In this document: positions 1-64,000 of the stretch, piece by piece
Layout of the letters: each line of letters begins with the position of its first letter
Position numbering within the stretch: the first letter of the stretch is position 1
Sequence record: PP400777
Length of the DNA stretch: 64,000 nt
DNA from: Escherichia phage JM10
Reading direction: 5' to 3' (one strand)
Program-made: the position numbers and the translations under genes
Notes under the pieces: model-generated
Seen by the model: only the letters and a program-made list of their open reading frames with translations
What the model was told of the DNA's origin: nothing
The model's database searches: none

Positions 1-47
1 TATATAATCCATGCTTAAAAAGCATTCGTTTTATATTCATAATTTCC

Positions 48-368
48 TCAACTGTAACGATAACATTCGTTAGCTTTACGTTTGGCTTCAGTATGAGAAG
101 TATTATAATCATAATCTTCTTTACTGTAAACATCTTTTTTCAACTTACGAACTTCTTTGCGGAGTTGTCGATTCATTTCGTTCTTGACTTCAGAATCAAC
201 GCCTTTCATACGTTTCCATTTATCTGAGCGGAAAATGTTTTCAACCATGTCTTTGTGGCTAACACCGTCAGGAGCTTTACGTTTACCAAAATAGTCATAA
301 TCACGAACTTTCAAATCTTTACGACGATACGTTTTACCCATAAGTACCTCAGAGGTTGATTGATACAA
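48..368 (-). CDS. hypothetical small basic protein
   Basis: 106-aa ORF, K/R-rich, co-oriented with the early gene block. Confidence 0.4.
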   Translation of the reverse strand: MYQSTSEVLMGKTYRRKDLKVRDYDYFGKRKAPDGVSHKDMVENIFRSDKWKRMKGVDSEVKNEMNRQLRKEVRKLKKDVYSKEDYDYNTSHTEAKRKANECYRYS

Positions 369-597
369 CGCGTTTGATAAAATTCACTTCACTTACTGAA
401 AGGTCTTTAAGACCGATTGATTCTAAACGCTGAATAAAAGTCAACATTGGGATATAGTCCCAATGTGTTTTAGACGTTTGATAAGTACGGACGCCATTAG
501 CAATTTCAACGTTCAAATCGGAAATGGTAACGAATACCGGTCGCTCATCATTAACTTTAAGGGTTAGAACAACTTTCTTTGAATCTAAACTAATCAT
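349..597 (-). CDS. hypothetical protein
   Basis: 82-aa ORF in the early-strand gene array. Confidence 0.4.
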   Translation of the reverse strand: MISLDSKKVVLTLKVNDERPVFVTISDLNVEIANGVRTYQTSKTHWDYIPMLTFIQRLESIGLKDLSVSEVNFIKRVVSINL

Positions 598-896
598 GGC
601 TTAATTTCCTTCGCAATTGAACAGAAGATACCACGGTCACAAAGCATTTCACCAATTTCTGGATATTTGATTGAACGGTACCAAACATCCAGGCTTGAAA
701 CTCTGGTTATCTGTACTGCATTACCGTTGACAGAATAGTACTGGTCAACCTTAATTTCTTTATCTTCAATTGTCATTTTATTTTCCTCTATAGTAGATGG
801 TTTAATCTTAACACATCTATTGAGGATGTAAACTGTTTTATGAAAATATTTTTGTTTTGAGAGGGGCACAAGGAGATAGTGAAGTGAAGATTCCAA
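594..896 (-). CDS. hypothetical protein (true start may be internal Met near 776)
   Basis: 100-aa ORF; internal MTIEDKEIK start is plausible. Confidence 0.3.
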   Translation of the reverse strand: MESSLHYLLVPLSKQKYFHKTVYILNRCVKIKPSTIEENKMTIEDKEIKVDQYYSVNGNAVQITRVSSLDVWYRSIKYPEIGEMLCDRGIFCSIAKEIKP

Positions 897-941
897 TGGA
901 TTATATTAGAAATGAGATAAAGAAGACCAGGCGGCACCTGG

Positions 942-1250
942 TCAATCTTCTATGATATCAGAGTCATATCCTAATGAAATCAAGGACTTTTTAAACTCTG
1001 CAATATTCTTTTGTTTCTTATCATTTAAAAATATGACAGGATAACGAATATTAAGTGAAGTGAATCCTGCACGTTTAGCAAGAGATACGATTAAAGGACG
1101 GTCATATTCAATCTTACCATTATTAGTGAGGACTTTATAAAATGTATAAGGAGCATTGAGTTCCTTTAAAAGTTTTGTAACAGTATAACATCCTGGACAA
1201 CGTCCAACTTCTTCAGGGATGCCATAAATTTCAATCTTGTTGTGTTCCAC
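942..1250 (-). CDS. nrdH: NrdH-like glutaredoxin/thioredoxin-fold protein
   Basis: CPGC redox motif near N-terminus; lies downstream of nrdG as in T4. Confidence 0.6.
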   Translation of the reverse strand: MEHNKIEIYGIPEEVGRCPGCYTVTKLLKELNAPYTFYKVLTNNGKIEYDRPLIVSLAKRAGFTSLNIRYPVIFLNDKKQKNIAEFKKSLISLGYDSDIIED

Positions 1251-1252
1251 AA

Positions 1253-1465
1253 TTATTCCTTGCCAAGAACAGAATTCAGTTTATTAGTAATTTTGTCCAA
1301 ACGTTCATTGAATTCGCTGGAGGATAAACCCTTTTCCGGAGAAATTAAACTAATCATGAAAAATACAACAGTAAAAGGAATAAGAAAAATAGCTCCAACT
1401 GCCATAAACAAAAAGAACGTTACAGTTGTAAGAAAATCAGCTAAACCTTTACGAAATTTATACAT
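1253..1465 (-). CDS. small membrane protein
   Basis: 70 aa, mostly hydrophobic. Confidence 0.35.
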   Translation of the reverse strand: MYKFRKGLADFLTTVTFFLFMAVGAIFLIPFTVVFFMISLISPEKGLSSSEFNERLDKITNKLNSVLGKE

Positions 1466-1575
1466 ATTTACCCTTAATTAACTAAGCATTGATAAGCACT
1501 AAACTATATTGCGAATAAAATTCTGGACCAAAACGAAAAATCATATCATTTATAGTATCCATAATGTAATTCAAT

Positions 1576-2046
1576 TTAATCATGTTTCCACACCCCATCA
1601 GTATTTGACCAAAGTCGCTGATTATCTGATCCTCGCCACAGCTTTTTAGTCGGAAGATTTTTCTCATACTTCCCATCAATAATAACATCAACATATTTAA
1701 GCATTTCTAGTTGTTTAATATCTTCAAACTTATATCCTGTCCACAACCAAATGCTTTTATTTGGATAAAGATTTTTAATAGTTTGAACCACAGAGTGAAT
1801 CACATCTCTGTTATCAGGATAGAGAGGGTCACCTCCGGTTATAGTCAATCCTTCTATATAATCATTATTCAAACATTCAATTAATTGTTCTAGTGTTTCA
1901 CCAGTGAATGGAATACCATTTCTAGCATTCCATGTTGATTTATTATAACACCCTTCGCATTTATGCAAACAACCTGTGACGAAAAGAACGACCCTGCAAC
2001 CAGGGCCATTCACAAAATCGCAAGGATAAAATCTATCATAATTCAT
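1576..2046 (-). CDS. nrdG: anaerobic ribonucleotide reductase activating protein (radical SAM)
   Basis: 156 aa; Cys cluster CLHKCEGCYNK; immediately downstream of nrdD. Confidence 0.9.
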   Translation of the reverse strand: MNYDRFYPCDFVNGPGCRVVLFVTGCLHKCEGCYNKSTWNARNGIPFTGETLEQLIECLNNDYIEGLTITGGDPLYPDNRDVIHSVVQTIKNLYPNKSIWLWTGYKFEDIKQLEMLKYVDVIIDGKYEKNLPTKKLWRGSDNQRLWSNTDGVWKHD

Positions 2047-3322
2047 TGGTGTTTAACCCTATGCATGATTTCTTTATTTTTACCAAGATTAAATCCGCGT
2101 TCGTTCGGATTTCCCAAATAACCGCATGTTCTTCTTATGGTGTTCATCTTTTTAGGATCACTTTCTCCACAAACTGAACAAACAAATCCGTTTTCAGTAG
2201 GAGTCATTTCATGGGTACTTCCACATGTAAAACATTTATCTACTGGCATATTAACACCAAAATAATCTAAATGTTGTGCAGCATAATCCCAGACAGCCTC
2301 AAGTCCCTTTAAATTGTTTTTCATATCTGGAAGTTCAACATAAGAAATGTGACCACCTGTCGCAATGAAATGATATGGCGCTTCACGAGAAATCTTTTCA
2401 AACGGAGTAATATTTTCTTCTACTGAAACATGGAAACTGTTAGTGTACCAGCCTTTATCGGTGACATCCTTTACACTTCCATATTTTTCTGTATCAAGTT
2501 TACAGAAGCGATAACAAAGGTTTTCAGCAGGAGTAGAATATAAACTAAAAGCAAATCCAGTTCTTTCAGACCACTGTTTAAGATGAGCATTCATTTTAGT
2601 TAAAATTTCTTGTCCAATATCACGACCGACAAGAATATTCAATTCGTGAATACCGATGTATCCCAAAGACACTGAACTTCTACCGTTTTTAAATAACTCA
2701 ATTATGTCGTCATCAGGTTTAAGACGAACCCCGAATGCACCTTCTTGGTAAAGAATAGGAGCTACAGTTGCTTTAACACCCTTTAAAGAACTAATTCTAC
2801 ACATCAAGGCTTCAAAACACAGATCCATTCGTTCATTAAATAGCTCAACAAATTTCTGTTCATTGAACTGTGTTCCAATATAAGAATCTAACGCAATACG
2901 AGGAAGATTCAATGTTACAACACCAAGATTATTACGTCCGTCAAGAATTTCATTTCCAGTTGAATCTTTCCATACACTCAAGAAACTACGACAGCCCATT
3001 GGAGAAACTGGAACTGAAGAACCAGTAATAGCTTTATTATTCTTAGCTGAAATAATATCAGGATACATCCTTTTGCTTGCGCACTCTAAAGCAAGTTGCT
3101 TAATGTCGTAATTCGGATCGTCTTTATAAAGATTAACGCCTTCTTCAACGAACATAACAAGCTTAGGGAAAATAGGAGTTATCCCATCACGTCCAAGACC
3201 TTTAATACGATTTTTCAGAATTGCTTTCTGAATCATTCGTTCGGTCCAGTCAGTTCCCGTACCAAATGTAATTGTTACAAAAGGAGTCTGTCCGTTTGAA
3301 CTGAAAAGTGTATTTACTTCAT
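2043..3322 (-). CDS. nrdD: anaerobic ribonucleoside-triphosphate reductase, exon 2
   Basis: C-terminal glycyl-radical region; joined to exon 1 gives a 605-aa product; 3' splice site inferred after an intron-terminal G. Confidence 0.8.
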
Positions 3323-3348
3323 CATTATATTCAGCATGAGTCGCAAAT

Positions 3349-4119
3349 TCATGCCCGTTTATATGAAACAACAAAATTTGGATAGTCCATAGATATGCAA
3401 CGTTCTTTTATAGTGCTAGGATGAAAATTTAGCGCTTTAGCTGCTTCTATATAAGACGTATACTTAATACCGTCAACAACCACATATTCAGGAACTTTAT
3501 GAATAGTAGTCTTAATACTCAAAACAAGAGGATGAGTTTCGACTTCACTTTCAGTGCAATTTAAATATTCCGCTGCTTTTTTAAAACTTCTAAAAGTTTT
3601 ATTTTTAAGCTTTATCGATACTTGTTTTTTACTTTTTCGACTATTGATATTATTTTGCACATGTTCCTTAGATCTTCCGTTTTTAGCATAATATTCAGCT
3701 ACAGAAGATTTTATATTGTTTTTATGAGATTCGGATAACACTTTACCCTTATGAGCATCTCTTAATTTTTGAATATGTTCTTCAGTATCCGGATGCTTAT
3801 AAAACTTTTTACCGCCTATGGATTTATTTAAACATTTTTTGCTATAAAAATATTTACGTATGACCTCTTCTTCATGTTTTAATGCATCTTTATAACTATC
3901 AAATGTTTTTAAAATTATCCATTTAGTAGGTGTATCAGTTTTTAAGCGTTCATTTATATACTTAGATGACGTTGTGTAAGTTTTCCAGTTTGTGGGCTTG
4001 TTTTTAATTGTTCTAAATTTTTTATAACCGATATAAATGTCGCCATTAGAAAACTTAACTAAGTATGTAAATGCGTCTTTATCTTTTATTTTAGTACAAC
4101 GTCTTTTTATCCATTTCAT
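3349..4119 (-). CDS. intron-encoded GIY-YIG homing endonuclease (I-TevII-like)
   Basis: 256 aa; N-terminal TYL..(x8)..IYIG module; C-terminal NUMOD-like DNA-binding repeats; lies inside the nrdD intron. Confidence 0.65.
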   Translation of the reverse strand: MKWIKRRCTKIKDKDAFTYLVKFSNGDIYIGYKKFRTIKNKPTNWKTYTTSSKYINERLKTDTPTKWIILKTFDSYKDALKHEEEVIRKYFYSKKCLNKSIGGKKFYKHPDTEEHIQKLRDAHKGKVLSESHKNNIKSSVAEYYAKNGRSKEHVQNNINSRKSKKQVSIKLKNKTFRSFKKAAEYLNCTESEVETHPLVLSIKTTIHKVPEYVVVDGIKYTSYIEAAKALNFHPSTIKERCISMDYPNFVVSYKRA

Positions 4120-4148
4120 TGTTTCACCTCGTATTCATAAGATAATCT

Positions 4149-4156
4149 TATTTATA
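4149..4156 (-). promoter_or_regulatory. T4 late promoter TATAAATA inside the intron, upstream of the endonuclease ORF
   Basis: exact TATAAATA on minus strand about 30 nt upstream of the ORF start. Confidence 0.5.
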
Positions 4157-4367
4157 CAAGATGACTGCTGCATGTCGCCATGCAGATTAGACTATATCTT
4201 CATCTTTCGATGCCGGCCGTTTCGAATAGCATTAGCTTCTATTCTACACCGCTACATTCATCACGGTTAGTCGTTAGGCATTTAGTTCAAAAGAACATTT
4301 AGCACGGGATTGTCTACTAGAGAGGTTCCCCGTTTAGACCGGTTTTACATGAGCCTGAATTAAATTA

Positions 4368-4905
4368 ACTCATACGCCTGGAATGCATCGTATACATCTT
4401 TTTCTGTTTTAGATTGAGCATAATTCAACGCATCAGCGATTTGCCATTTTTCTGCATCCTCAATATGTTTTGCATAGGTGCGTTTAACATAAGGAGAAAG
4501 AACTTTATCTACATTCGCAAATGTAGTTCCGCCATACTGGTGTGAAGCAACTTGTGCGGTAATTTGTGCCATAATTGCAGTAGCAACACCAATAGATTTA
4601 GGCGTTTCAATTTGAGCATTGCCTAATTTAAATCCATTCTCAAGCATCCCCTTTAAATCGACTAAACAGCAATTGGTAAACGGAAGAGCAGGAGAATAAT
4701 CAATATCATGCATGTGAATGATTCCACTTTCATGCGCATTCATAATAAAAGACGGGACCATATTTTTGGCAATGTGCTTAGACACAATACCAGCCATAAG
4801 GTCCCGTTGAGTTGGAAAAACACGAGAATCTTTATTAGCATTCTCGTTTAAAAGATCTTTATTAGTTTTATGAATCAGTCCTTCAATTTCTTTTTCAATT
4901 TTCAT
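4368..4905 (-). CDS. nrdD: anaerobic ribonucleoside-triphosphate reductase, exon 1
   Basis: N-terminal NrdD sequence; frame stops just inside the intron. Confidence 0.8.
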
Positions 4906-5375
4906 TTTAAACTCTTTCTAAGCTGCTTTTTGAATGAAGCTATTAATTGTGTTTTAGTATCAGATTCATTATATTCAAATCCTCTTTGAAGCATCTCAGC
5001 CATCATTTCCTCTTTACCTAGTCTTGAGAACTCTTTAGTTTTGTCTGGAACAAAATTAGGATGGATATTATTATCAGAATAATCTTGTTTCAAATAAGCA
5101 AGAAGAGCTTCAAGCCATTCGAGGTAGTCAACATCACGTCCTTTAAGACCGGAACGGTTGAACTTATGCTTCATTTGACCTTCTGCTGCGTTGCACAGAT
5201 TACAGAGTAATCCACGAACTCTACCGGCTTTTGGCCCGTTTAATTCGTGGTCGTGGTCAAGATGGTTACCTTGAACATCAGGGTCTAATTCACGGTGGCA
5301 AATAGGACACTTACCGTTCTGTGCATCATAAAATTTTTGTTTTTCTTCTTTATATTTTGCGCCTGATAATAACAT
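4902..5375 (-). CDS. 49: endonuclease VII (Holliday junction resolvase)
   Basis: 157 aa; near-identical to my recall of T4 gp49 (CPICHREL..HDHELNGPKAG..LCNLCN). Confidence 0.9.
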   Translation of the reverse strand: MLLSGAKYKEEKQKFYDAQNGKCPICHRELDPDVQGNHLDHDHELNGPKAGRVRGLLCNLCNAAEGQMKHKFNRSGLKGRDVDYLEWLEALLAYLKQDYSDNNIHPNFVPDKTKEFSRLGKEEMMAEMLQRGFEYNESDTKTQLIASFKKQLRKSLK

Positions 5376-5414
5376 GATAAACCCTTACCTTAAATAGATA
5401 AGGGTATTTATAAT

Positions 5415-5612
5415 TTAGTAAACGTTATAAAAGTTACGATGAGAACGTTTAGCTTTGCGAAGCTGACGTTTAGTAGGACGAACTGTAAATGGTTGTCCAG
5501 AGAAAAAATTCGGATCGGTTTTAATAAGCAAATACCAATCATGCTTGCCATTTTTTAATAAACGGTACAATAATTTAACTTGCATAATAATCTCTTCCCA
5601 TTTCCATGTCAA
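5415..5612 (-). CDS. hypothetical small protein
   Basis: 65-aa ORF. Confidence 0.3.
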   Translation of the reverse strand: MTWKWEEIIMQVKLLYRLLKNGKHDWYLLIKTDPNFFSGQPFTVRPTKRQLRKAKRSHRNFYNVY

Positions 5613-5713
5613 TTAATTCATTTATTGAAGGCTCATCATAACATGTTTCTTCGTCGTTGTAAACTGTTTCGACGTCTGGCTCGACAGTCTCCCATCGAGC
5701 CGAATACCACGGT

Positions 5714-6049
5714 TTAACCGCGGAGTTTATTGAGCTCTTCATAATCAATCCAGGATTCTAGTCCGGATGGCAAAGCTGATTCAATGTTCCACAGAAGCTC
5801 TTCGATGGCTTGTAGGCGATTATATTCTTCAACAGTAATAGTAACCATTGTTTCAGGCTTTTTAACCAACATGTCATTCATCAGAATATACAGGTCTTCA
5901 CAAACAGCCGGGTCGTCCCATGTCCATATTTCAGCATCTCGAACCAATGAAGTCGGAATCGAATTTAAAACTTCAAGCTTAGTAGGAGCGTCAGGGCCAA
6001 GAAGAGTTGCTACAAATTTATATGCTTTGGCGAAATCAATATTGTTCAT
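5714..6049 (-). CDS. hypothetical protein
   Basis: 111-aa acidic ORF upstream of gene 49. Confidence 0.45.
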   Translation of the reverse strand: MNNIDFAKAYKFVATLLGPDAPTKLEVLNSIPTSLVRDAEIWTWDDPAVCEDLYILMNDMLVKKPETMVTITVEEYNRLQAIEELLWNIESALPSGLESWIDYEELNKLRG

Positions 6050-6309
6050 TTAAAATATTCTCGCAGTTGGTCAAATCCACCAATATGACTTCCGTCAGGA
6101 GCAAACACTTGAGGCATAGTCAATCCGACTTGTGATTCACGCCCAAGCTTAACCAGAAGCTCAGCAATTTTCTCATCATCGAACACACCTTTTTCTGGCA
6201 TAACATTAATGAATTCGAACGGCTGTTTCTTAACAGCCAGCAATCGTTTCGCATTATCACAATAAATGCATTTATGAATAGTAGAGTCATAACCGTACAC
6301 TTTAAACAT
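6046..6309 (-). CDS. nrdC: glutaredoxin (phage thioredoxin)
   Basis: 87 aa from MFKVYGY; CIYC redox motif; matches my recall of T4 NrdC. Confidence 0.85.
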   Translation of the reverse strand: MFKVYGYDSTIHKCIYCDNAKRLLAVKKQPFEFINVMPEKGVFDDEKIAELLVKLGRESQVGLTMPQVFAPDGSHIGGFDQLREYFK

Positions 6310-6715
6310 TATTTTTCCTTTCATCGATTAAATATGCAACACCAAATACAATACATGTAATAAAACCTGTGATACCGATAGAGAACATCAACACTGTACC
6401 AAAGAACCAAATCAGGTTATCTTTAGTAGTTTGTTTGATATCCATCTCACGAATTTCTATAGCTATCGTATCACCTTTATTCAGAAGCGTATAAAATGAT
6501 GGAGATACATGCCTGTCAAAAACTCGTCCTTGTTCATCTTTATAAACTGCAATAAATTCTAATTTAGAATATTTTCCTGTAGATTGTCCTGAGATTAGCT
6601 CTACTACCTCCACAGGAATTACTTTAGTTTCCATATAAGTATTCTGGCTGTTCCAAATGAATGGAATAATGGCAAAAACTAAAGCTGCGATAAAACAACG
6701 AAGGCTATATCTCAT
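6302..6715 (-). CDS. membrane protein
   Basis: 137 aa; hydrophobic N- and C-terminal segments. Confidence 0.4.
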   Translation of the reverse strand: MRYSLRCFIAALVFAIIPFIWNSQNTYMETKVIPVEVVELISGQSTGKYSKLEFIAVYKDEQGRVFDRHVSPSFYTLLNKGDTIAIEIREMDIKQTTKDNLIWFFGTVLMFSIGITGFITCIVFGVAYLIDERKNNV

Positions 6716-7020
6716 TATAATGTTCTCTCAAATTTGTGGAAGCATTTACGACATTTCAATTTCAAGTTATCAGTGGTCCAGTTAACCAGTTGGACTTGGA
6801 TAGTTCCACATTCCGGACATGGGTGTTTTGCTGCCGATTTGGCAGCATTTTCACGTCGTTCAACCATTTTCATTATTTCGTCCCATGCCGGAGGAACGAA
6901 CTCTTCTTCACCGTGGATTTTATTTCTCTGAACAAATTCAATCTTTGAACTATCGTCAATAAACTTAACCAAGCGGTGACTAGTGTTCATATCAATATCC
7001 TCTAAAAGACGTAGGTTCAT
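6715..7020 (-). CDS. zinc-ribbon protein
   Basis: CPEC...CRKC pairs near C-terminus. Confidence 0.4.
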   Translation of the reverse strand: MNLRLLEDIDMNTSHRLVKFIDDSSKIEFVQRNKIHGEEEFVPPAWDEIMKMVERRENAAKSAAKHPCPECGTIQVQLVNWTTDNLKLKCRKCFHKFERTL

Positions 7021-7970
7021 TATAACACCTCAATGGCATTTCGTAAACCATCCGCTTTCGCATTCAGAGCTTTTAACGATTTAGTCTGTTCTTTAATCTG
7101 AGCTTCGACTTCTTTCAGACGAGATTTGAGATATTCGCGTTCTTCTCTTAAGTTATCAACTTTTTCTGCTTTAGGCTCTTTAATAGGCTTAGGTTTATAC
7201 GTATTAGGGTTCTTCAGCTTAATTTGAATACGAGAACTGAATAACATTGAACCGTTATCTTCGGATTCGTCGAACGTTTCAACAACATCCATAGTCTCTA
7301 ACAATGTAATAAGTTTATAAGACAACGAACGAACGGTTTTGTTATGCTTATTAATTTCTTCGGCTTTCATGGTACCGAGATTACGTGAGTAGTAATAAGG
7401 AACCTGGATATCAATTGACAATGATGCGTTACCATTACCAGTTGGTTTGAATACTGCAGTAACCCAATCTTTAACATGAACTTTATTTGTACGACCATCA
7501 CCGCCTGTGAATAATTTACGAGAATGTTTAAAAAGCATATTCACTTGGTTATTGAATTCACAAGCAAATTTATCAGCAAATTTAGTTTCAGGAATGGTAG
7601 AGAACCAATCAGCCAAATGAGCCTTTTTAACATCATTAACAATAGTGAATTCAACCAAATCGGTTTTAGATGTCACAGATTTAATAAAGCTCGGCTTCAT
7701 AAAGTTTTTGATGTTATCACGAGCTACAGTAGAAGATAATAAACGAGAACGTTTGAACCATTGAAGCAGTGTCCCTAATGAATGAGAATATGCATTCTGA
7801 GTATCTTTACAGATATGATTTTCTTGGCCTGTGTATGTACCAAAATCGCGAAGAATACCACTTACTACATCTCGGTGTGGAACATCAAATCCTAGTGCAC
7901 CAGAAGCGCGCTGAGCATGAACGTTAGCGATAAGACCGGCAAAGTATTCAATGTAATGTGAACGTGTCAT
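7020..7970 (-). CDS. hypothetical protein with C-terminal coiled coil
   Basis: 316 aa; K/E-rich heptad-like C-terminus. Confidence 0.45.
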   Translation of the reverse strand: MTRSHYIEYFAGLIANVHAQRASGALGFDVPHRDVVSGILRDFGTYTGQENHICKDTQNAYSHSLGTLLQWFKRSRLLSSTVARDNIKNFMKPSFIKSVTSKTDLVEFTIVNDVKKAHLADWFSTIPETKFADKFACEFNNQVNMLFKHSRKLFTGGDGRTNKVHVKDWVTAVFKPTGNGNASLSIDIQVPYYYSRNLGTMKAEEINKHNKTVRSLSYKLITLLETMDVVETFDESEDNGSMLFSSRIQIKLKNPNTYKPKPIKEPKAEKVDNLREEREYLKSRLKEVEAQIKEQTKSLKALNAKADGLRNAIEVL

Positions 7971-8027
7971 AATATTTTCCTCTCGTTAAGATAGAAAGAT
8001 TATACTCCAACCATCCTTGGTTGTACA

Positions 8028-9023
8028 TCATTCCTTAAGAAGTTTTACTACCTGAATAAGATTAGCTCGTTCTGTTTTATTTTTACCATTTAAGCCTGCT
8101 AATCGTGAGATTTCATAGTCAGTCTGTTGAATAGTTACATTAAGTTCGTTAATCAAAGCTTCAAAGTATTTGATTTGCTCAGCATGTTTTGATTCAAATT
8201 TCTGAACCGGAATAACGTCTTGGTTCAGTTCATCAATAAGGTCTTTAAGAGCATCTTCTTGGTTGATATCATATTCAACTTCTTTTATTTCTTCAGCGAG
8301 CTCGTCTTTATATCTAACGTCTTTTAGTCCTGGTGCTGGTCCTGAAATCTCTTCTTTAAGAGTACAAACATATCCAATACGGTATCCAATGCCGTCTCGC
8401 TTGATATCAACTTCGTCGATAAATCCACAATGTTTAAGACCGGAGCCGATTAGGTCAAAATATCCTTGACGTCGTCCTTCAAACGTTACACGAACTACTA
8501 AAACGGTTTTACCTGCAACCTTTTGAAGCTCGCATTTATAAAAGTCTGTTGAACCTGAATAACGCGGATGAGTTTTAAAGTTCATCTGACGATCTAGACC
8601 CATTTGTAAGCGTGCTGATACAGCCAGAAAACGTGTTTGGTTCTCGTTAAGATGAGCAACAATCCATTTCAAAGGCATTTTACCCTGTTCACGACCGAAC
8701 AAATCAGTACGTCCTAAATTACGCAGGATATTGTTAGAGTTAATCATCGACAGAATGTTAAGTTTATTCAGCGCGCTGAAGATTCCATCGGCCATTGATT
8801 TTCCGTAACCTTTACACGCTTTAATAAGTGCTCGCGGTAGATTAGTATAGATTTCAGGCGGCATATGAAAATCAAATTTACTAACCAGTAATTGATGAAC
8901 TTGGATAGCAATTTGTTCATAATTAAGTGCTCTGCGATCGTTATGGTCTTTAAACCACACTTTAATCTGTGAAGCACATAAACCGTTAATTTCATGTTTT
9001 ACCGCATCAGATGTAATGCTCAT
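8028..9023 (-). CDS. hypothetical protein
   Basis: 331-aa ORF. Confidence 0.45.
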   Translation of the reverse strand: MSITSDAVKHEINGLCASQIKVWFKDHNDRRALNYEQIAIQVHQLLVSKFDFHMPPEIYTNLPRALIKACKGYGKSMADGIFSALNKLNILSMINSNNILRNLGRTDLFGREQGKMPLKWIVAHLNENQTRFLAVSARLQMGLDRQMNFKTHPRYSGSTDFYKCELQKVAGKTVLVVRVTFEGRRQGYFDLIGSGLKHCGFIDEVDIKRDGIGYRIGYVCTLKEEISGPAPGLKDVRYKDELAEEIKEVEYDINQEDALKDLIDELNQDVIPVQKFESKHAEQIKYFEALINELNVTIQQTDYEISRLAGLNGKNKTERANLIQVVKLLKE

Positions 9024-9085
9024 AACTATTTCCTCAGATTGAATTGGAACTCAAAACCATTATAACCCGTCCTTGGGTAAAGCGT

Positions 9086-9613
9086 TTATGCGTGAACCGT
9101 CTTTAAACGTTCTTCAAATTTCCGAAGAGTACTAATACGTTCTGCTTTCTGTTTTGTATAGTTTGCAATACGTTCTGAAGTGAGAGCGTATCGTTCGTTT
9201 ACTGTTTCTTTCATGAAGTCAGGGATTTCACGAGAAGCTTTAATTTCATCAAACTTATCGAGTACTGCCTGGTCTTCAGCGATTAAATTTTCGTACATCT
9301 CGATATCTTTCTTGATAAACTCGATATCTTCCTGGGTTACTTTGGATAAATGAGATGCTTTATCCTTTTTGTACTGCTCGTTAGTTTCACGAGACCAGAA
9401 TAATGTACGTTTTTTGTTAGTGTTTTTGTAGACTTCCACAATTCCAACCGAATCGATGATAACAATCCAATTCCAGCGAGATTTGAAAATCTGACCTCCG
9501 TCCACGGTAATCTCGTTACCATAAGCAACGTCATTAAAGAACTTGCTTTGTGCTTCAGATTTAAATTTACCGTCGTTATAATTTACCAGGTTGAAAATAT
9601 CTTTAGCGTTCAT
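9086..9613 (-). CDS. hypothetical protein
   Basis: 175-aa ORF downstream of an early promoter. Confidence 0.45.
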   Translation of the reverse strand: MNAKDIFNLVNYNDGKFKSEAQSKFFNDVAYGNEITVDGGQIFKSRWNWIVIIDSVGIVEVYKNTNKKRTLFWSRETNEQYKKDKASHLSKVTQEDIEFIKKDIEMYENLIAEDQAVLDKFDEIKASREIPDFMKETVNERYALTSERIANYTKQKAERISTLRKFEERLKTVHA

Positions 9614-9640
9614 GTTTTACCTCCAGTAGTTGATAGGTCT

Positions 9641-9669
9641 ATAATAACATAACCGTAGACCTTGTAAAC
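9641..9669 (-). promoter_or_regulatory. T4-type early promoter (GTTTAC -35, 17-nt spacer, TGtTATTAT -10)
   Basis: minus-strand read GTTTACaaggtctacggttatgtTATTAT. Confidence 0.5.
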
Positions 9670-9671
9670 AA

Positions 9672-9959
9672 CTAAAAGAAACTTTTTTCGGTATTTTTTC
9701 CACTGAACCAAACAGACTTCGGGATTTTTTGTAATTTTTCAGATTTAAGTTTCTCTTCCTGTTCTTTCTTATATACACCCTTGTCGTACTGGAGCATCTC
9801 TATGGCATTCTTTTGCAAACGATCTAAGGTAATTAAGGCTTTAGTTTTTCCTTTCAAGGAAGAGTCCTGGCGAACCTCCTCACTATATTGCATCGTAGAA
9901 CTAACCATACGATGAGCATAGAGTTCGACTGCGGCTTTAATTTTTTGCATAAAATCCAT
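9672..9959 (-). CDS. hypothetical protein
   Basis: 95-aa ORF. Confidence 0.4.
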   Translation of the reverse strand: MDFMQKIKAAVELYAHRMVSSTMQYSEEVRQDSSLKGKTKALITLDRLQKNAIEMLQYDKGVYKKEQEEKLKSEKLQKIPKSVWFSGKNTEKSFF

Positions 9960-10097
9960 AACATATCCTCTTTGATTTGTACATCATTATTTTTAAATAT
10001 TTCTATGCCCTCAGTAGGTTCCTGGTGTCCTTCTTTGAGGTAAGCCATATGATTATTCATCTTTATGGCTTTTGTTACCTCAGAACTTCCTATAAGC

Positions 10098-11099
10098 TTA
10101 TTTCAGTAAAGTTACTTCAGAGATTTCCTCCCAACCATCTTTATCAGTTGAAATAAAATCTGCTACATAAAGAGCCGTACGTAATGATACATTGCGAAGA
10201 CGAGATACGTTAGCCTTCATCCAGGACAATGCTTTATACGTTTCTGCATCCGTCAGACCACGTTTCTGCATCATGTCAGTAGATAATATTACATCTTCAA
10301 CTCGAACCATAATCTCTTCATTAGAGTGTACTCCAAGGTCCAAATACACTGAACGAGATACTAAAGCTTGAAGGTGTGGAGCAAGTTTAGAACCGCGTTC
10401 TAACTCTTTATCGATATCAACGTTTGTAATGAAAACGATAGTACCTTCAAACTCAAATTCTTTATCAATACCCTTATCATCGAGATAAGATGACGCAGTG
10501 CTCCAACAAACTTTGCGTTTATCTCCGGTATCTAATGCTGCTTTAAGAAGGTTCAAGATGTCCATATCTGAGAATACGTCAACGTCGTCGATTAAGAGAA
10601 CGCTGTCTGCATCACGGTTGAGCCAAAGTTGTTCGTAAAGGCCGATACCAGAGATTTTACCATTAATGCTTTTGTATTTGATGAAACCATTATCATTAGC
10701 ATTATTAAGCGCTTTATCCAGAGAATACGTCTTACCAATACCGGCTGCACCTGAAATAATGAGTGAACGAATTTTGCCATCAATAATGCCATTCGTCATC
10801 ATGTTCATTACTTTAAAGCGTTTGTTGATACGAGTTTTCATATCTTCAGTGCTTTCAACAACTGCAACCGGTGACGTCTCAACTCCTTCCATTACGATGT
10901 CTGATTTGAAGACCCATACTCCACGTTCAGAACCATCAATCATAACGAAAATTTTACCATCACCTAAGTGGGAACATTCAGGATTAAGCTTTGCCGGGAA
11001 CCAGGTCTTTGTGGCGACATAAGAACCAGAGATTTCGTTATTACGGTAGATACCTTTTTTGATTTGAACGTTGAACATTTTATTCTCCAATTTACTCAT
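10098..11099 (-). CDS. P-loop ATPase with N-terminal extra domain
   Basis: Walker A GAAGIGKT and Walker B LLIDDVD. Confidence 0.6.
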   Translation of the reverse strand: MSKLENKMFNVQIKKGIYRNNEISGSYVATKTWFPAKLNPECSHLGDGKIFVMIDGSERGVWVFKSDIVMEGVETSPVAVVESTEDMKTRINKRFKVMNMMTNGIIDGKIRSLIISGAAGIGKTYSLDKALNNANDNGFIKYKSINGKISGIGLYEQLWLNRDADSVLLIDDVDVFSDMDILNLLKAALDTGDKRKVCWSTASSYLDDKGIDKEFEFEGTIVFITNVDIDKELERGSKLAPHLQALVSRSVYLDLGVHSNEEIMVRVEDVILSTDMMQKRGLTDAETYKALSWMKANVSRLRNVSLRTALYVADFISTDKDGWEEISEVTLLK

Positions 11100-11116
11100 T
11101 TCGTTTCGATAGGTCT

Positions 11117-11145
11117 ATAATAACATGTTTAAAGCAAAAGTAAAC
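11117..11145 (-). promoter_or_regulatory. T4-type early promoter
   Basis: GTTTACttttgctttaaacatgtTATTAT on minus strand. Confidence 0.5.
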
Positions 11146-11147
11146 AA

Positions 11148-11366
11148 TTATTTGCGACGAGATTTTTTGGTAAGAGGTTGAAAGAACACTGCTTTACCGG
11201 CTGGGGTTAAGGTGACTCGTAACGCATTACCGATTCCTAAGGATGCTTTAACTAGACCTTTAGCTTTCAGTTCACCGAATGCTTGACGTTGGTCTGCATC
11301 ACGAGTGTTAACCATAAGACCTTTATCACCAGTTTCACGAATCATTTCTAACATTTTGGTTTTCAT
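11148..11366 (-). CDS. hypothetical small protein
   Basis: 72 aa from MKTKMLE; strong RBS (AGGAGAA); longer ORF start would overlap the promoter. Confidence 0.4.
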   Translation of the reverse strand: MKTKMLEMIRETGDKGLMVNTRDADQRQAFGELKAKGLVKASLGIGNALRVTLTPAGKAVFFQPLTKKSRRK

Positions 11367-11394
11367 TTTGTTCTCCTCTTGTTTTGATAGGTCT

Positions 11395-11423
11395 ATAATA
11401 ACATATCCTAAAAGCATGTACAC
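11395..11423 (-). promoter_or_regulatory. early promoter variant (GTGTAC -35, TGtTATTAT -10)
   Basis: minus-strand read GTGTACatgcttttaggatatgtTATTAT. Confidence 0.4.
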
Positions 11424-11474
11424 TACTTTTTAAAAATATTTTGACCCCCTAAAGGGACCCGAAGGTCCCCACAT

Positions 11475-11756
11475 TTACTTATCGCACTTAGCAACATAAT
11501 TAGGCATATCACAGAATACGGAGCGAGTAACTACTCGACCCTTTGACCATGCTTCAGTTGCTTGTCCGGCCGTGCTATTAATATAGCTTGATTTAATGTT
11601 CTCAATACCCTGAGAATGTGATGCATTTACCGAACCATTAGAAGGCCCAGAAGTCTGGTTACCACCAGCTCCTGTACTACCGTTGGCTGCACCCGTGGTA
11701 GCACCAACAGAGAATGCCATCATTACTGCGAATAAACCAATTACTAATTTTTTCAT
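11475..11756 (-). CDS. secreted small protein (signal peptide; G/S/T/N-rich; C-terminal Cys pair)
   Basis: N-terminal MKKLVIGLFAVMMAFSVGA. Confidence 0.45.
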   Translation of the reverse strand: MKKLVIGLFAVMMAFSVGATTGAANGSTGAGGNQTSGPSNGSVNASHSQGIENIKSSYINSTAGQATEAWSKGRVVTRSVFCDMPNYVAKCDK

Positions 11757-11787
11757 ATTTACCTCAAGTTAATGGTTATTTATCTAT

Positions 11788-12774
11788 TTATTTATAGTAA
11801 GAATTATGATTTTCGAGATAGACTTGCTCAAGGAAATCATCCCAGAAACTCATATCTACTTTTTGTTGCATACCATTCTTGGCAGCTTGTTCCGATGCTT
11901 GTTCAACTTGGTCAACGATATCTTCTAGGAATTCTTGTACAGTTTTAAACGTATGTTTACCAAGCTTAACATCGAGAATAAATGGAGCATCCTGAAGTGG
12001 GTAAACCAGGTCGCCGGTTTTGTAAATTTCCAATAATTGAAGTCCACCACGACATGCATGACTCAATGCTTTCCAGTCAATACCTTCGTTGGCTTCAGCC
12101 TTACGAGCACGTTCGCCATAGTTCTCTTCCAGTTTAACCAGGATGGCATTGAACTCTTTATTGGTTAACGTATCTTGGAATTTACGGTCTAACAGATTAT
12201 AGAATGTTTGCTTACCTGTTTTCTCGTTTTCGGTTTCAACCCACGAAGCAAATTCACCTACAGGCAGAACATTCTTCATATGTGATAAACGAATTACTGC
12301 ACCATTATCAAAGTATTGTCCCCATTCATTAGAACGTTTAAGGGCTTGACGAAGAACAGCCAGTCGAGAACCCTTGACACCGTATTTAGAAGCTTGCTTA
12401 CGGACATACCCTAAATAAGATTTCATGTTAGTGGTATAGAAACGAGACCTGTTATCTTGAATATACTTCCATACATCAGGCAAATCAGATTTAACTACTA
12501 GACTTTGTGGAGTGTGAAGCATATCTAATGCGACGGTTTCACCATCCGCAGCTAGTTTAAAGAAATATTTGAGACTATATAACTCATGGTCCACGTCGTC
12601 TTTTGTGTTCTTAGAAGATGTGTTATTCGTGTTCTTGCTCATGTGTTCTTTAACGTTACCGGACAAGATATCACGAGCATGAGGGACATAAATTTCTTTA
12701 AAATCGACGTCAGATTCAGGAGTAGACGTTCCATAAAGGTGGCTACCAAAGTAAGCCTTAACAATCGTTTTCAT
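11788..12774 (-). CDS. Pol-beta-superfamily nucleotidyltransferase-like protein
   Basis: GSHLYGTSTPESDVD (GS...DxD) near N-terminus. Confidence 0.5.
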   Translation of the reverse strand: MKTIVKAYFGSHLYGTSTPESDVDFKEIYVPHARDILSGNVKEHMSKNTNNTSSKNTKDDVDHELYSLKYFFKLAADGETVALDMLHTPQSLVVKSDLPDVWKYIQDNRSRFYTTNMKSYLGYVRKQASKYGVKGSRLAVLRQALKRSNEWGQYFDNGAVIRLSHMKNVLPVGEFASWVETENEKTGKQTFYNLLDRKFQDTLTNKEFNAILVKLEENYGERARKAEANEGIDWKALSHACRGGLQLLEIYKTGDLVYPLQDAPFILDVKLGKHTFKTVQEFLEDIVDQVEQASEQAAKNGMQQKVDMSFWDDFLEQVYLENHNSYYK

Positions 12775-13172
12775 TATTTAGCCTTATATTCAAGAGTAGG
12801 ACAGACTTTTTCTTTACGAGCTTTAAGGTATTCACCTATTAATGATTTCTTACGTTCAATAGGCTCAAGTCCATTTTTAATTCGTTCTTGGTTTTGCGCA
12901 ATGAGCTCAATTTCTTTATAATATTTTCTGTCGTTATATTTGTCTAACAACCAAGACGGACCAATTACTAACCCGGTAGCAATAAAATCCATGACTGCTA
13001 CAATTAAAATGCCTAAACCAATTGAAGCCGGAACTAATGTCCATAGACTGCTAAAAACAAAGAATTTAGTTAAAATTTCCTGGCAAATGATTGTGACTGC
13101 TGCTAAAATCACAAATCCAATAATTGAAGCAGCCAATACCGGGATTAACGTTTTCCAAAAATAAGCACACAA
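12774..13172 (-). CDS. membrane protein
   Basis: 132 aa; several hydrophobic helices. Confidence 0.4.
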   Translation of the reverse strand: MCAYFWKTLIPVLAASIIGFVILAAVTIICQEILTKFFVFSSLWTLVPASIGLGILIVAVMDFIATGLVIGPSWLLDKYNDRKYYKEIELIAQNQERIKNGLEPIERKKSLIGEYLKARKEKVCPTLEYKAK

Positions 13173-13256
13173 CGTTTTCGGACGATTCTATGTACTATTG
13201 AACGCGGTATAAAGTTTAAAGTGCCAAGAGTTTTCATTGATAATCATAATAATTCC

Positions 13257-13799
13257 TTATTTCAAAGTTGGGATAATAGAATCGAGATAAGCTTTAAGAG
13301 CAACTGCCTCATCTTTGTCTAATGTAATGATATGTTGACGAAGGTCATCAATTTGGCGAATAACTACGACATCACCATCTTCATAAGAAGGATTAACGCC
13401 TAGGACTGTTGTATAGTCAGGGCGGTCCTGATTTGTAATAAAAGCATTACGGCATTTAGCCCATTGAAGTTTGGCCTTTTTGGCTGTTTCAGATTCCATG
13501 AATTCTTTCACCTTAGTGACAAATGTTTTCCAATTATTAATAGAAAAACATTCATCTTCGGTTTCGATATTAACCCCACTATAAAGTCCGTGATAAAAAC
13601 GAACTTGAAGGTCTTCATCAATGTTAATTACAGATGCATGACCCGGTGGATTGAGTTTCAAAATCTTGTCTAGTTCCATAGGAAGAATAGTAACAACATC
13701 ATCTTCTTGCGTCAGAACGTACGCATAACCACGTTTTTCGATACATAAATCACCAAACAACTCAGTCGTTTCAATTACAGTTTTCATATTATTCACCAA
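13257..13799 (-). CDS. hypothetical protein
   Basis: 180-aa ORF. Confidence 0.45.
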   Translation of the reverse strand: MVNNMKTVIETTELFGDLCIEKRGYAYVLTQEDDVVTILPMELDKILKLNPPGHASVINIDEDLQVRFYHGLYSGVNIETEDECFSINNWKTFVTKVKEFMESETAKKAKLQWAKCRNAFITNQDRPDYTTVLGVNPSYEDGDVVVIRQIDDLRQHIITLDKDEAVALKAYLDSIIPTLK

Positions 13800-13887
13800 T
13801 TAAAGTTTCAACAAAATTCACCAAATCATTCTGACGAGCATCAACCTGATTTCTATAAAAATTAAATAAGATTAGCTTGTTCACAGG

Positions 13888-13998
13888 TCATTTTACCATA
13901 CTCGCTTCAATAAGATTCATTACACCATTTACCATGTTATACGTAAACATCGGATAATTGTATTGTATCACAACGTATACGATAAGCAAAAGTTTCAT
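13888..13998 (-). CDS. possible small hydrophobic peptide (36 aa)
   Basis: ATG with GGAGA RBS just downstream of the 14027-14056 promoter; below the ORF-track cutoff. Confidence 0.2.
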   Translation of the reverse strand: MKLLLIVYVVIQYNYPMFTYNMVNGVMNLIEASMVK

Positions 13999-14026
13999 TT
14001 TGTTCTCCATTTGTTTTGGTAGGACT

Positions 14027-14056
14027 ACTATAACATAGTCCTACCAAGTTGTAAAC
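14027..14056 (-). promoter_or_regulatory. T4-type early promoter inside a PeSL-like cassette
   Basis: GTTTAC + 18 nt + TGtTATAGT; palindromic TAGGACTA..TAGTCCTA core. Confidence 0.5.
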
Positions 14057-14289
14057 TACCGATTGTGTTTTAAATGTTGATAAAGTTCTTCAACTTGTTT
14101 AGGGTCCAAAACAATTAAGTCATTTTCTTGACGAAGATAAATCCATCCCTTATCCCCAGGACCATTTTTACAAAACATCACCACCATATCATCATCTTTA
14201 GCGCTTTCAGGTAAAAGTTCAAGTACACCGTCTTCAGATTTTCCAGTATAATCGTAAAGCATAATATCCTCACATAATCTCGTTAACAT
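14056..14289 (-). CDS. hypothetical small protein
   Basis: 77-aa acidic ORF. Confidence 0.35.
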   Translation of the reverse strand: MLTRLCEDIMLYDYTGKSEDGVLELLPESAKDDDMVVMFCKNGPGDKGWIYLRQENDLIVLDPKQVEELYQHLKHNR

Positions 14290-14449
14290 ACATTTGCAAT
14301 TCGGTGTGGGCGTCAGCCATCTTTTTCATAGCTCTGTTAATGTCGATGTCTCCATCTTCGCAACCATGAGCATTTTCCCAATCAGATACCGCATTAGCGT
14401 ACTCTTCAATCAAAAACATTAACTTAGAAATTTTTTCTTTACGTGACAT
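14270..14449 (-). CDS. hypothetical small protein
   Basis: 59 aa from MSRKEK with GGAGAA RBS. Confidence 0.35.
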   Translation of the reverse strand: MSRKEKISKLMFLIEEYANAVSDWENAHGCEDGDIDINRAMKKMADAHTELQMYVNEIM

Positions 14450-14476
14450 AACGTTCTCCTCTAGTAAGTAAGGTTT

Positions 14477-14505
14477 ACTATAACACAACCTGAGGAGAAG
14501 TAAAC
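14477..14505 (-). promoter_or_regulatory. T4-type early promoter
   Basis: GTTTACttctcctcaggttgtgtTATAGT. Confidence 0.45.
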
Positions 14506-14516
14506 TGATAGATGCC

Positions 14517-14544
14517 AAAAAGCCCCAACCTTTCGGAAGGGGCT
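14517..14544 (-). terminator. rho-independent terminator hairpin (repeat copy A)
   Basis: minus-strand AGCCCCTTCCGAAAGGTTGGGGCT followed by a T-run; downstream of rI. Confidence 0.55.
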
Positions 14545-14550
14545 AGTAAA

Positions 14551-14853
14551 TTAGATAGATGTAGGCTCTAATTTTATTTTCATGAACTCAGCAAATTGTC
14601 TGGCAGTTTTTATGCCTTGTTCATGACATTCAAATGCATCATCACAGGGGCTATTTTTGTAATGCTTTGCCATATACTTATAGAATTTTTCAGAATTCTC
14701 GACATTTTGAATTTCAAACAAAGTATATACGTTTTTAATCCCTGATTCCATAAAGTTATCAAAATATGGGTCGATATATGCAGTACCAACGATAGGAGTT
14801 GTTGCTGCAAAAAACCACAGCATCGCCATGACAGCTATCGCTCTTAAGGCCAT
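14551..14853 (-). CDS. rI: lysis inhibition regulator RI (antiholin)
   Basis: signal-anchor N-terminus; FMESGI..PC..FEC motifs match my recall of T4 RI. Confidence 0.75.
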   Translation of the reverse strand: MALRAIAVMAMLWFFAATTPIVGTAYIDPYFDNFMESGIKNVYTLFEIQNVENSEKFYKYMAKHYKNSPCDDAFECHEQGIKTARQFAEFMKIKLEPTSI

Positions 14854-14865
14854 ATAGGCCTCCTG

Positions 14866-15078
14866 TTAATTTTGGCCAGTATTTATTTTTCGCCTTTGGA
14901 CGGCCTTAACATCTGTGAGGTATTTTTCCAGCTTGCGCTTGCGTGTATAATCAGCTTTAGAACCAGTTTGACGGATATCCTCGTTTAAATGAGAAATAGA
15001 ATGTCCTAATTCTCTTCGGATTTCATCCAATTGGGTTACAGTAAGATTACGAAGTTGTCTTTCGTTTAATTGCTGCAT
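14866..15078 (-). CDS. hypothetical small protein
   Basis: 70-aa basic ORF between tk and rI. Confidence 0.4.
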
Positions 15079-15105
15079 ATATACCTCTTGGTTAGATATT
15101 AGTAT

Positions 15106-15687
15106 TTATAACAACCCTGTCAAATCATTCCAATGCTTCCGGCATAATGACACGTATCTATCGGTATCACCAATTTCAATTTGACTGCCATCTGTAATTG
15201 GAAGTCCGTCTTCCGTGACTCTAGCTACCATTGTGGCCTTTTTACCGCAATGACAGACACCTTTAAGTTCAACAAGCTTATCGGCAATAGCCATTAATGC
15301 TTGAGAACCTTCAAATAGATTACCTTTAAAATCTGTTCGTAGTCCATATGCCATTACCGGCACATTGTATACGTCAACAATACGACTAAGTTGATACACC
15401 TTTTCAGTAGTTAAGAACTGAGCTTCGTCAACAAATACACAATGAATATCCTTTTGTGCTGCAGCCCATTTATAGAATTCAAAGATATCCATGTCTTTTG
15501 TAATTATATTGGCATCCTGACGAATACCAATACGAGAGACTATTTCACCTTTTGAATCACGAGTATCAATAGCCGGTTTAAGAACTAATACACCCATGCC
15601 ACGTTCTTTATAGTTATGTGCGGCAGTAAGTAATGAAGCAGACTTACCGGCGTTCATAGCGGCATATGTAAAAATTAAACTAGCCAT
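15106..15687 (-). CDS. tk: thymidine kinase
   Basis: 193 aa; P-loop NAGKSASLL; C-terminal Cys pairs. Confidence 0.9.
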   Translation of the reverse strand: MASLIFTYAAMNAGKSASLLTAAHNYKERGMGVLVLKPAIDTRDSKGEIVSRIGIRQDANIITKDMDIFEFYKWAAAQKDIHCVFVDEAQFLTTEKVYQLSRIVDVYNVPVMAYGLRTDFKGNLFEGSQALMAIADKLVELKGVCHCGKKATMVARVTEDGLPITDGSQIEIGDTDRYVSLCRKHWNDLTGLL

Positions 15688-15696
15688 AAGAGTCCC

Positions 15697-15879
15697 TTAT
15701 AGTGAATTCACGTAGTCAATGAGTTCTTGTTCTTTCCTGTCAAATGATTCCATCAATGCGTGATATTCTTCGTCCGTCAAAGGAGCATATTCATCGTACG
15801 CATTGGTGGCTGCTTGTTCATCCAATAGGTCATGGATAAGTTCGAACAGTTTAGCTTTCTCTTCTTTAGTTAATTTCAT
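15697..15879 (-). CDS. hypothetical small acidic protein
   Basis: 60-aa ORF. Confidence 0.35.
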   Translation of the reverse strand: MKLTKEEKAKLFELIHDLLDEQAATNAYDEYAPLTDEEYHALMESFDRKEQELIDYVNSL

Positions 15880-16370
15880 TTAGGTTCCAAATCAACAATC
15901 ACAATTTCTAGTTTAGTGGAATACGTATCTAAAATCTCTTCGATGACATCCCAGTTTCCACCACCAATACCTGCACCAATTCTTGGCATATAAATTACAG
16001 GCTTTGTTATCTTATTCTTTCCGAATTCATTTAATTCTATTATACAATTCATTAAAGCAGAGTACTCAAAATTAGGTCCCGGCTCAAACTGTGTATAAAG
16101 ATTAAAGCAATAAGCTTTATGGGTCTTAAAATATTTTTCATAAACCGAATAAGACCCGAGTTTAGACTCATCTCCGAATTCGGTTTGAAGTTTATCGGCT
16201 TCCAGAATTTTTGGATAAGCCTTTGCTAATTGTCCTGCTACACCAGCGCCCATTGTATGAAAACAATTACACCCATGCGCAATATTATTACCTTTAGAAA
16301 ACAGGGCGACAATATCGCCCTTGATATAGTTTTTAATCACTTGCTGCAAGTCCTCTAGTATAAGAGTCAA
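15876..16370 (-). CDS. macro-domain-like protein (possible ADP-ribose binding/hydrolase)
   Basis: GCNCFHTMGAGVAGQL and IGAGIGGG glycine-rich motifs resemble macro-domain loops. Confidence 0.4.
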   Translation of the reverse strand: MTLILEDLQQVIKNYIKGDIVALFSKGNNIAHGCNCFHTMGAGVAGQLAKAYPKILEADKLQTEFGDESKLGSYSVYEKYFKTHKAYCFNLYTQFEPGPNFEYSALMNCIIELNEFGKNKITKPVIYMPRIGAGIGGGNWDVIEEILDTYSTKLEIVIVDLEPK

Positions 16371-16680
16371 CTAGGCGGTCCACCATAGAATTGCATGCTG
16401 CCTTATCTTTAGGTTCCGCCACCGAGCATTCTAATATTTGCCATTTTTTATAGTATCTTTTAATTAAGGTAGACGCCTTGAACCTACTAGACGCCCCATC
16501 TTTTTCTCCGTCTTTATACGCATATAACAATTTTTGTGAAAAATCTACTTTACACTCTTGACTTTTACCACAATAATCAGACGCCGTTCTGTTTGTATAC
16601 TCCGTTACATCAGTATATGTAGTATTAGCAAGAGCGTTAAATGAAACCAAGCCAACTATTAAAGCCAACATTTTGGTCAT
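16333..16680 (-). CDS. secreted protein
   Basis: N-terminal signal-peptide-like MTKMLALIVGLVSFNALA. Confidence 0.4.
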   Translation of the reverse strand: MTKMLALIVGLVSFNALANTTYTDVTEYTNRTASDYCGKSQECKVDFSQKLLYAYKDGEKDGASSRFKASTLIKRYYKKWQILECSVAEPKDKAACNSMVDRLVDSYTRGLAASD

Positions 16681-17219
16681 TCTTTTATTTCCAGTAGTTT
16701 ATTTGATTTAAGGTAATTAGCCTTTTCTAGGACTTCAGAAGCATATTTACTTCCAGCACTTGTCTTCCATCCTGCATTATATGAGGATATAGCTTTTCTT
16801 ATATCCCCGTTATGTATATTTAACCAATAAGAAAATTCGATATAAGCCCATCTGGCTGAATTAGACCGCTTAGATAGCATTTTCTTAATTTGGGCATCAG
16901 TCATATTATAACCAAGCTGGTTAATTCTTGCCCTCATTGTCGGTAGATAATTTTGGAACATTCCATACGCATGGTGACCTTTCTTATCTTTAAGATTAAT
17001 ACCGGCAGATGATTCCTGCCATAGTATTGCGGCCATTATGTATCCAAGTCCTTTCTTATGCATATTTTCATGCGTTTTAAATTTTCCGTCCTTAGAAAAC
17101 TGTTCCCCAAACTGATAAGCATAATTCAAGTTATCGAGTTGGACATTACTAAAAGTATGCTCGGAGCTATGTGCTGATAATGAAAGAGCAAATAGACCAG
17201 CGAGTAGTGCTTTTCTCAT
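16677..17219 (-). CDS. secreted lytic transglycosylase-like protein
   Basis: signal peptide; WQESS and SYNAGW motifs typical of SLT domains. Confidence 0.5.
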   Translation of the reverse strand: MRKALLAGLFALSLSAHSSEHTFSNVQLDNLNYAYQFGEQFSKDGKFKTHENMHKKGLGYIMAAILWQESSAGINLKDKKGHHAYGMFQNYLPTMRARINQLGYNMTDAQIKKMLSKRSNSARWAYIEFSYWLNIHNGDIRKAISSYNAGWKTSAGSKYASEVLEKANYLKSNKLLEIKE

Positions 17220-17227
17220 GTTTACCT

Positions 17228-17686
17228 CTAGATTTTAATCACTGCTTTAGAAGCTTTTCCTGGTAGTCGTTTATTGTTAATAATAGCCATTCTGCATTGA
17301 AGAGACTTCATTTTGAATGCTGGATTTTCGCGACAAACTGTAAGTCCTAACCAAAGATTTCCATCAGTTATTTCTAAACGGCCTGGGCGATATTCGACAC
17401 CTTCGACAAAATCTTCATCAACATCTGGACGTGCCGGCATTGATAAAAATTCTGCAACTTCTTTAACATGATTTTTTACTTTATGAAATAATTCAAAAAC
17501 GTAATTCTCATCTATTTCTCTCTGGATGGCACGATCTAAGAGATGTTGAGAATACTTGATATGAAAGCCTGGTAGTCCAAGAGACTTTGCAGCATCTTTT
17601 ATACTGGCATTTATTTTGCGGAACTCCGTTTCAAAGATTCGACGGAGTTTATTACGGCGGATAAAAACGTCTGAATTGATAGTCAT
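17228..17686 (-). CDS. regB: RegB site-specific endoribonuclease
   Basis: 152 aa; close match to my recall of T4 RegB. Confidence 0.85.
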   Translation of the reverse strand: MTINSDVFIRRNKLRRIFETEFRKINASIKDAAKSLGLPGFHIKYSQHLLDRAIQREIDENYVFELFHKVKNHVKEVAEFLSMPARPDVDEDFVEGVEYRPGRLEITDGNLWLGLTVCRENPAFKMKSLQCRMAIINNKRLPGKASKAVIKI

Positions 17687-17714
17687 TTTGATTTCTCCTC
17701 TAGTTGACAGGTCT

Positions 17715-17743
17715 ATAGTAACACAACTAGAGGAGAAGTAAAC
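17715..17743 (-). promoter_or_regulatory. T4-type early promoter upstream of regB
   Basis: GTTTACttctcctctagttgtgtTACTAT. Confidence 0.45.
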
Positions 17744-17747
17744 TACT

Positions 17748-17963
17748 TTATTGATAAAATGGAGTTAAAGCCCAAGATTCTTTAGATACTATATTGGCGA
17801 AATGCCTCATCTCTTCGATTTGGCGACGACGCTGGTCAGCATAGTCTTCTTCGCCTTCTTCCTTACAATCTTCAAGGTCTTCTTCAAGATACTTTAAGTA
17901 TTCACTACAAATTTTGTTGACCTTTTCTTGAAAGTCCAATAACCCAGTAATAGTAGAAGCCAT
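17748..17963 (-). CDS. hypothetical small acidic protein (vs.3 position)
   Basis: 71-aa ORF. Confidence 0.4.
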   Translation of the reverse strand: MASTITGLLDFQEKVNKICSEYLKYLEEDLEDCKEEGEEDYADQRRRQIEEMRHFANIVSKESWALTPFYQ

Positions 17964-18239
17964 TAGTATTTTTCCTCAGGTCGAAATACTGCACGACATG
18001 CCCACATGCTGGCTTCTTTTAGATGTTGCTTAGCATACTTAAGAGCCTGCACTGCATCCATATCTTCTTTGGTTTGTTGCTCTGTTTCATTTTCTTTCAA
18101 GATATATGCTTCTTCAATCAGAGCATCAAACAACAATCCAAGACGGACTTCGGCATCTTTAATAGCGTTCACTTTACCGATTTTATCATCGGTATGCGGC
18201 TTGTAGCCTTTGATGTCTTCAATCGACATAAGGAATTTC
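17963..18239 (-). CDS. Acb2-like protein (T4 vs.4 position); candidate cyclic-nucleotide sponge
   Basis: 92 aa from MSIEDIK; position and size match T4 vs.4; assignment from recall only. Confidence 0.4.
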
Positions 18240-18443
18240 CTCATCAGTGGCAAGGTCATATTCGACCAATTGGATAGGCTCATTAATACCATATCCACGT
18301 ACAGTGATATCAGTTGACGGATATTTTCCAGTAATATCACCCGTTCTAAATGCTTCAATGAATGATTGCTCGCCTGAGCAACTAAACCAGGCGGCAAAAC
18401 ATTTTAAAACATCTTCAGACCCTTCTATAATCAATTTAGCCAT
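18219..18443 (-). CDS. hypothetical small protein
   Basis: 74-aa ORF. Confidence 0.4.
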   Translation of the reverse strand: MAKLIIEGSEDVLKCFAAWFSCSGEQSFIEAFRTGDITGKYPSTDITVRGYGINEPIQLVEYDLATDEEIPYVD

Positions 18444-18805
18444 TATAGACTCTCAGTAAAGGTACGAGCGATAACGTCGCGCTGCTGTTCCGGAGTCAGA
18501 GAGTTAAAGCGAACTGCATAACCGGATACACGGATGGTCAGCTGCGGATATTTTTCCGGATGCTTAACTGCATCTTCCAGAGTTTCACGACGCAGAACGT
18601 TAACGTTCAGATGTTGACCACCTTCAATTTTAACTTTAGGTTGATGTTCAATTTCAATTTCACGGGCATGCAAACCGTAGAAAATTTCCGGGTCTACAAT
18701 AGCGTCTTCTTTAAAAGTCTTAGAGACAATAATCCGGGCTTGAGTACCGTCTTCAAAATAAATAGTGCCTTTATGCGCACCTTCAAGAATTTGATATGCT
18801 TTCAT
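18443..18805 (-). CDS. autonomous glycyl-radical cofactor (GrcA/YfiD-like)
   Basis: C-terminal [25 protein letters not shown] is the pyruvate formate-lyase glycyl-radical signature. Confidence 0.75.
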
Positions 18806-18811
18806 ATAACC

Positions 18812-19183
18812 TCAATTAGAAAATAAATTTATCCAAGTTTTTTCTTTAATCAAAAATGGGTCGGAATTAAACGCCATTAAACTTTGAGTGATTAATCCCT
18901 TAAATGGCCCATCAATAAATTCCATTTTGAAATGCGGAATACTAGTCATCAACCGTGCATTAGGAGCAGTACAAAGAACCTGCTGCCCTGCGAACGGACC
19001 TTTAGTCAAACGATATCGTTTAGGTTTAAAATGGTAAATCTCGTAATTTTCTACAAGAGCCCTTTTATTGCATACTGGGCTGTTATAACAATATTCAAAA
19101 ACTTCAATAGTGGTCATCATTGCATTCCAATCACAAAAAATTGAGGACGAGCAATACCGCCGATGCAATATTTGCTTTTGCAA
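18812..19183 (-). CDS. hypothetical protein
   Basis: 123-aa ORF. Confidence 0.4.
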   Translation of the reverse strand: MQKQILHRRYCSSSIFCDWNAMMTTIEVFEYCYNSPVCNKRALVENYEIYHFKPKRYRLTKGPFAGQQVLCTAPNARLMTSIPHFKMEFIDGPFKGLITQSLMAFNSDPFLIKEKTWINLFSN

Positions 19184-19656
19184 CAGTGTTGGACTGTTTT
19201 AATATGGACATTGTAAATCTTATCCATATCAGGAGCTTTAATAGGCTCGTCAATTATGTACAGAATACGAGAAAGCGTTAATCCACGGAATTTAGAACCT
19301 TCATTGCCAATAAAACTACGAACAGAATCAGTAAATAAACGGAATCGAATATCATCGCTAGAATAACGAGAAAATTCTTTTTTAATGTTGCCAGCAGAAA
19401 TTTTAGCATAAGCTGAAGTATTAGAAAGAACAATAACAGTTCCGCCATCATACAACCAATTAGCAGCGAAGTTAGTCACAGCAATTGATTTACCTGATTG
19501 TCTGCCGCCGTCTAAACGAAGTGTACAGTACTGCTTGAGTACATCTTCAAATGGTGGGACATAACCGTTCTTACAAATTTCTTCTACTCTAGCATCAGAA
19601 TGGTGTGTAAAAGCATTCATCAGGGATAGATAAGGTCCAGTTAAAAATGTTCTCAT
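19117..19656 (-). CDS. hypothetical protein
   Basis: 179-aa ORF; start uncertain because of overlap with 18812..19183. Confidence 0.4.
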   Translation of the reverse strand: MRTFLTGPYLSLMNAFTHHSDARVEEICKNGYVPPFEDVLKQYCTLRLDGGRQSGKSIAVTNFAANWLYDGGTVIVLSNTSAYAKISAGNIKKEFSRYSSDDIRFRLFTDSVRSFIGNEGSKFRGLTLSRILYIIDEPIKAPDMDKIYNVHIKTVQHCCKSKYCIGGIARPQFFVIGMQ

Positions 19657-19769
19657 TTAGTTTCTCTTTTAGGTTGGGCCATTCCGTGGCGCATGAATTG
19701 TCCATTTCTGTATTTACCCCTCCAAGTAATTATGAATATACTATCACAATTCTAGGAGAAAGTAAACTG

Positions 19770-20072
19770 TTATTTACCTTTAATTACTTTAGCTGCTTCG
19801 ATAGCCGCTTGCTGAAGGTCATCCATAGACATACCGAATTTAGAAGCAAAGTTATCAATTTTCTTTTCGACAGCATTCAAAGGCTTTGCCTGTTTACCTT
19901 CATTAGCGCCAGGAAGAGCGAGAATACGCTCTTTGTCAATATAAAGGCTTACAAGTTTCTTACGGTCTTTATCGGACAAATCATGAAATGAATGGGCCTT
20001 TTTATTTATAGCGGCTTCTAATTTACCTGCACTCACTCGCGCTTCAGTAATAAATTCTTGATAGGTTTTCAT
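19770..20072 (-). CDS. ipII: internal protein (IpII-like) with capsid-targeting sequence
   Basis: N-terminal MKTYQEFITEA is the T4 capsid-targeting sequence (CTS); 100 aa. Confidence 0.6.
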   Translation of the reverse strand: MKTYQEFITEARVSAGKLEAAINKKAHSFHDLSDKDRKKLVSLYIDKERILALPGANEGKQAKPLNAVEKKIDNFASKFGMSMDDLQQAAIEAAKVIKGK

Positions 20073-20100
20073 GTGTTTCCTTGTTTGTTTTGATAGAGTA

Positions 20101-20130
20101 ATTATACCATATTAATACTTAAGCGTAAAC
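20101..20130 (-). promoter_or_regulatory. T4-type early promoter
   Basis: GTTTAC + 18 nt + TGgTATAAT. Confidence 0.5.
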
Positions 20131-20210
20131 CGTTTAAGCTTTACCGCCAGAAATAATTCCGAAGTTGTTAAAATCATATCCAATATCGTCAACATCTACT
20201 TTAGGACTTG

Positions 20211-20396
20211 CTACAACATAAGCAATTTCACTACGTTTTGCATAGGTGTTTTGATTTCTTTACCATCGCCACCTAAGAAAGAATACCCATTACGTTTTAA
20301 TGAGCCAAAGTCTTCCGCATCACCAATGAAAGCTTTAACTTTAAATTTAGGACCTTTGGCATCTGCTTCAACGATAAATTCTTGATACATTTTCAT
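20211..20396 (-). pseudogene. CTS-containing small internal-protein gene, apparently frameshifted
   Basis: MKMYQEFIVEA start; frame ends after 61 aa and continues in the +1 frame for about 28 more codons. Confidence 0.35.
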
Positions 20397-20563
20397 TTTT
20401 CCTTAGTAAATTGATTTACCAAAGTATTTGTACCAAGTCGGGCGTTGAGCAATTTTTTATCTAAGCGTGCTTGACTTATCGCAATGGACGCTTCGGACGG
20501 GTCATAATTTCCTCCAAGTAGTTGATGAATGTATAGTATCAAAACCCTTGGAGGAAGTAAACA

Positions 20564-20845
20564 CTATTTTTCTGAAGCGCCTGAAATATATTTTTCAAGA
20601 CGTTGTTTCATCAGCGAGCCGTTCTTAGCAATTTCTTCCGGTTTATCGCACATACGCAACAAGGCTTCAAGCTTAACGATATCACTGGTGCGCTCAAATT
20701 TGCGAGTATCTATCTTACTAGCAAGTTCAGAAATACGTGCTAATAGACTTTCAGCTTCAACCAAAGCTGCACCTAGCTTAGTTGCAAATGTGTCAGTAGC
20801 TTCGTTAAGAATAGATTCTGATAAAAATTCACTATATGTTTTCAT
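20564..20845 (-). CDS. internal protein (IpIII-position) with capsid-targeting sequence
   Basis: [13 protein letters not shown]; directly upstream of e as ipIII is in T4. Confidence 0.55.
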
Positions 20846-21330
20846 ATATACGCTTTCCAAGTTCCTGTTTTAAATGTTGAGATTACGCGTTTCGCGCGAT
20901 TAGGTGTCTGACGATACCATTTAGATTGGGCTAGATTTACTGCCGCCTCGTCCCAACGTTTCTGTTGAAGCATACGAAGAGAATTAGTAAAACCGGCGAC
21001 GCCTGCTACACCCATTTGGAAGACCATATTGACCAATGCACATCGACGAACCGCATCTAAAGAATCATATACCGGTTTAAGTTTAGCATTACCCAAGATT
21101 CCGCGAACGGCTTTATCAACGTCTTCATTAAATAGCTTTTCAGCCTCATCAAGGGTAATTGTACCGTTGCATTTACGACCGATAATTCTGTCAAGTTCAG
21201 CTTTAGCTACGGCTAAAGACGGGTTCTTTGTTACTAAATGGCCTATGCCAATCGTCCAAAAGCCTTCAGTGTCTTTATATAAAGTCAGTCTAAGACCTTC
21301 GTCATTACGAAGCATTTCAAATATATTCAT
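20842..21330 (-). CDS. e: lysozyme (endolysin)
   Basis: [17 protein letters not shown]; strong match to my recall of T4 lysozyme. Confidence 0.9.
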
Positions 21331-21364
21331 AATACCTCCCACGTTTATAGGAGGTATTTATTAC

Positions 21365-21823
21365 TTATAGGAGGGTAGTGAGCACCTTATATAATGATTT
21401 GCCCATTACATATTCCCATTGAGAAGGTTTAATTAAAGCGAATGCATCAAATTCAGGAATCTGTCGTCCGTCTGGGAATGTATGATAGGAATTACAAACA
21501 CTGTTTCTGAATTGCTCGTGCTCTACAGGGATGGTATATTGGAACAGATGAATATTCTTATTGTCTGAGTAATGATGTTCACCTAGGTCTTTCAGGAAGG
21601 CAGGGTCATATTGTGTAAACCCAGTTTCTTCTTCGCATTCACGAATAGCGGCTTCAATAGGAGATTCGCCAGGTTCGACACGGCCTTTAGGAATATCCCA
21701 CCGATGGGCTAATGCACCTTTAGGACGAGAACCAGTTACACGCCCCATGAATAATTCTTTATCTTTGGTAAGGAAAATAATACCGGCTGATAGTTCTTTC
21801 ACTTTATTTTTCTTACTCATCAT
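21365..21823 (-). CDS. nudE: Nudix hydrolase
   Basis: Nudix box GRVEPGESPIEAAIRECEEETG. Confidence 0.8.
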   Translation of the reverse strand: MMSKKNKVKELSAGIIFLTKDKELFMGRVTGSRPKGALAHRWDIPKGRVEPGESPIEAAIRECEEETGFTQYDPAFLKDLGEHHYSDNKNIHLFQYTIPVEHEQFRNSVCNSYHTFPDGRQIPEFDAFALIKPSQWEYVMGKSLYKVLTTLL

Positions 21824-22064
21824 CTCGGTCCAATGATTTGGCCATTAATTCGGACATAAATTCTTCAAGGCGCGTTTCTTTAGATGGACTTTCACTATTA
21901 GAGATCGCAAGTTTGTAATCTGCAATAGGACAGAACATATCAAGGTCCATATTAAGGTCGTCTTTGATTTTTTCTTCTGACACATCTTTATCGTATGTGT
22001 ACAGATAACTATCACATGATTCTGATTTAATGTAAATTGCTATACTCATCTCAAATTCCTGCAT
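21813..22064 (-). CDS. hypothetical small protein
   Basis: 83-aa ORF. Confidence 0.35.
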   Translation of the reverse strand: MQEFEMSIAIYIKSESCDSYLYTYDKDVSEEKIKDDLNMDLDMFCPIADYKLAISNSESPSKETRLEEFMSELMAKSLDRDDE

Positions 22065-22537
22065 TCGGTAATAAAACGTTCAACTTCATTATTCTTGGCT
22101 TTTATCTTGTCTTTATGTTCTTGTAAACTACTTTTAATAAGATTAATAATGATGCCTACAGTACCTCCACCAATAATACCACCAATAATACTTACAATAG
22201 TAGATGATAATAAGATAGCGATAATATCTAGTACAGCAAAGGCACTTACTTTAGTACTAAAAAACCATACCGACGGTACAAATATAATCCATCCTGTTAT
22301 CCATTGGCACTTATTGAAAAACTTTTCAAGCTCAGCTTGGGTTGTTCGTATTACTTCATCGATAGGTTGATATCCATTAATGTATCTGTTCACGATAATA
22401 CCTGCTGGTTTGTCGATTTTAAATGCTTGACAATGGTGTTTCACTAAGTAGGATGGACATCCTGTCCAATCTACTGAATAGTATGAAATACCTTCGTCGC
22501 CATCGCCCATGTTTGACCAGTGAATTTTCTGTATCAT
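22046..22537 (-). CDS. membrane protein
   Basis: 163 aa; hydrophobic helices in the middle. Confidence 0.4.
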   Translation of the reverse strand: MIQKIHWSNMGDGDEGISYYSVDWTGCPSYLVKHHCQAFKIDKPAGIIVNRYINGYQPIDEVIRTTQAELEKFFNKCQWITGWIIFVPSVWFFSTKVSAFAVLDIIAILLSSTIVSIIGGIIGGGTVGIIINLIKSSLQEHKDKIKAKNNEVERFITECRNLR

Positions 22538-23223
22538 TACCAGCCTTCCATAGGGAATTCCAGATAAACTTGGGCATTGACACGAATTTCATTGGTAATC
22601 TTTTTAACTCGGTCTGTACTACGAGATACACGTCCGAACCAACGCCATCCGTTACTAATTGCACGAGAACCAGTGTGCCATGTTTGCCAATCAAACTGAA
22701 GAAGAGTACGATCTGGAGCTTCCCATTTCTCTAGTTCACCTTTTTCAATTTTTTCGAGGACTTCTTTGTGCCACTGACGATAGATAAGTTCGCCATCAGG
22801 AATCTGACTGAACTCTGCAGTTCCTGTTGCAAAATGAGTAGGACACACATCAGCGTTAACAAGACCAAGAATATGTTCAGACAAATAGCGAGGATTGTCA
22901 TAGTCAGGTTGTCCTGCAGTAATAAAGTGTTGACCAACTGGAATATCAGGGCGAGGAACATCATCATGGTGATATCCAGGAATAGCAGGGTACCAGCCAG
23001 GCATCAGCATGTGGACTCGTGAATCAAATACTACATCCGAGTCTTTCCAATCGTCAGGAAGATTTTGGATAAAGCTACGAGTAATTGGGCCGCCATTATC
23101 AAAAGCAAAATTTAAATCGCAGTTAAAGAACATAGGCTCGTTTTTAATCTGGTCGTTTTTAATCGCATGAGCAAAACCACCTACTGCACGAGCTTGACTA
23201 TTAAACACTTTAGAACTATTCAT
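22537..23223 (-). CDS. hypothetical protein
   Basis: 228-aa ORF. Confidence 0.45.
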   Translation of the reverse strand: MNSSKVFNSQARAVGGFAHAIKNDQIKNEPMFFNCDLNFAFDNGGPITRSFIQNLPDDWKDSDVVFDSRVHMLMPGWYPAIPGYHHDDVPRPDIPVGQHFITAGQPDYDNPRYLSEHILGLVNADVCPTHFATGTAEFSQIPDGELIYRQWHKEVLEKIEKGELEKWEAPDRTLLQFDWQTWHTGSRAISNGWRWFGRVSRSTDRVKKITNEIRVNAQVYLEFPMEGW

Positions 23224-23224
23224 A

Positions 23225-23530
23225 TTATTTTCCTCGGCATTCTTTAATGAAATTTTCTAGATTGGTAGATTCAATAGCTTTTTTACGAGCTTCTGCGTGT
23301 TCTTCTTCGGACAATTTACATTTATAATTGACCCAGACATTATGGTCAAAACTAGTCGTGGCATATAATAACAAAGCTCCGACGAATAATAAAAACGGTG
23401 ATAAGAATACAAAACCAGGAACACCATCCATACTGTAAGCCTTTTGTAATACTGCAACAGAAAGAGCTACGTAAAAAGGTGTTGCAAATATTGTAAAAAG
23501 ACCGATTCGATTGGTTTCGCCTAATTTCAT
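23225..23530 (-). CDS. membrane protein
   Basis: 101 aa; two hydrophobic helices. Confidence 0.4.
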   Translation of the reverse strand: MKLGETNRIGLFTIFATPFYVALSVAVLQKAYSMDGVPGFVFLSPFLLFVGALLLYATTSFDHNVWVNYKCKLSEEEHAEARKKAIESTNLENFIKECRGK

Positions 23531-23558
23531 AATATTCTCCTCATGTTTTAATAGGACT

Positions 23559-23588
23559 ACTATAACATAGTCCTATAATTGTGTAAAC
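23559..23588 (-). promoter_or_regulatory. T4-type early promoter in a PeSL-like cassette
   Basis: GTTTAC + 18 nt + TGtTATAGT with palindromic TAGGACTA core. Confidence 0.5.
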
Positions 23589-23600
23589 AGTTTTGCGAAA

Positions 23601-24557
23601 TTATTTGAAAGGTTTTACAATATTGAAATTTTGTTTGAAACGTTTGACGTAATCATCATGTCCTAAGCTTTGGTACATACTTACTACTTTGCTGTAGTTT
23701 TCCCAGGCATACTCACGGAACCAACCGGAGGTTATGCTTGTACAGACTTTTTCCAATGCCATCATGAAACTGGCTTCAGGGTTAATTTTAAAGTCATTAG
23801 GAATCTGAGAACGTTCTAATGCTAGTACACATGATTCTTCATATACACCGGCCAATTTGACCATTTCTGGTAACGATTCGAACTTCTCGCGTGAGGTCAT
23901 TACTTCAGAACCATCTTTCATGTAAAATGTATAAGCCGGACGGTCTGTTAGTGCAATGGCTTCGTGAATAGTATCGTGGTCATATGTATAGATGTCATCT
24001 TTAAAGAACGCACTTTTAGAAGTGTCAAGAACCGGGTGAGCATAGTTCAAGGTTTCTTTCTGGCGTTTCAGCATAATTTCGGTAAGTTCATCGTTCAGTG
24101 TAACACCTTTACCACGAAGATACTGAATATGGTTCATAGTCTTTAAAAAGAATGGATTATTTTTCTTGAAACGATGAGACATCTTAATTGCAAGACATAT
24201 CTCAGGAGTTGCCCAGTAAAACCCGTTCAAACGGTCTTTAGTCAAATTTTTCTTGGCGTATTTTAAAAGGTCATAAGAAGACGTGAAATCTTCAGGAGTG
24301 AGTTCACCGACTAATTCACGGACATTAGTGATTGCCGGAACAATATATGCTTCAAAATGAGTTTCGCGTCCATTATGGAAGCATTTGAAAACTTGGACAT
24401 CAGGGTTATCTTGGTGAACATATACACCCATCATTTGATTTTTGAATGCATTCCAAGAACATTGGTCCGCAATAAAGTCCCAATCACTATTTTTAATAGC
24501 GCTAGAATCAATAAGACCGTGATAGTGAAGTGCACGAGAACCAATAACCAACATCAT
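23601..24557 (-). CDS. hypothetical protein
   Basis: 318-aa ORF. Confidence 0.45.
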   Translation of the reverse strand: MMLVIGSRALHYHGLIDSSAIKNSDWDFIADQCSWNAFKNQMMGVYVHQDNPDVQVFKCFHNGRETHFEAYIVPAITNVRELVGELTPEDFTSSYDLLKYAKKNLTKDRLNGFYWATPEICLAIKMSHRFKKNNPFFLKTMNHIQYLRGKGVTLNDELTEIMLKRQKETLNYAHPVLDTSKSAFFKDDIYTYDHDTIHEAIALTDRPAYTFYMKDGSEVMTSREKFESLPEMVKLAGVYEESCVLALERSQIPNDFKINPEASFMMALEKVCTSITSGWFREYAWENYSKVVSMYQSLGHDDYVKRFKQNFNIVKPFK

Positions 24558-24625
24558 AATATTTTCCTCGGATTAATTCATTAACTTAAATTTCACGACA
24601 TGCGATATCATATTCATCCCAGAGG

Positions 24626-24838
24626 TCATCGTGTGAAGCCTCTACCAATGGAACGATTGTACCCGTTTATGTCTTCATTATAAGGGCAAATTGTACAGTG
24701 CGCATCTTCGAATCGGATGCCTTTATGTTCAGATTTTTTATAACGCATATCGAATATCTTTGCAAACTTTTCACGAGTAATGGTTTTAGCAACCACTTTG
24801 GTTCCGATACTTTCGTAATAAATCATTGTGGACTCCAT
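24626..24838 (-). CDS. hypothetical small protein
   Basis: 70-aa ORF. Confidence 0.35.
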   Translation of the reverse strand: MESTMIYYESIGTKVVAKTITREKFAKIFDMRYKKSEHKGIRFEDAHCTICPYNEDINGYNRSIGRGFTR

Positions 24839-24854
24839 TTAATTTGATAGAACT

Positions 24855-24884
24855 ACTATAACATAGCCCTATCTTGTTGTAAAC
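24855..24884 (-). promoter_or_regulatory. T4-type early promoter in a PeSL-like cassette
   Basis: GTTTAC + 18 nt + TATAGT-type -10. Confidence 0.45.
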
Positions 24885-24888
24885 TGTT

Positions 24889-25086
24889 TTAGCAAGAATA
24901 ACTAGATGATACCCAGCCTTGAACAGTAATACTATTATTTGATAACGAGATTGCGTCCTGGAGATTCAGACCTGCGTTATCTTCAATCCATAATATAACT
25001 TCTTCGCGTTCTTCTGTTGCAATTTGGAACAGGTTTTCCAGAGCAGCTACTGCCGTACGTACAGCGCAATCTAATTCACGAGACAT
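24889..25086 (-). CDS. small protein, paralog 1 of the C-terminal GWVxSSxxC family
   Basis: ends ..QGWVSSSYSC. Confidence 0.45.
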   Translation of the reverse strand: MSRELDCAVRTAVAALENLFQIATEEREEVILWIEDNAGLNLQDAISLSNNSITVQGWVSSSYSC

Positions 25087-25095
25087 ATGATTTCC

Positions 25096-25368
25096 TTAAC
25101 AAGTGTGAGAAGACGCGACCCAACCACCAGTTTCGAGGCTAAGGTTGTAGTCGTATTGGTAAACGTCAGCCCATTCAGCATAGCCGTTTTTTGTACAACG
25201 TTCAAGATCGGCTTTAAGATGTCCGGGTGAATGATAGGTTCCACCCATACCATAAGCTGGGTACAAGTCGAATGTTGTGTTTTGTTTATCAGCAATTTCT
25301 TTGGCAGCCTCAATAGCTGCATAGATTTTTGCTACAGCTTCAGCCAGTTCGGTTTGTTCTTTAGACAT
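25096..25368 (-). CDS. small protein, paralog 2 of the C-terminal GWVxSSxxC family
   Basis: ends ..GGWVASSHTC. Confidence 0.5.
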   Translation of the reverse strand: MSKEQTELAEAVAKIYAAIEAAKEIADKQNTTFDLYPAYGMGGTYHSPGHLKADLERCTKNGYAEWADVYQYDYNLSLETGGWVASSHTC

Positions 25369-25377
25369 AATGATTCC

Positions 25378-25683
25378 TTAGCACAACGCAGAAGACGAAA
25401 CCCAAGCACCTTCAGTAATAACGTAACCATTACCTTCACGCTTAACATCGCCACCATTATTTTCAATTTCATTTTTCATCCACTGGGATACGATTTCACC
25501 CTTAGGATAATAAGTACGACCGCTACCATAATCACCTACAGAAAATGATACGGCATATTGGTCTGCGATCTTTGTTGCTTCTTCTTCGATACGTTCAGCT
25601 TGATTCAGAAGTTTATAAATTGCATCTGAAGCGGATTTGGCATCATTAAACTCTGGTACTTTAATTTCAATAATCTTACTCAT
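25378..25683 (-). CDS. small protein, paralog 3 of the C-terminal GWVxSSxxC family
   Basis: ends ..GAWVSSSALC; shares MSK start and internal motifs with paralog 2. Confidence 0.5.
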   Translation of the reverse strand: MSKIIEIKVPEFNDAKSASDAIYKLLNQAERIEEEATKIADQYAVSFSVGDYGSGRTYYPKGEIVSQWMKNEIENNGGDVKREGNGYVITEGAWVSSSALC

Positions 25684-26039
25684 TTTCTACATTCCTTAAT
25701 AAAGTTTTCGATTGTTTCATTTTCACGTCTAGCTAGGAGTTCATTATAACTAATCATTTGAGAAGCGTAAACCTTTTTATTTTTCTTGTTATGGTTTATA
25801 AAATCGTAGTAAAAATAGACTACAGTACAAAATGATGCGATGGATGCAAAGGCTTGGGTATACCGTAAGTCCTGCCATTGGTCTGTGAATCCACCAGTGT
25901 TCCCTATAAATCCTAACACAACGCCGTCAATAAGAAATCCAACTAATCCAAAGGCAAATCCCATGCCAATACTCATAATAAAAATTAGAATGTTCTCACC
26001 AAGAGAAGGCCATACGGTTAAGAGTTGAGGCTTTTGCAT
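25680..26039 (-). CDS. membrane protein
   Basis: 119 aa; hydrophobic helices. Confidence 0.4.
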   Translation of the reverse strand: MQKPQLLTVWPSLGENILIFIMSIGMGFAFGLVGFLIDGVVLGFIGNTGGFTDQWQDLRYTQAFASIASFCTVVYFYYDFINHNKKNKKVYASQMISYNELLARRENETIENFIKECRK

Positions 26040-26443
26040 CTTATTTCCTTAACGAATTCCATAGCTTCTTCATATTCATACTTTTTAACAGCTTCATCAT
26101 ACTGAGCTTGGGCTTTTGCGCACTGAACTTTCCATTCTCTTAATCGGGCTCTGTGATGACGACCTTGGTGCCAATATCCTACCCAATTAATAGGCATTAA
26201 TAAAAATGGTACAATAAACGACCCGGCTATAATAAGTAAAAACACTGCATCAGACGATATAACTTCACTAGAATCTAAAACAGCTCCTATAATCATAAAG
26301 ATTAAAAATGCTAAAGCTAAAATAGGGCCAAATAGTACTTCATTTGGAATTAATTTACGCTTGTATTCATACGCCAAGGGTTTAATTGGCATGTACAGGG
26401 TTGGCTTTGACATATTCTCTACATTCCATAATAAATTGCTCAA
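26018..26443 (-). CDS. membrane protein
   Basis: 141 aa; hydrophobic helices. Confidence 0.4.
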   Translation of the reverse strand: MSNLLWNVENMSKPTLYMPIKPLAYEYKRKLIPNEVLFGPILALAFLIFMIIGAVLDSSEVISSDAVFLLIIAGSFIVPFLLMPINWVGYWHQGRHHRARLREWKVQCAKAQAQYDEAVKKYEYEEAMEFVKEIRCKSLNS

Positions 26444-26999
26444 GGATTAAATTGTTAGTGAAATTAGGACTAACAACCATGGTTTCATAAAGCGCATCAA
26501 TAGCACTTAAAGCATCAACTCTTTTAAGCAAAGGCTTGCCTTCATACATAGTTTCAGAATCGATGATTAACGTAAAGTAATATTTTTTATTATCGACTAG
26601 AACTTCTGTATCGATATAAAACATATTAGACCTCAGAAGCTTATCTCTAAAACCATAATAATCTTCAGAGCGTTCGCTGATATATTCCAATTCAGTGTTT
26701 AAACAACAAACAGACCATGTAGGAGCAACGAAATCAGTGAATCTAATATCATGGTCTGCAACTAGTTTAGCAATAGCTCCGATATCATGAATCATAATAC
26801 CTGGGGCTAATAAAGATTTTCGGTGATTTGCATATTCAGTTGTCTCATAAGAAGACGACCAGTACCATTTACGTCCAGTTGCAACATATCGTAATGAATC
26901 AACTAAAGACGTAGGTGGATTTACCTTATCTCGGAACTCTTCGAACATTGAGTCAATATCATTATTTTGGTTTCGCATGTTAACTCCTTTATTATCCAA
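26382..26999 (-). CDS. hypothetical protein
   Basis: 205-aa ORF. Confidence 0.45.
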   Translation of the reverse strand: MDNKGVNMRNQNNDIDSMFEEFRDKVNPPTSLVDSLRYVATGRKWYWSSSYETTEYANHRKSLLAPGIMIHDIGAIAKLVADHDIRFTDFVAPTWSVCCLNTELEYISERSEDYYGFRDKLLRSNMFYIDTEVLVDNKKYYFTLIIDSETMYEGKPLLKRVDALSAIDALYETMVVSPNFTNNLILEQFIMECREYVKANPVHAN

Positions 27000-27027
27000 A
27001 AGGAGGACCGGAGTCCTCCGTATTATT

Positions 27028-27621
27028 TTATTTCAAAGAGTTAATATATTCTTGTACATCAGCAGAAGTGGTTTCTACACCAGCTGGAGTGCCATTGAAC
27101 GTTTCAACACGAGTCAGAGTGTCTTCGATATCAACCTTAGTCAGTGCAGCGATTTCAATTACATCATCAGCCGTAGAGATACCAAGGGCATTGGCTGCTC
27201 GAGTTTCACGAATGTATTCGAGTTTGATTGCCAGGTTCTGACGAGCATCGTCAAGTTCAACCACCTTACGAGCAATTTCAATTCGCATAGCGGCATACCC
27301 ATCAGCTTTTGTATTAAGTTGTTCGGCAGTTCTACGATACAGAAGACCAAGCTTAGCATGCATGGTAACATCTTGTCCTTCAGCCAGGAGCTTACGAATT
27401 TCACGTTCCTTAGAAGCGGCTTGCTTGTTCTTTTCATTAACAAGTTCGCGAATACGTTTTTCTTCATTAATAGATTTAACAGAAGCCGTTTTTAGTTCTT
27501 TGATTTGGGTAATCAACTTATCTGCAGCTGCGTTATACTGTTCTTCGACAGTCAGATTTTTAGCCATAGCAGTACCAAGTTTAGTGCGGATGAATTCGAC
27601 AAGTTTCTTCAGTGTGTTCAT
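27028..27621 (-). CDS. coiled-coil protein
   Basis: about 197 aa from MNTLKK; long helical K/E/R-rich region. Confidence 0.4.
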
Positions 27622-27691
27622 ATTATTACCTTTCAATTGGTGGTTTATTATCCAACGAGAGCATTATACTCTGCTCTCAAGAGTTTGTAAA

Positions 27692-27919
27692 TTATTTTTT
27701 AATCAAATTGACATAAAACTTGGCGTCTTCGGGGTGCATGCCTTCGCAGTATTCTTCAACCATGAACTTCTTAACAGCTTCATAAGGACCACTCAGATTA
27801 AGCTCAGTTGTCCAGAACTTGGAATCTTGGACTGAATCGATACGAACTTCAGGGTGTCGGTTGCGAATAACTTCTTCGGTGTATTCATAATCAACGACAT
27901 CAATACTAACTTTAGCCAT
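27692..27919 (-). CDS. hypothetical small protein
   Basis: 75-aa ORF. Confidence 0.4.
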   Translation of the reverse strand: MAKVSIDVVDYEYTEEVIRNRHPEVRIDSVQDSKFWTTELNLSGPYEAVKKFMVEEYCEGMHPEDAKFYVNLIKK

Positions 27920-27947
27920 TTTGTGTTCCTCGTATTTTGATAGGACT

Positions 27948-27977
27948 ACTATAACATAAACTTACTTAGATGTAAAT
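27948..27977 (-). promoter_or_regulatory. early promoter variant in a PeSL-like cassette (ATTTAC -35)
   Basis: ATTTAC + 18 nt + TATAGT. Confidence 0.4.
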
Positions 27978-28130
27978 TATTTCAACGTCACCTTTAGCTG
28001 CTTTATAACCTTCGGCCCAAGATACAACAGAGTTTTTATCTGAGGATTCAAATTCAGGCATTGGACTTTCACCAATATTCACACAGTATGTTTCTTCATT
28101 TTCATCGAACCAAATAATTAAAGTAGTCAT
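27966..28130 (-). CDS. possible small protein (54 aa)
   Basis: ATG with AGGAG RBS; below the ORF-track cutoff. Confidence 0.25.
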   Translation of the reverse strand: MTTLIIWFDENEETYCVNIGESPMPEFESSDKNSVVSWAEGYKAAKGDVEIIYI

Positions 28131-28198
28131 TTTGTTTACTCCTCTGTAGTTGATAAGTCTATAGTATCACCGTCCTTGGTGCTTGTACATCATTATTT

Positions 28199-28504
28199 TT
28201 AATTTTTCCAACTTAACAACTTGTAGTGTCCTTCATTCATACGTGGTTTATCCCAAGAAATACTAATATATGATTCACCGTCAATAGAAGTCGCCGGGTT
28301 TTTCTCTACCGTAAGACCTTCACTTTCCAGCCATTCGATAGTATTTGCGCATAAATCAGAAGAACACCTCATCGGGAACCGGCAAGATTTTTCACCTTTA
28401 GCTGCAGTGTTATACATCTTTTCTAAAATACGCTTTTGCACGTTTTTAAAAATAGTTTCAGCAGATTCTTCAGATTTTTTATTCAGTTCAGTGTAAAGAC
28501 TCAT
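28199..28504 (-). CDS. hypothetical protein
   Basis: 101-aa ORF downstream of an early promoter. Confidence 0.4.
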   Translation of the reverse strand: MSLYTELNKKSEESAETIFKNVQKRILEKMYNTAAKGEKSCRFPMRCSSDLCANTIEWLESEGLTVEKNPATSIDGESYISISWDKPRMNEGHYKLLSWKN

Positions 28505-28532
28505 AATATTTTCCTCTGTGGTTGATAAGTCT

Positions 28533-28561
28533 ATAATATCATGTCCTTAGAAGAAGTAAAC
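28533..28561 (-). promoter_or_regulatory. T4-type early promoter
   Basis: GTTTACttcttctaaggacatgaTATTAT. Confidence 0.5.
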
Positions 28562-28595
28562 AACTTTATGAAATATTTTTATGCCCTAGATACCA

Positions 28596-28621
28596 AAAAG
28601 CCCCAACCATAAGGAAGGGGC
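28596..28621 (-). terminator. rho-independent terminator hairpin (repeat copy B, variant loop)
   Basis: GCCCCTTCCTTATGGTTGGGGC + T-run on minus strand. Confidence 0.5.
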
Positions 28622-28627
28622 ATTCTA

Positions 28628-29092
28628 TTATTTAATTTGTTTAGCAGACCAGATACGGTCTTTAATAAGTTTTTGGATATCTTCAACATACTCAAGGCTA
28701 TGAGCGTGAGGATTATCTTTGAAGCTATGTGCTCGTGCCAGTTTCTGGCCTTCTGTTTTGATTACTAAAAGCTCTTTAAGAATTGCTTCATACTTAGAAA
28801 TAATTCCTTTGGCGATATTTTTTTCTTGAGCTGCTTTAGGGTCTGCTTTTGGCGCAGGTGCTTTACCTGTAGCTTTCTGGAACAATTCACCTGATGCAGC
28901 TAGGCTTTTAAAAACTCGGCTAACAGTATTAGCATTAGTAAAACCTTCGGCTTTAAAATCTCTAATAAAACGGAAACGTTCTTCATCAGAGGCGTCTTTG
29001 TAAGAATATTTACCTGCTTGAATTGCTGCAATCGCAGCGGCTTTTACATCTGAACTAGATTGTTCAGTCAAAAATTCAGCGTATGATTTCAT
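28628..29092 (-). CDS. CTS-tagged candidate internal protein
   Basis: MKSYAEFLTE resembles the T4 capsid-targeting sequence; 154 aa. Confidence 0.5.
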   Translation of the reverse strand: MKSYAEFLTEQSSSDVKAAAIAAIQAGKYSYKDASDEERFRFIRDFKAEGFTNANTVSRVFKSLAASGELFQKATGKAPAPKADPKAAQEKNIAKGIISKYEAILKELLVIKTEGQKLARAHSFKDNPHAHSLEYVEDIQKLIKDRIWSAKQIK

Positions 29093-29137
29093 GTTGCTTT
29101 TCCTAAGTTAATTAACTTATCTATTTATTATTATGCC

Positions 29138-29164
29138 AAAAAGCCCCAACCTTTCGGAAGGGGC
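29138..29164 (-). terminator. rho-independent terminator hairpin (repeat copy C) ending the tRNA unit
   Basis: AGCCCCTTCCGAAAGGTTGGGGCT + TTTTT on minus strand. Confidence 0.55.
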
Positions 29165-29207
29165 TATATACCTTGTCGGGGTTCCACCTGCTAAGGCAAG
29201 TGTTTGT

Positions 29208-29299
29208 ACGAAACGCCGGGATTCGAACCCGGTTATTAAGCAGTTGACGCTACTCAATATTTTTAAAAGGCCATATCTCGACCATATCCGAACGTTCCG
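29208..29299 (-). ncRNA. tRNA-like RNA (92 nt) with canonical T-arm and acceptor stem but non-canonical core
   Basis: acceptor CGGAACG/CGTTTCG (one G-U); T-arm CCGGG-TTCGAAT-CCCGG; D and anticodon arms not resolvable by eye. Confidence 0.35.
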
Positions 29300-29472
29300 T
29301 CAAAAACGCTACTCGGCTTACGGCAAAGATATTTCCTCGAATCGATAATTCGGTGCGCCGTTTCTGCTGTGATGTAAGGGGATATTAACAAATCATAAAG
29401 ATTTATTAAGACCAGTCCTTACTCAGGGAACATCAGTCCGACGACTTACCGGTAGCGACCCGGCTTCTTATT

Positions 29473-29549
29473 TGGTCGAGGCAGAAGGATTCTAACCTTC
29501 AACCTACGGATTAGAAATCCGTTGCTCTATACAATTGAGCTATGCCTCG
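29473..29549 (-). tRNA. tRNA-Arg (anticodon UCU), CCA encoded
   Basis: hand-folded cloverleaf: acceptor CGAGGCA/TGCCTCG, D-stem GCTC/GAGC, anticodon stem ACGGA/TCCGT, loop TTTCTAA, T-arm GAAGG-TTAGAAT-CCTTC. Confidence 0.75.
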
Positions 29550-29555
29550 AATATA

Positions 29556-29629
29556 TGACCCAGACCAGATTCGAACTGGTAACCTTTCCCTTATGAGGGG
29601 ACTGCTGCTAACCATTGAGCTACAGGGCC
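29556..29629 (-). tRNA. tRNA with CAU anticodon (Met or Ile2-type)
   Basis: hand-folded: acceptor GGCCCTG/CTGGGTC (one mismatch), anticodon loop CTCATAA, T-arm ACCAG-TTCGAAT-CTGGT; 6 nt from tRNA-Arg. Confidence 0.65.
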
Positions 29630-29750
29630 TAAATAACTTTCTATTATGAAAGGCACTTTAGAGTACCTTTGGTAATAGAGGGTATGAATTAATAATAACA
29701 CATAATTCTTAAAGCAAATCAATCATTTTAACAGTTGGCAAAACGATTTC

Positions 29751-30035
29751 TCACCATATTTTGTATGTGTTCTGAATGCAATCAAGTCCTAAAGGATTCT
29801 TGAAAATATCATATTCAAGAGGGCCTTTTTCTGTTTCAATAAAGAAATCAAAGTTCACTGTATTAAATTTACGGTCTTCCCATAGTAATTTGACCTGTGA
29901 AGACGAACGGTCGATATAAACCTTTTCAACCTCAAAGTTAGTCAGAATACCGTAGTCATTAACTAGTGCTTTAGCTGCACGTTGATCGCTTTCGTATCCA
30001 TTCTCAACGGATTTTACCTTAGCGTAAAGAATCAT
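29751..30035 (-). CDS. hypothetical protein
   Basis: 94-aa ORF. Confidence 0.4.
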   Translation of the reverse strand: MILYAKVKSVENGYESDQRAAKALVNDYGILTNFEVEKVYIDRSSSQVKLLWEDRKFNTVNFDFFIETEKGPLEYDIFKNPLGLDCIQNTYKIW

Positions 30036-30394
30036 GAATGTTCCACCATTTCAAAGGTATGAGCATCAACAATATGATACCAGTCAAAATTTTCTTCTGC
30101 GTTTTTATAAATTTCGCGAAGAGCCTCAACAGTTTTTCCTGTAGCAACAAGGTCGTCAATACCGCCAAGAGGATAACAGTCATAACCAGCAAACAGAAGG
30201 AAATTAATAGTTTCTGTAGGTTCTGGATGCAGAACACCGTTATCGTCTACCACTTCAAAGAAAGTGTAAGAAGGAGTACAAGTTTTAATCCAAGCCCATG
30301 CTTGAGCCGCTGAATCAAATGGTCTGCGTATCAAACGACAATCAGGGTCTTTAGAAGGATTTGCTTCAAAATCCGCATATACGTGATATTTCAT
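30032..30394 (-). CDS. hypothetical protein
   Basis: about 120 aa from MKYHVY. Confidence 0.4.
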   Translation of the reverse strand: MKYHVYADFEANPSKDPDCRLIRRPFDSAAQAWAWIKTCTPSYTFFEVVDDNGVLHPEPTETINFLLFAGYDCYPLGGIDDLVATGKTVEALREIYKNAEENFDWYHIVDAHTFEMVEHS

Positions 30395-30395
30395 T

Positions 30396-30602
30396 TTACT
30401 CACCTTTTGCAATTTTATCCATAACGATAGCGATTAAGCCGATTAGAAATGCTACTACCAACGAGATAGAGTTTTCAGTTGTTGTCAGTAGTCCACAAAT
30501 GAATCCTACAAACATCGAAAAACTAAAAGCCATTGAAGCAATTACTACAGCAACATTACGAATCAGTTCAGCGCGTTTCATTTTATTTCTCCATTTACTC
30601 AT
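30396..30602 (-). CDS. small membrane protein
   Basis: 68 aa; two hydrophobic helices. Confidence 0.35.
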   Translation of the reverse strand: MSKWRNKMKRAELIRNVAVVIASMAFSFSMFVGFICGLLTTTENSISLVVAFLIGLIAIVMDKIAKGE

Positions 30603-30650
30603 TTGTTTTGATAGGACTACTATAACATAGCCCTATAGGCTTGTATACCT

Positions 30651-30914
30651 TTATTTCAAATATATTGCGTATTTTTTATAGCCACCAGGCTCGTGTCGAA
30701 GACCTTTATCATTCGCAAAACGTTGAATGTTATTGAACTGATTTTCATCAAGTTCGGATGTGTCAAATATGAAAAAGTTTCGTTTGTTACCAAGCGTGAT
30801 ATGCGGAGTTAAGTCAATGTTATACAAATTAAGAATATCAGCAATAACCTGATTGACCGCTTTGTTAATTTTCACACCAGACGATTCTGAGATGAATTCG
30901 TTGAAAGTTTTCAT
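30651..30914 (-). CDS. CTS-tagged candidate internal protein
   Basis: MKTFNEFISE CTS from the internal Met. Confidence 0.5.
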   Translation of the reverse strand: MKTFNEFISESSGVKINKAVNQVIADILNLYNIDLTPHITLGNKRNFFIFDTSELDENQFNNIQRFANDKGLRHEPGGYKKYAIYLK

Positions 30915-30946
30915 TTTAGGTTCCATTTGGTTGTTTTGATAGGACT

Positions 30947-30976
30947 ACTATAACATAGTCCTACCATGATGTAAAC
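30947..30976 (-). promoter_or_regulatory. T4-type early promoter in a PeSL-like cassette
   Basis: GTTTAC + 18 nt + TGtTATAGT; TAGGACTA..TAGTCCTA palindrome. Confidence 0.5.
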
Positions 30977-31287
30977 TATTTTATGCCTTTAGATGAAATA
31001 GTATTCTGGCGTTTGACCCCAGTTTGTGAAAAATCATGGTTATCAATTTGGTCAACTCGCATAACACCAAATGCGGATTTAATTTTGGCTTTTGAACCTT
31101 TTTTGATACTAATTATCATATAAGTATCATTTTTCTTATATTCGAAATTTGTTACTTCAACGCCTTGATTAGAAATTGACTTAATAATAGCATTAGCGTA
31201 TTCATCATCTAACGGACCGGTGGTGTTAATAATAAAATTTTTATCGGCTTTAGTAGCTTCAGCGATAAACTCTTGATAGGTTTTCAT
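30976..31287 (-). CDS. CTS-tagged internal protein at the ipI locus
   Basis: MKTYQEFIAEA CTS; 103 aa; immediately downstream of 57B as ipI is in T4. Confidence 0.55.
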   Translation of the reverse strand: MKTYQEFIAEATKADKNFIINTTGPLDDEYANAIIKSISNQGVEVTNFEYKKNDTYMIISIKKGSKAKIKSAFGVMRVDQIDNHDFSQTGVKRQNTISSKGIK

Positions 31288-31364
31288 TTTATTTCCTTGA
31301 GGTTGTTTATTTGATAGGATGATAGTAACACACCATCATCCTTATGTAAACTGTTTTGTGAAAA

Positions 31365-32050
<686 letters not shown>

Positions 32051-32054
32051 TTTA

Positions 32055-32789
32055 TTACCTTAAGATTGTTTCAATTTTAGAATAAAGCTCTTCTAAAGAG
32101 CCGTCGTTTGTAATAACTAAATCGCCTTCTTCAATAGGCAACCCAGCTTCTGTAATATGTTTATCAGTGGATTCCGTACCAGAGCGAACCACATGAATAA
32201 CTGTAGCACCCATCGCTCTAGCGGTTTCCATTTCATGGACTTGGCGTGTATCGGTTACAATATAGTAATCGAAATCACTTCCAATATAATCCATATAGTT
32301 TAATGCAAAAAGCTTAACCCAATACATACGGTCAAATAAATTAACGACAACATCCGTACCGAGGGCTTGCATAAGACGGCGGACTGACCATGTGTCGTTG
32401 ATATTATTTATAGCTTCACGCAGGACTTCATATGGTTTAATATCTAGATACGAATATCCGCCTTCTAACGATGATAATACTTTAACATTATTAATCGGTA
32501 AATATTGACTTTGCAAATAAATTAGCGCTTCTTCCAATAATTCAATAACATCCAACTTATTGAGATTTAATGGTGTTTCACGGTCATATCCAATGCCTTC
32601 AAAGTATTCGTATTTCAACTCTGTGAATACATCAGGATTTTCAGCATGCCTACGTCCCCAGGCTATTGCTAGAGCGTCTTTAATTGGATACGCTAATTGG
32701 TATTTTACGGATTTAAAGTTTGAATTGATGTAATCAGCAGTAGTGTCTTTACCGCTACGTTTGATGCCACTTAAAAAGATTAGCTCCAT
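32055..32789 (-). CDS. 1: deoxynucleoside monophosphate kinase
   Basis: LSGIKRSGKDT P-loop; matches T4 gp1. Confidence 0.85.
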   Translation of the reverse strand: MELIFLSGIKRSGKDTTADYINSNFKSVKYQLAYPIKDALAIAWGRRHAENPDVFTELKYEYFEGIGYDRETPLNLNKLDVIELLEEALIYLQSQYLPINNVKVLSSLEGGYSYLDIKPYEVLREAINNINDTWSVRRLMQALGTDVVVNLFDRMYWVKLFALNYMDYIGSDFDYYIVTDTRQVHEMETARAMGATVIHVVRSGTESTDKHITEAGLPIEEGDLVITNDGSLEELYSKIETILR

Positions 32790-32842
32790 AGGTTTTCCTC
32801 ATATAATTTATGAGTGATTATAACATACGGAGCTAGAAGCGA

Positions 32843-33427
32843 TTAACGCAAGGAAGGGTGTCTAGAAATGGATTTAGATTCGACCGCTTGACGTGGTTGT
32901 TGAGATACAATGACTTCACCATCTTTTTCTATCGTCATATACGCATAGTGAATAGTTGCTACGCACGTAACGGCCGGGTCAGAATCTTCAGTGTAACTAA
33001 ATTCAATTTCGCTCAGATCGGAAATCCATGGTTTATAGAAATTCGCCGTCAAAACTACTTCAGTCTTATTGTTGTTTAAAATGTGCAAAGTAACAAACTC
33101 AGGGCCATCGGAGTGTGCAGTATTATGTCCGGTTATATAGTTATTAGTGCTGAGCATCCATTTATACATGTTCATCCAGGACGTCATGTCTTCATCAACT
33201 ATAAATCGTACAACAAAAGGGTCATATTCAAATGTGGTGCCTGCACGCATTGCACGTCCTAACCCCATTGTGCCTGTCACAGTTTCAACAACAGGAATTC
33301 TCACACCTGGCAACGGTGCCGTTTGGGCATTGAGCACAAAACCTGAAGTTCGTGTACTATCTGGGATATCCACAACAAAGTTTGTTATATTTGTTTGGTT
33401 AAAAATCTGTCTCGTTGGACGAGTCAT
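32843..33427 (-). CDS. 3: tail completion / sheath-stabilizer protein gp3 (by position)
   Basis: about 194 aa between genes 1 and 2; start at ATG after GAGGTG RBS. Confidence 0.5.
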   Translation of the reverse strand: MTRPTRQIFNQTNITNFVVDIPDSTRTSGFVLNAQTAPLPGVRIPVVETVTGTMGLGRAMRAGTTFEYDPFVVRFIVDEDMTSWMNMYKWMLSTNNYITGHNTAHSDGPEFVTLHILNNNKTEVVLTANFYKPWISDLSEIEFSYTEDSDPAVTCVATIHYAYMTIEKDGEVIVSQQPRQAVESKSISRHPSLR

Positions 33428-33529
33428 AAGCACCTCAAAAACGCTTTAATAAAAATGCAGTATAATGGTTTTAGGTCTCTTCCATTAATCTGGTTCAACA
33501 GAATATCAGAAGAACGGAAGAGAATAGAA

Positions 33530-34351
33530 TTAAGATTTCCAAACAGTATTCGCAGAGAAACGTTTTCCTTTTGACATAAACTGCTGAGTAGGTAACATGA
33601 TTATGTTAGCCCAGTCTTTAGGAGCTATTTCTGTTATTGTTCCTCTAATGTGGCCTGGCAAGTATGCTTTAATCATTTTGTCAGCACCTTGAAATCCTTT
33701 CACCTTGCTCCAGTCTATCTTCAACTTTGTGTTATTAGTAATAGTAGTTGTGCTAGCATATTGCTTCAGCAATTCTTCAAGAAACTGTTGTCGTGCTTTA
33801 GGTGGGATATAGTGCAAGTTTAACCCATACATCAAATTATGTTTACCTAATCCTAAATAAATAATCAAAGGATATCTGTCCCAGTATGGCAGAGTATCTT
33901 TATGTTTAGCATCATACACGTAAGTATAAATTTTGCCTGGCGTAGGCTTGACTACTTTATGACCTTTTACACTTTTCTTAATTGTTTCAACAAACCACTT
34001 AGATGATTTGTTGTTTACTGCTGCGCCTTCATTTCTAATCTTTTCTCGTATTGAACTGCGAAACGAGTTTATCATCAGAAGTTGACGTTCTTGCTTATTG
34101 AGTTTATTTTTAGGTTTAGATTCAAGCGTTTCAATTTTCTGTGCAGTCTTAATAGATGATGCATATCTAGACATTGCAGATGTAAACGACGAGTATTTTA
34201 TTCCTTTTGATTCTGCAAATGCTTTTGCAGTGATTCCTTTCTCTTTAGCTTTCTTGTATTCTAATCCTATCTCAATCCATTTTCTTTCATTCATAGACTG
34301 AGCAATCTTAGGGGCTTGTACGCCTTCAGATATAATTTGGAATATGCTCAT
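33530..34351 (-). CDS. 2: DNA end protector protein gp2
   Basis: 273 aa; position and size as T4 gp2. Confidence 0.7.
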
Positions 34352-34353
34352 AA

Positions 34354-34803
34354 TTACCCCTTGTATCCGAGTTTTCTAAGACCATCTTCGGTTAGAACTC
34401 GAAATTTTATATTTCTCTTTTCAGCAACAGCTGAGGCAGCTTTCCATTTGTCGCAGTTCACAGACCAGGTATATATTTCATTCATATAACGTTTCTTTGC
34501 TGCAGTCGTAAGATTTGCAGGCTTAATAGGTGGTTGAGTTTCTTTCTTTGGTTTTATTTCTACAAAGAACTCTTGACCTGATGCATCTTTCATCCATATG
34601 TCCATATAGTATCGACGTTTCTTACCTTCAGCATTACAAAAATATGGAATTACTGCTGTTTCACTACCCCATGCAATAATTTCTGGATTTTTATCCAACC
34701 ATTCGAAAAAGAATTTTTCCCAGTTTGAACGATACGTTATTTTGGTATGGTCTCCACGGTATTTTTTTAAATTTTTTGGGACCCATTTACCAGAGTAGGC
34801 CAT
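34354..34803 (-). CDS. 4: head completion protein gp4
   Basis: 150 aa from [10 protein letters not shown]; upstream extension in the ORF track rejected. Confidence 0.7.
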
Positions 34804-34814
34804 GTTGTCCTCCT

Positions 34815-34822
34815 TATAAATA
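34815..34822 (+). promoter_or_regulatory. T4 late promoter TATAAATA for gene 53
   Basis: exact TATAAATA about 40 nt upstream of the gene 53 start. Confidence 0.6.
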
Positions 34823-34864
34823 GTATTATTATTTATACCAATTTCATATTGGAAGGAGACTATC

Positions 34865-35440
34865 TTGTTATTTACATTCTTCGACCCAATAGGATATAGT
34901 GCTAAAACAGTTGATAAGAATGCACCTACTATTCCTATGACAGACATATTTCGTAACTATAAAGAGTACTTTAAGCGTGTTGCTGCCAATTATAGATTAC
35001 GTTCTTATTATATTAAAGGCTCTCCACGTCCTGAAGAACTAGCAAACATAATTTATGGCAACCCTCAATTATACTGGGTCCTTTTGATGTGTAATGATAA
35101 CTATGATCCGTATTATGGTTGGATTACATCTCAGGAAGCAGCGTATCAAGCTTCTATTCAGAAATATGCTAATGCAGGCGGCGACCAAATTCTTTACCAT
35201 ATTAATGAGAACCGTGAGAAATTTTACAATTTAGTTTCATATCCAGACGAGCCTTTAGTGTGGTACGATAAAGGTGATGAAGCTCGTAAGTATCCGCAAT
35301 ATAAAGGACCTTTAGCTGCAGTAGATACTTATGAAGCGGCAGTATTAGATAATGAAAAACTTCGTAAAATAAAAATTGTTGCAAAAGAAGATATAAACTC
35401 GTTTATCACAGATTTGATTCGTGAGATGGAGATTGCATAA
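34865..35440 (+). CDS. 53: baseplate wedge protein gp53
   Basis: 191 aa; apparent TTG start after a GGAGA RBS. Confidence 0.8.
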   Translation: MLFTFFDPIGYSAKTVDKNAPTIPMTDIFRNYKEYFKRVAANYRLRSYYIKGSPRPEELANIIYGNPQLYWVLLMCNDNYDPYYGWITSQEAAYQASIQKYANAGGDQILYHINENREKFYNLVSYPDEPLVWYDKGDEARKYPQYKGPLAAVDTYEAAVLDNEKLRKIKIVAKEDINSFITDLIREMEIA

Positions 35441-37173
35441 TGGAAATGATTAGCAGTAGCCTTAATTGGTTCGTGGGTGTTGTCGAGGACAGAATGGACC
35501 CATTGAAACAAGGGCGTGTTCGAGTACGAGTCGTAGGCCTGCATCCAGCACAGAGAGCACAAGGTGATGTACAAGGTATTCCTACAGAAAAACTTCCATG
35601 GATGACTGTTATTCAACCTATTACGTCTGCATCAATGTCAGGTATTGGTGGTTCTGTTACAGGTCCTGTTGAAGGAACTCGAGTATATGGTCATTTCTTA
35701 GACAAATGGAAAACAAACGGGATCGTACTTGGTACATACGGCGGAATCGTACGTGAAAAGCCTAATAGACTTGAAGGTTTTTCGGACCCGACAGGCCAGT
35801 ATCCACGACGTTTAGGTAATGATACGAACGTATTAAACCAAGGTGGTGAAGCTGGTTATTATTCAAACTCTAACGTAATTCAAGATAACAACTTGGATTA
35901 TGGTATAAACCCAGACGATACAGATTTAGCAAATATTCCAGAAGATGATGACCCTAATTTTACAATAACAGAAATGTTACGTCGTGACGAAGGTCTTCGT
36001 GATAAAGTGTATTGGGACCATCTCGGATATCCTACCGTAGGTATTGGACACCTTATCGTAATTGAAAAGACCCGAGATATGTCTCGAATTAATAAATTGT
36101 TATCTGATCAAGTAGGGCGTGAAGTAACAGGAAATCCCGGGACCATTACATTAGAAGAAGCAACAGCGTTATTTGAGAAGGACCTTGCTAAGATGCAGAA
36201 AGACATTCGTTCTAATTCTAAAGTAGGTCCTGTTTATGCTAAAATGAACAGATCTCGCCAAATGGCATTAGAAAACATGTGCTTCCAAATGGGCGTTGGT
36301 GGTGTAGCAAAATTCAATACTATGCTTAAAGCAATGGCCGAAGGCGATTGGAAAACTGCATACAAATCTGGACGCGATTCATTATGGTTCCAACAGACTA
36401 AAGGACGCGCTTCACGTGTAACAACAATTATTTTAACTGGTAACATGGAATCATACGGTGTTCCTGTTAAAACACCACCTTCACCAGGAGTTGGTGCTGA
36501 TTTAGTTACTAGAAATACCAATCCAGAAGACCCAGCCGGTCCTCCTGTTCCATTAGATTCACGCATCCTTTTTAAAGAACCGGAATCAAGTTATCGTGGT
36601 GAGTATCCATACGTTCATGCTATGGAAACAGAAAGTGGTCATATCCAAGAATTTGACGATACTCCAGGTAATGAACGTTATCGCTTAGTTCATCCAACAG
36701 GGTCATATGAGGAAGTTTCTCCGTCTGGGCGTCGTACTCGTAAAACTGTAGAAGACCTTTTTGACATCACTAATGGTGATGGAAACTTCTTGATTTCTGG
36801 CGATAAGCTTGTTAACGTTGGTGCTAATGAAATATATTATAACATGGCAGACCGCCTCCATCAAATAGACGGCAATGACACAATCTTTATTCGTGGTAAC
36901 CAATCTAAAACTGTTGAAGGCGATGGAACTCTTTACGTTAAGGGTAATATCAAAATAGTTGTTGACGGAAATGCAGATATTCTTGTTAAAGGCGATGCTA
37001 AAACTCAGGTCGAAGGGAATCATGATTACACTGTCAACGGAAACGTTAAATGGACCGTTAATGGTAATGTTGATATGACTGTTGCCGGGGATTGGGCAGA
37101 AACAATGTCTACAATGAGCTCAGTAGCTTCAGGACAATACACTGTTGACGGATCTCGTATTGATATTGGGTAA
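35440..37173 (+). CDS. 5: baseplate hub / tail lysozyme gp5
   Basis: 577 aa; lysozyme motif DEGLRDKVYWD..GYPTVGIGHL; C-terminal beta-helix repeats. Confidence 0.9.
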   Translation: MEMISSSLNWFVGVVEDRMDPLKQGRVRVRVVGLHPAQRAQGDVQGIPTEKLPWMTVIQPITSASMSGIGGSVTGPVEGTRVYGHFLDKWKTNGIVLGTYGGIVREKPNRLEGFSDPTGQYPRRLGNDTNVLNQGGEAGYYSNSNVIQDNNLDYGINPDDTDLANIPEDDDPNFTITEMLRRDEGLRDKVYWDHLGYPTVGIGHLIVIEKTRDMSRINKLLSDQVGREVTGNPGTITLEEATALFEKDLAKMQKDIRSNSKVGPVYAKMNRSRQMALENMCFQMGVGGVAKFNTMLKAMAEGDWKTAYKSGRDSLWFQQTKGRASRVTTIILTGNMESYGVPVKTPPSPGVGADLVTRNTNPEDPAGPPVPLDSRILFKEPESSYRGEYPYVHAMETESGHIQEFDDTPGNERYRLVHPTGSYEEVSPSGRRTRKTVEDLFDITNGDGNFLISGDKLVNVGANEIYYNMADRLHQIDGNDTIFIRGNQSKTVEGDGTLYVKGNIKIVVDGNADILVKGDAKTQVEGNHDYTVNGNVKWTVNGNVDMTVAGDWAETMSTMSSVASGQYTVDGSRIDIG

Positions 37174-37176
37174 TAT

Positions 37177-37692
37177 ATGGCACAAATACTTCCTTTAAAT
37201 ACCGACTTAGGAGAAGACATGGAAGGGGCGTCTATTGACGTCCTTTTTACTCCACAGTTAGAAACATCCGAAACTTTAGTGTCAATAAATATAACAGATT
37301 ATGAACCGACACAAGGCATTACGGTAGATGGTAATCGTTTATATGGAACATATGAAAGTGTGTTTAGCTTTTCTTCGGATGCATTGAAATACCGATTAAA
37401 TGATGATTTTGAAACCGCATCTTCATGGGATGATTTACCAAAAGATGAATCCACACAGTTATATTTGTGGAGGGCTCCTCAGAATCTTCGTAAAGTGTTT
37501 AGTTATACGGTTGAAATGATTTATAACTACCAAGAAGAAAGTTCATCAGGCGGTTCTAGAAGTGACTCTGGTACAGAACCTCCACCGGCTCCAGTACAAA
37601 AAACTCTTACTAAGGTTTATACAAAAACTATAGTAGGAAATTGGAGCAAATGGGCTCATCAATTACGAAACTATGTTTATGTGAGGCCGTGA
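37177..37692 (+). CDS. gp5.1-like protein
   Basis: 171 aa between genes 5 and 5.4. Confidence 0.5.
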
Positions 37693-37694
37693 AA

Positions 37695-37988
37695 ATGTCT
37701 GGCTTAAGTTACGACAAGTGCATTACAACAGGTCATGAAGCGTGGCCTCCTACTGTAATAAATGCTTCCCAATCTAAAGTGTTCACCGGCGGTATTCCTG
37801 TTCTTGTGGCAGGAGACCAAATAACACCTCATACAGAAATTAAAAAACCATACGAGACTCATGGAGGTGTTACTGAACCTCGTACATCTAAAGTATACGT
37901 CACCGGTAAAAAGGCCGTTCAAATGGCTGACCCAATTTCATGCGGGGATACTGTTTCTCAGGCCTCGTCAAAAGTCTTTATAAAATAG
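37695..37988 (+). CDS. 5.4: PAAR-like spike tip protein gp5.4
   Basis: 97 aa from MSGLSYDKC. Confidence 0.6.
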
Positions 37989-37996
37989 GAATTAAA

Positions 37997-39970
37997 ATGG
38001 CAAACACTCCTGTAAATTATCAATTAACCCGAACAGCGAATGCTATTCCCGAGATTTTTATCGGGGGCACATTTGCCGAAATCAAACAGAACATTATCGA
38101 ATGGCTTAATGGGCAGAATGAATTTCTTGATTATGATTTTGAAGGTTCACGCTTAAACGTATTGTGTGACCTTTTAGCATATAACACTCTTTACATCCAA
38201 CAGTTCAGTAATAGTGCAGTGTATGAAAGTTTTATGCGCACTGCAAACTTGCGTAGTTCTGTTGTACAAGCGGCTCAAGATAACGGATATCTACCTTCAT
38301 CTAAATCAGCAGCACAAACAGAAATTATGCTCACATGTACGGATGCATTAAATAGAAACTACATCACCATTCCACGTGGCACTCGTTTCTTAGCATACGC
38401 TAAAGATACTTCTGTTAACCCGTATAACTTTGTTTCTACCGAAGATGTCATTGTAGTTAAAGACAAAAATAACCAATATTTTCCACGTCTTCGATTAGCT
38501 CAGGGTCGTATTGTTCGCACTGAATTAACATTTGATAGATTAAAACCTATCATTATTCGTGATAAGAATATTGACCGTAATTTGGTTAAGTTGTATGTTG
38601 ACGGAGCAGAATGGATTAACTGGACTCGTAAGTCGATGGTTCACGCTGGTTCTACGTCAACAATCTATTATATGCGTGAAACAGTTGATGGGAACACCGA
38701 ATTTTATTTTGGTGAAGGCGAAATCTCTATTAACACATCAGAAGGTGCGTTAACATCTAACTATATTGGTGGTCTTAAACCTGTTCAGGGTTCTAAAATC
38801 GTAATTGAGTATATTTCTACTAATGGCGCAGATGCTAACGGTGCTGTAGGATTTTCTTATGCTGATACATTAGCTAATATCACGGTAATCGATATTAACG
38901 AGAACCCTAGCAATAACCCAGACTTTGTTGGGGCTGACGGTGGCGGTGACCCTGAAGATATTGAACGTATCCGCGAATTAGGCACAATTAAACGCGAAAC
39001 TCAACAACGTTGTGTAACCGCTTCCGACTATGACACATTCGTCTCTGAGCGGTTTGGTTCTATTATTCAAGCGGTTCAAACATTCACAGATTCATCTAAA
39101 CCAGGGTACGCATATATTGCTGCTAAGCCTAAATCCGGATTGTATTTGACTTCTGTCCAACGCGATGATATCAAAAACTATTTGAATGATTATAACTTAG
39201 GGACTATTACACCTGTTGTTATTTCGCCTGATTATTTGTTTATCAAAATGAATATCAAAGTTACATACGCGTTGAATAAACTCCAAGAATCAGAACAATA
39301 TCTTGAAGGGCAAATTATTAATAAAATTGACCGATATTATATTGAAGATGTAGAAATTTTTAACTCATCGTTTGCAAAATCTAAAATGCTAACTTATGTC
39401 GATGATGCAGATATTTCTATTATTGGTTCTTCAGCTACCATTCAAATGGTTCGCGAAGTACAAAACTTCTATAAAACGCCTGAGGCCGGTATTAAATACA
39501 ATAATCAGATTAAAGATAGATCGATGGAATCTAATATATTCTCGTTTGATTCGCACAGACCTAATCCAGAAAATGCAAACGAAACTATTAAATACGGTGT
39601 TCGCATAGTATCTTCTGACCGTAATGACCGTGGCATAGGTCAAGTTATTATTGGTCCATTTGCGGACGGTGATGTTGTTGAAAACGAAAATATACAACCT
39701 TATACAGGTAATGATTTTAATAAACTTACTGTTACTGACGGACGAAACAAATATTATTCAATTGGTGAAGTGAATTATCCTGCCGATTCGATTTATTGGA
39801 ACATTGCTAAAATTGACCTCACTTCAGACCGTTTTGAAGTTCAAACAATTGAACTTTATTCCGACCCTGCAGATGATATTATTTTTACAAAGGATGGTTC
39901 TTTAATCGTATTCGAAAATGACTTACGTCCTCAGTACTTAACTATAGATTTGGAGCCTATTTCACAATGA
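37997..39970 (+). CDS. 6: baseplate wedge protein gp6
   Basis: about 657 aa from MANTPVNYQ. Confidence 0.85.
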   Translation: MANTPVNYQLTRTANAIPEIFIGGTFAEIKQNIIEWLNGQNEFLDYDFEGSRLNVLCDLLAYNTLYIQQFSNSAVYESFMRTANLRSSVVQAAQDNGYLPSSKSAAQTEIMLTCTDALNRNYITIPRGTRFLAYAKDTSVNPYNFVSTEDVIVVKDKNNQYFPRLRLAQGRIVRTELTFDRLKPIIIRDKNIDRNLVKLYVDGAEWINWTRKSMVHAGSTSTIYYMRETVDGNTEFYFGEGEISINTSEGALTSNYIGGLKPVQGSKIVIEYISTNGADANGAVGFSYADTLANITVIDINENPSNNPDFVGADGGGDPEDIERIRELGTIKRETQQRCVTASDYDTFVSERFGSIIQAVQTFTDSSKPGYAYIAAKPKSGLYLTSVQRDDIKNYLNDYNLGTITPVVISPDYLFIKMNIKVTYALNKLQESEQYLEGQIINKIDRYYIEDVEIFNSSFAKSKMLTYVDDADISIIGSSATIQMVREVQNFYKTPEAGIKYNNQIKDRSMESNIFSFDSHRPNPENANETIKYGVRIVSSDRNDRGIGQVIIGPFADGDVVENENIQPYTGNDFNKLTVTDGRNKYYSIGEVNYPADSIYWNIAKIDLTSDRFEVQTIELYSDPADDIIFTKDGSLIVFENDLRPQYLTIDLEPISQ

Positions 39971-42900
39971 CAGTAAAAGCGCCAGCAGTCACAAGTCTCA
40001 GAATATCCAAGTTGTCCGCTAACCAAGTTCAAATACGCTGGGATGACGTTGGTGCTAATTTCTACTATTTCGTAGAAATCGCTGAGACTAAAACGGCAGA
40101 CGGGGAAATAATTCCCCCTGCCAACTACAGATGGATAAATTTAGGATATACTCCTAATAGCAACTGGTTCGAAAGTAGCTTAGACCCATTAACTTCTTAT
40201 ATTATTCGTGTATCAACTGCAGCCGAAGGCTTCGAGAGATCTGATTGGGTATATACCGAAATATTTGAATCATTTCAGACTAACGCGTATACATTTCAAC
40301 ATATGATTGAAATGCAATTGGCTAACACTTTTATTAGAGAAAAATTTACAAATAATAACATGGCTTATGTCGATTTTAATAACGACACTATAATGGCAGC
40401 TCTAATGAATGAATCATTCCAATTTAGCCCTGCTTATGCGGATATTTCATCTATTAAAAATTTCATTATTGGCGAAAATGAGTATCATGAAATTCAAGGT
40501 TCGATTCAACAGGTGTGTCATGATATAAACCGTGTTTATTTGATGGAATCCGAAGGAATTCTTTATTTGTTTGAACGGTATCAGCCTGTGGTTAAAGTCT
40601 CTAATGATAAGGGACAAACCTGGAAATCGGTTAAATTGTTTAATGACCGTGTAGGGTATCCTGTATCAAGAACAGTGTATTACCAGACAGATTACACCAC
40701 GTATGTTCTTGGGTATGATAAATTATTTTACGGTCGTAAATCAACAGACGTTCGATGGTCTGCTGATGATGTGAGATTTAGTTCCCAAGATATAACATTT
40801 GCTAAAATTGGCGACCAATTAAATTTAGGATTTGATGTAGAAATATTTGGTAACTATGCATCATTACCTGCTAACGTATCACGTATTGCAGAAGCTATCG
40901 TTTGCAATGACGATTATGTATATGTCGCTGCTCGAGATAAAGTTCGTTTTATTAAAACTAGTAATGCCCCTATTGATTCAGACCCGTTATCTCCGACATA
41001 TTCCGAACGTTTGTTTGAACAAGAAACATTTAACATCACAGGTAACCCTAAGGCAGTTTGCTATAAAATGGATTCTGTCGGTGGTAAAATATTTGCACTG
41101 ATTATCGGTGAAGTTGTTAATCTTAATGACGACCCGAGGACCACTCCTATTGTTGATTCTGCTGATAAGGGTGTTTATGTTCTAGACCATGATGCTGGCA
41201 CATTTAAACGTGTGTTTGGTAATACTGAAGAAGAACGCCGTCGTATTGAACCTGGGTACACCAGTATGTCTACTGATGGTGTTGAGTTATCTATTTCATC
41301 TAGTAATTTTAAATTTCTAGAATCAGATATTGTTGATGACCAAAAAACACAAGTCAAGTACGGTTTAACTGGTGCTGTTAAATATGAGTATCCTCGCGAA
41401 TGGTTGGCTGATAAACATTATCATATGATGGCATTTATTTCAACTGAAGACTCTCAATGGGAATCGTTCACTCCTCAACCGATGGAATACTATGCTGAGC
41501 CATTCTTTAGTTATTCTAGAAAGTCTGGTACTCGATGTTGGATTAATAACTCAGACAAGGCCGTTGTAATTTATTCTGATTTACTTTACACTAAGGTTAT
41601 TGAGAATCATCCACTTAGTTCTTCAGACCGTGAAGTTCATGAATATTGGAAGGACGGTGACTGTACAATAGTGATGCCTAACGTAGATTTCACCGGATTT
41701 AAAAAATATGCATCCGGCATGATTTTCTATAAATCGTCAGGTGAGATTATTTCTTATTATGATTTTAGTTATCGTGTTAGAGATAATGTTTCTATAATTT
41801 GGAAGCCTACTAATATATTCTTAACAGCATCGTTACAAAACCAAGAAAAAGATACCACATGGACTCCTGTAGAAGAGAACGGTATTGCAGACCCAGATTT
41901 ACGTCCATTGCTCACTACAATGATGCCGGAGTCTTATCTTTTAGATAATACAAACTTCGAAGCATTCTGCGAGGCTTATATTCAGTATCTTTCTGATGGT
42001 TATGGGACCCATTATAATAACCTTTTGAATCTTATTAAAAATCAATATCCGCGAGAAGAACATGCGTGGGAATATTTATGGTCCGAGATTTATAAACGAA
42101 ACATTTACTTAAACGCCGAAAAACGCGATTTAGTGTCTCGTTTCTTTGAATCAAGAAGTTATGACTTCTATTCAACTAAAGGAACTGAAGCATCATATAA
42201 ATTCTTGTTTAAAGTGCTTTATAACGAAGATGTTGAAATTGAAATTGAATCTAGTTCCGGGACCGAATATGATATCATCATTGAATCTGATTCGTTGACA
42301 GAAGATTTGGTCGGACAAACCATATACACCGCTACAGGACGTTGTAATGTGACGTATATCGAGAGAAGTTACTCTAAAGGTAAATTACAATGGACTGTAA
42401 CAATTCACAACCTCTTAGGTCGTTTAATCCAAGGACAGGAAGTTAAAGCTGAAAGACTCCCGGGTTTTGAAGGTGAAATTGTTCGTGGTATTAAAGGTAA
42501 AGAGCTTTCTCAGAACAACATCGATTACATAAATCGTGGTAGAGCATACTACGTAATGAAGATTAAATCTAAACTTCCATCATCTCGTTGGAAATCAGAC
42601 GTATTACGTTTTGTTCATCCGGTTGGATTTGGATTTATCGCAATTACCCTTCTCACAATGTTTATTAACACCGGATTAACACTTAAACATGTTGAAACCA
42701 TTATTAATAAATACAAAAACTATAAGTGGGATTCTGGATTACCGACTAAATATGCAGGCCGAGTGGCTAAATTAGACCCACAAGGAAATGTTGAGTTTGA
42801 CCCTATTACAGGTAAAGCGATATATGAAATAGGCCCTATGGCTGGTCAAGATTATCCATTGCCTGAAGATTATAACGCTGAAAACAATAACTCCATATTT

Positions 42901-43065
42901 CAAGGTCAACTTCCATCGGAACGACGTAAACTGATGAGCCCATTATTTGATGCGTCCGGAACAACATTCTCTAGATTTAGAGATTTGGTTGAACAACGGT
43001 TAATCGATAATGTAGGAAATCCAAGAGACCCCGTGAATCCACCACAGGTTAAATTAGATGAATGA
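39967..43065 (+). CDS. 7: baseplate wedge protein gp7
   Basis: 1032 aa, same length as T4 gp7. Confidence 0.85.
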   Translation: MTVKAPAVTSLRISKLSANQVQIRWDDVGANFYYFVEIAETKTADGEIIPPANYRWINLGYTPNSNWFESSLDPLTSYIIRVSTAAEGFERSDWVYTEIFESFQTNAYTFQHMIEMQLANTFIREKFTNNNMAYVDFNNDTIMAALMNESFQFSPAYADISSIKNFIIGENEYHEIQGSIQQVCHDINRVYLMESEGILYLFERYQPVVKVSNDKGQTWKSVKLFNDRVGYPVSRTVYYQTDYTTYVLGYDKLFYGRKSTDVRWSADDVRFSSQDITFAKIGDQLNLGFDVEIFGNYASLPANVSRIAEAIVCNDDYVYVAARDKVRFIKTSNAPIDSDPLSPTYSERLFEQETFNITGNPKAVCYKMDSVGGKIFALIIGEVVNLNDDPRTTPIVDSADKGVYVLDHDAGTFKRVFGNTEEERRRIEPGYTSMSTDGVELSISSSNFKFLESDIVDDQKTQVKYGLTGAVKYEYPREWLADKHYHMMAFISTEDSQWESFTPQPMEYYAEPFFSYSRKSGTRCWINNSDKAVVIYSDLLYTKVIENHPLSSSDREVHEYWKDGDCTIVMPNVDFTGFKKYASGMIFYKSSGEIISYYDFSYRVRDNVSIIWKPTNIFLTASLQNQEKDTTWTPVEENGIADPDLRPLLTTMMPESYLLDNTNFEAFCEAYIQYLSDGYGTHYNNLLNLIKNQYPREEHAWEYLWSEIYKRNIYLNAEKRDLVSRFFESRSYDFYSTKGTEASYKFLFKVLYNEDVEIEIESSSGTEYDIIIESDSLTEDLVGQTIYTATGRCNVTYIERSYSKGKLQWTVTIHNLLGRLIQGQEVKAERLPGFEGEIVRGIKGKELSQNNIDYINRGRAYYVMKIKSKLPSSRWKSDVLRFVHPVGFGFIAITLLTMFINTGLTLKHVETIINKYKNYKWDSGLPTKYAGRVAKLDPQGNVEFDPITGKAIYEIGPMAGQDYPLPEDYNAENNNSIFQGQLPSERRKLMSPLFDASGTTFSRFRDLVEQRLIDNVGNPRDPVNPPQVKLDE

Positions 43066-44062
43066 TTCAAGTGTTATCTATCGTGCAATAGTTACATCAA
43101 AATTTAGAACAGAGAAAATGCTGAATTTTTACAATTCAGTTGGGGATGGAGATGATAAGAACTCCATTTATATTACGTTTGGACGTTCAGAGCCTTGGGC
43201 GTCAAATGAAAATGAGGTGGGCTTCGCCCCACCTTATCCTACAGATTCTGTTCTTGGTGTTACTGATATGTGGACCCATATGATGGGTACCGTTAAAGTT
43301 TTACCTTCAATGTTAGATTCTGTTATTCCTAGACGTGATTGGGGAGATGTGCGATATCCAGACCCTTACACGTTTAGAATTAACGATATAGTCGCATGTA
43401 ATACTGCTCCGTACAACGCGACAGAAGTTGGAGCTGGTTGGTTAATTTACCGTTGTTTAGATGTCCCTGACGTAGGGCTCTGTTCAATAGAATCTTTAGA
43501 TAATAAAGATGAATGTCTTAAATTGGGTGGTAAATGGACTCCATCTGTTCGTTCTATGTCTCCTCCTGAAGGCAGAGGCGATGCTAATGGGGTTATCGAA
43601 ACCGGTGATGGATATATTTGGGAATATCTTTATGAGATTCCTGCCGATGTGTCAATTAACCGTTGCACTAATGAATATCTTGTAGTTCCATGGCCGGAAG
43701 AAATTAAAGAAGACCCCACCCGTTGGGGATATGAAAATAACTTAACTTGGCAACAAGATGACTACGGTTTGATTTACCGTGTTAAAGCTAATACGATGCG
43801 GTTTAAAGCATATTTTGATTCTGTTTATTTCCCTGAGGCAGCTTTGCCTGGTAACAAGGGTTTTAGACAGATATCAATTATCGCAAACCCGTTAGAAGCT
43901 AAGAAAAATCCAAATGACCCTAATGTTAAAGCAGAAAAGGATTATTACGACCCTAGAGATCTGCAACGTCATTCTGGTGAAATGATTTATATGGAAAACC
44001 GACCACCTGTTATTATGGCAATGGACCAAACAGAAGAAATTAACATTTTGTTTATGTTTTAA
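43058..44062 (+). CDS. 8: baseplate wedge protein gp8
   Basis: 334 aa. Confidence 0.85.
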   Translation: MNDSSVIYRAIVTSKFRTEKMLNFYNSVGDGDDKNSIYITFGRSEPWASNENEVGFAPPYPTDSVLGVTDMWTHMMGTVKVLPSMLDSVIPRRDWGDVRYPDPYTFRINDIVACNTAPYNATEVGAGWLIYRCLDVPDVGLCSIESLDNKDECLKLGGKWTPSVRSMSPPEGRGDANGVIETGDGYIWEYLYEIPADVSINRCTNEYLVVPWPEEIKEDPTRWGYENNLTWQQDDYGLIYRVKANTMRFKAYFDSVYFPEAALPGNKGFRQISIIANPLEAKKNPNDPNVKAEKDYYDPRDLQRHSGEMIYMENRPPVIMAMDQTEEINILFMF

Positions 44063-44065
44063 TTA

Positions 44066-44089
44066 GGGAGCCTTCGGGCTCCCATTTTT
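44066..44089 (+). terminator. rho-independent terminator after gene 8
   Basis: GGGAGCC-TTCG-GGCTCCC hairpin + TTTTT. Confidence 0.6.
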
Positions 44090-44094
44090 GTATC

Positions 44095-44102
44095 TATAAA
44101 TA
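44095..44102 (+). promoter_or_regulatory. T4 late promoter TATAAATA for gene 9
   Basis: exact TATAAATA about 33 nt upstream of ATG. Confidence 0.65.
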
Positions 44103-44134
44103 GAATATAATATCGGACAACAAAAGGCAGAATT

Positions 44135-45007
44135 ATGGCATTTTTTAAGCAAACTCCTAAACAATTAATCGATACCGGCGAAATTGGTAATGCCTCAACA
44201 GGTGATATCTTATTCGACGGTGGTAATAAAATAAATGACGATATCAACGCTATTTACAATGCATTTGGCGATCAACGTAAAATGGCCGTAGCAGATGGAA
44301 CCGGACCTACAGGTCAAACTATTCATGCCACAGGATATTATCAAAAAGGAAAGGCGGTCGATTATCAAACTCCTATTAAACCAGGCACTATGCATGATAT
44401 TGATGCTTCTGATGGCGGTGTGATTGTTATTATTGACCGTCCTGAATTAGGTGACTCTGTAGAATTCATAAACTCTAATGGGTCTATTTCTGTTAACAAT
44501 CCTTTAAGTATCCAAGTAACCGATGGTTCAATTAAAGGTGTTCTTAATAATCTTGTTATTTCCATCCCTTATACCCATGTTGTTCTTCGTTGTGTTGAAC
44601 TTAATGGGACAACTTCAGTATGGAATTATTCTACTGATAGCATGTTTGGGCAGAAAGAATCTCCTGTCGATGGGACTTGGAGTCTTACAGGAAACACAGT
44701 TTCTATTCCTCTGTTTTATCGCACAGATTATAACACGGCTAAATTGCTTGTTACATGCCAATCCGCTGACGGTAGAAAAATAAAAACATGCGAAATAAAT
44801 ATTCTAATAGATACAATTAACTCAGAAGTTCTTTCTACCGAATTTGCAGTAATGCGAGTTGGTAATGTAGATGAAACCGACGAGATTGCTAATATTAGCT
44901 TTAGTATTATTAACAACTTTGCTACTATGACGATTACATCCGATATTATTGGATTACGTTCGGCAGTTAAAATTATCTCAACTCAGAAAATTGGGGTCGC
45001 TCAATAA
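44135..45007 (+). CDS. 9: baseplate protein gp9 (long tail fibre socket)
   Basis: 290 aa. Confidence 0.85.
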   Translation: MAFFKQTPKQLIDTGEIGNASTGDILFDGGNKINDDINAIYNAFGDQRKMAVADGTGPTGQTIHATGYYQKGKAVDYQTPIKPGTMHDIDASDGGVIVIIDRPELGDSVEFINSNGSISVNNPLSIQVTDGSIKGVLNNLVISIPYTHVVLRCVELNGTTSVWNYSTDSMFGQKESPVDGTWSLTGNTVSIPLFYRTDYNTAKLLVTCQSADGRKIKTCEINILIDTINSEVLSTEFAVMRVGNVDETDEIANISFSIINNFATMTITSDIIGLRSAVKIISTQKIGVAQ

Positions 45008-46812
45008 TGAAACAAAATATTAAAATTGGTAACGTCGTTGATGACGGACAAGGCGATTACCTTCGTCGAGGTGGTGAAAAAATAAATGAGAACTTTGACG
45101 AAATCTATTATGAATTAGGTGATGGTGAAGTTCCTTATGCCGCTGGCGCATGGAAGACTTATGATGCGGCTGATGGTCTTAATCTTAAGGCTGCTTGGGG
45201 TAAATCTTATGCAATTAATACTACTTCTGGACGAGTTTCGGTAAATCTTCCTAAAGGGACAATTGCAGACTATAATAAAGTTATTCGTGCTCGTGACGTA
45301 TTTGCAACTTGGAACATTAACCCTGTTACTTTAATTCCGGCAAACGGAGACACGATTAAAGGTTCTTCATCTCCGGTAGAAATTAACGTTCAGTTCTCTG
45401 ACTTAGAATTAGTTTATTGTGCTCCTGGACGTTGGGAATACATCAAGAACAAACAAATTGACAAAATAGTTAGCTCTGACATTAGTAACGTTGCTCGTAG
45501 AGAATATCTGGTTGAAACCCAAGGTCAGACCGATTTCATGGATGTTTTTAATGGAACATCTTATAACGTTAACAACATTCGCGTAAAACATCGTGGCAAC
45601 GAATTGTATTATGGTGATGTATTCAGTGATAATAGTGATTTTGGTTCTCCAGGCGCTAATCCTGGTGAACTGGTTGCACTCGATGGATTTAATATTAGAT
45701 TACGCCAACCATGTAATGTTGGGGACACTGTACAAATTGAGACATTTCTAGATGGCGTTTCTCAGTGGCGTAGTTCATATACTCGTCGACAAGTTCGCAT
45801 TTTAGATAGTAAATTGACTGCTAAAAAGTCTATTGATGGAAGTATTTACGTCACTGATTTGAGTACGTTCCGGTCTATTCCATTTACAGCATTTGGTATT
45901 AATCCTACAGAACCACCTAACCCGAATTCATTAGAAGTTCGCTTCAATGGTATTCTCCAAGAATTAGCTGGTACTGTTGGAACTCCTATTTTCCGTTGTG
46001 AAGGTGTGGATGCTGATTCTGAAGAGTCATGCGCTAATCTCGGTGGGACATGGACTCAATCGTATACAGATTATGCGATTGAATATACTGATAATATCCC
46101 TAGCGCAATTCTGTTTGACCGTCAATTTGAAGACCAAGACATTATTACCATCACATGGTTTAATAACGATTTAGGAACTCTTCTTGAAATGGAAGAAATT
46201 CTTGATGTCGCTGATGAGAAATATGTTTCTCAAGGGTCTAACATTGAAATTACTGGTGACGTTGCATTAACCGATTTCGATAAAATTGGATGGCCTAATG
46301 TAGAACCTGTTCCTAAGTATGAACGTGAATTCTCGACTATCTCAGCAATATTTGACACAATTTATCCTGTTGGGACTATTTACGAAAATGCTGTTAACCC
46401 TAATAATCCGGCAACTTATTTAGGTTTTGGTTCGTGGAAAATTTGGGGACAAGGCAAAGTATTAGCAGGTTGGAATGACGACGCGTCGGATCCTAATTTT
46501 GCATTAAATAATAATGACCTTGACGTCAATGGTAACCCTACTCATACCGCAGGTGGTACCGTTGGTGTAACAACCATCACATTAGAAAATGCTGATTTAC
46601 CAGCTACACAAACCGATGAAAAGGTTCTTATTTCTGATGATAATGGTACAGTAATTATAGGCGGTTGCCAATACGACCCGGATGCAGAAGGTCCTATTTA
46701 CACTAAATATCGTGAAGACCATGCAAAGACTAACGGATCTCATGTTCCAGCGCGTTCTATAACTAATATTCAGCCATCTATAACTGTATACCGTTGGGTA
46801 AGGATTGCATAA
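45007..46812 (+). CDS. 10: baseplate wedge protein gp10
   Basis: 601 aa. Confidence 0.85.
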
Positions 46813-47471
46813 TGACTGTACTTAATACAAAGGCGGGAGTTATTTCCCGTCATGCTGATTTTTTGAATTACAGAAAAAATCCAGCTCAAATTGATGTTTT
46901 AAACAACCAAGCTGTAGGTTCCGTGACTATTTCTCAGTTAGCTCGCGGTTTTTATGATGCTAACGTAGAATCTGCAATAAATGATGTCCATAATATGGCA
47001 CGAGCTGATATTGGTACTGTTGTCACAAACACTTCAGGCATATCGCCTGAAGGTACAGCACAAGTTGATTATTGGACTTTTTCTGGTGATGTTCTCGACG
47101 ATACTTTGGCCCCTGGAACGCCGGTCGTTATTAACGTATTTGGACTTGCTGTTAAAGCAACAATCGGTATGACTGATAACGAATTAACGGCACAAGTTCG
47201 TATAGCTTTACAAGAAGCCATTGCTAATCAAATCGCTATTTCTTCTTATAGAGACCATCCGTCCGAAGGTAATAAACTTCAGGTGACATATTTAGATAAC
47301 CAACGTCATGTGTTGCCAACATATGCTTCGTTTGGTGTAACAATTTCGCAAGAAATTTTGTCTGAAGCAAAATCCGGATACGGAACATGGAATTTATTGG
47401 GTGCCCAAACGGTTACTCTTGATAACCATGATACTCCTACCGTTTTCTACCACTTTGTGAGAGCCTCATGA
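46812..47471 (+). CDS. 11: baseplate wedge protein gp11
   Basis: 219 aa from MTVLNTKAG; ATG overlaps the gene 10 stop (TAATG). Confidence 0.85.
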
Positions 47472-49051
47472 GTAATAACAATACATACCAACACGTTTCA
47501 AATGAATCTATTTACGTTGAATTCGACCCCGTAGGGTCGAATTTTCCAGATACAGTCACTAATGTCCAAGCCGCATTAGCTGCCATTTCTCCTTCAGGTG
47601 TTAATGGCGTACCGGAAGCAACAACTACTACACCTGGAATTATTCAAATAGCTACTCCACAAGAAGTTATTGATGGATTAGATAATAGTAAAGCTGTTAC
47701 TCCGGCAACACTGAATGCTCGTCTACAATATCCTAATGCAACCGAAACTCAATATGGCTTAACTCGTTATGCTACTGAAGATGAAGCAGTAACCGGAACT
47801 ATTGACGATGCATCAATTACTCCGCTTAAATTGAATCAAAAAATAGACAATGTATTTCAGACAAAAGTGTCAACAGAAGCAACAAATGGTGTAATTAAAA
47901 TTTCAACTTCTGCTGCGGCATTAGCTGGTTCTGACGATACAACGGCAATGACCCCGTTAAAAACACAACAATTAGCAATTAAACTTATTTCACAAATTGC
48001 TCCAAATAATAGTGACGCCACCGAATCTATTACCGGTGTTGTTCGTTTGGCTACAGTTGCTCAAGCACAACAAGGCACCCTGCGTGAAGGCTATGCAATT
48101 TCACCTTATACCTTTATGAATTCAGTAGCATCAGAAACTAATAAAGGTGTCGTTAAACTAGGGACACAGACTGAAGTAAATAGTAACAACTCTTCAGTTG
48201 TAGTGACTGGCGCAACATTAAACGGGCGTGGGGCTACAACTTCTTTACGTGGAGTTGTTCGTTTAACTACACAAGCGGGTAGCCAATCAGGTGGTGATGG
48301 TTCTTCTGCCCTTGCTTGGAATGCTGATGTTATCCACCAACGAGGTGGACAAACTATTAATGGCACGCTTCGCATTAATAATACGTTGACGGTTGGTTCT
48401 GGTGGAGCTAATATAACTGGTAATGTCAATATGACCGGTGGTTATATTCAAGGCAATCGTATTGTGACTCAAAATGAATTAGACCGAATTCTTCCAGTTG
48501 GCGCTATTACAATGTGGGCTGCAGATAGTTTACCGAGTTCTGACTGGCGCTTCTGTCACGGTGGGACCGTTTCTGCTTCAGAATGTCCGGTATATGCTTC
48601 CAGAATTGGGACACGATATGGTGGTAGCTCTTCTAACCCAGGCTTGCCTGATATGCGTGGATTATTTGTTCGCGGCTCAGGTCGTGGTAACCATTTAACT
48701 AACCCTAATGTTAATGGTAATGACCAATTCGGTAAACCTCGTCTGGCGGTAGGTTGTACCGGTGGATATGTTGGTGAAGTGCAAAAACAACAGATGTCAT
48801 ATCATAAGCATGCTGGTGGTTTTGGTGAACATGACGATTCCGGTGCATTTGGTAATACTCGTCGTTCAAACTTTGTTGGTACTCGTAAAGGACTTGACTG
48901 GGATAACCGTTCATATTTTACTAACGAAGGATATGAAATTGATCCAGCGTCTCAGCGTAACTCTAAATATACCATGAATCGTCCAGAATTAATTGGAAAT
49001 GAAACTCGTCCATGGAATATTTCTTTAAACTATATTATTAAGGTAAAATAA
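47468..49051 (+). CDS. 12: short tail fibre gp12
   Basis: 527 aa. Confidence 0.9.
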
Positions 49052-50499
49052 TGGCTGATATAACTCTGGTAGATTTACCATATGTTGACGGCCCGCCAGA
49101 CGCGGGTCAGAGTCGTATTGAATGGATTAAAAACGATGAAGAAATAACAGGTGCTGACACAAAATACGGTTCTGAAGGTGTAATGAACCGTCCTATTGTT
49201 GAAGTTCAACGTAACGTAGAAGCGTTAGATGTTAATATTAAAACTATAGCATCTTCTTTGAATACGGCCAATGAAGATATCAAAGTTATTCAAGGTATTT
49301 TAGATGTTTCTGGGGATGTTGATGCTCTTGCACAGATAGGTCAGAACACCCAAGATATTGATGTCATTAAAGTCACAGTTCAAACCCATGCTAGTGAATT
49401 GAATGATTTGAATGAACATATTGATGCGAATACTGATGATATTGGTGTTTATAATCAGGAAACAGATTCAGTTTATAGAACGGTTCGTAATGACCTGCTT
49501 TGGATTAAAAATGAATTAGGACAATATACTGGTCAAGATATTAATGGGGTTCCTACTCCAGGAAATGATAGCACTGGTATGAAACGCCGTATTATGACTA
49601 ATAGCTCTGTAATTGTTGACCACGGTGTTCGATTAACTGATTTAGAAACTAAATTTGCTGATTCTGATGTTGGCTCTTTAACTCTTGAAGTTGAACACTT
49701 GCGCGAAGAAATGGGGCCTCGTACTTCTTTCACTACTCCAGTGTTTAGTCGTCTTTCCGGTATTGATTTAACTTTGTCGCGTCAAAATGCTGACTTGGAT
49801 GGCATTAAACAGTCTATTGGGTATCCTAATACGACTTCTATTATTACTACAACTAATGCGAATAGTTCAGCAATAAACGACATTAATCTTGAGCTCAATC
49901 AATCCGGTGGTATTAAACCTCGTTTGACTACAGTAGAAACTGCCATTGGCGCTGATGATTTGCCTACTACAATCCAAGGACGTATTAAACTCAATACTGA
50001 TGCTATCGGAGCATTGAACACTGTTGTCGGCTCTGATTCTTCGTCAGGATTGCGTTTTAATGTGTCATGGTTAAATAACGTAGTCGGTGTTGACGCTTCA
50101 GGTGGTAAACCGGAACCAGACGGCTCTTTGCTTTATCGTACTCGAGAGCTTGAAGGAACTATCGGTGGGCTGAGTAATGACATTCAGAACATTCAAACTG
50201 ATGTTGGGACTAATTCCACAGGAATTAAGGGTTCTGTAAACACATTAAATACTCTTATAAATGGCACCAACCCAAATGGTTCAACTGTTGAAGAACGCGG
50301 TATATTGCCTACAGTTAAAAGTCATGATACGACAATTAATGGTTTAACTTCTAGAATTGCTACTCTTGAAACTGATTTGGCCGCTGCAGAAGCTGAAATT
50401 CAAACTCTTAAGGACGCTGGATATATTGAAGATGCTCCTTCAGACGGTAAATTCTATGTTCGCAAAGATGGTGCATGGGTTGAACTTCCTACAGCTTAA
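49051..50499 (+). CDS. wac: fibritin (whisker antigen control)
   Basis: 482 aa; coiled-coil repeats; C-terminal foldon GYIEDAPSDGKFYVRKDGAWVELP. Confidence 0.9.
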   Translation: MADITLVDLPYVDGPPDAGQSRIEWIKNDEEITGADTKYGSEGVMNRPIVEVQRNVEALDVNIKTIASSLNTANEDIKVIQGILDVSGDVDALAQIGQNTQDIDVIKVTVQTHASELNDLNEHIDANTDDIGVYNQETDSVYRTVRNDLLWIKNELGQYTGQDINGVPTPGNDSTGMKRRIMTNSSVIVDHGVRLTDLETKFADSDVGSLTLEVEHLREEMGPRTSFTTPVFSRLSGIDLTLSRQNADLDGIKQSIGYPNTTSIITTTNANSSAINDINLELNQSGGIKPRLTTVETAIGADDLPTTIQGRIKLNTDAIGALNTVVGSDSSSGLRFNVSWLNNVVGVDASGGKPEPDGSLLYRTRELEGTIGGLSNDIQNIQTDVGTNSTGIKGSVNTLNTLINGTNPNGSTVEERGILPTVKSHDTTINGLTSRIATLETDLAAAEAEIQTLKDAGYIEDAPSDGKFYVRKDGAWVELPTA

Positions 50500-50504
50500 T
50501 GAAA

Positions 50505-50520
50505 AGGGCCTTCGGGCCCT
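50505..50520 (+). other. GC-rich stem-loop after wac (no clear T-run)
   Basis: AGGGCC-TTCG-GGCCCT. Confidence 0.4.
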
Positions 50521-50531
50521 AAAGGATTTAT

Positions 50532-51458
50532 ATGTCAGGTTATAATGCACAAAACCCTAAAGAATTAAAGGATGTAATATTACGTCGTTTAGGCGCTCCT
50601 ATTGTAAATGTTGAATTAACTACAGACCAAATTTATGATTGTATTTCACGAGCGTTAGAACTTTATGGCGAATACCATTTTGACGGGTTGAATAAAGGTT
50701 TCCATGTATTTTTTGTTGATGACGAAGAAAAATACCGTCACGGCGTATTTGATATGCGTGGTTCTAACGTATTTGCTGTAACAAGAATTATAAGAACAAA
50801 TGTTGGCTCTATTACTTCAATGGACGGTAATGCAACTTATCCATGGTTCACTGATTTCCTTTTGGGGATGGCAGGTGTTTCAGGTGGTATGGGTAGTAAT
50901 TGTGGTAAATTCTACGGCCCAAACGCTTTTGGCGCTGACCTCGGGTATTATTCTCAATTAGTATCTTATATGGGTATGCTTCAAGATATGATTGCTCCTA
51001 TTCCGGATTTTTGGTTTAACTCTGCAAACGAGCAATTAAAAGTAATGGGTAACTTTAGACAGAAAGATGTCATTATCGTTGAATCGTATGTTCGCTCTTA
51101 TATCGAGACCCATAAGATGGTAGGAAATACAGTAGGGTACGGTCAGGTAGGTCCTCGTGATTCATGGTCTATTTCTGAACGTTATGATAATCCAGACAAT
51201 AATTTGGTCGGACGTCGAGTTGGTGAAGATCCTGCAACTAAACAAGGCGCATATAACAACCGCTGGGTTAAAGATTATGCAACTGCATTAGCTAAAGAGC
51301 TTAATGGACAAATTCTTGCTAAACATCAAGGTATGATGTTACCAGGTGGCGTCACTGTTGATGGTGTTCGATTAATTGAAGAAGCTCGTTTAGAGAAAGA
51401 AGCTTTACGAGAAGAGTTATATTTACTGGACCCTCCTGCAGGTATTTTGGTAGGTTAA
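50532..51458 (+). CDS. 13: neck protein gp13
   Basis: 308 aa. Confidence 0.85.
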
Positions 51459-51459
51459 T

Positions 51460-52095
51460 ATGGCAACATACTACAGATTGTATATTACAACATTTGAAAC
51501 ATCCACCGGTATAAAGATTTATGGTGGTAAACACAAATCAGTTTACGAAGACCCTTCAAAAGACCCTTATACTGGGTCTGGTACCTTTATACGAAGAGCC
51601 AAAAGAAAATACGGTCCGTCTTGTATAAAAGAAATTATATGGTCTAAGCCATTTGAATCTAAAGCTCTAATGGATGAAGCTGAAGAGTTACTGGTAGATG
51701 AATTATCCATTTTAGAAAATTGCGCAAATCTTGTTAAAGGGGGTGCAGGCGGAAGGTCGTATATTAACCCAGAAGATAATCCATCTATAGGACAAAAACG
51801 TTCAGTCCAATCTAAAAAGAAAATGTCTGACGCCGCGAAATCAAGAAAATGGACTGAAGAAGGGTTAAGAAAACGTAAAGAATCTACAGCAAGAATGTGG
51901 AAAGATTTCAAACATAGACATCCTGATTTTTCTGGTTCAAAAAATCCAGCAGCTCGAAAAGTTAGTGTAAATGGTAAAATATTTAACACCTGCAAAGAAT
52001 GTGGTGAAGAATTTAATATCACATCAAGCGCGGTTATAGGCCGATGCAAAAACAACAAACCTAAATGGGCAGGATGGAATTATGTCGACGTATAA
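51460..52095 (+). CDS. free-standing GIY-YIG homing endonuclease (Seg-like) between genes 13 and 14
   Basis: YRLY..(x11)..KIYGG module; NUMOD3-like basic repeats; C-terminal CKECG zinc-finger-like segment; overlaps gene 14 start by 14 nt. Confidence 0.6.
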
Positions 52096-52846
52096 TTCAA
52101 ATTTATTTGCAAAGTTAGAAAATCGAGAAGGCTATTCTAAAACTAATGAAACCGAGATTTTAAACAAATACGTGAACTTCAACAAATACGAAAATAGTCA
52201 AACCCTAGCTGATGTTCTAGTGGCAGAAAGCATACAGATGCGCGGTATTGAATGTTTTTATGTTCCGCGTGAATATGTTGCCGTGGACCTTATCTTTGGT
52301 GAGGACCTTAAAAATAAATTTACTAAAGCATGGAAATTTGCTGCATATCTGAACTCTTTTGAAGGTTATGAAGGAGCGAAATCGTTCTTCAGCAACTTCG
52401 GAATGCAAGTTCAAGACGAAGTTACATTATCTATTAACCCGGGTCTTTTCAAACACCAGGTCAACAATCAGGAGCCCAAGGAAGGTGATTTAATATACTT
52501 CCCAATGGACAACAGTTTGTTTGAGATTAACTGGGTTGAACCATATGACCCATTCTATCAAGTAGGTAAAAATGCGATTCGTAAAATTACTGCAGGCAAG
52601 TTTATTTACTCTGGCGAAGAAATCAATCCGGTGCTTCAGAAAAATGAAGGTATCAATATACCTGAATTTAGTGACTTGGAACTTAACCATGTTAGAAATC
52701 TTGACGGTATCCATGACATTAATATCGATGAATATTCTGAAGTTGAGCAAATCAATTCAGAGGCAAGTGAATACGTTGAGCCGTATGTAGTAGTTAACAA
52801 CCGTGGTAGACAAAATTCACCGTTTGACGACGGGTTTATGAATTAA
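52082..52846 (+). CDS. 14: neck protein gp14
   Basis: 254 aa. Confidence 0.85.
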
Positions 52847-52895
52847 TAAATAGATAAGATAAAGCAAACACCGGTCGAAAGGCCGGTTAGGAGAA

Positions 52896-53720
52896 ATGAT
52901 GTTTGGTTATTTTTACAACTCGTCGTTCAGGCGATATATCACAATGATGGGCGATTTGTTTTCAAATATCCAAGTTAACCGTCAATTGTCTACAGGCAAT
53001 AAATTAATTAGAGTTCCTATTACGTATGCATCTAAAGAGCACTTTATGATGAAACTTAATAAATGGACCTCTATAAACTCACAAGAAGATGTGGCTAAAG
53101 TCGAAACTATTCTACCACGTATAAATCTCCAAATGGTGGATTTCGTTTATAACCCAACGTTTAAAACGAATATATTGAATAACTCTCTTTTGAGTAAATC
53201 GACTAAGGATATTGTAGACCAATACAACCCATCACCAATTAAAATGATTTTTGAACTGAGCATCTTTACTCGTTATGAAGATGATATGTTCCAAATCGTT
53301 GAGCAAATTATTCCATATTTTCAGCCGCATTTTAATACGACTATGATTGAGCAATATGGGCAGGATATTCCATTTGAAAGGGATATTAAAGTCGTATGGA
53401 TGGCAGCAGCAATGGATGAACAAATAGACGGTGATAATTTATCTCGTCGACGTTTAGAGTGGTCATTAACATTTGAAGTAAATGGATGGATGTATCCTCC
53501 GGTAGGCGCAGCTGAAGGCCTTATTAAAACGACTTATCTTGATTTTCATGCTAATGAACGAGACCTTCAAACAGCCGCCAGTGTTTTTGAATCAGTTGAT
53601 ACAGAAATTAAACCGAGAGACGTTGAAGCACAAGATTGGAATGGCGAAGTTGAACAAACTTATACTCATGATATTCCAATCCCGACTCCACCAACCCCTC
53701 CTGGTCCTAGAAAACAATAA
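52896..53720 (+). CDS. 15: tail sheath stabilizer / connector gp15
   Basis: MFGYFYNSSFRRY..; 274 aa. Confidence 0.9.
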   Translation: MMFGYFYNSSFRRYITMMGDLFSNIQVNRQLSTGNKLIRVPITYASKEHFMMKLNKWTSINSQEDVAKVETILPRINLQMVDFVYNPTFKTNILNNSLLSKSTKDIVDQYNPSPIKMIFELSIFTRYEDDMFQIVEQIIPYFQPHFNTTMIEQYGQDIPFERDIKVVWMAAAMDEQIDGDNLSRRRLEWSLTFEVNGWMYPPVGAAEGLIKTTYLDFHANERDLQTAASVFESVDTEIKPRDVEAQDWNGEVEQTYTHDIPIPTPPTPPGPRKQ

Positions 53721-56046
<2,326 letters not shown>

Positions 56047-56073
56047 AAATAAAGCAAATTAAGAGGAATTAAA

Positions 56074-58056
56074 ATGTCACTTCTCTCTCCGGGCGTTGAG
56101 CTCAAAGAAACTACCGTACAGAGTACTGTAGTTAATAACTCCACTGGTACTGCTGCCCTGGCTGGAAAATTCCAATGGGGACCTGCATTCCAGATTAAAC
56201 AAATCACTGATGAAGTTGCATTGGTTGATATGTTTGGTACTCCTAATACGGATACAGCAGATTATTTCATGTCTGCTATGAACTTCCTTCAATATGGTAA
56301 TGACCTTCGTGTTGTACGCGCAGTTGATCGTGATACTGCTAAGAACTCATCTCCTGTAGCAGGCAATATTGAATTCACAATCTCTGCTGCTGGTAGTAAC
56401 TATGCGGTTGGTGATAAAATTATCGTTAAGTATTTGACCGAAACTGTTGAAGCAGATGGTTATGTCACTTCAGTTGATGTCGATGGTAAAATTCGTAACA
56501 TTTATATCCCAACCGGTAAAATTATTGCTCGTGCAAAAGAAATTAATGAATATCCGGCATTGGGTTCTAACTGGACCGCCGAAGTTGCCAGTTCTTCTTC
56601 TGGTCTCTCTGGCGTTATTACAATTGGTTCTATCGTAACCGATTCGGGTATTCTGTTAACTGAAGTTGAAACTTCTGAAGAAGCTATTACTTCTCTAACT
56701 TTCCAAGAATCTATTAAAAAATATGGTGTCCCAGGCGTAGTTGCTCTTTATCCTGGTGAACTTGGCGACCAACTCGAAATTGAAATCGTATCTAAAGCAG
56801 ACTACGACAAAGGTGCTTCAGCCCAGTTAAAAATTTATCCTGATGGTGGTACTCGTGCATCTACTGCTAAAGCAATCTTTGGGTACGGCCCACAAACTGA
56901 TGACCAATATGCAATTATAGTTCGTCGTAACGATGCTGTAGTCCAGAGTGTAGTTCTTTCTACTAAACGCGGTGAACGCGATATTTATGGTAGTAATATC
57001 TTTATTGATGATTTCTTTGCTAAAGGCGCAAGCAATTATATTTTCGCTACTGCACAAGGTTGGCCAAAAGGTTTCTCTGGCGTAATCAAACTGGGCGGCG
57101 GCTTATCATCTAATGAAACTGTTGACGCTGGTGATTTAATGGAAGCTTGGGATTTGTTTGCTGACCGTGAATCTGTTAATGCGCAGTTGTTTATTGCTGG
57201 TTCTTGTGCAGGTGAATCTTTAGAAGTTGCTTCTACAGTTCAGAAACATGTTGTAGCAATTGGTGATTCTCGCCAAGATTGTTTGGTTCTTTGCTCACCA
57301 CCACGTGCAACTATAGTCGGTATTCCTGTTAATCGTGCAGTTGATAATCTGGTTGATTGGCGTACTGCGTCAGGAACTTACACTGATAATAACTTTAATG
57401 TAAGTTCTACTTATGCTGCTATTGACGGTAACTATAAATATCAATATGACAAATATAATGATGTGAATCGTTGGGTTCCATTAGCTGCTGATATTGCTGG
57501 TCTTTGTGCTCGCACAGACAATATTTCTCAGCCTTGGATGTCTCCTGCCGGTTATAACCGTGGACAAATTCTTAACGTTATTAAGCTTGCAATTGAAACT
57601 CGCCAAGCGCAGCGTGATCGTTTGTACCAGGAAGCTATTAATCCTGTTACTGGTACCGGTGGTGATGGGTATGTTCTGTACGGTGATAAAACTGCCACTT
57701 CTGTTCCTTCACCATTTGACCGTATTAACGTTCGTCGTTTGTTCAATATGGTTAAAACGAACATTGGTTCAGCATCTAAATATCGCCTGTTTGAATTGAA
57801 CAACGCATTTACCCGTTCTTCTTTCCGTACAGAGACTTCTCAATATCTACAGGGTATTAAAGCTCTCGGTGGTGTATATAACTTTAAAGTTGTTTGTGAT
57901 ACTACCAATAACACACCAGCAGTTATCGACCGTAATGAATTTGTAGCTACTTTCTACTTACAACCTGCGAGATCGATAAATTATATTACGTTGAACTTTG
58001 TAGCAACAGCAACGGGTGCCGATTTCGACGAACTAATTGGTGCTGTAGGTGCCTAA
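56074..58056 (+). CDS. 18: tail sheath protein gp18
   Basis: 660 aa. Confidence 0.9.
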   Translation: MSLLSPGVELKETTVQSTVVNNSTGTAALAGKFQWGPAFQIKQITDEVALVDMFGTPNTDTADYFMSAMNFLQYGNDLRVVRAVDRDTAKNSSPVAGNIEFTISAAGSNYAVGDKIIVKYLTETVEADGYVTSVDVDGKIRNIYIPTGKIIARAKEINEYPALGSNWTAEVASSSSGLSGVITIGSIVTDSGILLTEVETSEEAITSLTFQESIKKYGVPGVVALYPGELGDQLEIEIVSKADYDKGASAQLKIYPDGGTRASTAKAIFGYGPQTDDQYAIIVRRNDAVVQSVVLSTKRGERDIYGSNIFIDDFFAKGASNYIFATAQGWPKGFSGVIKLGGGLSSNETVDAGDLMEAWDLFADRESVNAQLFIAGSCAGESLEVASTVQKHVVAIGDSRQDCLVLCSPPRATIVGIPVNRAVDNLVDWRTASGTYTDNNFNVSSTYAAIDGNYKYQYDKYNDVNRWVPLAADIAGLCARTDNISQPWMSPAGYNRGQILNVIKLAIETRQAQRDRLYQEAINPVTGTGGDGYVLYGDKTATSVPSPFDRINVRRLFNMVKTNIGSASKYRLFELNNAFTRSSFRTETSQYLQGIKALGGVYNFKVVCDTTNNTPAVIDRNEFVATFYLQPARSINYITLNFVATATGADFDELIGAVGA

Positions 58057-58088
58057 TAAGACGCCTGATGGGCTATTTCGGTAGCCCA

Positions 58089-58096
58089 TATAAATA
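58089..58096 (+). promoter_or_regulatory. T4 late promoter TATAAATA for gene 19, preceded by hairpin 58070-58087
   Basis: GGGCTA-TTTCGG-TAGCCC hairpin then TATAAATA. Confidence 0.6.
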
Positions 58097-58168
58097 TACT
58101 ATATCGTTTAAAAATTAATTCTATGGGCATCCGGTTAATCCTAAGCCCATATTACTACAGAGGCTAAT

Positions 58169-58660
58169 ATGTTTGTAGATGACGTAACTCGTGCCTTCGA
58201 ATCAGGTGATTTCGCTCGCCCTAACCTGTTCGAAGTAGAAATCTCTTATCTTGGGCAAAACTTTAGCTTCCAGTGTCGTGCTACGGCTCTTCCTGCTGCG
58301 ATCGTTGAAAAGGTTCCTGTTTCTTATATGAACCGTAAAATTAACGTGGCCGGCGATCGTACATTTGATGATTGGACTATTACAGTAATGAACGATGATG
58401 CTCATAGCATTCGTCAGAAATTTGTTGATTGGCAAGGTATTGCAGCAGGACAAGGTAATGAAATTACCGGTGGTAAACCTGCTGAATATAAAAAGTCTGC
58501 TATCGTTCGTCAATTTGCTCGTGATGCTAAAACGGTCACTAAAGAAGTTGAAATTGTCGGCTTGTGGCCTACTAACGTTGGTGAAGTATCTCTTGATTGG
58601 GATTCGAATAACGAGATTGAAACGTTCGAAGTAACTCTTGCTCTTGATTGGTGGGAATAA
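58169..58660 (+). CDS. 19: tail tube protein gp19
   Basis: 163 aa. Confidence 0.9.
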   Translation: MFVDDVTRAFESGDFARPNLFEVEISYLGQNFSFQCRATALPAAIVEKVPVSYMNRKINVAGDRTFDDWTITVMNDDAHSIRQKFVDWQGIAAGQGNEITGGKPAEYKKSAIVRQFARDAKTVTKEVEIVGLWPTNVGEVSLDWDSNNEIETFEVTLALDWWE

Positions 58661-58708
58661 TCTGGTTGGGGAGAAATCCCCAGCTTCCCGTGATGACGGA
58701 GAAGTCCA

Positions 58709-58716
58709 TATAAATA
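58709..58716 (+). promoter_or_regulatory. T4 late promoter TATAAATA for gene 20, preceded by hairpin 58668-58681
   Basis: GGGGAGAAATCCCC hairpin then TATAAATA. Confidence 0.6.
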
Positions 58717-58744
58717 TAACTATAATTCCCATTCGGAGAATACA

Positions 58745-60316
58745 ATGAAATTTAATATCTTAAGTTTGTTTGCTCCATGGGCAAAAATGGACGAACGTGA
58801 TTACAAAGACCAAGAAAAAGAAAATTTAGAATCTATCACCGCACCAAAATTAGACGACGGCGCTAAAGAATACGAAGTATCTGAAAATGAAGCACAGCAA
58901 ACATATAATGCTATGTTTCAGAGAATGTTCGGTAGTCAAGAACCAGGGCTCAAATCAACCCGTGAATTAATCGATACGTATCGAAATTTGATGACGAACT
59001 ATGAAGTGGATAATGCAGTCTCTGAAATAGTTTCCGATGCTATCGTATATGAAGATGATACAGAAGTCGTTTCTATAAATTTAGACAACACAAAATTTAG
59101 TCCAAATATAAAATCAATGATGTTGGATGAATTTAACGAAGTGTTGAATCATTTATCTTTCCAACGTAAAGGTTCAGACCATTTTAGGCGTTGGTATGTA
59201 GATTCTCGAATTTTCTTCCATAAAATTATTGACCCTAAACGCCCTAAAGAAGGTATTAAAGAGCTTCGTCGTTTAGACCCACGTCAAGTTCAATATGTCC
59301 GTGAAGTTATTACAACCACTGAAGCCGGTGTTAAAATAGTCAAGGGTTATAAAGAATATTTCATTTATGACACATCACACGAATCTTATGCTTGTGATGG
59401 TCGCATATATGAAGCTGGCACAAAAATAAAAATCCCTAAAGCCGCGATTGTTTATGCCCATTCTGGTTTAGTTGATTGTTGTGGTAAAAATATCATCGGT
59501 TATTTGCATCGGGCTATTAAGCCGGCGAACCAATTAAAACTTCTTGAAGATGCCGTCGTAATTTATCGTATTACTCGTGCTCCCGATCGTCGTGTATGGT
59601 ACGTTGATACAGGTAATATGCCTTCAAGAAAAGCAGCAGAACATATGCAACATGTTATGAATACGATGAAAAACCGTATTGCATATGATGCTACTACAGG
59701 CAAGATTAAAAACCAACAGCATATTATGTCGATGACCGAAGATTATTGGTTACAACGACGTGACGGTAAAGCAGTAACAGAAGTTGACACATTACCAGGT
59801 GCAGATAATACTGGAAATATGGAAGATGTACGTTGGTTCCGTAATGCGCTTTATATGGCTTTACGTATTCCTATTACCCGTATTCCAAGTGACCAAGGTG
59901 GTATACAGTTTGATGCTGGTACTTCTATTACACGAGATGAATTGTCATTTGGTAAATTTATTCGTGAGCTGCAACATAAATTTGAAGAGATATTCCTAGA
60001 CCCGCTTAAAACTAATTTAATTCTTAAAGGAATTATTACAGAAGATGAGTGGAATGATGAAATAAATAATATTAAGATAAAATTTCATCGGGATAGTTAT
60101 TTCTCGGAATTAAAGGATGCTGAGATTCTGGAGCGTCGCATTAATATGCTTCAGATGGCCGAACCATTTATTGGTAAATATATTTCTCACAGAACAGCTA
60201 TGAAAGATATTCTTCAGATGTCTGATGAGGAAATTGAACAAGAGGCTAAGCAAATTGAAGAAGAGTCGAAAGAGGCTCGTTTCCAAGACCCCGACCAAGA
60301 ACAAGAGGATTTTTAA
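58745..60316 (+). CDS. 20: portal vertex protein gp20
   Basis: 523 aa. Confidence 0.9.
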
Positions 60317-60546
60317 TGGACGATTTAATTCAAGCTATTAAATCAAACGACCTCGTTGCTACTCGAAAGTTTTTTGAAAGTGCAATGGCAGAAAAAACGG
60401 TTCGTTTGATTGAAGCACGCAAAGCAGAAATCGCTTCTCAATTTTTGATTGAAGGCGAAGAACCTGAAGAAGAAAAGAAAGCTTCGGAAGACGACGCTGA
60501 TGAAGGCGATGACGACGAAGACGAAGATGATGAGGACGATGAATAA
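60316..60546 (+). CDS. 67: prohead core protein gp67
   Basis: 76 aa with acidic D/E-rich C-terminus. Confidence 0.75.
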
Positions 60547-60971
60547 TGTATCTTATCCCTGAATCTTATGAATTGGTACTCGAAAATGTCGAAGCACTTA
60601 TTCCTGAAGCACAGGGCCGAATCGATGCATTGTCTTCTGCTCTCGATATTGACGATATAAATACTATTATCGAGAACATGCTTGAAACTGAAACGGATTT
60701 AGCTGTTGCAATGGCTTCCATTATTAATGAAGAACAGTTAAATGAGTTTATCGTTAAACATGTTTCTTCTCGTGGTGAAGTCACCCGCACTAAAGACCGT
60801 AAAACTCGTGAACGTAACGCGTTCCAAACCACTGGTCTTTCTAAAGCAAAACGTAGACAAATCGCTCGTAAGGTCGTTAAAGCTAAAAAAGCTAACCCTT
60901 CAGGCCAAGTTAAAGGCTTGCGTAAGCGTAAAAAAGCTCTTAAACGTCGTAAAGCATTAGGATTAAGCTAA
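60546..60971 (+). CDS. 68: prohead core protein gp68
   Basis: 141 aa. Confidence 0.75.
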
Positions 60972-61612
60972 TGAATAAACCCGAGTTACTTATTGAAACT
61001 TGGGGTCAACCCGGTGAGATTATTGATGGCGTTCCAATGTTGGAATCTCATGATGGAAAAGATTCTGGCTTAAAACCAGGGCTTTATATAGAAGGTATTT
61101 TTCTTCAGGCAGAGGTTGTTAACCGAAATAAACGTTTATATCCTAAACGCGTTTTGGAAAAAGCAGTAAGTGACTATATTAAAGAACAAGTCGCAACCAA
61201 ACAAGCCCTTGGAGAATTAAACCATCCACCTCGTGCAAATGTTGACCCTATGCAAGCCGCTATCATTATTGAAGATATGTGGTGGAAAGGAAACGATGTA
61301 TATGGACGTGCTAGAATTATTGAAGGCGACCATGGTCCCGGTGATAAATTAGCTGCTAATATACGAGCTGGTTGGATTCCAGGTGTTTCCTCTCGTGGTC
61401 TTGGTTCTTTAACCGACACCAATAAAGGGTACCGTATCGTGAACGAAGGATTTAAATTAACCGTCGGCGTAGATGCCGTATGGGGACCTTCTGCTCCAGA
61501 TGCTTGGGTTACTCCTAAACAAATATCAGAATCAGAAAATTCGGTGGAAATCACCAAAAACAGTGCTGACGAAGCATTTAAAGCTCTCGCAGAGAGTTTA
61601 AAAGCATTATAA
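60971..61612 (+). CDS. 21: prohead core protease gp21
   Basis: 213 aa. Confidence 0.85.
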   Translation: MNKPELLIETWGQPGEIIDGVPMLESHDGKDSGLKPGLYIEGIFLQAEVVNRNKRLYPKRVLEKAVSDYIKEQVATKQALGELNHPPRANVDPMQAAIIIEDMWWKGNDVYGRARIIEGDHGPGDKLAANIRAGWIPGVSSRGLGSLTDTNKGYRIVNEGFKLTVGVDAVWGPSAPDAWVTPKQISESENSVEITKNSADEAFKALAESLKAL

Positions 61613-61615
61613 ATA
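61608..61615 (+). promoter_or_regulatory. T4 late promoter TATAAATA for gene 22
   Basis: exact TATAAATA overlapping the gene 21 stop. Confidence 0.55.
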
Positions 61616-61645
61616 ATAATGTAATCTAAACCACAGGACACTAAA

Positions 61646-62458
61646 ATGATCAAAGAACAACTTTTGAAAGAAGCTCAGAACATCGAGACTTCAGTTGCTC
61701 TTAATAGTGTTTTCGAATCAGTAGAACTGTCTCCGGACGTTAAAGCTAATTTCAGCACTGTATTCGAAGCCACCGTTAAGCAGGAAGCAGTCAAACTTGC
61801 TGAATCTCATATCAAAGCCATCGCCGAAAAGGCCGAAGAAGAAGTTGAAAAGGCTAAAGAAGATGCTGAAGAGAAAGCTGATAAAAAATTGGCTGAACAA
61901 GCTTCTAAATTCCTAGACCATCTTGCAAAAGAATGGCTCGCAGAAAACCAAATCGCAGTTGATAAAGGCATTAAAGCTGATTTGTTCGAATCCATGCTTG
62001 GTGGTCTGAAAGAACTGTTTGTTGAACATAACGTTGTTGTTCCAGAAGAATCTGTAGATGTTGTAGCAGAAATGGAAGAAGAGCTGGCCGAACATAAAGA
62101 AGAAACCGCTCGTTTGTTCGAAGAAGTTACCAAACGTGATGCATATATCAATTACGTTCAGCGTGAAACCGCTATTAATGAAAGCGTAAAAGACCTGACT
62201 GAATCTCAGAAAGAAAAAGTTATTGGCCTGGTTGAAGGTATGGATTATTCTGACGCATTTGGTACTAAGTTAACTGCTATTGTAGAAATGGTTAAAGGTT
62301 CTACTAAAGAAGAAGCCGCTATTACCGAAAGTATAAATACAGTTGACAATGACGCTGCCGGTCTTAATTTTGTTGCCGAAGCAGTTGACACTACCACAAC
62401 TCAGGTAGAACAGAATTCTAATGTAAGTTTATATGCGAAAGTCGCATCTCGTTTCTAA
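61646..62458 (+). CDS. 22: prohead core scaffold protein gp22
   Basis: 270 aa; acidic and helical. Confidence 0.85.
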   Translation: MIKEQLLKEAQNIETSVALNSVFESVELSPDVKANFSTVFEATVKQEAVKLAESHIKAIAEKAEEEVEKAKEDAEEKADKKLAEQASKFLDHLAKEWLAENQIAVDKGIKADLFESMLGGLKELFVEHNVVVPEESVDVVAEMEEELAEHKEETARLFEEVTKRDAYINYVQRETAINESVKDLTESQKEKVIGLVEGMDYSDAFGTKLTAIVEMVKGSTKEEAAITESINTVDNDAAGLNFVAEAVDTTTTQVEQNSNVSLYAKVASRF

Positions 62459-62475
62459 TTTAAAGGTTAACACAA

Positions 62476-64000
62476 ATGACTACTATCAAAACTAAAGCTC
62501 AGCTCGTAGACAAATGGAAAGAACTGCTGGAAGGTGAAGGCCTGCCGGAAATCGCTAATAGCAAGCAGGCTATTATCGCTAAAATCTTCGAAAACCAGGA
62601 AAAAGATTTCGAAGTATCCCCTGAATATAAAGACGAGAAAATCGCTCAGGCATTTGGTTCTTTCTTGACCGAAGCTGAAATTGGTGGTGACCACGGTTAT
62701 AATGCTCAGAACATCGCAGCAGGTCAAACCTCTGGTGCAGTAACCCAGATTGGGCCGGCAGTTATGGGTATGGTTCGTCGTGCTATTCCTAATCTGATCG
62801 CTTTTGATATTTGTGGTGTTCAGCCTATGAACAGCCCTACCGGTCAGGTATTTGCTCTCCGTGCAGTATATGGTAAAGACCCTATCGCTGCTGGCGCTAA
62901 AGAAGCTTTCCATCCGATGTATGCTCCAGATGCGATGTTCTCTGGTCAGGGTGCTGCTAAGAAATTCCCAGCTCTGGCTGCTAGCACTACTACTGTTGTA
63001 GGTGATATCTATACTCACTTCTTCCAGGAAACTGGTACTGTATATCTGCAAGCTTCTGCTGTCGTAACACTTGATTCTGGTGCAACTGATGCAGCTAAAT
63101 TAGATGCAGAAGTTAAGAAACAAATGGAAGCTGGTGCACTGGTAGAAATCGCTGAAGGTATGGCTACTTCTATCGCTGAACTCCAGGAAGGTTTCAACGG
63201 TTCTACCGATAACCCATGGAATGAAATGGGCTTCCGTATCGATAAACAAGTTATCGAAGCTAAATCTCGCCAGTTGAAAGCTGCTTACTCTATCGAATTA
63301 GCACAAGACCTCCGTGCAGTACACGGTATGGATGCTGATGCTGAACTGAGCGGTATTCTGGCTACAGAAATTATGCTAGAAATCAACCGTGAAGTTGTTG
63401 ATTGGATTAACTACTCTGCACAGGTTGGTAAATCTGGTATGACCCTGACTCCGGGTTCTAAAGCTGGTGTATTTGACTTCCAGGACCCGATTGATATCCG
63501 TGGTGCTCGTTGGGCCGGTGAAAGCTTTAAATCTCTGTTGTTCCAGATTGATAAAGAAGCAGTTGAAATTGCTCGTCAAACCGGTCGTGGTGAAGGTAAC
63601 TTCATTATCGCTTCCCGTAACGTAGTTAACGTACTGGCTTCAGTTGATACTGGTATTTCTTACGCTGCACAGGGCCTGGCTTCTGGTTTTAATACCGACA
63701 CTACTAAATCTGTATTTGCCGGTGTACTTGGTGGTAAATACCGCGTATACATAGACCAGTATGCTAAACAGGATTACTTCACCGTTGGTTACAAAGGCGC
63801 TAACGAAATGGATGCAGGTATTTACTATGCTCCTTACGTTGCACTTACCCCACTGCGTGGTTCCGATCCTAAGAACTTCCAGCCGGTAATGGGCTTTAAA
63901 ACTCGTTACGGTATCGGTGTTAACCCGTTTGCTGAAAGTTCCCTGCAGGCTCCAGGTGCTCGCATCCAGTCTGGTATGCCGTCTATCCTGAACAGCCTTG
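62476..64000 (+). CDS. 23: major capsid protein gp23 (3'-truncated by window end)
   Basis: MTTIKTKAQLVDKWKELLEGEG.. N-terminus; runs to the window edge. Confidence 0.9.
   Translation, partial: MTTIKTKAQLVDKWKELLEGEGLPEIANSKQAIIAKIFENQEKDFEVSPEYKDEKIAQAFGSFLTEAEIGGDHGYNAQNIAAGQTSGAVTQIGPAVMGMVRRAIPNLIAFDICGVQPMNSPTGQVFALRAVYGKDPIAAGAKEAFHPMYAPDAMFSGQGAAKKFPALAASTTTVVGDIYTHFFQETGTVYLQASAVVTLDSGATDAAKLDAEVKKQMEAGALVEIAEGMATSIAELQEGFNGSTDNPWNEMGFRIDKQVIEAKSRQLKAAYSIELAQDLRAVHGMDADAELSGILATEIMLEINREVVDWINYSAQVGKSGMTLTPGSKAGVFDFQDPIDIRGARWAGESFKSLLFQIDKEAVEIARQTGRGEGNFIIASRNVVNVLASVDTGISYAAQGLASGFNTDTTKSVFAGVLGGKYRVYIDQYAKQDYFTVGYKGANEMDAGIYYAPYVALTPLRGSDPKNFQPVMGFKTRYGIGVNPFAESSLQAPGARIQSGMPSILNSL

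Follow-up and report, generated by a model that had tools for sequence, protein, structure and literature searches.

The nrdD gene of Escherichia phage JM10 is very probably interrupted by a mobile, self-splicing group I intron of the IA2 type, which lacks P2, carries P7.1 and P7.2, and occupies the site of the nrdD (sunY) intron of phage T4. The element is a diverged allele, at that same site, of the well-known T4 nrdD (sunY)/I-TevII arrangement and belongs to its lineage. Since the late 1980s, textbooks have used the T4 nrdD/sunY intron and its endonuclease I-TevII to illustrate self-splicing and intron homing. The window that we analyzed, a stretch of 64,000 nt from record PP400777, derives from a T4-like phage (Tequatrovirus), and all of the nrdD and intron features lie on its minus strand (Table 1). 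Our observations concern the anatomy of the locus, its homology to known introns, covariation in the RNA, the fold of the encoded protein, and the distribution of the allele in phage populations.

Exons, intron boundaries, and ribozyme core

The initial annotation had described two nrdD reading frames 1045 nt apart, with exon 1 ending in U and the intron ending in G, and we find exactly this arrangement. The exon 1 ORF, which runs from 4905 to 4360, terminates as ...DAFQAYE-LI*, with U4368 as the final exon base. In the unspliced transcript, this frame continues through two extra codons to a UAA at 4362–4360, within the first eight bases of the intron, an arrangement that would keep ribosomes out of the core. 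The exon 2 frame is read from 3320 down to 2043. Joining 4368 to 3322 creates the sequence GAG U|AU GAA and the peptide ..AYE-Y-EVNTLF.. in an 1818-nt ORF of 605 aa with one stop, precisely the length that had been claimed for this join, and the uninterrupted nrdD of phage T2 is likewise 1818 nt long. The ligated exon junction is predicted to read ...GCGUAUGAGU|AUGAAGUAAAU.... Residues 1–605 of the spliced product are collinear with residues 1–605 of the crystallised T4 NrdD (PDB 1H78) in one unbroken alignment scoring 1397 bits. The Pfam NRDD profile is divided between the two exons, with positions 1–141 matching exon 1 (E = 3e-40) and positions 145–562 matching exon 2 (E = 5.5e-123), where Gly_radical is matched as well.

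Table 1. Positions of the nrdD exons, the intron, and the elements within it, numbered along the window
Feature	Position	Strand	Remarks
nrdD exon 1	4368..4905	(-)	Codons 1-179 and first base of codon 180; from ORF list and Pfam NRDD
Group I intron	3323..4367	(-)	1045 nt; subgroup IA2-like; starts after U4368, last base G3323
nrdD exon 2	2043..3322	(-)	Last two bases of codon 180 to stop codon; includes glycyl-radical domain
Ribozyme core	4165..4373	(-)	Rfam RF00028; helices placed by comparison with T4 nrdD and td introns
P1	4373-4368 / 4354-4349	(-)	Exon AUGAGU / guide GCUCAU; U.G pair at splice site
P3	4342-4337 / 4218-4213	(-)	
P4	4333-4328 / 4309-4304	(-)	
P6a	4296-4285	(-)	Full span
P7	4272-4268 / 4194-4190	(-)	GACUA / UAGUC; guanosine-binding helix
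P7.1	4267-4248	(-)	Full span; ACCG/CGGU
P7.2	4244-4224	(-)	Full span; GAAUAG/CUAUUC
P8	4212-4201	(-)	Full span
P9	4184-4169	(-)	Full span
Hairpin over Shine-Dalgarno	4124..4164	(-)	RNA fold
T4 late-promoter consensus TATAAATA	4149..4156	(-)	30 nt upstream of ORF start
Intron ORF	3349..4119	(-)	256 aa; I-TevII-like GIY-YIG homing endonuclease
3'-terminal RNA domain	3323..3362	(-)	AAACGGG, hairpin GCAUGA/UCAUGC (3354-3334), CUGAAUAUAAUG ending in terminal G

When positions 3200–4500 are searched with laxer filters, the Rfam group I intron model (Intron_gpI, RF00028) matches 4403..4168 on the minus strand over its full length (model positions 1–253 of 253) with a score of 70.9 bits (E = 1e-17), above the gathering score of 50 bits. 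A group I core fold is therefore present in 4120–4367, the interval that had been named for this test beforehand. A default gathering-mode Rfam scan of the whole window returned two tRNAs only and missed the intron; this miss is an artefact of filtering and not an absence of the intron. In addition to the helices listed in Table 1, we located P5 and P6, and P2 is absent. The signals at both splice sites are intact, with U4368 paired to G4354 in P1 and G3323 as the last base of the intron.

We aligned five introns, namely those of the window, T4 nrdD, T4 td, Salmonella phage D1-2 nrdD, and Escherichia phage navn nrdD (intron 2). Across this alignment 96.1% of the pair cells are canonical, and both sides have changed in 25 of 58 pairs. 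None of 500 shuffles attained any of the five covariation measures, and controls slid by one to three columns were only 34–41% paired. Relative to the T4 nrdD intron, 39 of 57 pairs are identical, 17 carry compensatory double changes, one differs on a single side (a change of the G-C to G-U type), and none is broken. The structure supported in this way runs from P3 to P9 and includes the P3/P7 pseudoknot. Both P7.1 and P7.2 show compensatory changes with respect to T4, while P7 is invariant across the aligned introns and hence uninformative for covariation. P1 also covaries (UUGAGU/GCUCAA) in two metagenome relatives, L013 and L016. The earlier proposal of a group I intron in nrdD is thus upheld both by an Rfam score above the gathering level and by covariation in all of the variable helices. 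The 3'-terminal domain, 40 nt in length, overlaps the last codons of the intron ORF together with its stop codon, which forms part of the 5' arm of the terminal hairpin. This domain is common to the T4 nrdD, T4 td, D1-2, and navn introns, with five of the six hairpin pairs changed on both sides.

By analogy with its T4 homolog, the intron would be expected to splice itself in a guanosine-dependent manner. In the mechanism that we propose, nrdD would be transcribed through the intron, and the ribosome translating exon 1 would halt at the UAA eight bases into it. The core of ~200 nt (P1–P9) and the 40-nt 3'-terminal domain would fold around the looped-out ORF. Guanosine attack would then take place after the U.G pair of P1 (at U4368), and ligation of the exons after the terminal G (3323) would produce the mRNA for the 605-aa NrdD.

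The intron ORF and its predicted control

The ORF within the intron is free of frameshifts and premature stops and is full length relative to T4 I-TevII, with which it shares 56% identity and 72% similarity (256 residues against 258, with two single-residue gaps). It divides into a catalytic region at residues ~15–105, a helical linker at ~110–160, and two DNA-binding modules of the NUMOD1/HTH type at ~163–245. The Pfam SegE_GIY-YIG family (PF19835) is matched with 26.6 bits, narrowly over its cut-off of 25, and NUMOD1 with 25.3 bits against a cut-off of 22.8. The canonical Pfam GIY-YIG family (PF01541) gave no match to the ORF (E = 0.9), and PF19835 itself matches 23 of the 41 family members that we aligned. 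PHROGs assigns the ORF to a family of homing endonucleases (E = 3.6e-29). Among 5.8 billion proteins, a word-indexed search recovered its own cluster and the I-TevII cluster only. Exhaustive searching with a profile yielded 944 relatives at E ≤ 1e-3, of which just three reached E ≤ 1e-30.

In the alignment of 41 relatives, Tyr29, Gly31, and Glu83 are invariant, and Tyr19, Tyr48, Ser51, Ser52, and Asn98 are nearly so, with Tyr19 and Asn98 conserved in at least 90%. These residues appear to represent the GIY and YIG motifs together with the motif Glu and Asn. No equivalent of I-TevI Arg27, the classical GIY-YIG arginine, could be placed in the ORF with confidence. Sequence searches with the ORF against PDB chains and NCBIfam returned no match, and a comparison at the level of the fold was therefore needed. 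The AlphaFold model built on the same alignment has a pLDDT of 91.7 and displays the GIY-YIG alpha/beta fold; its best match is the GIY-YIG catalytic domain of I-TevI, and, in its C-terminal half, I-HmuI and I-TevI are matched through their DNA-binding domains. The family matches, the fold, and the pattern of conservation together bear out the earlier description of an apparently intact 256-aa ORF with a GIY-YIG-like N terminus and NUMOD-like C-terminal repeats.

The ORF begins 7 nt after a Shine-Dalgarno sequence, GAGGUGA (4130–4124), which is contained in the 3' arm of an 11-bp hairpin whose 5' arm holds the start of the late-promoter sequence TATAAATA. The fold has a predicted energy of -19.4 kcal/mol (z = -4.9), and none of 200 shuffles was equally stable. 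The initial annotation was correct in placing an exact late promoter at 4149–4156, and its position is homologous to that in T4. Because the octamer occurs 16 times in the window against 7.9 copies expected by chance, its presence alone is weak evidence, and its position is what counts. The T4 nrdD intron has TATAAATA at the homologous place and a homologous hairpin, CCUCGUAU/AUACGAGG. [quoted passage not shown] By comparison with the T4 homolog, we infer a similar control for this ORF: in early transcripts its ribosome-binding site would be locked in the hairpin, and late transcripts, starting just downstream of TATAAATA, would lack the 5' arm and become translatable.

The characterized activity of I-TevII (PMC2988022) and the patchy distribution of the intron suggest that the ORF product cleaves intron-less nrdD and drives homing. 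In mixed infections, the endonuclease would cut an intron-less nrdD near the insertion site, and repair from the intron-bearing copy would spread the intron along with closely flanking exon markers. Such activity is not guaranteed in every lineage, as some sister copies of the ORF appear frameshifted or deleted. The idea, raised for I-TevII, that the endonuclease recognizes an "operator" resembling its homing site ahead of its own ORF, or that it invaded there (PMC2988022, PMC3984707), is unsupported by sequence alone in this intron. The best ungapped match to the homing site, CGTATGAGTATGAAGTAA against CTTATGAATACGAGGTGA, agrees at 13 of 18 positions and lies just upstream of the ORF, in the expected place; 370 of 500 shuffled homing sites match equally well somewhere in the intron.

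The exon sequence around the insertion site differs between alleles. Four intron-less alleles (those of T2, KarlGJung, and two Mosigvirus phages) read UAUGAAUAUGAAGUAAAUACUCU. The last complete codon of exon 1 is GAG in both of the intron-bearing alleles and GAA in the intron-less ones; the G of GAG pairs with a C of the guide, where the A of the intron-less codon would leave an A:C mismatch in P1. Relative to the intron-less consensus, exon 2 of the window differs at +14, +17, and +20, and that of T4 has six differences between +8 and +20. These differences cluster in the region where I-TevII reportedly cuts, making a double-strand break with 2-nt 3' overhangs ~13–15 bp downstream of the insertion site. 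Such placement would fit tracts of co-conversion, or else an exon that has adapted to its intron.

Distribution of the allele and alternative readings

The 1045-nt stretch is 100% identical in Shigella phage JK45, Escherichia phage IME537, and other phages, and at a coverage of at least 80% and an identity of at least 99%, this allele is present in 43 deposited phage records from several countries. The T4 allele is found in 25 records, many of which are laboratory stocks of T4, and approximately 619 of 689 nrdD junctions in the phage collection are uninterrupted. In phage 215Ecol030PP, the same intron has lost ~558 nt from inside the ORF but retains an intact ribozyme and 3' domain. Frameshifted copies of the ORF seem to occur in a few records, and several records with an intron of 1046 nt have its ORF annotated as two fragments. 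Deleted and frameshifted copies represent a stage of decay through which homing-endonuclease genes are expected to pass, and the population pattern as a whole is typical of a homing element. More distant relatives of the ORF (37% identity) are encoded on metagenome contigs inside Rfam-positive group I introns scoring 65.9–81.5 bits. These metagenome introns interrupt nrdD at the same codon (..LE|YE(I/V)NTLH..), within exons that are much more diverged, which indicates that intron, endonuclease, and site have long been associated, in several lineages.

In most GenBank records, the locus is annotated as two NrdD coding sequences, the second starting from a UUG at 3374 inside the intron, and the intron itself is unmarked. 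The ORF is labeled "I-TevII homing endonuclease" in the JK45 record and "intron-associated endonuclease 2" elsewhere. Our literature search, which covered sources other than the Sandegren and Sjoberg papers on intron distribution in T-even phages, yielded no description of this allele. Being of a known kind, with dozens of deposited genomes already carrying this allele, the element has little weight as a discovery. Its practical value lies in annotation, given that nrdD is split in the records, that a spurious UUG start has been called, and that the default Rfam scan misses the intron.

The two annotated coding sequences raise the alternative that nothing is spliced at all, and that an endonuclease cassette has split nrdD into two polypeptides that reassemble. 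The nrdA gene of Aeromonas phage Aeh1, split by mobE, reportedly works in this way. The start codon on which such a reading depends lies within the endonuclease ORF, however, and no Shine-Dalgarno sequence was seen before it by inspection; the stretch between the exons is a group I ribozyme supported by covariation, the two exon frames fit together exactly, and the homologous T4 intron has been established experimentally as self-splicing (PMC2988022). We regard a split gene of this sort as having almost no probability. Scarcely more credible is a splicing-defective relic that has left nrdD a pseudogene, for which the relevant consideration is that selection on the gene could be relaxed. The nrdD gene is dispensable for aerobic growth. 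Both exons are nonetheless intact and 95–97% identical to those of T4, none of the 57 helix pairs is disrupted relative to T4, and P7, the U.G pair, and the terminal G are all preserved. With a real ribozyme, exact joining of the frames, unbroken helices, and intact exons, we reject both of these readings.

An inactive ORF product in a functional ribozyme deserves more weight, though we consider it unlikely. The ORF would then be a decaying passenger or encode a DNA-binding autorepressor or maturase-like protein, and the intron would be inherited only vertically or by recombination. Homing-endonuclease genes do decay once fixed, and the internal deletion in the sister phage, the paired ORF fragments annotated in several records with a 1046-nt intron, and the marginal match to GIY-YIG models are all in keeping with such a state. 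The ORF of the window, however, spans the full length of the active I-TevII and is collinear with it, and it retains the family-invariant Tyr29, Gly31, and Glu83 and the near-invariant Tyr19 and Asn98 in a confident model with the GIY-YIG fold. An identity of at least 99% over 43 genomes, when most relatives are intron-less, also fits recent spread. These observations argue for the reading that we prefer, a mobile intron whose endonuclease is probably functional in this phage.

Comparison with known systems

The closest known counterpart is the T4 nrdD (sunY) intron with I-TevII. The insertion site, GAGU|AUGAAG, is identical in the two, as is the guide GCUCAU, and both introns lack P2. In T4, as here, the ORF lies 3' of P9, its end overlaps the 3'-terminal hairpin, and the exon 1 frame is stopped within the first 8 bases of the intron. 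The introns are 1045 nt here and 1033 nt in T4, and the endonucleases are 256 and 258 aa. Although the exons are ~95–97% identical to those of T4 (~96% for exon 1), the intron is far more diverged, with the ribozyme ranging from 25 to 89% identity among its helix-bearing segments. The JM10 intron has a longer P7.2, a P8 that consists of a 4-bp GAAA hairpin, and an additional inner stem in the hairpin over the ribosome-binding site. A further difference from T4 is that mobC does not follow nrdD in the window. Those features of the lineage that can be read from sequence are present, with the exception of a match to the canonical Pfam GIY-YIG profile and the catalytic arginine. The scientific value of the allele, modest as it is, comes partly from adding a second full-length lineage to the I-TevII family, which otherwise stands isolated, and it should be useful for structure–function comparison.

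The T4 td intron, which encodes I-TevI, has the same IA2 core. Intron positions 30–71, a 42-nt segment comprising P4-P5-P6, are 100% identical between the two, and the same segment is identical to td introns in ~300 records. The td intron also shares the 3'-terminal domain ...CUGAAYAUAAUG and has a GIY-YIG endonuclease under late-promoter and hairpin control (PMC2988022). It differs from the JM10 intron in its host gene, in its P1, in the presence of P2, and in the location of its ORF, which is in the loop of P6a rather than after P9. I-TevI further differs in matching the canonical GIY-YIG Pfam model and in having a zinc-finger linker.

Related IA2 cores, with nearly the same guide GCUCAU, are found in the nrdD introns of Felixounavirus (Salmonella phage D1-2) and Vequintavirus (Escherichia phage navn). 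The host gene is again nrdD in these different phage families, but the intron interrupts another codon (..PMG|C..), and the ORF or its remnant is situated in the P6 loop. The navn ORF is unnamed; Felixounavirus relatives of D1-2 annotate an HNH homing endonuclease there, while no intron ORF is called in D1-2 itself. Among endonucleases outside introns, those of the Seg type (SegE, PF19835) belong to the same catalytic subfamily, with the motif order FTY...YIG...Y.SSK...E...LN followed by NUMOD modules. Unlike the JM10 ORF, the Seg enzymes are encoded between genes and not in a ribozyme, and they cut away from their own gene (PMC2988022).

Compared segment by segment, the ribozyme core of JM10 is a mosaic that is td-like in P3–P6 and like the Felixounavirus and Vequintavirus introns in P7.1. 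The P1 region is closest to T4 nrdD (83%); the P3–P6 segment is closest to T4 td (88%), ahead of T4 nrdD; and the P6'-P7-P7.1 segment is 98% identical to the Felixounavirus and Vequintavirus nrdD introns. Its P7.2, P8, and terminal hairpin are unique to this allele. We tentatively raise the possibility, which we would not call probable, that this is a natural mosaic assembled by recombination among the introns of co-resident or co-infecting phages, with P3–P6 derived from td, P7.1 from Felixounavirus or Vequintavirus, and P1 and the ORF from an nrdD/I-TevII intron, and that the target preference of the endonuclease has shifted. If this is so, two rival introns would compete for a single nrdD site in natural Tequatrovirus populations, which would lend themselves readily to work on how introns compete with one another and shuffle their domains. 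The only points that we consider mildly new are that the intron core is a mosaic and that two intron alleles share a single insertion site, both of which the JM10 element illustrates clearly.

Relatives of the intron in other nrdD genes

Related IA2 introns also split nrdD in unrelated coliphage and Salmonella phage families, as illustrated by the sequence pieces from the Salmonella phage D1-2 (L006) and the Escherichia phage navn (L007), the latter with at least two introns in this gene (see the table). The D1-2 intron and navn intron 2 occupy an insertion site (..PMG/C.., with the slash marking the insertion) that differs from that of the window's intron; their guide sequence is nearly the window's GCUCAU, with AUGGGU on the exon side of the junction. 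In Felixounavirus relatives of D1-2, an HNH endonuclease is annotated at the position of the D1-2 intron.

In contigs from metagenomes (L013, L014 and L016-L018), we observed endonucleases that are 37% identical to the window's ORF, housed in group I introns that Rfam recognises and that interrupt nrdD at the window's own codon. The exons of these phages are far more diverged (..AFQGLE/YEINTLH..). The presence of such endonucleases in same-codon introns of diverged phages shows that the intron-endonuclease pair has at least four lineages. The intron of the Escherichia phage 215Ecol030PP (L003) corresponds to that of the window minus ~558 nt within the endonuclease ORF and keeps the ribozyme core, the promoter/hairpin and the 3' domain; it is a decay derivative without the endonuclease.

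Features of the window and of related phage sequence pieces
Record	Coordinates	Feature
Window	2043-2046	ATGA, nrdD stop and nrdG start
Window	3303-3322	exon 2, first 20 nt
Window	3349-3374	overlap of second NrdD CDS with endonuclease ORF
Window	3374	UUG start of second NrdD CDS
Window	4297-4338	42-nt segment identical to td intron (intron nt 30-71)
Window	4369-4371	last full exon-1 codon
Window	29476-29629	two tRNA genes, minus strand
L003, Escherichia phage 215Ecol030PP	1650-2130	intron lacking ~558 nt
L006, Salmonella phage D1-2, Felixounavirus	2340-2670	IA2 intron in nrdD
L007, Escherichia phage navn, Vequintavirus	1350-1640, 1918-2670	IA2 introns in nrdD

Flanking exon bases and the shared core segment

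The window and T4, the two alleles with an intron, have GAG as the last full codon of exon 1, and it is this GAG that completes P1; four intron-less alleles have GAA. There is also a cluster of synonymous differences in exon 2, within its first 20 nt.

Within P4-P5-P6, a stretch of 42 nt matches the td intron with 100% identity in ~300 T4-like phage records, and many genomes with the window's nrdD intron also carry a second copy, giving two places per record. This shared stretch is a potential substrate for intron-intron recombination, and it is a sign of mosaic origin.

Detection and annotation

When all of the window (1-64000) was scanned with Rfam in its default gathering mode, the output contained no group I intron. 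With laxer filters on 1.3 kb at 3200-4500, the group I model scored 70.9 bits, above its gathering score. Rfam gave no match at all to the td intron of T4, in which the intron's own ORF interrupts the core. Introns of this kind will thus escape routine annotation pipelines.

Many GenBank records contain a second NrdD CDS that begins at an intron-internal UUG and overlaps the end of the endonuclease ORF; because the exons were left unjoined, this start is an annotation artefact. The navn record annotates nrdD as four or five fragments, while in that of D1-2 a misc_feature is the sole annotation of nrdD and no intron ORF is called.

Elsewhere, Rfam placed two tRNA genes (72.6 and 54.0 bits), the only tRNAs in the window. 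The corresponding pair in the Shigella phage JK45 is annotated as tRNA-Arg and tRNA-Met. The same region of T4 contains eight tRNA genes.

The nrdD-nrdG junction

Since the stop codon of nrdD overlaps the start codon of nrdG, the window has no mobC between the two genes. Two phages with the window's intron, SA20RB and 215Ecol030PP, do carry mobC at this junction. Its presence or absence among carriers of the same intron indicates that the intron assorts independently of the free-standing endonuclease next to it. In T4, unlike in the window, mobC lies between nrdD and nrdG.

Follow-up and report, generated by a model that had tools for sequence, protein, structure and literature searches.

What are the near-identical blocks that recur between small genes of Escherichia phage JM10, and what do the palindromes within them do? 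The window analysed, 64,000 nt of record PP400777, comes from a Mosigvirus (RB69-like, T4 family) and spans nrdH to 57B, followed by baseplate genes. The original prediction was that at least seven near-identical promoter-early stem-loop (PeSL) cassettes flank ORFan genes and drive their shuffling. A search for the 24-mer TAGGACTACTATAACATAGTCCTA with up to three mismatches yielded six copies (at 14020, 23552, 24848, 27941, 30612 and 30940), the count expected by shuffling being 0 in 100 shuffles. The seventh (near 31310) is also a member of this repeat family (D2), at 63% identity, but has another palindrome, AGGATGAT/ATCATCCT, in the same place.

Every copy reads on the minus strand as had been proposed, with GTTTAC or a variant of it that has one mismatch, then 18 nt of spacer whose last three letters are TGn, then TATAGT/TACTAT. 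The pattern GTTTAC-N14/15-TGN-TANNNT has 16 exact matches where 0.14 would be expected, and every one is on the minus (coding) strand. Scanning with a weight matrix detected 24-25 minus-strand sites, compared with 0-1 plus-strand sites and ~0.4 in shuffled sequence; these ~24 sites span positions 131 to 31351. The second family, GTTTACTTCTCCTC, was found at 14505, 17743, 19767 and 20562 (-35 start, minus strand), and the series is longer than first thought, with more cassettes at 833, 5664, 7048, ~8028, 9669, 11145 and 11423. There is about one cassette per 3-4 leftward genes from 0.8 to 31.4 kb. Both T4 and RB69 have orthologous promoter sites, and T4 regB uses a typical early promoter. Based on their A-rich UP region, -35 GTTTAC, TGn and -10, the cassettes are predicted T4-type early promoters of a Mosigvirus.

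Over most cassette sites, AV118, FL18 and Shf125875 are collinear with the window, and orthologous positions in RB69 carry the same cassettes, which rules out an assembly artefact. The ORFan label is only loosely right, as all ten downstream proteins tested belong to existing PHROG families, three being internal head or virion proteins. Two other cassettes drive regB and a denV remnant.

The cassettes (Table 1) support the PeSL reading: each combines a strong early promoter, A-rich upstream, with a stem-loop over the spacer and -10, and with a Shine-Dalgarno sequence (SD) and start codon at the 3' end, in an intergenic position of a hyperplastic region, which corresponds to the sequence-level definition of Arbiol et al. 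2010 (PMC2839356). PST/T4 PeSLs have been described with promoters TTTACW-N17-TAYWAT and stems AGNA-loop-TCNT (Comeau, Arbiol & Krisch 2014, PMC4122927). The JM10 cassettes resemble them in the family 1 stem AGGA...TCCT, the T4-type early promoter, the AT-rich stems, the 3' SD and ATG, the clustering in hyperplastic regions, and the location at internal-protein loci and near indels. Unlike them, they reside in an RB69-like genome (Mosigvirus), not that of T4 or PST, and their stems straddle the -10, whereas the PST figure legend places the stem just upstream of the promoter (PMC4122927). Early-promoter/stem-loop elements are also cited in PMC2839356 for T-even internal-protein loci (Repoila et al. 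1994), and three family 1 cassettes are found at the JM10 internal-protein locus (30579-31351). With the RB49/phi1 PeSLs (Arbiol et al. 2010, PMC2839356) they share a composite of promoter and stem-loop, flanking small ORFs, a stem mostly between -35 and -10 or over the -10, and crossovers within cassettes. In contrast, RB49 has near-consensus sigma-70 promoters (TTGACA) and stems rich in G and C runs, shown to terminate; its authors consider the T-even elements as analogues, not homologues (PMC2839356). The JM10 promoters are of the same class as the early promoters predicted in RB69, whose C preference at -3 to -1 resembles the JM10 ...CCTA discriminator; stems, palindromes and hairpins are mentioned nowhere in that paper (Nolan et al. 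2006, PMC1524935). At sequence level the cassettes thus match published T4/PST-type PeSLs, and the core finding is already known.

Table 1. Cassettes, terminators and a comparator hairpin in the JM10 window. SD values are predicted probabilities of an unpaired SD, own transcript versus read-through RNA.
Feature	Coordinates	Strand	Class	Particulars
P833	774..833	-	B	Beyond the originally predicted range; SD 0.72 vs 0.02
P9669	9611..9669	-	A	Stem AGGTCTA/TAGACCT; T4 orthologue (nrdC.8) bears a stem of class B
P11145	11076..11145	-		No stem
P11423	11364..11423	-		No stem; terminator hairpin 11451-11470 precedes
P14056	13996..14056	-	A	-35 14051-14056; -10 TATAGT 14027-14032, bracketed by stem CTTGGTAGGACTAT/TAGTCCTACCAAA; fold -20.6 kcal/mol, z -5.7; SD GGAG; downstream start probably 13998 (PHROG match from residue 5)
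P14505	14447..14505	-	B	Anti-SD CTTCTCCTC right after -35 pairs with SD GAGGAG; SD 0.61 vs 0.00; intrinsic terminator immediately upstream
Intrinsic terminator, repeat family D8 copy 1	14512..14545	-		GC stem, GAAA loop, T5; 596 bp extra in FL18 at a 28-bp overlap here
P17743 (regB promoter)	17684..17743	-	B	14-bp stem TTCTCCTCTAGTTG/CAACTAGAGGAGAA surrounds -10, sequesters SD; fold -21.6 kcal/mol, z -4.9; own leader unstructured; evidence from fold, accessibility, covariation
P19767	19703..19767	-	B	CTTTCTCC...GGAGGGG plus inner stem GAATTGTGA/TCATAATT; SD 0.76 vs 0.03; downstream start codon uncertain
P20130	20070..20130	-		No significant stem; drives internal-protein gene 19770-20072
P20562 (denV promoter)	20503..20562	-	B	Stem TTCCTCCAAG/CTTGGAGGAA; fold -19.1 kcal/mol, z -4.3; SD 0.36 vs 0.00; downstream denV truncated
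Gene e leader hairpin (comparator)	21331..21358	-		Classical; sequesters SD; late-promoter-like TATAAA in 5' arm
P23588	23528..23588	-	A	Perfect palindrome TAGGACTA/TAGTCCTA
P24884	24824..24884	-	A	Arms TAGGGCTA/TAGTTCTA; two G.U wobbles, sense-strand pairing only
P27977	27917..27977	-		3' arm TAGTCCTA, unrelated 5' arm; stem broken, probably chimeric
P28190	28128..28190	-		Weak -35 ATGTAC; no stem; with P27977 flanks ORF 27966-28130, absent from AV118
P28561	28502..28561	-	B (weak)	TTCTTCT/AGAGGAA; SD 0.59 vs 0.01
Intrinsic terminator, D8 copy 2	28590..28623	-		Upstream of P28561; with copy 3 brackets variable ORF 28631-29092
Intrinsic terminator, D8 copy 3	29133..29166	-		34/34 identity to copy 1
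P30648	30579..30648	-	A	-35 GTATAC; one G.U wobble; junction of internal-protein swaps vs RB69 and Shf125875
P30976	30912..30976	-	A	Drives internal-protein gene 30651-30914; fold -16.9 kcal/mol, z -4.45
P31351	31285..31351	-	A	Own stem AGGATGAT/ATCATCCT; drives internal-protein gene 30976-31287

In line with the prediction that spacer and -10 lie in a palindrome, most cassettes contain an inverted repeat with its 5' arm in the -35/-10 spacer. Single-cassette folds have z-scores of -4.3 to -5.7, and the folding energy was -12.5 kcal/mol for cassettes versus -7.1 for control segments (p=7e-10). When partners were swapped, each spacer paired best with its own downstream region (-10.6 versus -7.35 kcal/mol, 0/20000 permutations), and own pairing similarly prevailed at the 57B/IP locus of 33 phage contigs (-8.6 versus -5.7, p<5e-5), whose 41 distinct cassettes have ~10 or more different arm sequences. 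The arms also differ in orthologous T4 promoters. The stems are thus cassette-specific and covarying (swap test p<5e-5). Since 7 of 20 cassettes, about a third, are stemless (e.g. 20130, 11145, 11423 and 28190), the stem is not required for promoter function.

Going by promoter geometry, from which we infer the transcription starts, the own transcript of a cassette would begin ~7 nt past the -10. It would therefore never hold the 5' arm, and the hairpin would be possible only in read-through RNA from an upstream promoter. Non-Watson-Crick positions inside the stems are G.T in 17 cases versus A.C in 3 (p=0.0013), although related stems or strand-biased mutation possibly inflate this count; as G.T outnumbers A.C 17:3, sense-strand (RNA) pairing is favoured. 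Sense RNA folds had no significant stability gain over antisense folds in the comparison with control segments (p=0.08), and hence the RNA-versus-DNA question rests mainly on the G.T/A.C count.

Class A comprises the TAGGACTA/TAGTCCTA family and its variants, in which the 3' arm is the discriminator and ends at +1. In read-through RNA, this hairpin would lie at the end of the upstream cistron; we infer that it most likely serves as a boundary element that either attenuates transcription or blocks decay from the 3' end.

Class B (833, 14505, 17743/regB, 19767, 20562/denV and 28561) corresponds to the second family. Here, an anti-SD in the promoter spacer pairs with the SD of the downstream gene, which forms the 3' arm; anti-SD tetramers are present in 5/20 spacers versus 0.79 expected (P=0.0015). 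The predicted probability of an unpaired SD in the six cassettes is 0.25-0.76 in the own transcript, whose leader folds as unstructured, versus ≤0.03 in read-through RNA. This 25-600-fold drop in predicted accessibility contrasts with a ratio of ~1 in the remaining cassettes. In the regB leader, both sides have changed in 8 of 14 pairs, and its covariation score is 0.331 versus 0.110 when shuffled (0/500) and 0.04-0.12 in slid controls, the alignment (A3) being anchored on the folding-derived SD and anti-SD, which favours the outer pairs. The SD is predicted to be unpaired at ≤0.05 in read-through RNA for 15/17 distinct regB and 26/27 distinct denV leaders, with own-transcript medians of 0.36-0.38. 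The class B design upstream of regB and denV thus appears conserved, with compensatory changes, across T4-like phages. In the 40-80 kb region of T4, the same drop is predicted at four promoters, denV, regB, 53943 (nrdC.8) and 55384 (T4 coordinates).

At most stem-bearing cassettes (9/20 overall), the upstream stop codon lies within ~4 nt of the -35. Read-through is therefore expected, as no space is left for a terminator. According to the folding models, class B read-through RNA would be closed to translation and its GGAG protected from RegB, and the promoter-proximal transcript would be open, such that translation of the gene would last only as long as its own early promoter is firing. Secondary structure is known to inhibit RegB, and the T4 denV SD is RegB-resistant in vivo. 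P14505 has kept its class B stem despite the terminator just upstream, an observation that counts against this model. As a whole, the data are best explained by hairpin-embedded T4-type early promoters of two classes that also provide recombination homology, an account that we consider probable though far from certain.

According to the original PeSL proposal, the stem-loops would be terminators or attenuators against upstream read-through and each cassette a self-contained terminator-promoter unit. This is unlikely in JM10, even though an RB49 PeSL stem-loop and rrnB T1 reduced lacZ expression to a similar extent in transcriptional fusions (PMC2839356), read-through RNA would complete the hairpins precisely where the upstream cistron ends, and separate canonical terminators precede some cassettes (14505, 28561 and 11423). 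The tested RB49 stems are G4/C4-rich and sequence-unrelated (PMC4122927), whereas the embedded JM10 stems are AT-rich and followed by TCAAAACA or AAATCAAAATG rather than a U-tract. A terminator scan called none of them; judged by their letters they are not canonical terminators, and this part of the PeSL reading finds no sequence support here. Attenuation also leaves unexplained the SD as 3' arm in six cassettes and the conservation with covariation at regB and denV.

The proposed role of the cassettes in gene shuffling receives modest support. Several indel junctions lie inside cassettes, and about half of 23 indel events relative to four relatives involve a cassette or the terminator that goes with it, but random gene-junction breaks would do so in ~45% of two-ended events, a weak enrichment. 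Of the genes with a cassette on both sides, 4/7 are variable, versus 14/69 other genes (p=0.05). The AV118 junction falls after the SD and before the ATG in two cassettes, the internal-protein swaps of RB69 and Shf125875 are delimited by cassettes and the end of the capsid-targeting sequence, T4 homology blocks stop at 17743, 20082, 30592 and 31266, and chimeric cassettes have mismatched arms from two families. As 60-100-bp dispersed repeats, the cassettes would provide recombination homology, lengthened at internal-protein genes by shared capsid-targeting codons. Recombination between them would add, remove or swap the intervening small genes, and they may have a causal part in these events.

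Alternatively, the palindromes might act at the level of DNA, forming hairpins or cruciforms when it is single-stranded or supercoiled, at which the phage recombination machinery would preferentially enter; the stems would then serve cassette mobility. Stems of 8-14 bp with 6-25-nt loops are poorly suited to cruciform extrusion, however, and the G.T over A.C bias (17:3) is unexpected for a strand-symmetric DNA structure. This possibility also gives no reason for the SD pairing, and breakpoints are only weakly enriched at cassettes compared with random gene junctions. We regard it as improbable, although the junctions inside cassettes, the two-family chimeras and the non-significant sense/antisense asymmetry are compatible with it, as are the RB49/phi1 crossovers in the loop or beside the stem and the mini-circles detected there (PMC2839356).

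The stems might also be functionless, duplicated from one cassette or perfected by templated (quasi-palindrome) mutation and merely tolerated. The six family 1 copies are near-identical and could be recent, and about a third of promoters are stemless. Nevertheless, arms vary among cassettes yet are complementary within each, orthologous promoters of diverged phages carry different complementary arms, and covariation exceeds the shuffled and slid controls, making this very doubtful. Finally, it is hardly credible that a dimeric phage repressor uses TAGGACTA-N8-TAGTCCTA, with its centre at the -10, as an operator to help in early-promoter shut-off, whose mechanism is described as incompletely understood in T4: the 8-8-8 dyad has classical operator geometry and six near-identical copies in one genome, but it occurs in only 6 of ~22 promoters, the arms that other promoters carry in this position are unrelated (AGGATGAT, AGGTCTA, CTCCTCTAGTTG and TTCCTCCAAG, and others again in T4), pairing rather than sequence is conserved, variants staying paired via G.U, and 27977 has the 3' half without the 5' half.

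The favoured reading, early promoters embedded in hairpins, has a parallel in the T4 late genes e, soc, 49, I-TevI, segB and mobE, whose RBS-sequestering hairpins contain an internal late promoter. When their transcription starts at an upstream promoter, the SD is base-paired in the RNA, and the shorter transcript of the internal promoter, without the 5' arm, is translatable. Class B is predicted to work like the hairpins of e, soc, 49 and I-TevI, with the SD closed in read-through and open in the own RNA. It differs in that the internal promoter is of the early sigma-70 type, not late gp55; translation would thus fall in the earliest minutes rather than at late times. The genes known to be under such hairpin control were all late in a 2010 review. 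Translation is not discussed in PMC4122927 or PMC2839356, and neither 'translation' nor 'ribosome' appears anywhere in the latter, the 2010 paper. The class B reading is added here and may already stand in older T4 literature in subscription journals, outside our search. This subclass of cassettes appears to be built so that a gene is translated solely from the transcript of its own promoter.

Bases 13000-32000 of the window match ~160 phage genomes at 95-99% identity, with Escherichia phages AV118, FL18 and SF, Shigella phage Shf125875 and their relatives at the top; these relatives belong to the genus Mosigvirus, type RB69. Transcription is leftward over the first 34 kb, which correspond to the T4 region running from gene 55.x and nrdH to nrdC, tk, regB, denV, e, the tRNAs, the internal-protein genes and 57B, and rightward baseplate genes follow. 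An Rfam scan returned two tRNAs as its sole matches and no family at the cassettes, as we call the early promoters together with their embedded stems, if any. Each cassette is named by the start of its -35 element on the minus strand (P17743 is thus the regB promoter).

The repeated block of the original prediction has as its core a 24-mer palindrome, for which six matches with at most three mismatches were found and none expected (see table). The seventh copy, near 31310, is grouped with them in one repeat family (63% identity) and has a palindrome of its own. In all copies the minus strand does read as the proposed promoter, with GTTTAC, a 17-18-nt spacer ending in TGn, and TATAGT, TACTAT or TATTAT as the -10 element, and the second family was also located. 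The pattern GTTTAC-N14/15-TGN-TANNNT has 16 exact matches, all on the minus (coding) strand, versus 0.14 expected. A weight matrix built from the copies themselves detected 24-25 minus-strand sites from position 131 to 31351, 0-1 on the plus strand and ~0.4 in shuffled sequences, so that the series reaches well to the left of the interval first proposed.

The cassettes are confined to the coding strand, directly upstream of a Shine-Dalgarno (SD) sequence and a start codon, and have an A-rich stretch upstream of the -35 element. They contain the complete set of T4 early-promoter elements in Hinton's review, namely UP, -35, TGn and -10. RB69 carries the same cassettes at orthologous places; 57 such promoters were predicted in that phage, with C preferred at -3 to -1 (Nolan et al., PMC1524935), which fits the ...CCTA discriminator of the window cassettes. 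The T4 GenBank records carry no promoter features. Based on sequence and orthology, the cassettes are very likely early promoters.

Promoter-early stem-loops (PeSLs) were described in phages RB49 and phi1 as early promoters with a stem-loop that in most cases either sits between -35 and -10 or overlaps -10; their 3' end is an SD plus ATG, they lie on either side of small ORFs, and recombination takes place among them. Analogous elements were noted by the same authors at T-even internal-protein loci (PMC2839356). A T-even version from PST and T4 reads TTTACW-N17-TAYWAT, with stems of the type AGNA-loop-TCNT (PMC4122927). Family 1, the first set of near-identical palindromic copies, fits this PST/T4 description, and three of its copies lie at an internal-protein locus. 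The cassettes combine what appear, from their sequences, to be strong sigma-70-dependent early promoters with AT-rich upstream regions, a stable stem-loop within or beside the promoter, and an intergenic location whose 3' end is formed by the SD and start codon of the next gene. Their identification as PeSLs is therefore supported. They are already known in kind, and the window adds an instance, not a concept.

In RNA folds of the minus strand from -35 to the start codon, a hairpin brackets the -10 element in 12-13 of ~20 cassettes, with individual z-scores of -4.3 to -5.7, and 13/20 cassettes form a duplex of -9.5 kcal/mol or stronger between the spacer and the downstream segment. For non-redundant cassettes of the window and related phages the mean fold is -12.5 kcal/mol, versus -7.1 for random sense segments of the same length (p=7e-10). 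The decisive test was to swap partners: spacers pair with their own post--10 region at -10.6 kcal/mol and with those of other cassettes at -7.35 (0/20000 permutations, p<5e-5). An arms-free pattern search of IMG/VR returned only four DNA stretches, and protein-anchored loci were used instead. At the locus downstream of 57B, 41 distinct cassettes from 33 T4-like phage contigs gave -8.6 kcal/mol with their own partner versus -5.7 when swapped (p<5e-5), and their arms comprise some ten or more mutually unrelated sequences at one position. Similarly, orthologous promoters of T4 carry other complementary arms, for example AGTTGACAAGATT/AATCTTGTCAACT in place of the window's TTGGTAGGACTA/TAGTCCTACCAA, and GATGAGGTA/TACCTCATC at ipI. 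The conserved property of the stems is pairing, not sequence, which rules out both a common protein operator and simple shared ancestry.

The reading of the stems as operators of a dimeric repressor was accordingly rejected: at least six unrelated arm sequences occur in the window and others in T4, with no half-site shared across the promoters, and stem variants preserve pairing through G.U rather than preserving sequence. The published view of the stems as terminators was also rejected, on sequence features only. The 3' flanks of the embedded stems read TCAAAACA, with no U-tract following a GC-rich stem, and a terminator scan reported none of them. Separate canonical terminators with a stem and U-tract exist, three of them being copies of one element, and a few cassettes have such a terminator upstream.

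Whether the stems act as RNA or as DNA was addressed by their strand preference. Cassettes favour folding of the sense strand by 1.5 kcal/mol, compared with 0.7 for control segments (p=0.08). This energy comparison was replaced by a strand-symmetric register search scoring Watson-Crick pairs only. Over 57 distinct stems, internal mismatches comprised 17 G.T and 3 A.C (binomial p=0.0013), an excess that favours structure in the sense RNA, since G.T is a wobble pair on that strand only. The bias lends moderate support to sense-RNA structure, as some of the stems are not independent of each other and a strand bias in mutation could add to the excess.

Based on promoter geometry, transcription is predicted to start ~7 nt after the -10 element, and relative to that position the stems fall into two classes. 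Class A stems have their 5' arm in the spacer and, as their 3' arm, the discriminator up to the predicted +1, so that the promoter's own transcript would hold neither arm. In class B the pairing is between a CTCC-type anti-SD that directly follows the -35 element and the downstream gene's SD, which is of the GGAG type. Anti-SD tetramers occur in 5/20 spacers, versus 0.79 expected (P=0.0015). The class B transcript initiated at the cassette itself would retain the 3' arm alone, and no structure is predicted for it (0 kcal/mol in the regB and denV leaders), whereas read-through RNA from upstream promoters is predicted to form a 10-14-bp helix of -19 to -22 kcal/mol. In the six class B cassettes, the SD is predicted to be unpaired with a probability of 0.25-0.76 in the own transcript and 0.03 or less in read-through RNA; in the remaining cassettes this value is unchanged (ratio ~1). 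The preceding gene stops within ~4 nt of the -35 element at most stem-bearing cassettes (9/20 overall), which leaves no room for a terminator, and read-through is therefore expected.

The class of a stem can switch at one promoter in evolution: the stem at the nrdC.8 promoter is of class A in the window (AGGTCTA/TAGACCT) and of the SD-sequestering class B in its T4 orthologue at T4 coordinate 53943 (GTTCCTCTG/CGGAGGAAC). The start codon of P19767 is ambiguous. Downstream of its SD, GGAGGGG, the ATG at 19705 begins only a short ORF, in a frame different from that of the annotated vs.8 homologue starting at 19656.

Features of the JM10 window discussed in the text
Feature	Position	Strand	Description
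24-mer palindrome core	14020, 23552, 24848, 27941, 30612, 30940		six matches
Second family	14505, 17743, 19767, 20562	minus
Class A cassettes	9669, 14056, 23588, 24884, 30648, 30976, 31351	minus	TAGGACTA/TAGTCCTA family and variants
Class B cassettes	14505, 17743 (regB), 19767, 20562 (denV), 833, 28561 (weak)	minus	SD-pairing stems
nrdC.8 promoter	9611-9669	minus	class A
P19767	19640-19767 (with downstream region)	minus	class B
P27977	27917-27977	minus	probably chimeric
Repeated terminator, three copies	14512-14545, 28590-28623, 29133-29166	minus	GC stem, GAAA loop, T5; two copies 34/34 identical
Terminator hairpin	11451-11470		stem and U-tract
Gene e (lysozyme) leader hairpin	21331-21358		SD-sequestering
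ORF and P27977	27966-28130		absent from AV118; junction between SD and ATG of two flanking cassettes
Internal-protein replacement vs RB69	30648 to 30888		cassette on one side, end of shared capsid-targeting codons on the other
Internal-protein replacement vs Shf125875	30592 to 31265		cassette on one side, capsid-targeting end on the other
596 extra bp in FL18	14517-14544		28-bp overlap in repeated terminator (copy 1)
ORF without Pfam match	28631-29092		between terminator copies 2 and 3; replaced in RB69 and FL18
vs.3 replacement in Shf125875			starts 4 nt upstream of regB -35
Capsid-targeting genes	19770-20072, 20211-20396, 20564-20845, 30651-30914, 30976-31287		start MKTYQEFI or MKTFNEFI
denV remnant	20393-20562		~38 codons; 13-bp overlap at 20497-20509
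nrdD	2046-4905		N-terminal part 4363-4905, C-terminal part 2046-3236
Homing-endonuclease ORF	3352-4119		GIY-YIG/NUMOD1, in nrdD insert
93-aa ORF	11478-11789		no Pfam match

To follow class B across phages, regB leaders were taken from 33 contigs, viral and metagenomic, whose RegB proteins are 56-99% identical to that of the window. Every lineage retains the design and the inner helix varies: CTAGTTG/CAACTAG, CTTGACTG/CAGTTAAG, CTTTATG/CATAAAG, TGTAAG/CTTACA, TTTTAGT/ACTAAAA, TGTAG/CTACA and TCTCTG/CAGAGA were found. A plain MAFFT alignment (A1) placed the arms out of register, and a gapless alignment anchored on the SD (A3) was used instead. In A3, which is biased by that anchoring, 8/14 pairs change on both sides, and the covariation score, subject to the same bias, is 0.331, versus 0.110 +/- 0.028 for shuffles (0/500) and 0.04-0.12 for slid partners. 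The SD has a predicted unpaired probability of 0.05 or less in read-through RNA in 15/17 distinct regB and 26/27 distinct denV leaders, and median values of 0.36-0.38 in the own transcripts. Certain denV lineages use the -10/discriminator segment instead of the spacer as the 5' arm, and this arm is still upstream of the start. Between 40 and 80 kb of T4, four promoters display the same drop, namely those of denV, regB and nrdC.8 and the one at T4 coordinate 55384.

This architecture resembles that of T4 genes e, soc, 49, I-TevI and others, whose ribosome-binding site (RBS) is sequestered in a hairpin that contains the promoter. As in that device, the SD is predicted to be paired in transcripts from upstream promoters, and the promoter lies inside the hairpin, with the 5' arm in the -35/-10 spacer and the predicted +1 between the arms, so that its transcript would lack the 5' arm. 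However, the genes with such hairpins were all late according to a 2010 review, and their late internal promoter (TATAAATA) has no counterpart here: the cassette promoters are early-type and regB is an early gene. Class B is thus a variant of the e/soc/49/I-TevI device and not a member of it. The window itself holds a classical example in the gene e leader, with a late-promoter-like TATAAA in the 5' arm. The 111-nt region of this leader folds at -29.9 kcal/mol; it provided the positive control for class B.

In the PeSL papers the stems are read as terminators and possible recombination targets, and the 2010 article (PMC2839356) uses neither the word 'translation' nor 'ribosome'. We found no description of early-promoter hairpins sequestering an RBS in the searchable literature, to which older subscription papers do not belong. 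Only the second family goes beyond the published account, with what appears to be a conserved, covarying, SD-sequestering hairpin that has an early promoter inside. We propose that the spacer anti-SD would silence the downstream gene in all read-through RNA and, by the same pairing, shield its GGAG from the RegB nuclease, while the cassette's own transcript would stay open for translation; RegB, DenV and like proteins would then be made in the first minutes of infection only. RegB is inhibited by secondary structure, and the SD of T4 denV is RegB-resistant in vivo, which fits the model; the other published explanation is the sequence 3' of GGAG. We consider the odds about even that, among early promoters of the T4 type, between a quarter and a third are switches allowing translation from their own promoter only, represented here by cassettes 833, 14505, regB, 19767, denV and 28561.

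The denV gene downstream of one of these cassettes is reduced to a remnant that retains the promoter and SD hairpin, following a 297-bp in-frame deletion relative to RB69, AV118 and Shf125875. FL18 seems to share the deletion, as a 141-nt 'endonuclease' is annotated at the same place.

The cassettes had also been proposed to drive modular gene shuffling. Comparison of the window with AV118, RB69, FL18 and Shf125875 revealed ~23 separate indels or replacements within its first 36 kb. Those with a clear link to cassettes are the absence of ORF 27966-28130 and P27977 from AV118, the internal-protein replacements, the extra FL18 segment, and the replacements of ORF 28631-29092 and of vs.3 (see table). 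About half of them touch a cassette or its terminator, versus ~45% by chance in a hand estimate for two-ended events with random junction pairs, based on the presence of a cassette at about a quarter of the gene junctions. Breakpoint enrichment seems strong under a whole-sequence null and disappears under a gene-junction null; we do not claim it. Genes with cassettes on both sides are variable in 4/7 cases, versus 14/69 for the others (Fisher p=0.05); the corresponding p values were 0.03 for genes with a promoter downstream and 0.14 for those with their own promoter upstream. The cassettes appear to serve as crossover sites; their role as drivers of shuffling remains a proposal.

Putative footprints of recombination between cassettes, as judged from sequence comparisons, are the AV118 junction, the internal-protein swaps and chimeric cassettes. 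Three of the latter, at 57B-downstream loci of other T4-like phages (L058:2674, L063:2302 and L063:1969), have unpaired arms from different families, e.g. ATAGGGTA with TACCTCAT, and P27977 is probably chimeric as well. Their appearance suggests an origin by crossing over inside the -10 loop. Five small genes share a capsid-targeting start (repeat families D6 and D14), and three of them, checked against PHROGs, encode internal head or virion proteins. Swap junctions relative to RB69 and Shf125875 are found at the end of the shared N-terminus (20043, 30888 and 31265); the capsid-targeting sequence thus extends the recombination homology of the cassettes.

Other events are unrelated to cassettes, among them an insert with a homing endonuclease, the precise insertion of an ORF, and differences within the tRNA region. 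The first, of 1047 bp, splits nrdD in two; it is collinear with the T4 nrdD intron/I-TevII region at ~84% and absent from RB69 and Shf125875, and a group I intron was not reported there by the Rfam scan at gathering thresholds. The second, a 93-aa ORF absent from all four Mosigvirus relatives, lies exactly between the upstream stop codon and a terminator hairpin, with 5-bp microhomology and no promoter of its own.

For the annotation of JM10, these analyses provide a map of ~22 early promoters and several terminators, which also flags small genes in exchangeable cassettes, notably those of internal proteins (injected anti-defence proteins). If the proposed switch is true, PeSL stems would be reread as translational insulators rather than terminators or recombination sites, and their covariation would be explained independently of a role in recombination. 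For synthetic operons, such a switch would provide a compact design in which a gene answers to its nearest promoter only. A mechanism documented so far for late genes alone would extend to the early class, adding a gene-by-gene timing device to T4 early control, where shut-off is still incompletely explained.

Follow-up and report, generated by a model that had tools for sequence, protein, structure and literature searches.

The window analysed here, a stretch of 64,000 nucleotides, derives from an RB69-like Mosigvirus (T4-type), is 97-99% identical to Mosigvirus phages and carries its early genes on the minus strand. Two mini-ORFs are encoded on this strand (Table 1): ORF1 runs from an ATG at 13998-13996 to a TGA stop at 13890-13888, and ORF2 from an ATG at 28130-28128 to a TAA stop at 27968-27966. 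Both were found where the first-pass annotation had placed them, and its description of good Shine-Dalgarno sequences directly behind early promoters was borne out as well, with a T4-type early promoter directly 5' of each ORF, each ORF being the first cistron of its own early-promoter cassette. The promoter, leader, Shine-Dalgarno and ATG layout is common to 16 minus-strand cassettes in the window, in the order -35 T[TG]TACA, a spacer of 16-17 nt, an extended -10, a leader of about 28 nt with a GGAG-type Shine-Dalgarno sequence (27-28 nt in most cassettes), and the ATG. With strong Shine-Dalgarno sequences and an ATG 28-30 nt behind the promoter, ORF1 and ORF2 resemble about 14 other accepted gene starts in the window. 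We consider it very probable that in this RB69-like T4-type phage both mini-ORFs are genuine accessory genes of the early class, predicted to be translated, ORF1 being mobD.2 and ORF2 being RB69ORF145c.

Table 1. Positions of the two mini-ORFs and their associated features in the window
Feature	Position	Strand	Basis
ORF1, 36-aa MobD.2-family microprotein, MKLLLIVYVVIQYNYPMFTYNMVNGVMNLIEASMVK	13888..13998	-	phrog_3515, tblastn, open frame, AlphaFold2
ORF1 Shine-Dalgarno GGAG	14005..14008	-	6 nt before ATG
ORF1 T4-type early promoter, TTTACA-17-TGnTATAGT	14027..14055	-	10/12 matches plus TG; 28 nt before ATG
ORF1 13-bp hairpin (PeSL-type promoter/stem-loop element), overlapping promoter spacer and -10	14016..14047	-	-20.6 kcal/mol, z = -3.7
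Decayed tk.1-like gene; 31-aa remnant with GTG start in another frame	13789..13893	-	RB69 comparison
ORF2, 54-aa acidic protein, RB69ORF145c	27966..28130	-	exact sequence match, phrog_5461, AlphaFold2
ORF2 Shine-Dalgarno GAGGAG	28139..28144	-	8 nt before ATG
ORF2 weaker early-type promoter, TGTACA-17-TGaTACTAT	28161..28189	-	8/12 positions plus TG; conserved in T2, W143, G3F10
frd.3 early promoter; -35 TTTACA inside last codons of ORF2; recombination junction	27948..27976	-	promoter scan, alignment

Judged by sequence comparison, ORF1 is a homologue, and indeed the orthologue, of T4 mobD.2. It matched phrog_3515 with E = 3.4e-19, protein residues 1-34 aligning to profile positions 2-35 of 35, which is full-length similarity to a family of proteins of about 34 aa, and tblastn gave 64.7-67.6% identity over 34 aa to T4-type phages. 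The T4 protein (T4p098, NP_049712, UniProt P39239, 'Uncharacterized 4.2 kDa protein in mobD-ri intergenic region', 34 aa) shares the core motif IQYNYPMFTYN, while the C-terminus of ORF1 is two residues longer. Like T4 mobD.2, ORF1 is located on the early strand downstream of rI and upstream of mobD.1, between rI/rI.-1 and mobD.1-type genes, has an early promoter with a hairpin, and overlaps the next gene with its stop. Its homologues carry a precomputed PF26864.1 assignment; the Pfam search of ORF1 itself gave no match, the copy searched probably being without the PF26864 model, and there was no match in NCBIfam and nothing below E = 0.5 among PDB sequence profiles. ORF1 was found in 843 phage records, among them Tequatrovirus, Klebsiella, Serratia and Enterobacter phages and Aeromonas Karamvirus. 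Its frame is open in 10 of 10 genomes examined, covering six Tevenvirinae genera, and no other frame is open in all of them. Variable sites by codon position (20/6/27 of 31 columns) follow a coding pattern, and of eight pN/pS comparisons with the window, seven gave 0.16-0.43 and that with KpV477 gave 0.70, values to be read with pS near saturation between genera. The family spans 32-36 residues with an invariant core, VQYxxP[ML]FTYN[LMF]V, and throughout the Tevenvirinae the gene keeps a stable place in the rI-mobD.1 region. The ORF listing also gives a 40-aa variant starting at 14010, whose ATG overlaps the Shine-Dalgarno sequence; this start was rejected, having no Shine-Dalgarno sequence of its own and no conservation outside Mosigvirus. 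Homologues in T4 and in Klebsiella, Serratia and Enterobacter phages lack the upstream ATG, so that only the 36-aa start is conserved, and the 40-aa extension, used as the query for homologous proteins, returned only close relatives.

The surroundings of the two genes recall the promoter-early stem-loop (PeSL) cassettes of T4-type phages (Arbiol et al. 2010, PMC2839356; Comeau et al. 2014, PMC4122927), whose small accessory ORFs lie between early promoters in hyperplastic regions. The ORF1 promoter aligns with the promoter 5' of T4 mobD.2 and shares with PeSL cassettes a strong conserved stem-loop of the type described in both papers. At the hairpin position T4 keeps a 15-bp stem whose sequence differs from that of ORF1 by paired changes on both arms, and the stem found there in Serratia phage CHI14 is unrelated in sequence. 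The ORF2 promoter, which the generic promoter scan did not flag, is an early promoter without a significant hairpin (folding z = -0.46 in the window and -1.21 in T2) and hence not a full PeSL; its counterpart in T2-type phages reads TGTACA-17-TGtTATTAT, with the same geometry as in other cassettes.

The product of ORF1 is hydrophobic, as the first-pass annotation had noted (GRAVY +0.85), and the AlphaFold2 model is one helix over residues 2-35 with pLDDT 90. However, ORF1 peaks at 1.18 over 19-residue Kyte-Doolittle windows, where 1.6 is the usual transmembrane threshold, and the best windows of the MobD.2 family (0.69-1.18) all fall short of the single-pass transmembrane value of about 1.6; strong hydrophobicity (1.65-2.70) is limited to about 11 N-terminal residues, and the most conserved ORF1 residues are polar or aromatic. 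The sub-threshold hydrophobicity and the nature of these residues make membrane insertion uncertain. Our best guess is a membrane- or partner-bound helical microprotein, which would act as a peptide with its helix docked either in the membrane or on a partner protein. The bacterial single-helix microproteins AcrZ, MgrB and CydX bind larger membrane complexes. ORF1 is similar to them in size (about 30-50 aa), predicted single helix and hydrophobicity; this is an analogy only, since there is no sequence relationship, and ORF1 differs from them in its hydrophobicity below the transmembrane cut-off and in its polar or aromatic conserved residues. The T4 mobD.2 mRNA has been classed as 'early', and T4 MobD.2 was undetected in the time-resolved proteome (Class_P = NA; PMC9697503 Table S2), which is expected of a hydrophobic 34-aa peptide, yet leaves a gap.

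A different role for ORF1 is suggested by its 3' end, where the stop overlaps the next ATG (ATGA, TAATG or TGATG) in all 10 genomes, whichever gene follows: mobD.1 in T4, a tk.1-like gene in RB69, and a DksA-like zinc-finger gene in Klebsiella, Enterobacter and Serratia phages. ORF1 might thus be mainly a coupling or leader ORF whose translation delivers ribosomes downstream, the peptide itself being unimportant. We regard this as improbable, because amino acids are conserved with synonymous sites near saturation and a 12-residue core is invariant, none of which pure coupling needs. Moreover, ORF1 is intact in the window and in phage a20, although the downstream tk.1-like gene is destroyed in both. 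Unlike T4, Mosigvirus has this gene between ORF1 and mobD.1, and RB69 holds an intact 59-aa version; at the same site the window shows a net 77-nt deletion relative to RB69, the ATG still overlaps the ORF1 stop (ATGA), the frame ends after 9 codons, about 75 nt before mobD.1 (likewise in a20), and the 31-aa remnant matches phrog_4859 at its C-terminal end only. Coupling and a peptide role are in any case not mutually exclusive.

ORF2 is 100% identical to RB69ORF145c (AAP76047.1), shares about 98% identity with the T2-type copies and matched phrog_5461 with E = 1.2e-35, its similarity to the RB69ORF145c family being full-length. It occupies the same e.8-e.6 hyperplastic slot as the RB69ORF145c / RB14ORF134 family (phrog_5461). 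Between the window and T2 there are 14 synonymous and 2 non-synonymous changes (pN/pS 0.04), variable sites by codon position number 4/3/21 of 54 columns, and the ORF2 frame is the only one open in 9 of 9 genomes examined, a pattern by which ORF2 is under very strong purifying selection. It was found in 328 records, including distant Rosemountvirus copies with 40-46% identity, in phages that are unrelated and have no detectable DNA context in common. Three IMG/VR loci are related to ORF2, and an exhaustive phmmer search recovered only four family members (P0006, P0013, P0014 and P0012, which is chimeric) besides two spurious hits to repeat proteins. T4 carries an unrelated e.7 gene in the ORF2 slot; identity of ORF2 with this gene was rejected, as tblastn gave no match, and an apparent relationship with the neighbour Frd.3 was also rejected, as the linking sequence (P0012) is a chimeric, frameshifted fusion.

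The strong promoter that overlaps the 3' end of ORF2 serves frd.3, not ORF2, and marks a junction between lineages. Three genes alternate 3' of ORF2, with frd.3 following it in the window and in RB69, e.6 in T2, and e.7 in a contig from IMG/VR (locus L005), and in the alignment the three downstream sequences diverge directly after the -35 hexamer within the last codons of ORF2. The C-terminal tail differs as well, reading ...IIYI* before frd.3 here and ...IVYKLSGV* before e.6 in T2. ORF2 thereby shows the shuffling signature predicted for PeSL cassettes, namely recombination at promoters, and it behaves as a mobile cassette gene that recombination at flanking early promoters moves between genomic contexts.

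The first-pass annotation had allowed for a membrane peptide in both cases, which does not fit ORF2, with its net charge of -8 and a confident alpha/beta fold (beta-beta-beta-alpha-beta, pLDDT 91 in AlphaFold2). ORF2 is predicted to be a soluble, strongly acidic protein, and our best guess is that it would bind and block a host protein early in infection, as its charge, size and timing suggest. The HicB N-terminal domain has a beta-beta-beta-alpha-beta topology. As ORF2 has the same predicted topology and is small, acidic and early, it might mimic a HicB-like antitoxin and neutralise an RNase of a host toxin-antitoxin or abortive-infection system, and the Foldseek list against PDB does contain the HicB-like TTHA1013 (E = 0.17) and the putative antitoxin 3k6q (E = 2.4). 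However, nothing in that search reached E <= 0.001 and the best match was DUF1491 (E = 0.065), not HicB; Pfam and NCBIfam gave no match, the PDB sequence profile search gave nothing below E = 0.5, even at permissive thresholds, and no toxin gene lies nearby. With neither a sequence nor a structure match to HicB-like antitoxins, we consider this reading highly improbable. A BFVD search with the ORF2 fold matched only uncharacterised phage proteins.

It could also be argued that one or both ORFs are chance frames, the conservation reflecting overlapping promoter, hairpin or terminator signals. At 37.7% GC an open frame arises by chance with a probability of 0.083 for 36 codons and 0.024 for 54 codons, so that openness by itself is weak evidence; in addition, ORF2 shares its 3' end with a promoter, a conserved hairpin precedes ORF1, and T4 MobD.2 went unseen in the proteome. 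Nevertheless, variation is biased to third positions along the full length of both ORFs, and the proposed frame alone is open in every genome, which answers the check on related phages that had been proposed beforehand. Furthermore, the ORF2 protein is recognisable in Rosemountvirus without shared DNA context, the AlphaFold2 models of both ORFs are confident, and the Shine-Dalgarno sequence is correctly spaced in every homologue having its own promoter. The Shine-Dalgarno sequences, fixed promoter spacing and cross-genus conservation together place both ORFs far beyond chance, and we find the chance-frame explanation, largely refuted by these comparisons, hardly credible.

The two genes are real in our reading, but they were not unannotated, as had been claimed. 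RB69ORF145c (AAP76047) entered GenBank with the deposit of the RB69 genome, and ORF1 is annotated in many Mosigvirus records (e.g., a20_214 and JM10 XAO14211) and in T4 (NP_049712), although some records omit it, the RB69 reference record among them. Both are already catalogued as hypothetical proteins in GenBank and PHROGs, with a Pfam assignment for ORF1 homologues, so the finding is correct but ordinary. Early promoters 5' of novel ORFs were reported for RB69 by Nolan et al. (2006, PMC1524935), and as a discovery the present pattern matters little, having been published for small novel RB69 ORFs in that year. Nothing was found in main texts of the literature on mobD.2, RB69ORF145c, the PHROG ids, PF26864 or T4 ribosome profiling. 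A broader interpretation, which we put forward as tentative and rather unlikely, is that the MobD.2-family helix, whose core VQYxxP[ML]FTYN varies hardly at all among six Tevenvirinae genera, is a specific early effector docking on a defined host target, and that RB69ORF145c is an acidic anti-defence or host-takeover inhibitor spreading between unrelated enterobacterial phages. The target of the former could be a host membrane complex or a transcription factor, the latter being a candidate because of the DksA-like and y05I-like neighbours, and the spread of RB69ORF145c could be that of a promoter-flanked cassette; neither the effector role nor the anti-defence or takeover role has been described previously.

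The practical value of the analysis is modest. It makes plain that genuine phage genes under strong selection are missed at a 60-aa ORF cutoff, and it flags the absence of the mobD.2 homologue from the RB69 reference record. It also offers two well-defined early proteins of very small size, both with confident structure models, as candidates for functional screens, and in ORF2 it provides a clean example of genes shuffled by recombination at early promoters.

ORF1, the mini-ORF homologous to T4 mobD.2, and ORF2, identical in protein sequence to RB69ORF145c (AAP76047), are both conserved and protein-coding, and their expression signals are of the early type. Both were found exactly at the positions given by the first-pass annotation. 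Like all the genes around them, they are on the minus strand, the early strand in T4-type phages. By megablast, the window belongs to the RB69-like Mosigvirus group (Straboviridae, Tevenvirinae), with 97.8% identity to phages a20, BEU50 and NRG-P0074 in the ORF1 region and 99.0% identity to RB69 in the ORF2 region. The description of the two ORFs as unannotated cannot be kept, since both genes are already catalogued as T4 mobD.2 and RB69ORF145c and in PHROG families, and Pfam covers ORF1 homologues as well. The original observation was right, yet it is nothing new in kind.

Positions of the two mini-ORFs and of the associated genes, promoters and stem-loops (window coordinates unless another locus is named)
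Feature	Position	Strand	Description
ORF1	13888-13998	-	ATG at 13998, TGA at 13888; 36 aa; GGAG 6 nt before ATG
ORF2	27966-28130	-	ATG at 28130, TAA at 27966; 54 aa; GAGGAG 8 nt before ATG
ORF1 promoter	14055-14027	-	TTTACA-17-TATAGT with upstream TG; generic promoter scan
ORF1 promoter hairpin	14016-14047	-	13 bp; -20.6 kcal/mol, z = -3.7
T4 hairpin	L006 about 4940-4985		15 bp
Serratia phage CHI14 stem	L009 about 559-586		
ORF2 promoter	28189-28161	-	TGTACA-17-TGaTACTAT; 30 nt leader
Strong promoter of frd.3	27976-27948	-	overlaps ORF2 stop region; generic scan
Cassette sites, examples	31350, 30975, 28560, 27976, 24883, 23587, 17742, 14504, 11422, 9668, 8027	-	tailored scan
Further sub-60-aa gene	14270-14449	-	59 aa from SD-preceded ATG; starts 27 nt behind promoter 14504-14477
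tk.1-like gene, broken	13789-13893	-	net 77-nt deletion relative to RB69
RB69 mobD.2 homologue	RB69 57507-57617 (L007 2008-2118)	-	intact 36-aa ORF with promoter and SD

ORF1 and its promoter align to T4 mobD.2, a 34-aa gene directly upstream of mobD.1 that is annotated as 'MobD.2 conserved hypothetical protein' and named 'Uncharacterized 4.2 kDa protein in mobD-ri intergenic region' in UniProt. The peptide matches phrog_3515 (E = 3.4e-19), and PF26864.1 is a precomputed Pfam assignment on its homologues; a local Pfam search with ORF1 did not report PF26864.1. Using tblastn, the frame was found in 843 phage records, with identities of 86-97% in Mosigvirus, about 65% in Tequatrovirus including T2, and 42-60% in Klebsiella, Serratia, Enterobacter and Aeromonas-isolated Tevenvirinae. 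ORF2 matches phrog_5461 (E = 1.2e-35) and was found by tblastn in 328 phage records, with identities of up to 100% in Mosigvirus and about 98% in T2-type Tequatrovirus. These records also include Rosemountvirus, from phages that infect Salmonella and E. coli, with 40-46% identity over residues 1-41; the Rosemountvirus proteins have the motif W[FY]DxNE..[WY].VN....P[MV]P.[FY].S.D in common. When 1.84 billion representatives were searched exhaustively with phmmer, only four members of the ORF2 family came up, so the family is small and phage-specific.

That the two are chance ORFs is essentially excluded. Conservation of the frames in related phages, which had been proposed as a check, was borne out when the comparison was run: the proposed frame is the sole one open in all ten genomes (six genera) compared for ORF1 and in all nine compared for ORF2. 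An intact ORF1 homologue of 32-36 codons, with the core VQY-x-x-P-[ML]-FTYN-[LMF]-V, is present in 10/10 genomes. Its variable columns number 20, 6 and 27 of 31 by codon position, pN/pS against the window is 0.16-0.43 in seven of eight comparisons (0.70 for KpV477), and pS reaches 0.6-0.9 between genera. As judged from these alignments, the variation is a coding signature rather than that of a kept DNA or RNA signal. For ORF2, the window and T2 differ by 14 synonymous and two non-synonymous changes (pS 0.44, pN 0.015), and variable columns by codon position are 4, 3 and 21 of 54; by these patterns, the protein is under very strong purifying selection.

Annotation of the ORF1 family is uneven. 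The gene is annotated in many records, such as a20_214 and, with identical sequence, JM10 XAO14211. The RB69 reference (AY303349.1) lacks a CDS for it, and the RB69 ORF sits in a 165-nt stretch without annotation that separates 'tk.1' from RB69ORF107c; EnA02, KpV477 and PS49 are among several records that also leave the homologue out. In loci of Klebsiella, Enterobacter and Aeromonas-isolated Tevenvirinae (L008, L010-L013), the homologue has no promoter of its own and is wedged, its start and stop overlapping those of its neighbours, with a phrog_2978 gene (label from L008) on one side and on the other a DksA-like zinc-finger gene (product names from L008, L010 and L011). Several RefSeq/PGAP records give the name 'molybdopterin-guanine dinucleotide biosynthesis protein MobD' to T4 mobD.x-type small ORFs (e.g., mobD.4 of T4, NC_000866), MobD.2 homologues in Shigella and Salmonella assemblies among them. 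This name seems to come from mixing up gene symbols, not from a real function.

The placement of both ORFs behind early promoters was confirmed, but the promoter of ORF2 is a weaker match: the generic scan found no site above threshold before ORF2. A tailored T4-early pattern (T[TG]TAC[AT], 16-18 nt, TA..T) gave 16 sites on the minus strand of the window, each followed by an SD sequence and an ATG, and almost no similar arrangement on the plus strand. These cassettes have in common a -35 of T[TG]TAC[AT], a spacer of 16-17 nt and a -10 usually preceded by TG, and in most of them the promoter lies exactly 27-28 nt from the ATG. ORF1, with a 28-nt leader, and ORF2 both fit this series, in which the remaining sites belong to gene starts that are already accepted. 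T2-type phages keep the ORF2 promoter and have a better -10 (TATTAT). In RB69, 13 of 57 predicted early promoters precede novel ORFs (Nolan et al. 2006, PMC1524935). In position and length, the further small gene in the table matches RB69 'mobD.2a' (180 nt) and a20_216; its true start was probably hidden in the first-pass track, because the ORF listing gives it as an 82-aa TTG-start ORF.

A hairpin encloses the spacer and -10 of the ORF1 promoter. T4 has a longer hairpin in the same place with both arms changed, and in Serratia phage CHI14 a stem whose sequence is unrelated takes its place; the mobD.2-promoter stems are of similar stability, about -21 to -23 kcal/mol. The ORF1 hairpin is of the promoter-early stem-loop (PeSL) type (Arbiol et al. 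2010, PMC2839356; Comeau et al. 2014, PMC4122927).

The main rival explanation for ORF1 is that it is a coupling or leader ORF. Its stop codon overlaps the next gene's start codon in every genome, and that gene varies by lineage (mobD.1, tk.1-like, or the DksA-like zinc-finger gene). This explanation is weakened by the sequence-level selection on ORF1 and by its survival where the downstream partner has decayed: the tk.1-like gene, which lies between ORF1 and mobD.1 and is intact in RB69 (59 aa), is reduced in the window to a stub of nine codons, coupled to the ORF1 stop, plus a remnant of 31 aa that starts with GTG and lies in another frame, yet ORF1 is intact. Related records label this remnant 'helicase loader' via phrog_4859 (e.g., a20_213), which looks like an over-transferred name.

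As a protein, ORF1 may be a helical microprotein whose binding site is the membrane or some partner protein. AlphaFold2 with a small alignment modelled one helix spanning residues 2 to 35 (mean pLDDT 90). The peptide is hydrophobic (GRAVY +0.85), but no 19-residue Kyte-Doolittle window scores above 1.18; strong hydrophobicity is limited to roughly the first 11 residues, and the most conserved residues are polar or aromatic (Q, Y, N, P, T). In time-resolved omics of T4, the mobD.2 transcript was classed as early and the MobD.2 protein was not detected (PMC9697503 Table S2). ORF2 could be a soluble, acidic protein that binds or inhibits some host factor; its residues include 11 acidic and 3 basic ones (net charge -8), and its beta-beta-beta-alpha-beta model is confident (AlphaFold2, pLDDT 91, pTM 0.72). 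Foldseek against the PDB gave no match at E <= 0.001, the best being DUF1491 (4goq, E = 0.065) and TTHA1013 (E = 0.17), and Pfam, NCBIfam and PDB sequence searches gave no matches; in BFVD, ORF2 matched small uncharacterised phage proteins, such as one of JenP2 (E = 4e-5). We regard each of these two specific mechanisms as tentative, with a probability somewhat short of even.

Within the last codons of ORF2 sits the -35 hexamer of the following early promoter, (A/G)TTTACA, and right after it the aligned genomes (window; L014, L005, L001) split three ways: the window and RB69 go on into frd.3, T2, W143 and G3F10 into e.6, and the IMG/VR locus L005 into an e.7 homologue. The C-terminal tail of ORF2 changes along with the continuation; in T4, an unrelated e.7 gene occupies the e.8-e.6 slot. 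In P0012, a 55-aa annotated protein of Escherichia phage OLB35, residues 1-19 of Frd.3 run on into ORF2-protein residues 20-38 and then a frameshifted tail; P0012 is evidently a recombination or deletion product of the two neighbouring cassettes. Judging by the aligned loci, the ORF2 junctions show the pattern that would be expected of recombination at early promoters in hyperplastic regions, and the junction between ORF2 and the next promoter illustrates such shuffling cleanly.

Follow-up and report, generated by a model that had tools for sequence, protein, structure and literature searches.

T4-like phages carry promoter-early stem-loops (PeSLs; Arbiol et al. 2010, PMC2839356; Comeau et al. 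2014, PMC4122927). In RB49, ORFan192 lies between two PeSLs and phi1 has one there, and both of these papers describe early- and middle-promoter versions only. The T-even phages also have polymorphic internal-protein (IP) loci (Repoila et al. 1994, as relayed by PMC3012670 and PMC4122927), and the concept of a capsid-targeting sequence (CTS) is set out in PMC3012670. Here, we describe a hairpin that recurs three times in the window, the whole 64-kb stretch of DNA that was analysed, which belongs to a Mosigvirus (an RB69/PhAPEC2-type T-even phage). We consider it very likely that this hairpin is a repeated Rho-independent terminator that closes transcription units and also provides the recombination joints of small gene cassettes, in a PeSL-type shuffling. 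The features on which this reading is built are as follows, with distances past genes and RNAs taken in the sense orientation.

14270–14449, minus strand: 59-aa ORF (DUF7438), predicted to be driven by the promoter at 14477–14505
14477–14505, minus strand: early-type promoter GTTTAC-N17-TATAGT, about 10 nt past the copy 1 U-run, read from the sequence; promoter repeat family D5
14512–14545, minus strand: hairpin copy 1 (stem-loop 14522–14543, U-run 14517–14521), 7 nt past the rI stop codon
14551–14853, minus strand: rI, lysis inhibition regulator; copy 1 closes this gene (PHROG 1246, E 3e-30; annotated rI in relatives)
28199–28504, minus strand: 101-aa ORF, predicted to be driven by the promoter at 28533–28560
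28533–28560, minus strand: early-type promoter TTTACT-16-TATTAT after copy 2; promoter repeat families D3–D5
28590–28623, minus strand: hairpin copy 2, with loop UUAU (stem-loop 28600–28621, U-run 28595–28599), 6 nt past the ORF154 stop codon
28628–29092, minus strand: ORF154, the cassette gene, flanked by copies 3 and 2
29122–29129, minus strand: AATAAATA, a 7/8 match to the T4 late promoter TATAAATA, after copy 3
29133–29166, minus strand: hairpin copy 3 (stem-loop 29143–29164, U-run 29138–29142), 42 nt past the rnaC homolog, closing the tRNA/rnaD/rnaC unit
29207–29345, minus strand: rnaC homolog, a stable RNA (98.6% identical to T4 rnaC)
29352–29471, minus strand: rnaD homolog (86.8% identical to T4 rnaD)
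29473–29629, minus strand: tRNA-Arg(UCU) and a CAU-anticodon tRNA (Ile in the annotation of relatives), upstream in the rnaD/rnaC unit

A repeat finder delimited the three copies as a 34-nt unit. Copies 1 and 3 are 100% identical (34/34 nt, including the unpaired flanks and an unusual U.U mismatch), and copy 2 stands at 82%. As minus-strand RNA, each reads UA-GCCCC-UU-CC-(GAAA or UUAU)-GG-UU-GGGGC-UUUUU-GG, and copy 2 departs from the other two mainly in the 4-nt loop, where three of the four bases are changed (GAAA versus UUAU in RNA). An earlier note on this DNA had reported one element at three places, and this is confirmed at a frequency far above chance: the 14-mer AAAAAGCCCCAACC, with up to two mismatches, has three matches against 0.50 expected, a count that none of 100 shuffles reached, and the hairpin pattern GCCCCTTCCNNNNGGTTGGGGC, with up to three mismatches, has three against 0.00 expected. 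The element as that note outlined it is present, but the true unit is longer, at 34 nt, and takes in TA before the stem and UUUUUGG(C/U)AU after it. The ATGCC given there as its start fails for copy 2, which begins ATACC. The description of one copy as a "compensated" loop variant is wrong, as the loop is unpaired, three of its four bases differ and there is nothing to compensate. The internal U.U loop hid all three copies from a built-in terminator scan; a custom RNAfold scan detected them among 12 terminator-like hairpins in the 64-kb window, and only these three share sequence.

The earlier note had also read the element as an intrinsic terminator and proposed a folding-energy calculation as a check. 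Each copy folds into a stable hairpin, with minimum free energies of -16.0, -16.8 and -17.7 kcal/mol for the minus-strand RNA in a 47-nt context (z about -2.4 to -2.7) and -13.7 to -13.9 kcal/mol for the hairpin alone, without context. The stem consists of a 5-bp G/C base, a tandem U.U internal loop and a 2-bp CC/GG clamp under a tetraloop, directly followed by five U residues. Because a U-run stands 3' of the hairpin on the minus strand only, the structure points the same way as all of the neighbouring genes. UUUUU lies directly 3' of GGGGC in every one of the three copies and, without exception, in the 19 distinct homologs. The annotations of PhAPEC2 and Lutter list the homologous hairpins as terminators, and the T4 record L13089 has its homolog as a stem_loop. 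Taken together, the predicted fold, the immediate U5, the position at gene ends in the direction of transcription and the annotated homologs support the terminator reading: the three elements are copies of one predicted Rho-independent terminator, at which RNA polymerase would stop. Termination may be partial, since the U-run has only five residues before GG, the stem contains a 2x2 mismatch and the hairpin is weaker than its T4 version (-16 versus -21.6 kcal/mol).

The stem is also kept up across homologs. Paired cells make up 84.7% of the homolog alignment, compared to 31–68% for slid partners, with several G.U changes and, in one pair, a compensatory switch from C-G to G-C; this covariation is thin, as the single both-sided change is probably one event. 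Rfam holds no family for the hairpin, nor for rnaC or rnaD, and literature searches on T4 3'-end mapping gave no usable 3'-end or termination data for this hairpin. The tandem U.U mismatch (GCCCC-UU-CC / GG-UU-GGGGC), which the earlier note did not mention, is common to all three stems. We make no claim that it is an exceptional motif. In IMG/VR the tandem U.U stem occurs in 83 loci (33 flank contexts), compared to 2 and 11 for two Watson-Crick A-U versions, but in a generic NN/NN scan U.U/U.U makes up about 3% among the matches listed (at least 120 loci), like several mismatch-bearing and G/C-paired variants.

Every copy is followed by a promoter or promoter-like box, so that each is also the point from which the next unit starts. 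Early-type promoters follow copies 1 and 2, giving two PeSL-type composites. The box after copy 3 is AATAAATA, and the homologous position reads TATAAATA, the T4 late-promoter consensus, in L216-L221, L076 and Lutter. The window is without segB between its tRNAs; mobD and segB are among the homing endonucleases of T4, and T-even genomes are rich in such genes.

Comparison with relatives places the hairpin copies at the ends of insertions and deletions. Where the window has hairpin-ORF154-hairpin, G2285 has one hairpin, and the difference between them is a 543-bp unit. In L217 and L218, likewise, the two hairpins beside the ORF154 homolog both align to the single T4 hairpin. Genomes with a single hairpin align to both flanking copies with an overlap of about 35 nt, which is, as far as alignments can tell, the signature of a repeat-mediated deletion or insertion, and both of these comparisons display what appear to be its products. 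The first site behaves in the same way: LF82-33 has hairpin-TATAAATA-ORF185-hairpin there, and the window one hairpin. Two cassettes stand in tandem in PhAPEC2, L214, L220 and L221, and arrays of 0, 1 or 2 cassettes occur across different phages. Homologs of ORF185, at 75% amino-acid identity, occupy the rnaC slot in L014, L216 and L219; cassette homologs from one site and the other reach no more than about 72–75% identity, and movement between the sites is therefore not recent.

The boundaries of homology lie close to the hairpin as well. Among 60 rows drawn evenly from the 702 phage records that match, 46 lose similarity to the rnaC side within about 10 nt of the U-run, and five IMG/VR loci have the upstream flank in common and four unrelated downstream flanks. 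Some cassette ends, L014 and L043 among them, carry unrelated terminator stems with only the GGGC-U-run flank in common, and the joints therefore do not need the specific stem. The pattern of hairpin arm, U-run and ATAAATA was found at 8 IMG/VR loci only, too few for statistics. The comparisons support the exchange of gene cassettes by recombination at the hairpin copies. Where the earlier note proposed cassette-style spread, indels that end exactly in hairpin copies and one gene family at two hairpin-marked loci bear it out, but the hairpin itself does not appear to spread as an autonomous element.

Hairpin copies group by genome and not by locus. Both cassette-flanking copies have a GA stem in L217, L220 and L221, a TT stem in the window, AlbertHofmann, PhAPEC2 and LF82-33, and a GGCCC/GGGCC stem in L216 and L219. 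The loops GAAA and UUAU, which are 3-base alternatives, are each found at site 1, in phages with flanks that are 97–98% identical. These lineage-specific stem variants, common to the copies of one genome, indicate that the copies have probably undergone concerted evolution.

We propose that the terminator copies close three units, namely one with rI at its end, the stable-RNA unit of tRNAs, rnaD and rnaC, and one with ORF154 as its only gene, and that early promoters following two of them and a late-promoter-like box following the third would start the next ones. Because each copy is about 30 nt of near-identical DNA amid otherwise unrelated sequence, homologous recombination between copies, or with a copy on another phage or an excised circle, could delete, insert or replace the intervening gene. 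Such exchange would keep the copies alike and turn them into the joints of small cassettes. As far as sequence comparison allows, recombination rather than some site-specific process would have made these joints.

Would the hairpins serve mainly to protect or process RNA 3' ends, as a barrier to 3' exonucleases or an RNase site maturing rnaC and mRNA ends, rather than to stop polymerase? The mature rnaC end lies 42 nt short of copy 3, which makes trimming there necessary, and GNRA-capped hairpins are very stable; the short U-run and the mismatched stem also favor processing. However, termination needs a U-run and exonuclease blocking does not, and one follows immediately in every copy and every homolog examined, while the next unit carries its own promoter. 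We consider it very improbable that protection or processing is the main role, although the two roles are not mutually exclusive. It is very improbable, in our view, that these are ordinary vertically inherited terminators, alike by descent or convergence, that play no part in rearrangements whose breakpoints are merely intergenic. Terminators with GCCCC/GGGGC bases are common, the IMG/VR flank contexts of this same stem are unrelated to one another, and the other stems at some cassette ends speak against a recombination role. Nevertheless, the perfect identity of copies 1 and 3 extends to their unpaired flanks and U.U mismatch, the overlap of about 35 nt recurs when single-hairpin genomes are aligned to both flanking copies, and copies go together by genome; all three argue against ordinary terminators.

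There is also the idea that the hairpin is a site recognized by a dedicated mobility system (integron attC-like, MITE or homing-endonuclease target) and spread by a site-specific or transpositional route. The imperfect inverted repeats around single-gene cassettes do recall integron attC sites, and the abundance of homing endonucleases in T-even genomes would suit it. Yet no integrase, transposase or endonuclease gene lies alongside the cassettes, no target-site duplication is seen outside the 34-nt repeat, segB is missing between the window's tRNAs and junctions with unrelated stems have only the U-run flank in common; moreover, PeSL recombination was shown experimentally to proceed without a dedicated mobility system (PMC2839356). 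We regard it as highly improbable. Among specific candidates, a MITE or other transposable element was rejected on the missing duplication and on the location of all copies at transcription-unit ends, and the attC and homing-endonuclease readings for want of an associated enzyme gene or target duplication. A host REP/BIME-like palindrome or host origin was rejected because no Enterobacteriaceae match was found among 185,579 species genomes; bacterial and archaeal genomes gave 72 hairpin matches in 596 Gb, with 0 in Enterobacteriaceae.

Returning to recombination at terminator copies, the genes carried between them have features in common. Many cassettes open with the late promoter TATAAATA, and the proteins that they encode have leaders like those of internal head proteins. 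The ORF154 leader, MKSYAEFLTE, resembles the capsid-targeting leader MKTYQEFIAE of T4 IPII and IPIII and, like that type, ends in (L/I)-x-E; other cassettes begin MKTYAEFLTE (ORF187) and MYTVNEFLAE (the L076 ORF). Pfam has no match for ORF154, and its database names are all "hypothetical protein". Injected internal proteins are a class known to counter host restriction. It is possible, and we suggest it only tentatively, that the hairpin and U-run, often 0–3 nt from a late promoter TATAAATA, form a late-gene counterpart of PeSLs, an integron-like slot through which T-even phages exchange small late genes, including cassettes that encode injected proteins targeted to the capsid (candidate anti-defence IPs), also between at least two loci (the 3' ends of rI and rnaC). 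Because the cassettes at these joints include candidate injected internal proteins, hairpin slots are good places to search for new anti-defence genes, and they are natural insertion points for engineering. For the RB69/PhAPEC2 group, the locus is a clean illustration, at the level of sequence, of the way in which T-even phages trade small accessory genes: the ends of the cassettes carry about 30 nt of terminator sequence that serves as portable homology. It leaves the current understanding of terminators and of T4 genome plasticity unchanged.

The slot resembles integron attC cassettes in its single promoter-poor genes, surrounding imperfect palindromes and short tandem arrays, but no integrase is present here, and the palindrome is a predicted transcription terminator. 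General homologous recombination is the most likely route of exchange, and the cassettes are not members of the integron family. T4 itself reportedly has, in its intercistronic regions, Rho-independent terminators whose hairpins are capped by tetraloops of the C(UUCG)G and GNRA types, described by Tuerk and colleagues in 1988. Copies 1 and 3 are like these in their G/C stem, U-run and C(GAAA)G cap, whereas the copy 2 loop, UUAU, is non-GNRA, and relatives have UUAC or AAAA. The T4 stem-loop after rnaC (L13089 "stem_loop, putative"; AF158101 70835–70856) is the ortholog of copy 3, with the same position, 3' arm GGUUGGGGC-UUUUUGG and GAAA loop. Its 5' arm, GCCCCGACC, gives a fully paired 9-bp stem of -21.6 kcal/mol, whereas UU in the window's 5' arm creates the tandem mismatch, at -16 to -18 kcal/mol. 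Compared to three copies in the window, the 20-kb tk-to-gene-3 stretch of T4 contains one, and the sampled T4-type records have it at one place.

As far as the accounts cited above relay them, IP loci are similar in offering one slot with different genes per phage and only a capsid-targeting leader in common, but the classical loci are ipI and ipII-ipIII, whereas the slot here lies downstream of rnaC, and its proteins are candidates for packaging in the head and cleavage by the prohead protease. PeSLs differ in that the stem reported for them is AGNA-loop-TCNT in the T4/PST pair, or the stem of RB49, compared to GCCCC-UU-CC...GG-UU-GGGGC here; the repeated homology here is the terminator itself and not the promoter part; and a late promoter (TATAAATA) follows many homologous cassettes, with AATAAATA and an RBS at copy 3. 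Copy 3 is not a canonical PeSL, because no early promoter follows it. At copies 1 and 2, as in a PeSL, a terminator stem-loop stands just upstream of an early sigma-70-type promoter, a Shine-Dalgarno sequence (SD) and an ATG. As with PeSLs, there are several similar copies per genome in hyperplastic regions, and comparisons of close relatives place the elements beside and at the bounds of single-ORF indels. The finding is real but ordinary; hairpin-bounded shuffling is already a known style in T4-like phages under the PeSL model.

The element that the earlier note had placed at three positions in the window was recovered at all three, both by pattern counting and by a repeat finder. The 14-mer AAAAAGCCCCAACC has 3 matches in the window at up to two mismatches, compared to 0.50 expected, and none of 100 shuffles reaches three; the hairpin pattern GCCCCTTCCNNNNGGTTGGGGC has 3 at up to three mismatches, compared to 0.00 expected. 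The repeat finder returned the following 34-nt family, in which copies 1 and 3 are identical and copy 2 is 82% identical.

14512-14545, minus strand: copy 1, 7 nt 3' of the stop codon of rI (PHROG 'lysis inhibition'); then about 10 nt, GTTTAC-N17-TATAGT, a ribosome binding site and a 59-aa ORF
29133-29166, minus strand: copy 3, 42 nt 3' of an rnaC homolog; then AATAAATA, a ribosome binding site and ORF154, a 154-aa cassette gene
28590-28623, minus strand: copy 2, 6 nt 3' of ORF154 (28628-29092); then about 35 A/T-rich nt, TTTACT-16-TATTAT and a 101-aa ORF

Alignment of the surroundings shows that the likeness among copies ends a few bases beyond the 34-nt unit. Copy 2 differs from the others at three of four loop bases and two flank bases. 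These loop bases are unpaired, so the description of this copy as a "compensated" loop variant does not apply.

Over 16 kb, this region shares 96-97% identity with RB69/PhAPEC2-type Escherichia phages (genus Mosigvirus), and its gene order is that of the T4 map (tk, e, tRNA cluster, ipI); every gene lies on the minus strand. The rnaC homolog, a stable RNA 98.6% identical to T4 rnaC, is preceded by a second stable RNA, rnaD, and two tRNAs. ARAGORN finds only these two tRNA genes at 29473-29629 (Arg-UCU and a CAU-anticodon tRNA annotated as Ile in relatives), compared to eight in T4, and the segB homing-endonuclease gene is absent between them. Just 5' of copy 3 (29165-29180), the window reads ...CCCGACAAGG-TATA where the relatives at L002, L003 and L004 read ...CCCGACAAGGTTGCCGCAAGGC(T/A)TA, making its rnaC-to-hairpin stretch about 12 nt shorter; a pair of CAAGG direct repeats flanks the absent nucleotides, and their loss looks like a slippage deletion.

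The promoters 3' of copies 1 and 2 belong to the window's near-identical early-promoter families. A module of about 60 nt (GTTTAC...TATAGT, leader and start codon) occurs in up to eight copies between 11364 and 31373, as repeat families D1-D5 spread over the hyperplastic regions; these modules are the promoter halves of elements of the PeSL (promoter-early stem-loop) type, the published terminator/promoter cassette elements of T4-like phages. Where the window has AATAAATA 3' of copy 3, many relatives have TATAAATA, the T4 late-promoter box. The stretch from the U-run to this box (window 29122-29135, compared with loci L070, L214 and L217) varies in a trinucleotide repeat, as CATAATAAATAG, CATAATAATAAATAG or CATAATAATAATAAATAG, and T4-type relatives have TATAAATAG there; this variation gives the Mosigvirus versions AATAAATA rather than canonical TATAAATA.

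The minus-strand sequence of every copy is UA-GCCCC-UU-CC-(GAAA or UUAU)-GG-UU-GGGGC-UUUUU-GG, the GC stem, small loop and T-run that the earlier note had described. The folding-energy calculation it called for predicts the expected hairpins in a 47-nt context, at -16.0, -16.8 and -17.7 kcal/mol (z-scores -2.7, -2.6 and -2.4); the bare hairpins are predicted at -13.7 to -13.9 kcal/mol. Because the U-run is confined to the minus strand, the copies are directional, in the same direction as the genes. A simple terminator scan of the window detected none of the three on account of their internal U.U loop. A custom scan of the 64 kb gave 12 hairpin-plus-U-run candidates, with a common sequence only among the three copies, and no Rfam family matched the hairpin. 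A strong hairpin of unrelated sequence, GGAGGAC-UCCG-GUCCUCC followed by UUUUGG (-13 kcal/mol), lies at 27002-27019, 3' of an e.6-like gene, and is also kept in the relatives G2285 and AlbertHofmann.

The hairpin family occupies 1,294 places in 748 phage records, one to three per sampled record. T4 has a single copy, 3' of rnaC, with the 5' arm GCCCCGACC; a G.U and an A-U pair complete the pairing of this stem (-21.6 kcal/mol), whereas the window copies have the U.U mismatch. An old T4 record labels this copy "stem_loop, putative", in PhAPEC2 the counterparts of copies 2 and 3 are annotated as terminators, and the Lutter annotation gives a terminator, an 8-nt promoter, a CDS and a terminator at the corresponding place. 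The exact U.U stem occurs at 83 IMG/VR loci in 33 unrelated flank contexts, and two kinds of Watson-Crick A-U version are rarer (2 and 11 loci); no fully Watson-Crick AA 5' arm was seen in the T-even copies examined. In a generic stem scan, U.U makes up about 3% among the matches listed (at least 120 loci), comparable with several other variants, so we do not claim the mismatch as special. The U.U stem is rare in bacteria, with 72 matches across 596 Gb of GTDB genomes, bacterial and archaeal. None of these is in Enterobacteriaceae, which rules out borrowing from the host. The stem also occurs at a locus outside the window, between convergent genes of which one ends in ...EEDF* (IMG/VR L006, L012-L019, L027, L030, L066, L067, L074, L080, L081, L086, L087 and others); these contigs are T4-like, of 158-180 kb plus one of 148 kb, with loops UUUC, UUUU, UUAC and UCGC.

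Comparison of relatives supports the cassette-style spread that had been proposed, as indels end in terminator copies. A query covering both flanks of the one G2285 hairpin, towards rnaC and downstream, had matches in 702 records. Of 60 rows sampled evenly, 46 have a match that begins no more than about 10 nt from the U-run, showing that the downstream sequence is not common to those records. Likewise, five IMG/VR loci have a common rnaC flank followed by four unrelated kinds of downstream flank. Four indels, in the G2285, T4, LF82-33 and L014/L043 comparisons, have their ends inside terminator copies. The left flank of the G2285 hairpin matches that of copy 3 and its loop and right flank those of copy 2, so a single 543-bp hairpin-to-hairpin unit accounts exactly for the difference from the window. 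In L217 and L218, both hairpins around the ORF154 homolog align with T4's single hairpin, with about 35 nt of overlap. LF82-33 has rI, hairpin, TATAAATA, ORF185, hairpin and early promoter, compared to rI, hairpin and early promoter in the window. L014 and L043 differ by an indel of the ORF185 family between two different stems sharing only GGGC-UUUUUUAUA. Finally, PhAPEC2, L214, L220 and L221 have two cassettes in tandem.

ORF185, at the 3' end of rI in LF82-33, is 75% identical in protein and 72-73% in DNA to ORFs that L014, L216 and L219 carry in the slot 3' of rnaC, placing one gene family at both hairpin-marked loci in different phages. These are predicted membrane proteins of 184-185 aa (phrog_2143; L294 918-1475 in LF82-33), and individual phages carry them either 3' of the hairpin that follows rI or in the slot 3' of rnaC.

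Three variants of the stem are distributed among the genomes: a fully paired GA or AG stem with T4-type flanks, the UU tandem mismatch, and a UU form whose basal stem has a compensatory change from C-G to G-C (GGCCC/GGGCC). The variant is usually common to the copies of one genome, with GA on both in L217, L220 and L221, UU in the window, AlbertHofmann, PhAPEC2 and LF82-33, and GGCCC in L216 and L219; L214, L215 and L218 are mixed. Loops GAAA and UUAU, three bases apart, both occur at the rI site in phages with 97-98% identical flanks, and the second site has UUAU, UUAC or GAAA by phage. This distribution requires the copies to exchange sequence, as opposed to acquiring point mutations independently, and suggests that they evolve in concert. 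Pair counting over 19 distinct copies gives 84.7% paired cells, compared to 31-68% with slid partners; there is one both-sided pair change and several G.U substitutions, and 13 of the copies leave the two U.U positions unpaired. Almost no variation is seen in the 3' arm GGUUGGGGC and the U-run, in contrast to the 5' arm, which is variable.

Phages a20 and SF encode proteins identical to ORF154, which has no Pfam match and, like the other cassette genes, is "hypothetical" in all annotation sources. The N-termini of ORF154 and its homologs are MKSYAEFLTE, MKTYNEFLTE or MKSYAQFLNE, another cassette gene of 187 aa starts with MKTYAEFLTE and the replacement gene in L076 with MYTVNEFLAE, all reminiscent of the T4 IPII and IPIII leader MKTYQEFIAE. 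Internal proteins are highly polymorphic, with the capsid-targeting sequence their sole common part (PMC3012670). These leaders make the cassette genes candidates for packaged, injected proteins, a role consistent with a late promoter; ORF154, with a late-promoter-like box upstream, is a candidate injected internal head protein. Four more minus-strand ORFs in the window start with MK(T/M)Y(Q/S)EF(I/L)xE (19770-20072, 20211-20396, 20564-20845 and one starting at 31287), a leader family that also appears as DNA repeat family D6.

The hairpins are most likely intrinsic terminators between transcription units, as modeled folding and the U-run suggest. Polymerase would stop at these sites, insulating the adjoining units, and the weaker, mismatched stem may terminate only partially. 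A pure role in RNA stability or processing is unlikely, as it would leave the invariant U-run unexplained, but the hairpins may have such a role in addition to termination. Being repeated, the terminator would also serve as a homology patch: recombination between two direct copies would delete the intervening gene and leave one chimeric copy, as G2285 appears to have, and a cassette would be inserted or replaced when the process runs backwards or when two phages in a mixed infection exchange DNA. Vertical inheritance of the copies, with no role in recombination, is very unlikely, as it does not explain their identical unpaired flanks, the overlap signatures or their grouping by genome. We give even less credence to a dedicated mobile element or attC-like system using the hairpin as its site: there is neither an enzyme gene nor a target duplication, and joints sharing only the U-run flank contradict it. 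We infer that general recombination, not a dedicated enzyme, makes the joints.

Overall, the earlier note's observation was correct and its interpretation right in its essentials. The feature adds one more example to a known kind, in which annotated terminators act as PeSL-type cassette joints. Modestly new are the use of this particular GCCCC hairpin family as the repeated homology, the finding that it is often fused to a late promoter, the internal-protein-like cassettes in the slot 3' of rnaC and the presence of one cassette family at both hairpin sites. The proposed shuffling is the PeSL mechanism: in RB49 and phi1, an analogous topology of one versus two elements, together with excised circles, was demonstrated experimentally (PMC2839356), and a later paper applied the mechanism to the T4/PST and KVP40/nt-1 pairs and also pointed to the IP loci (PMC4122927).
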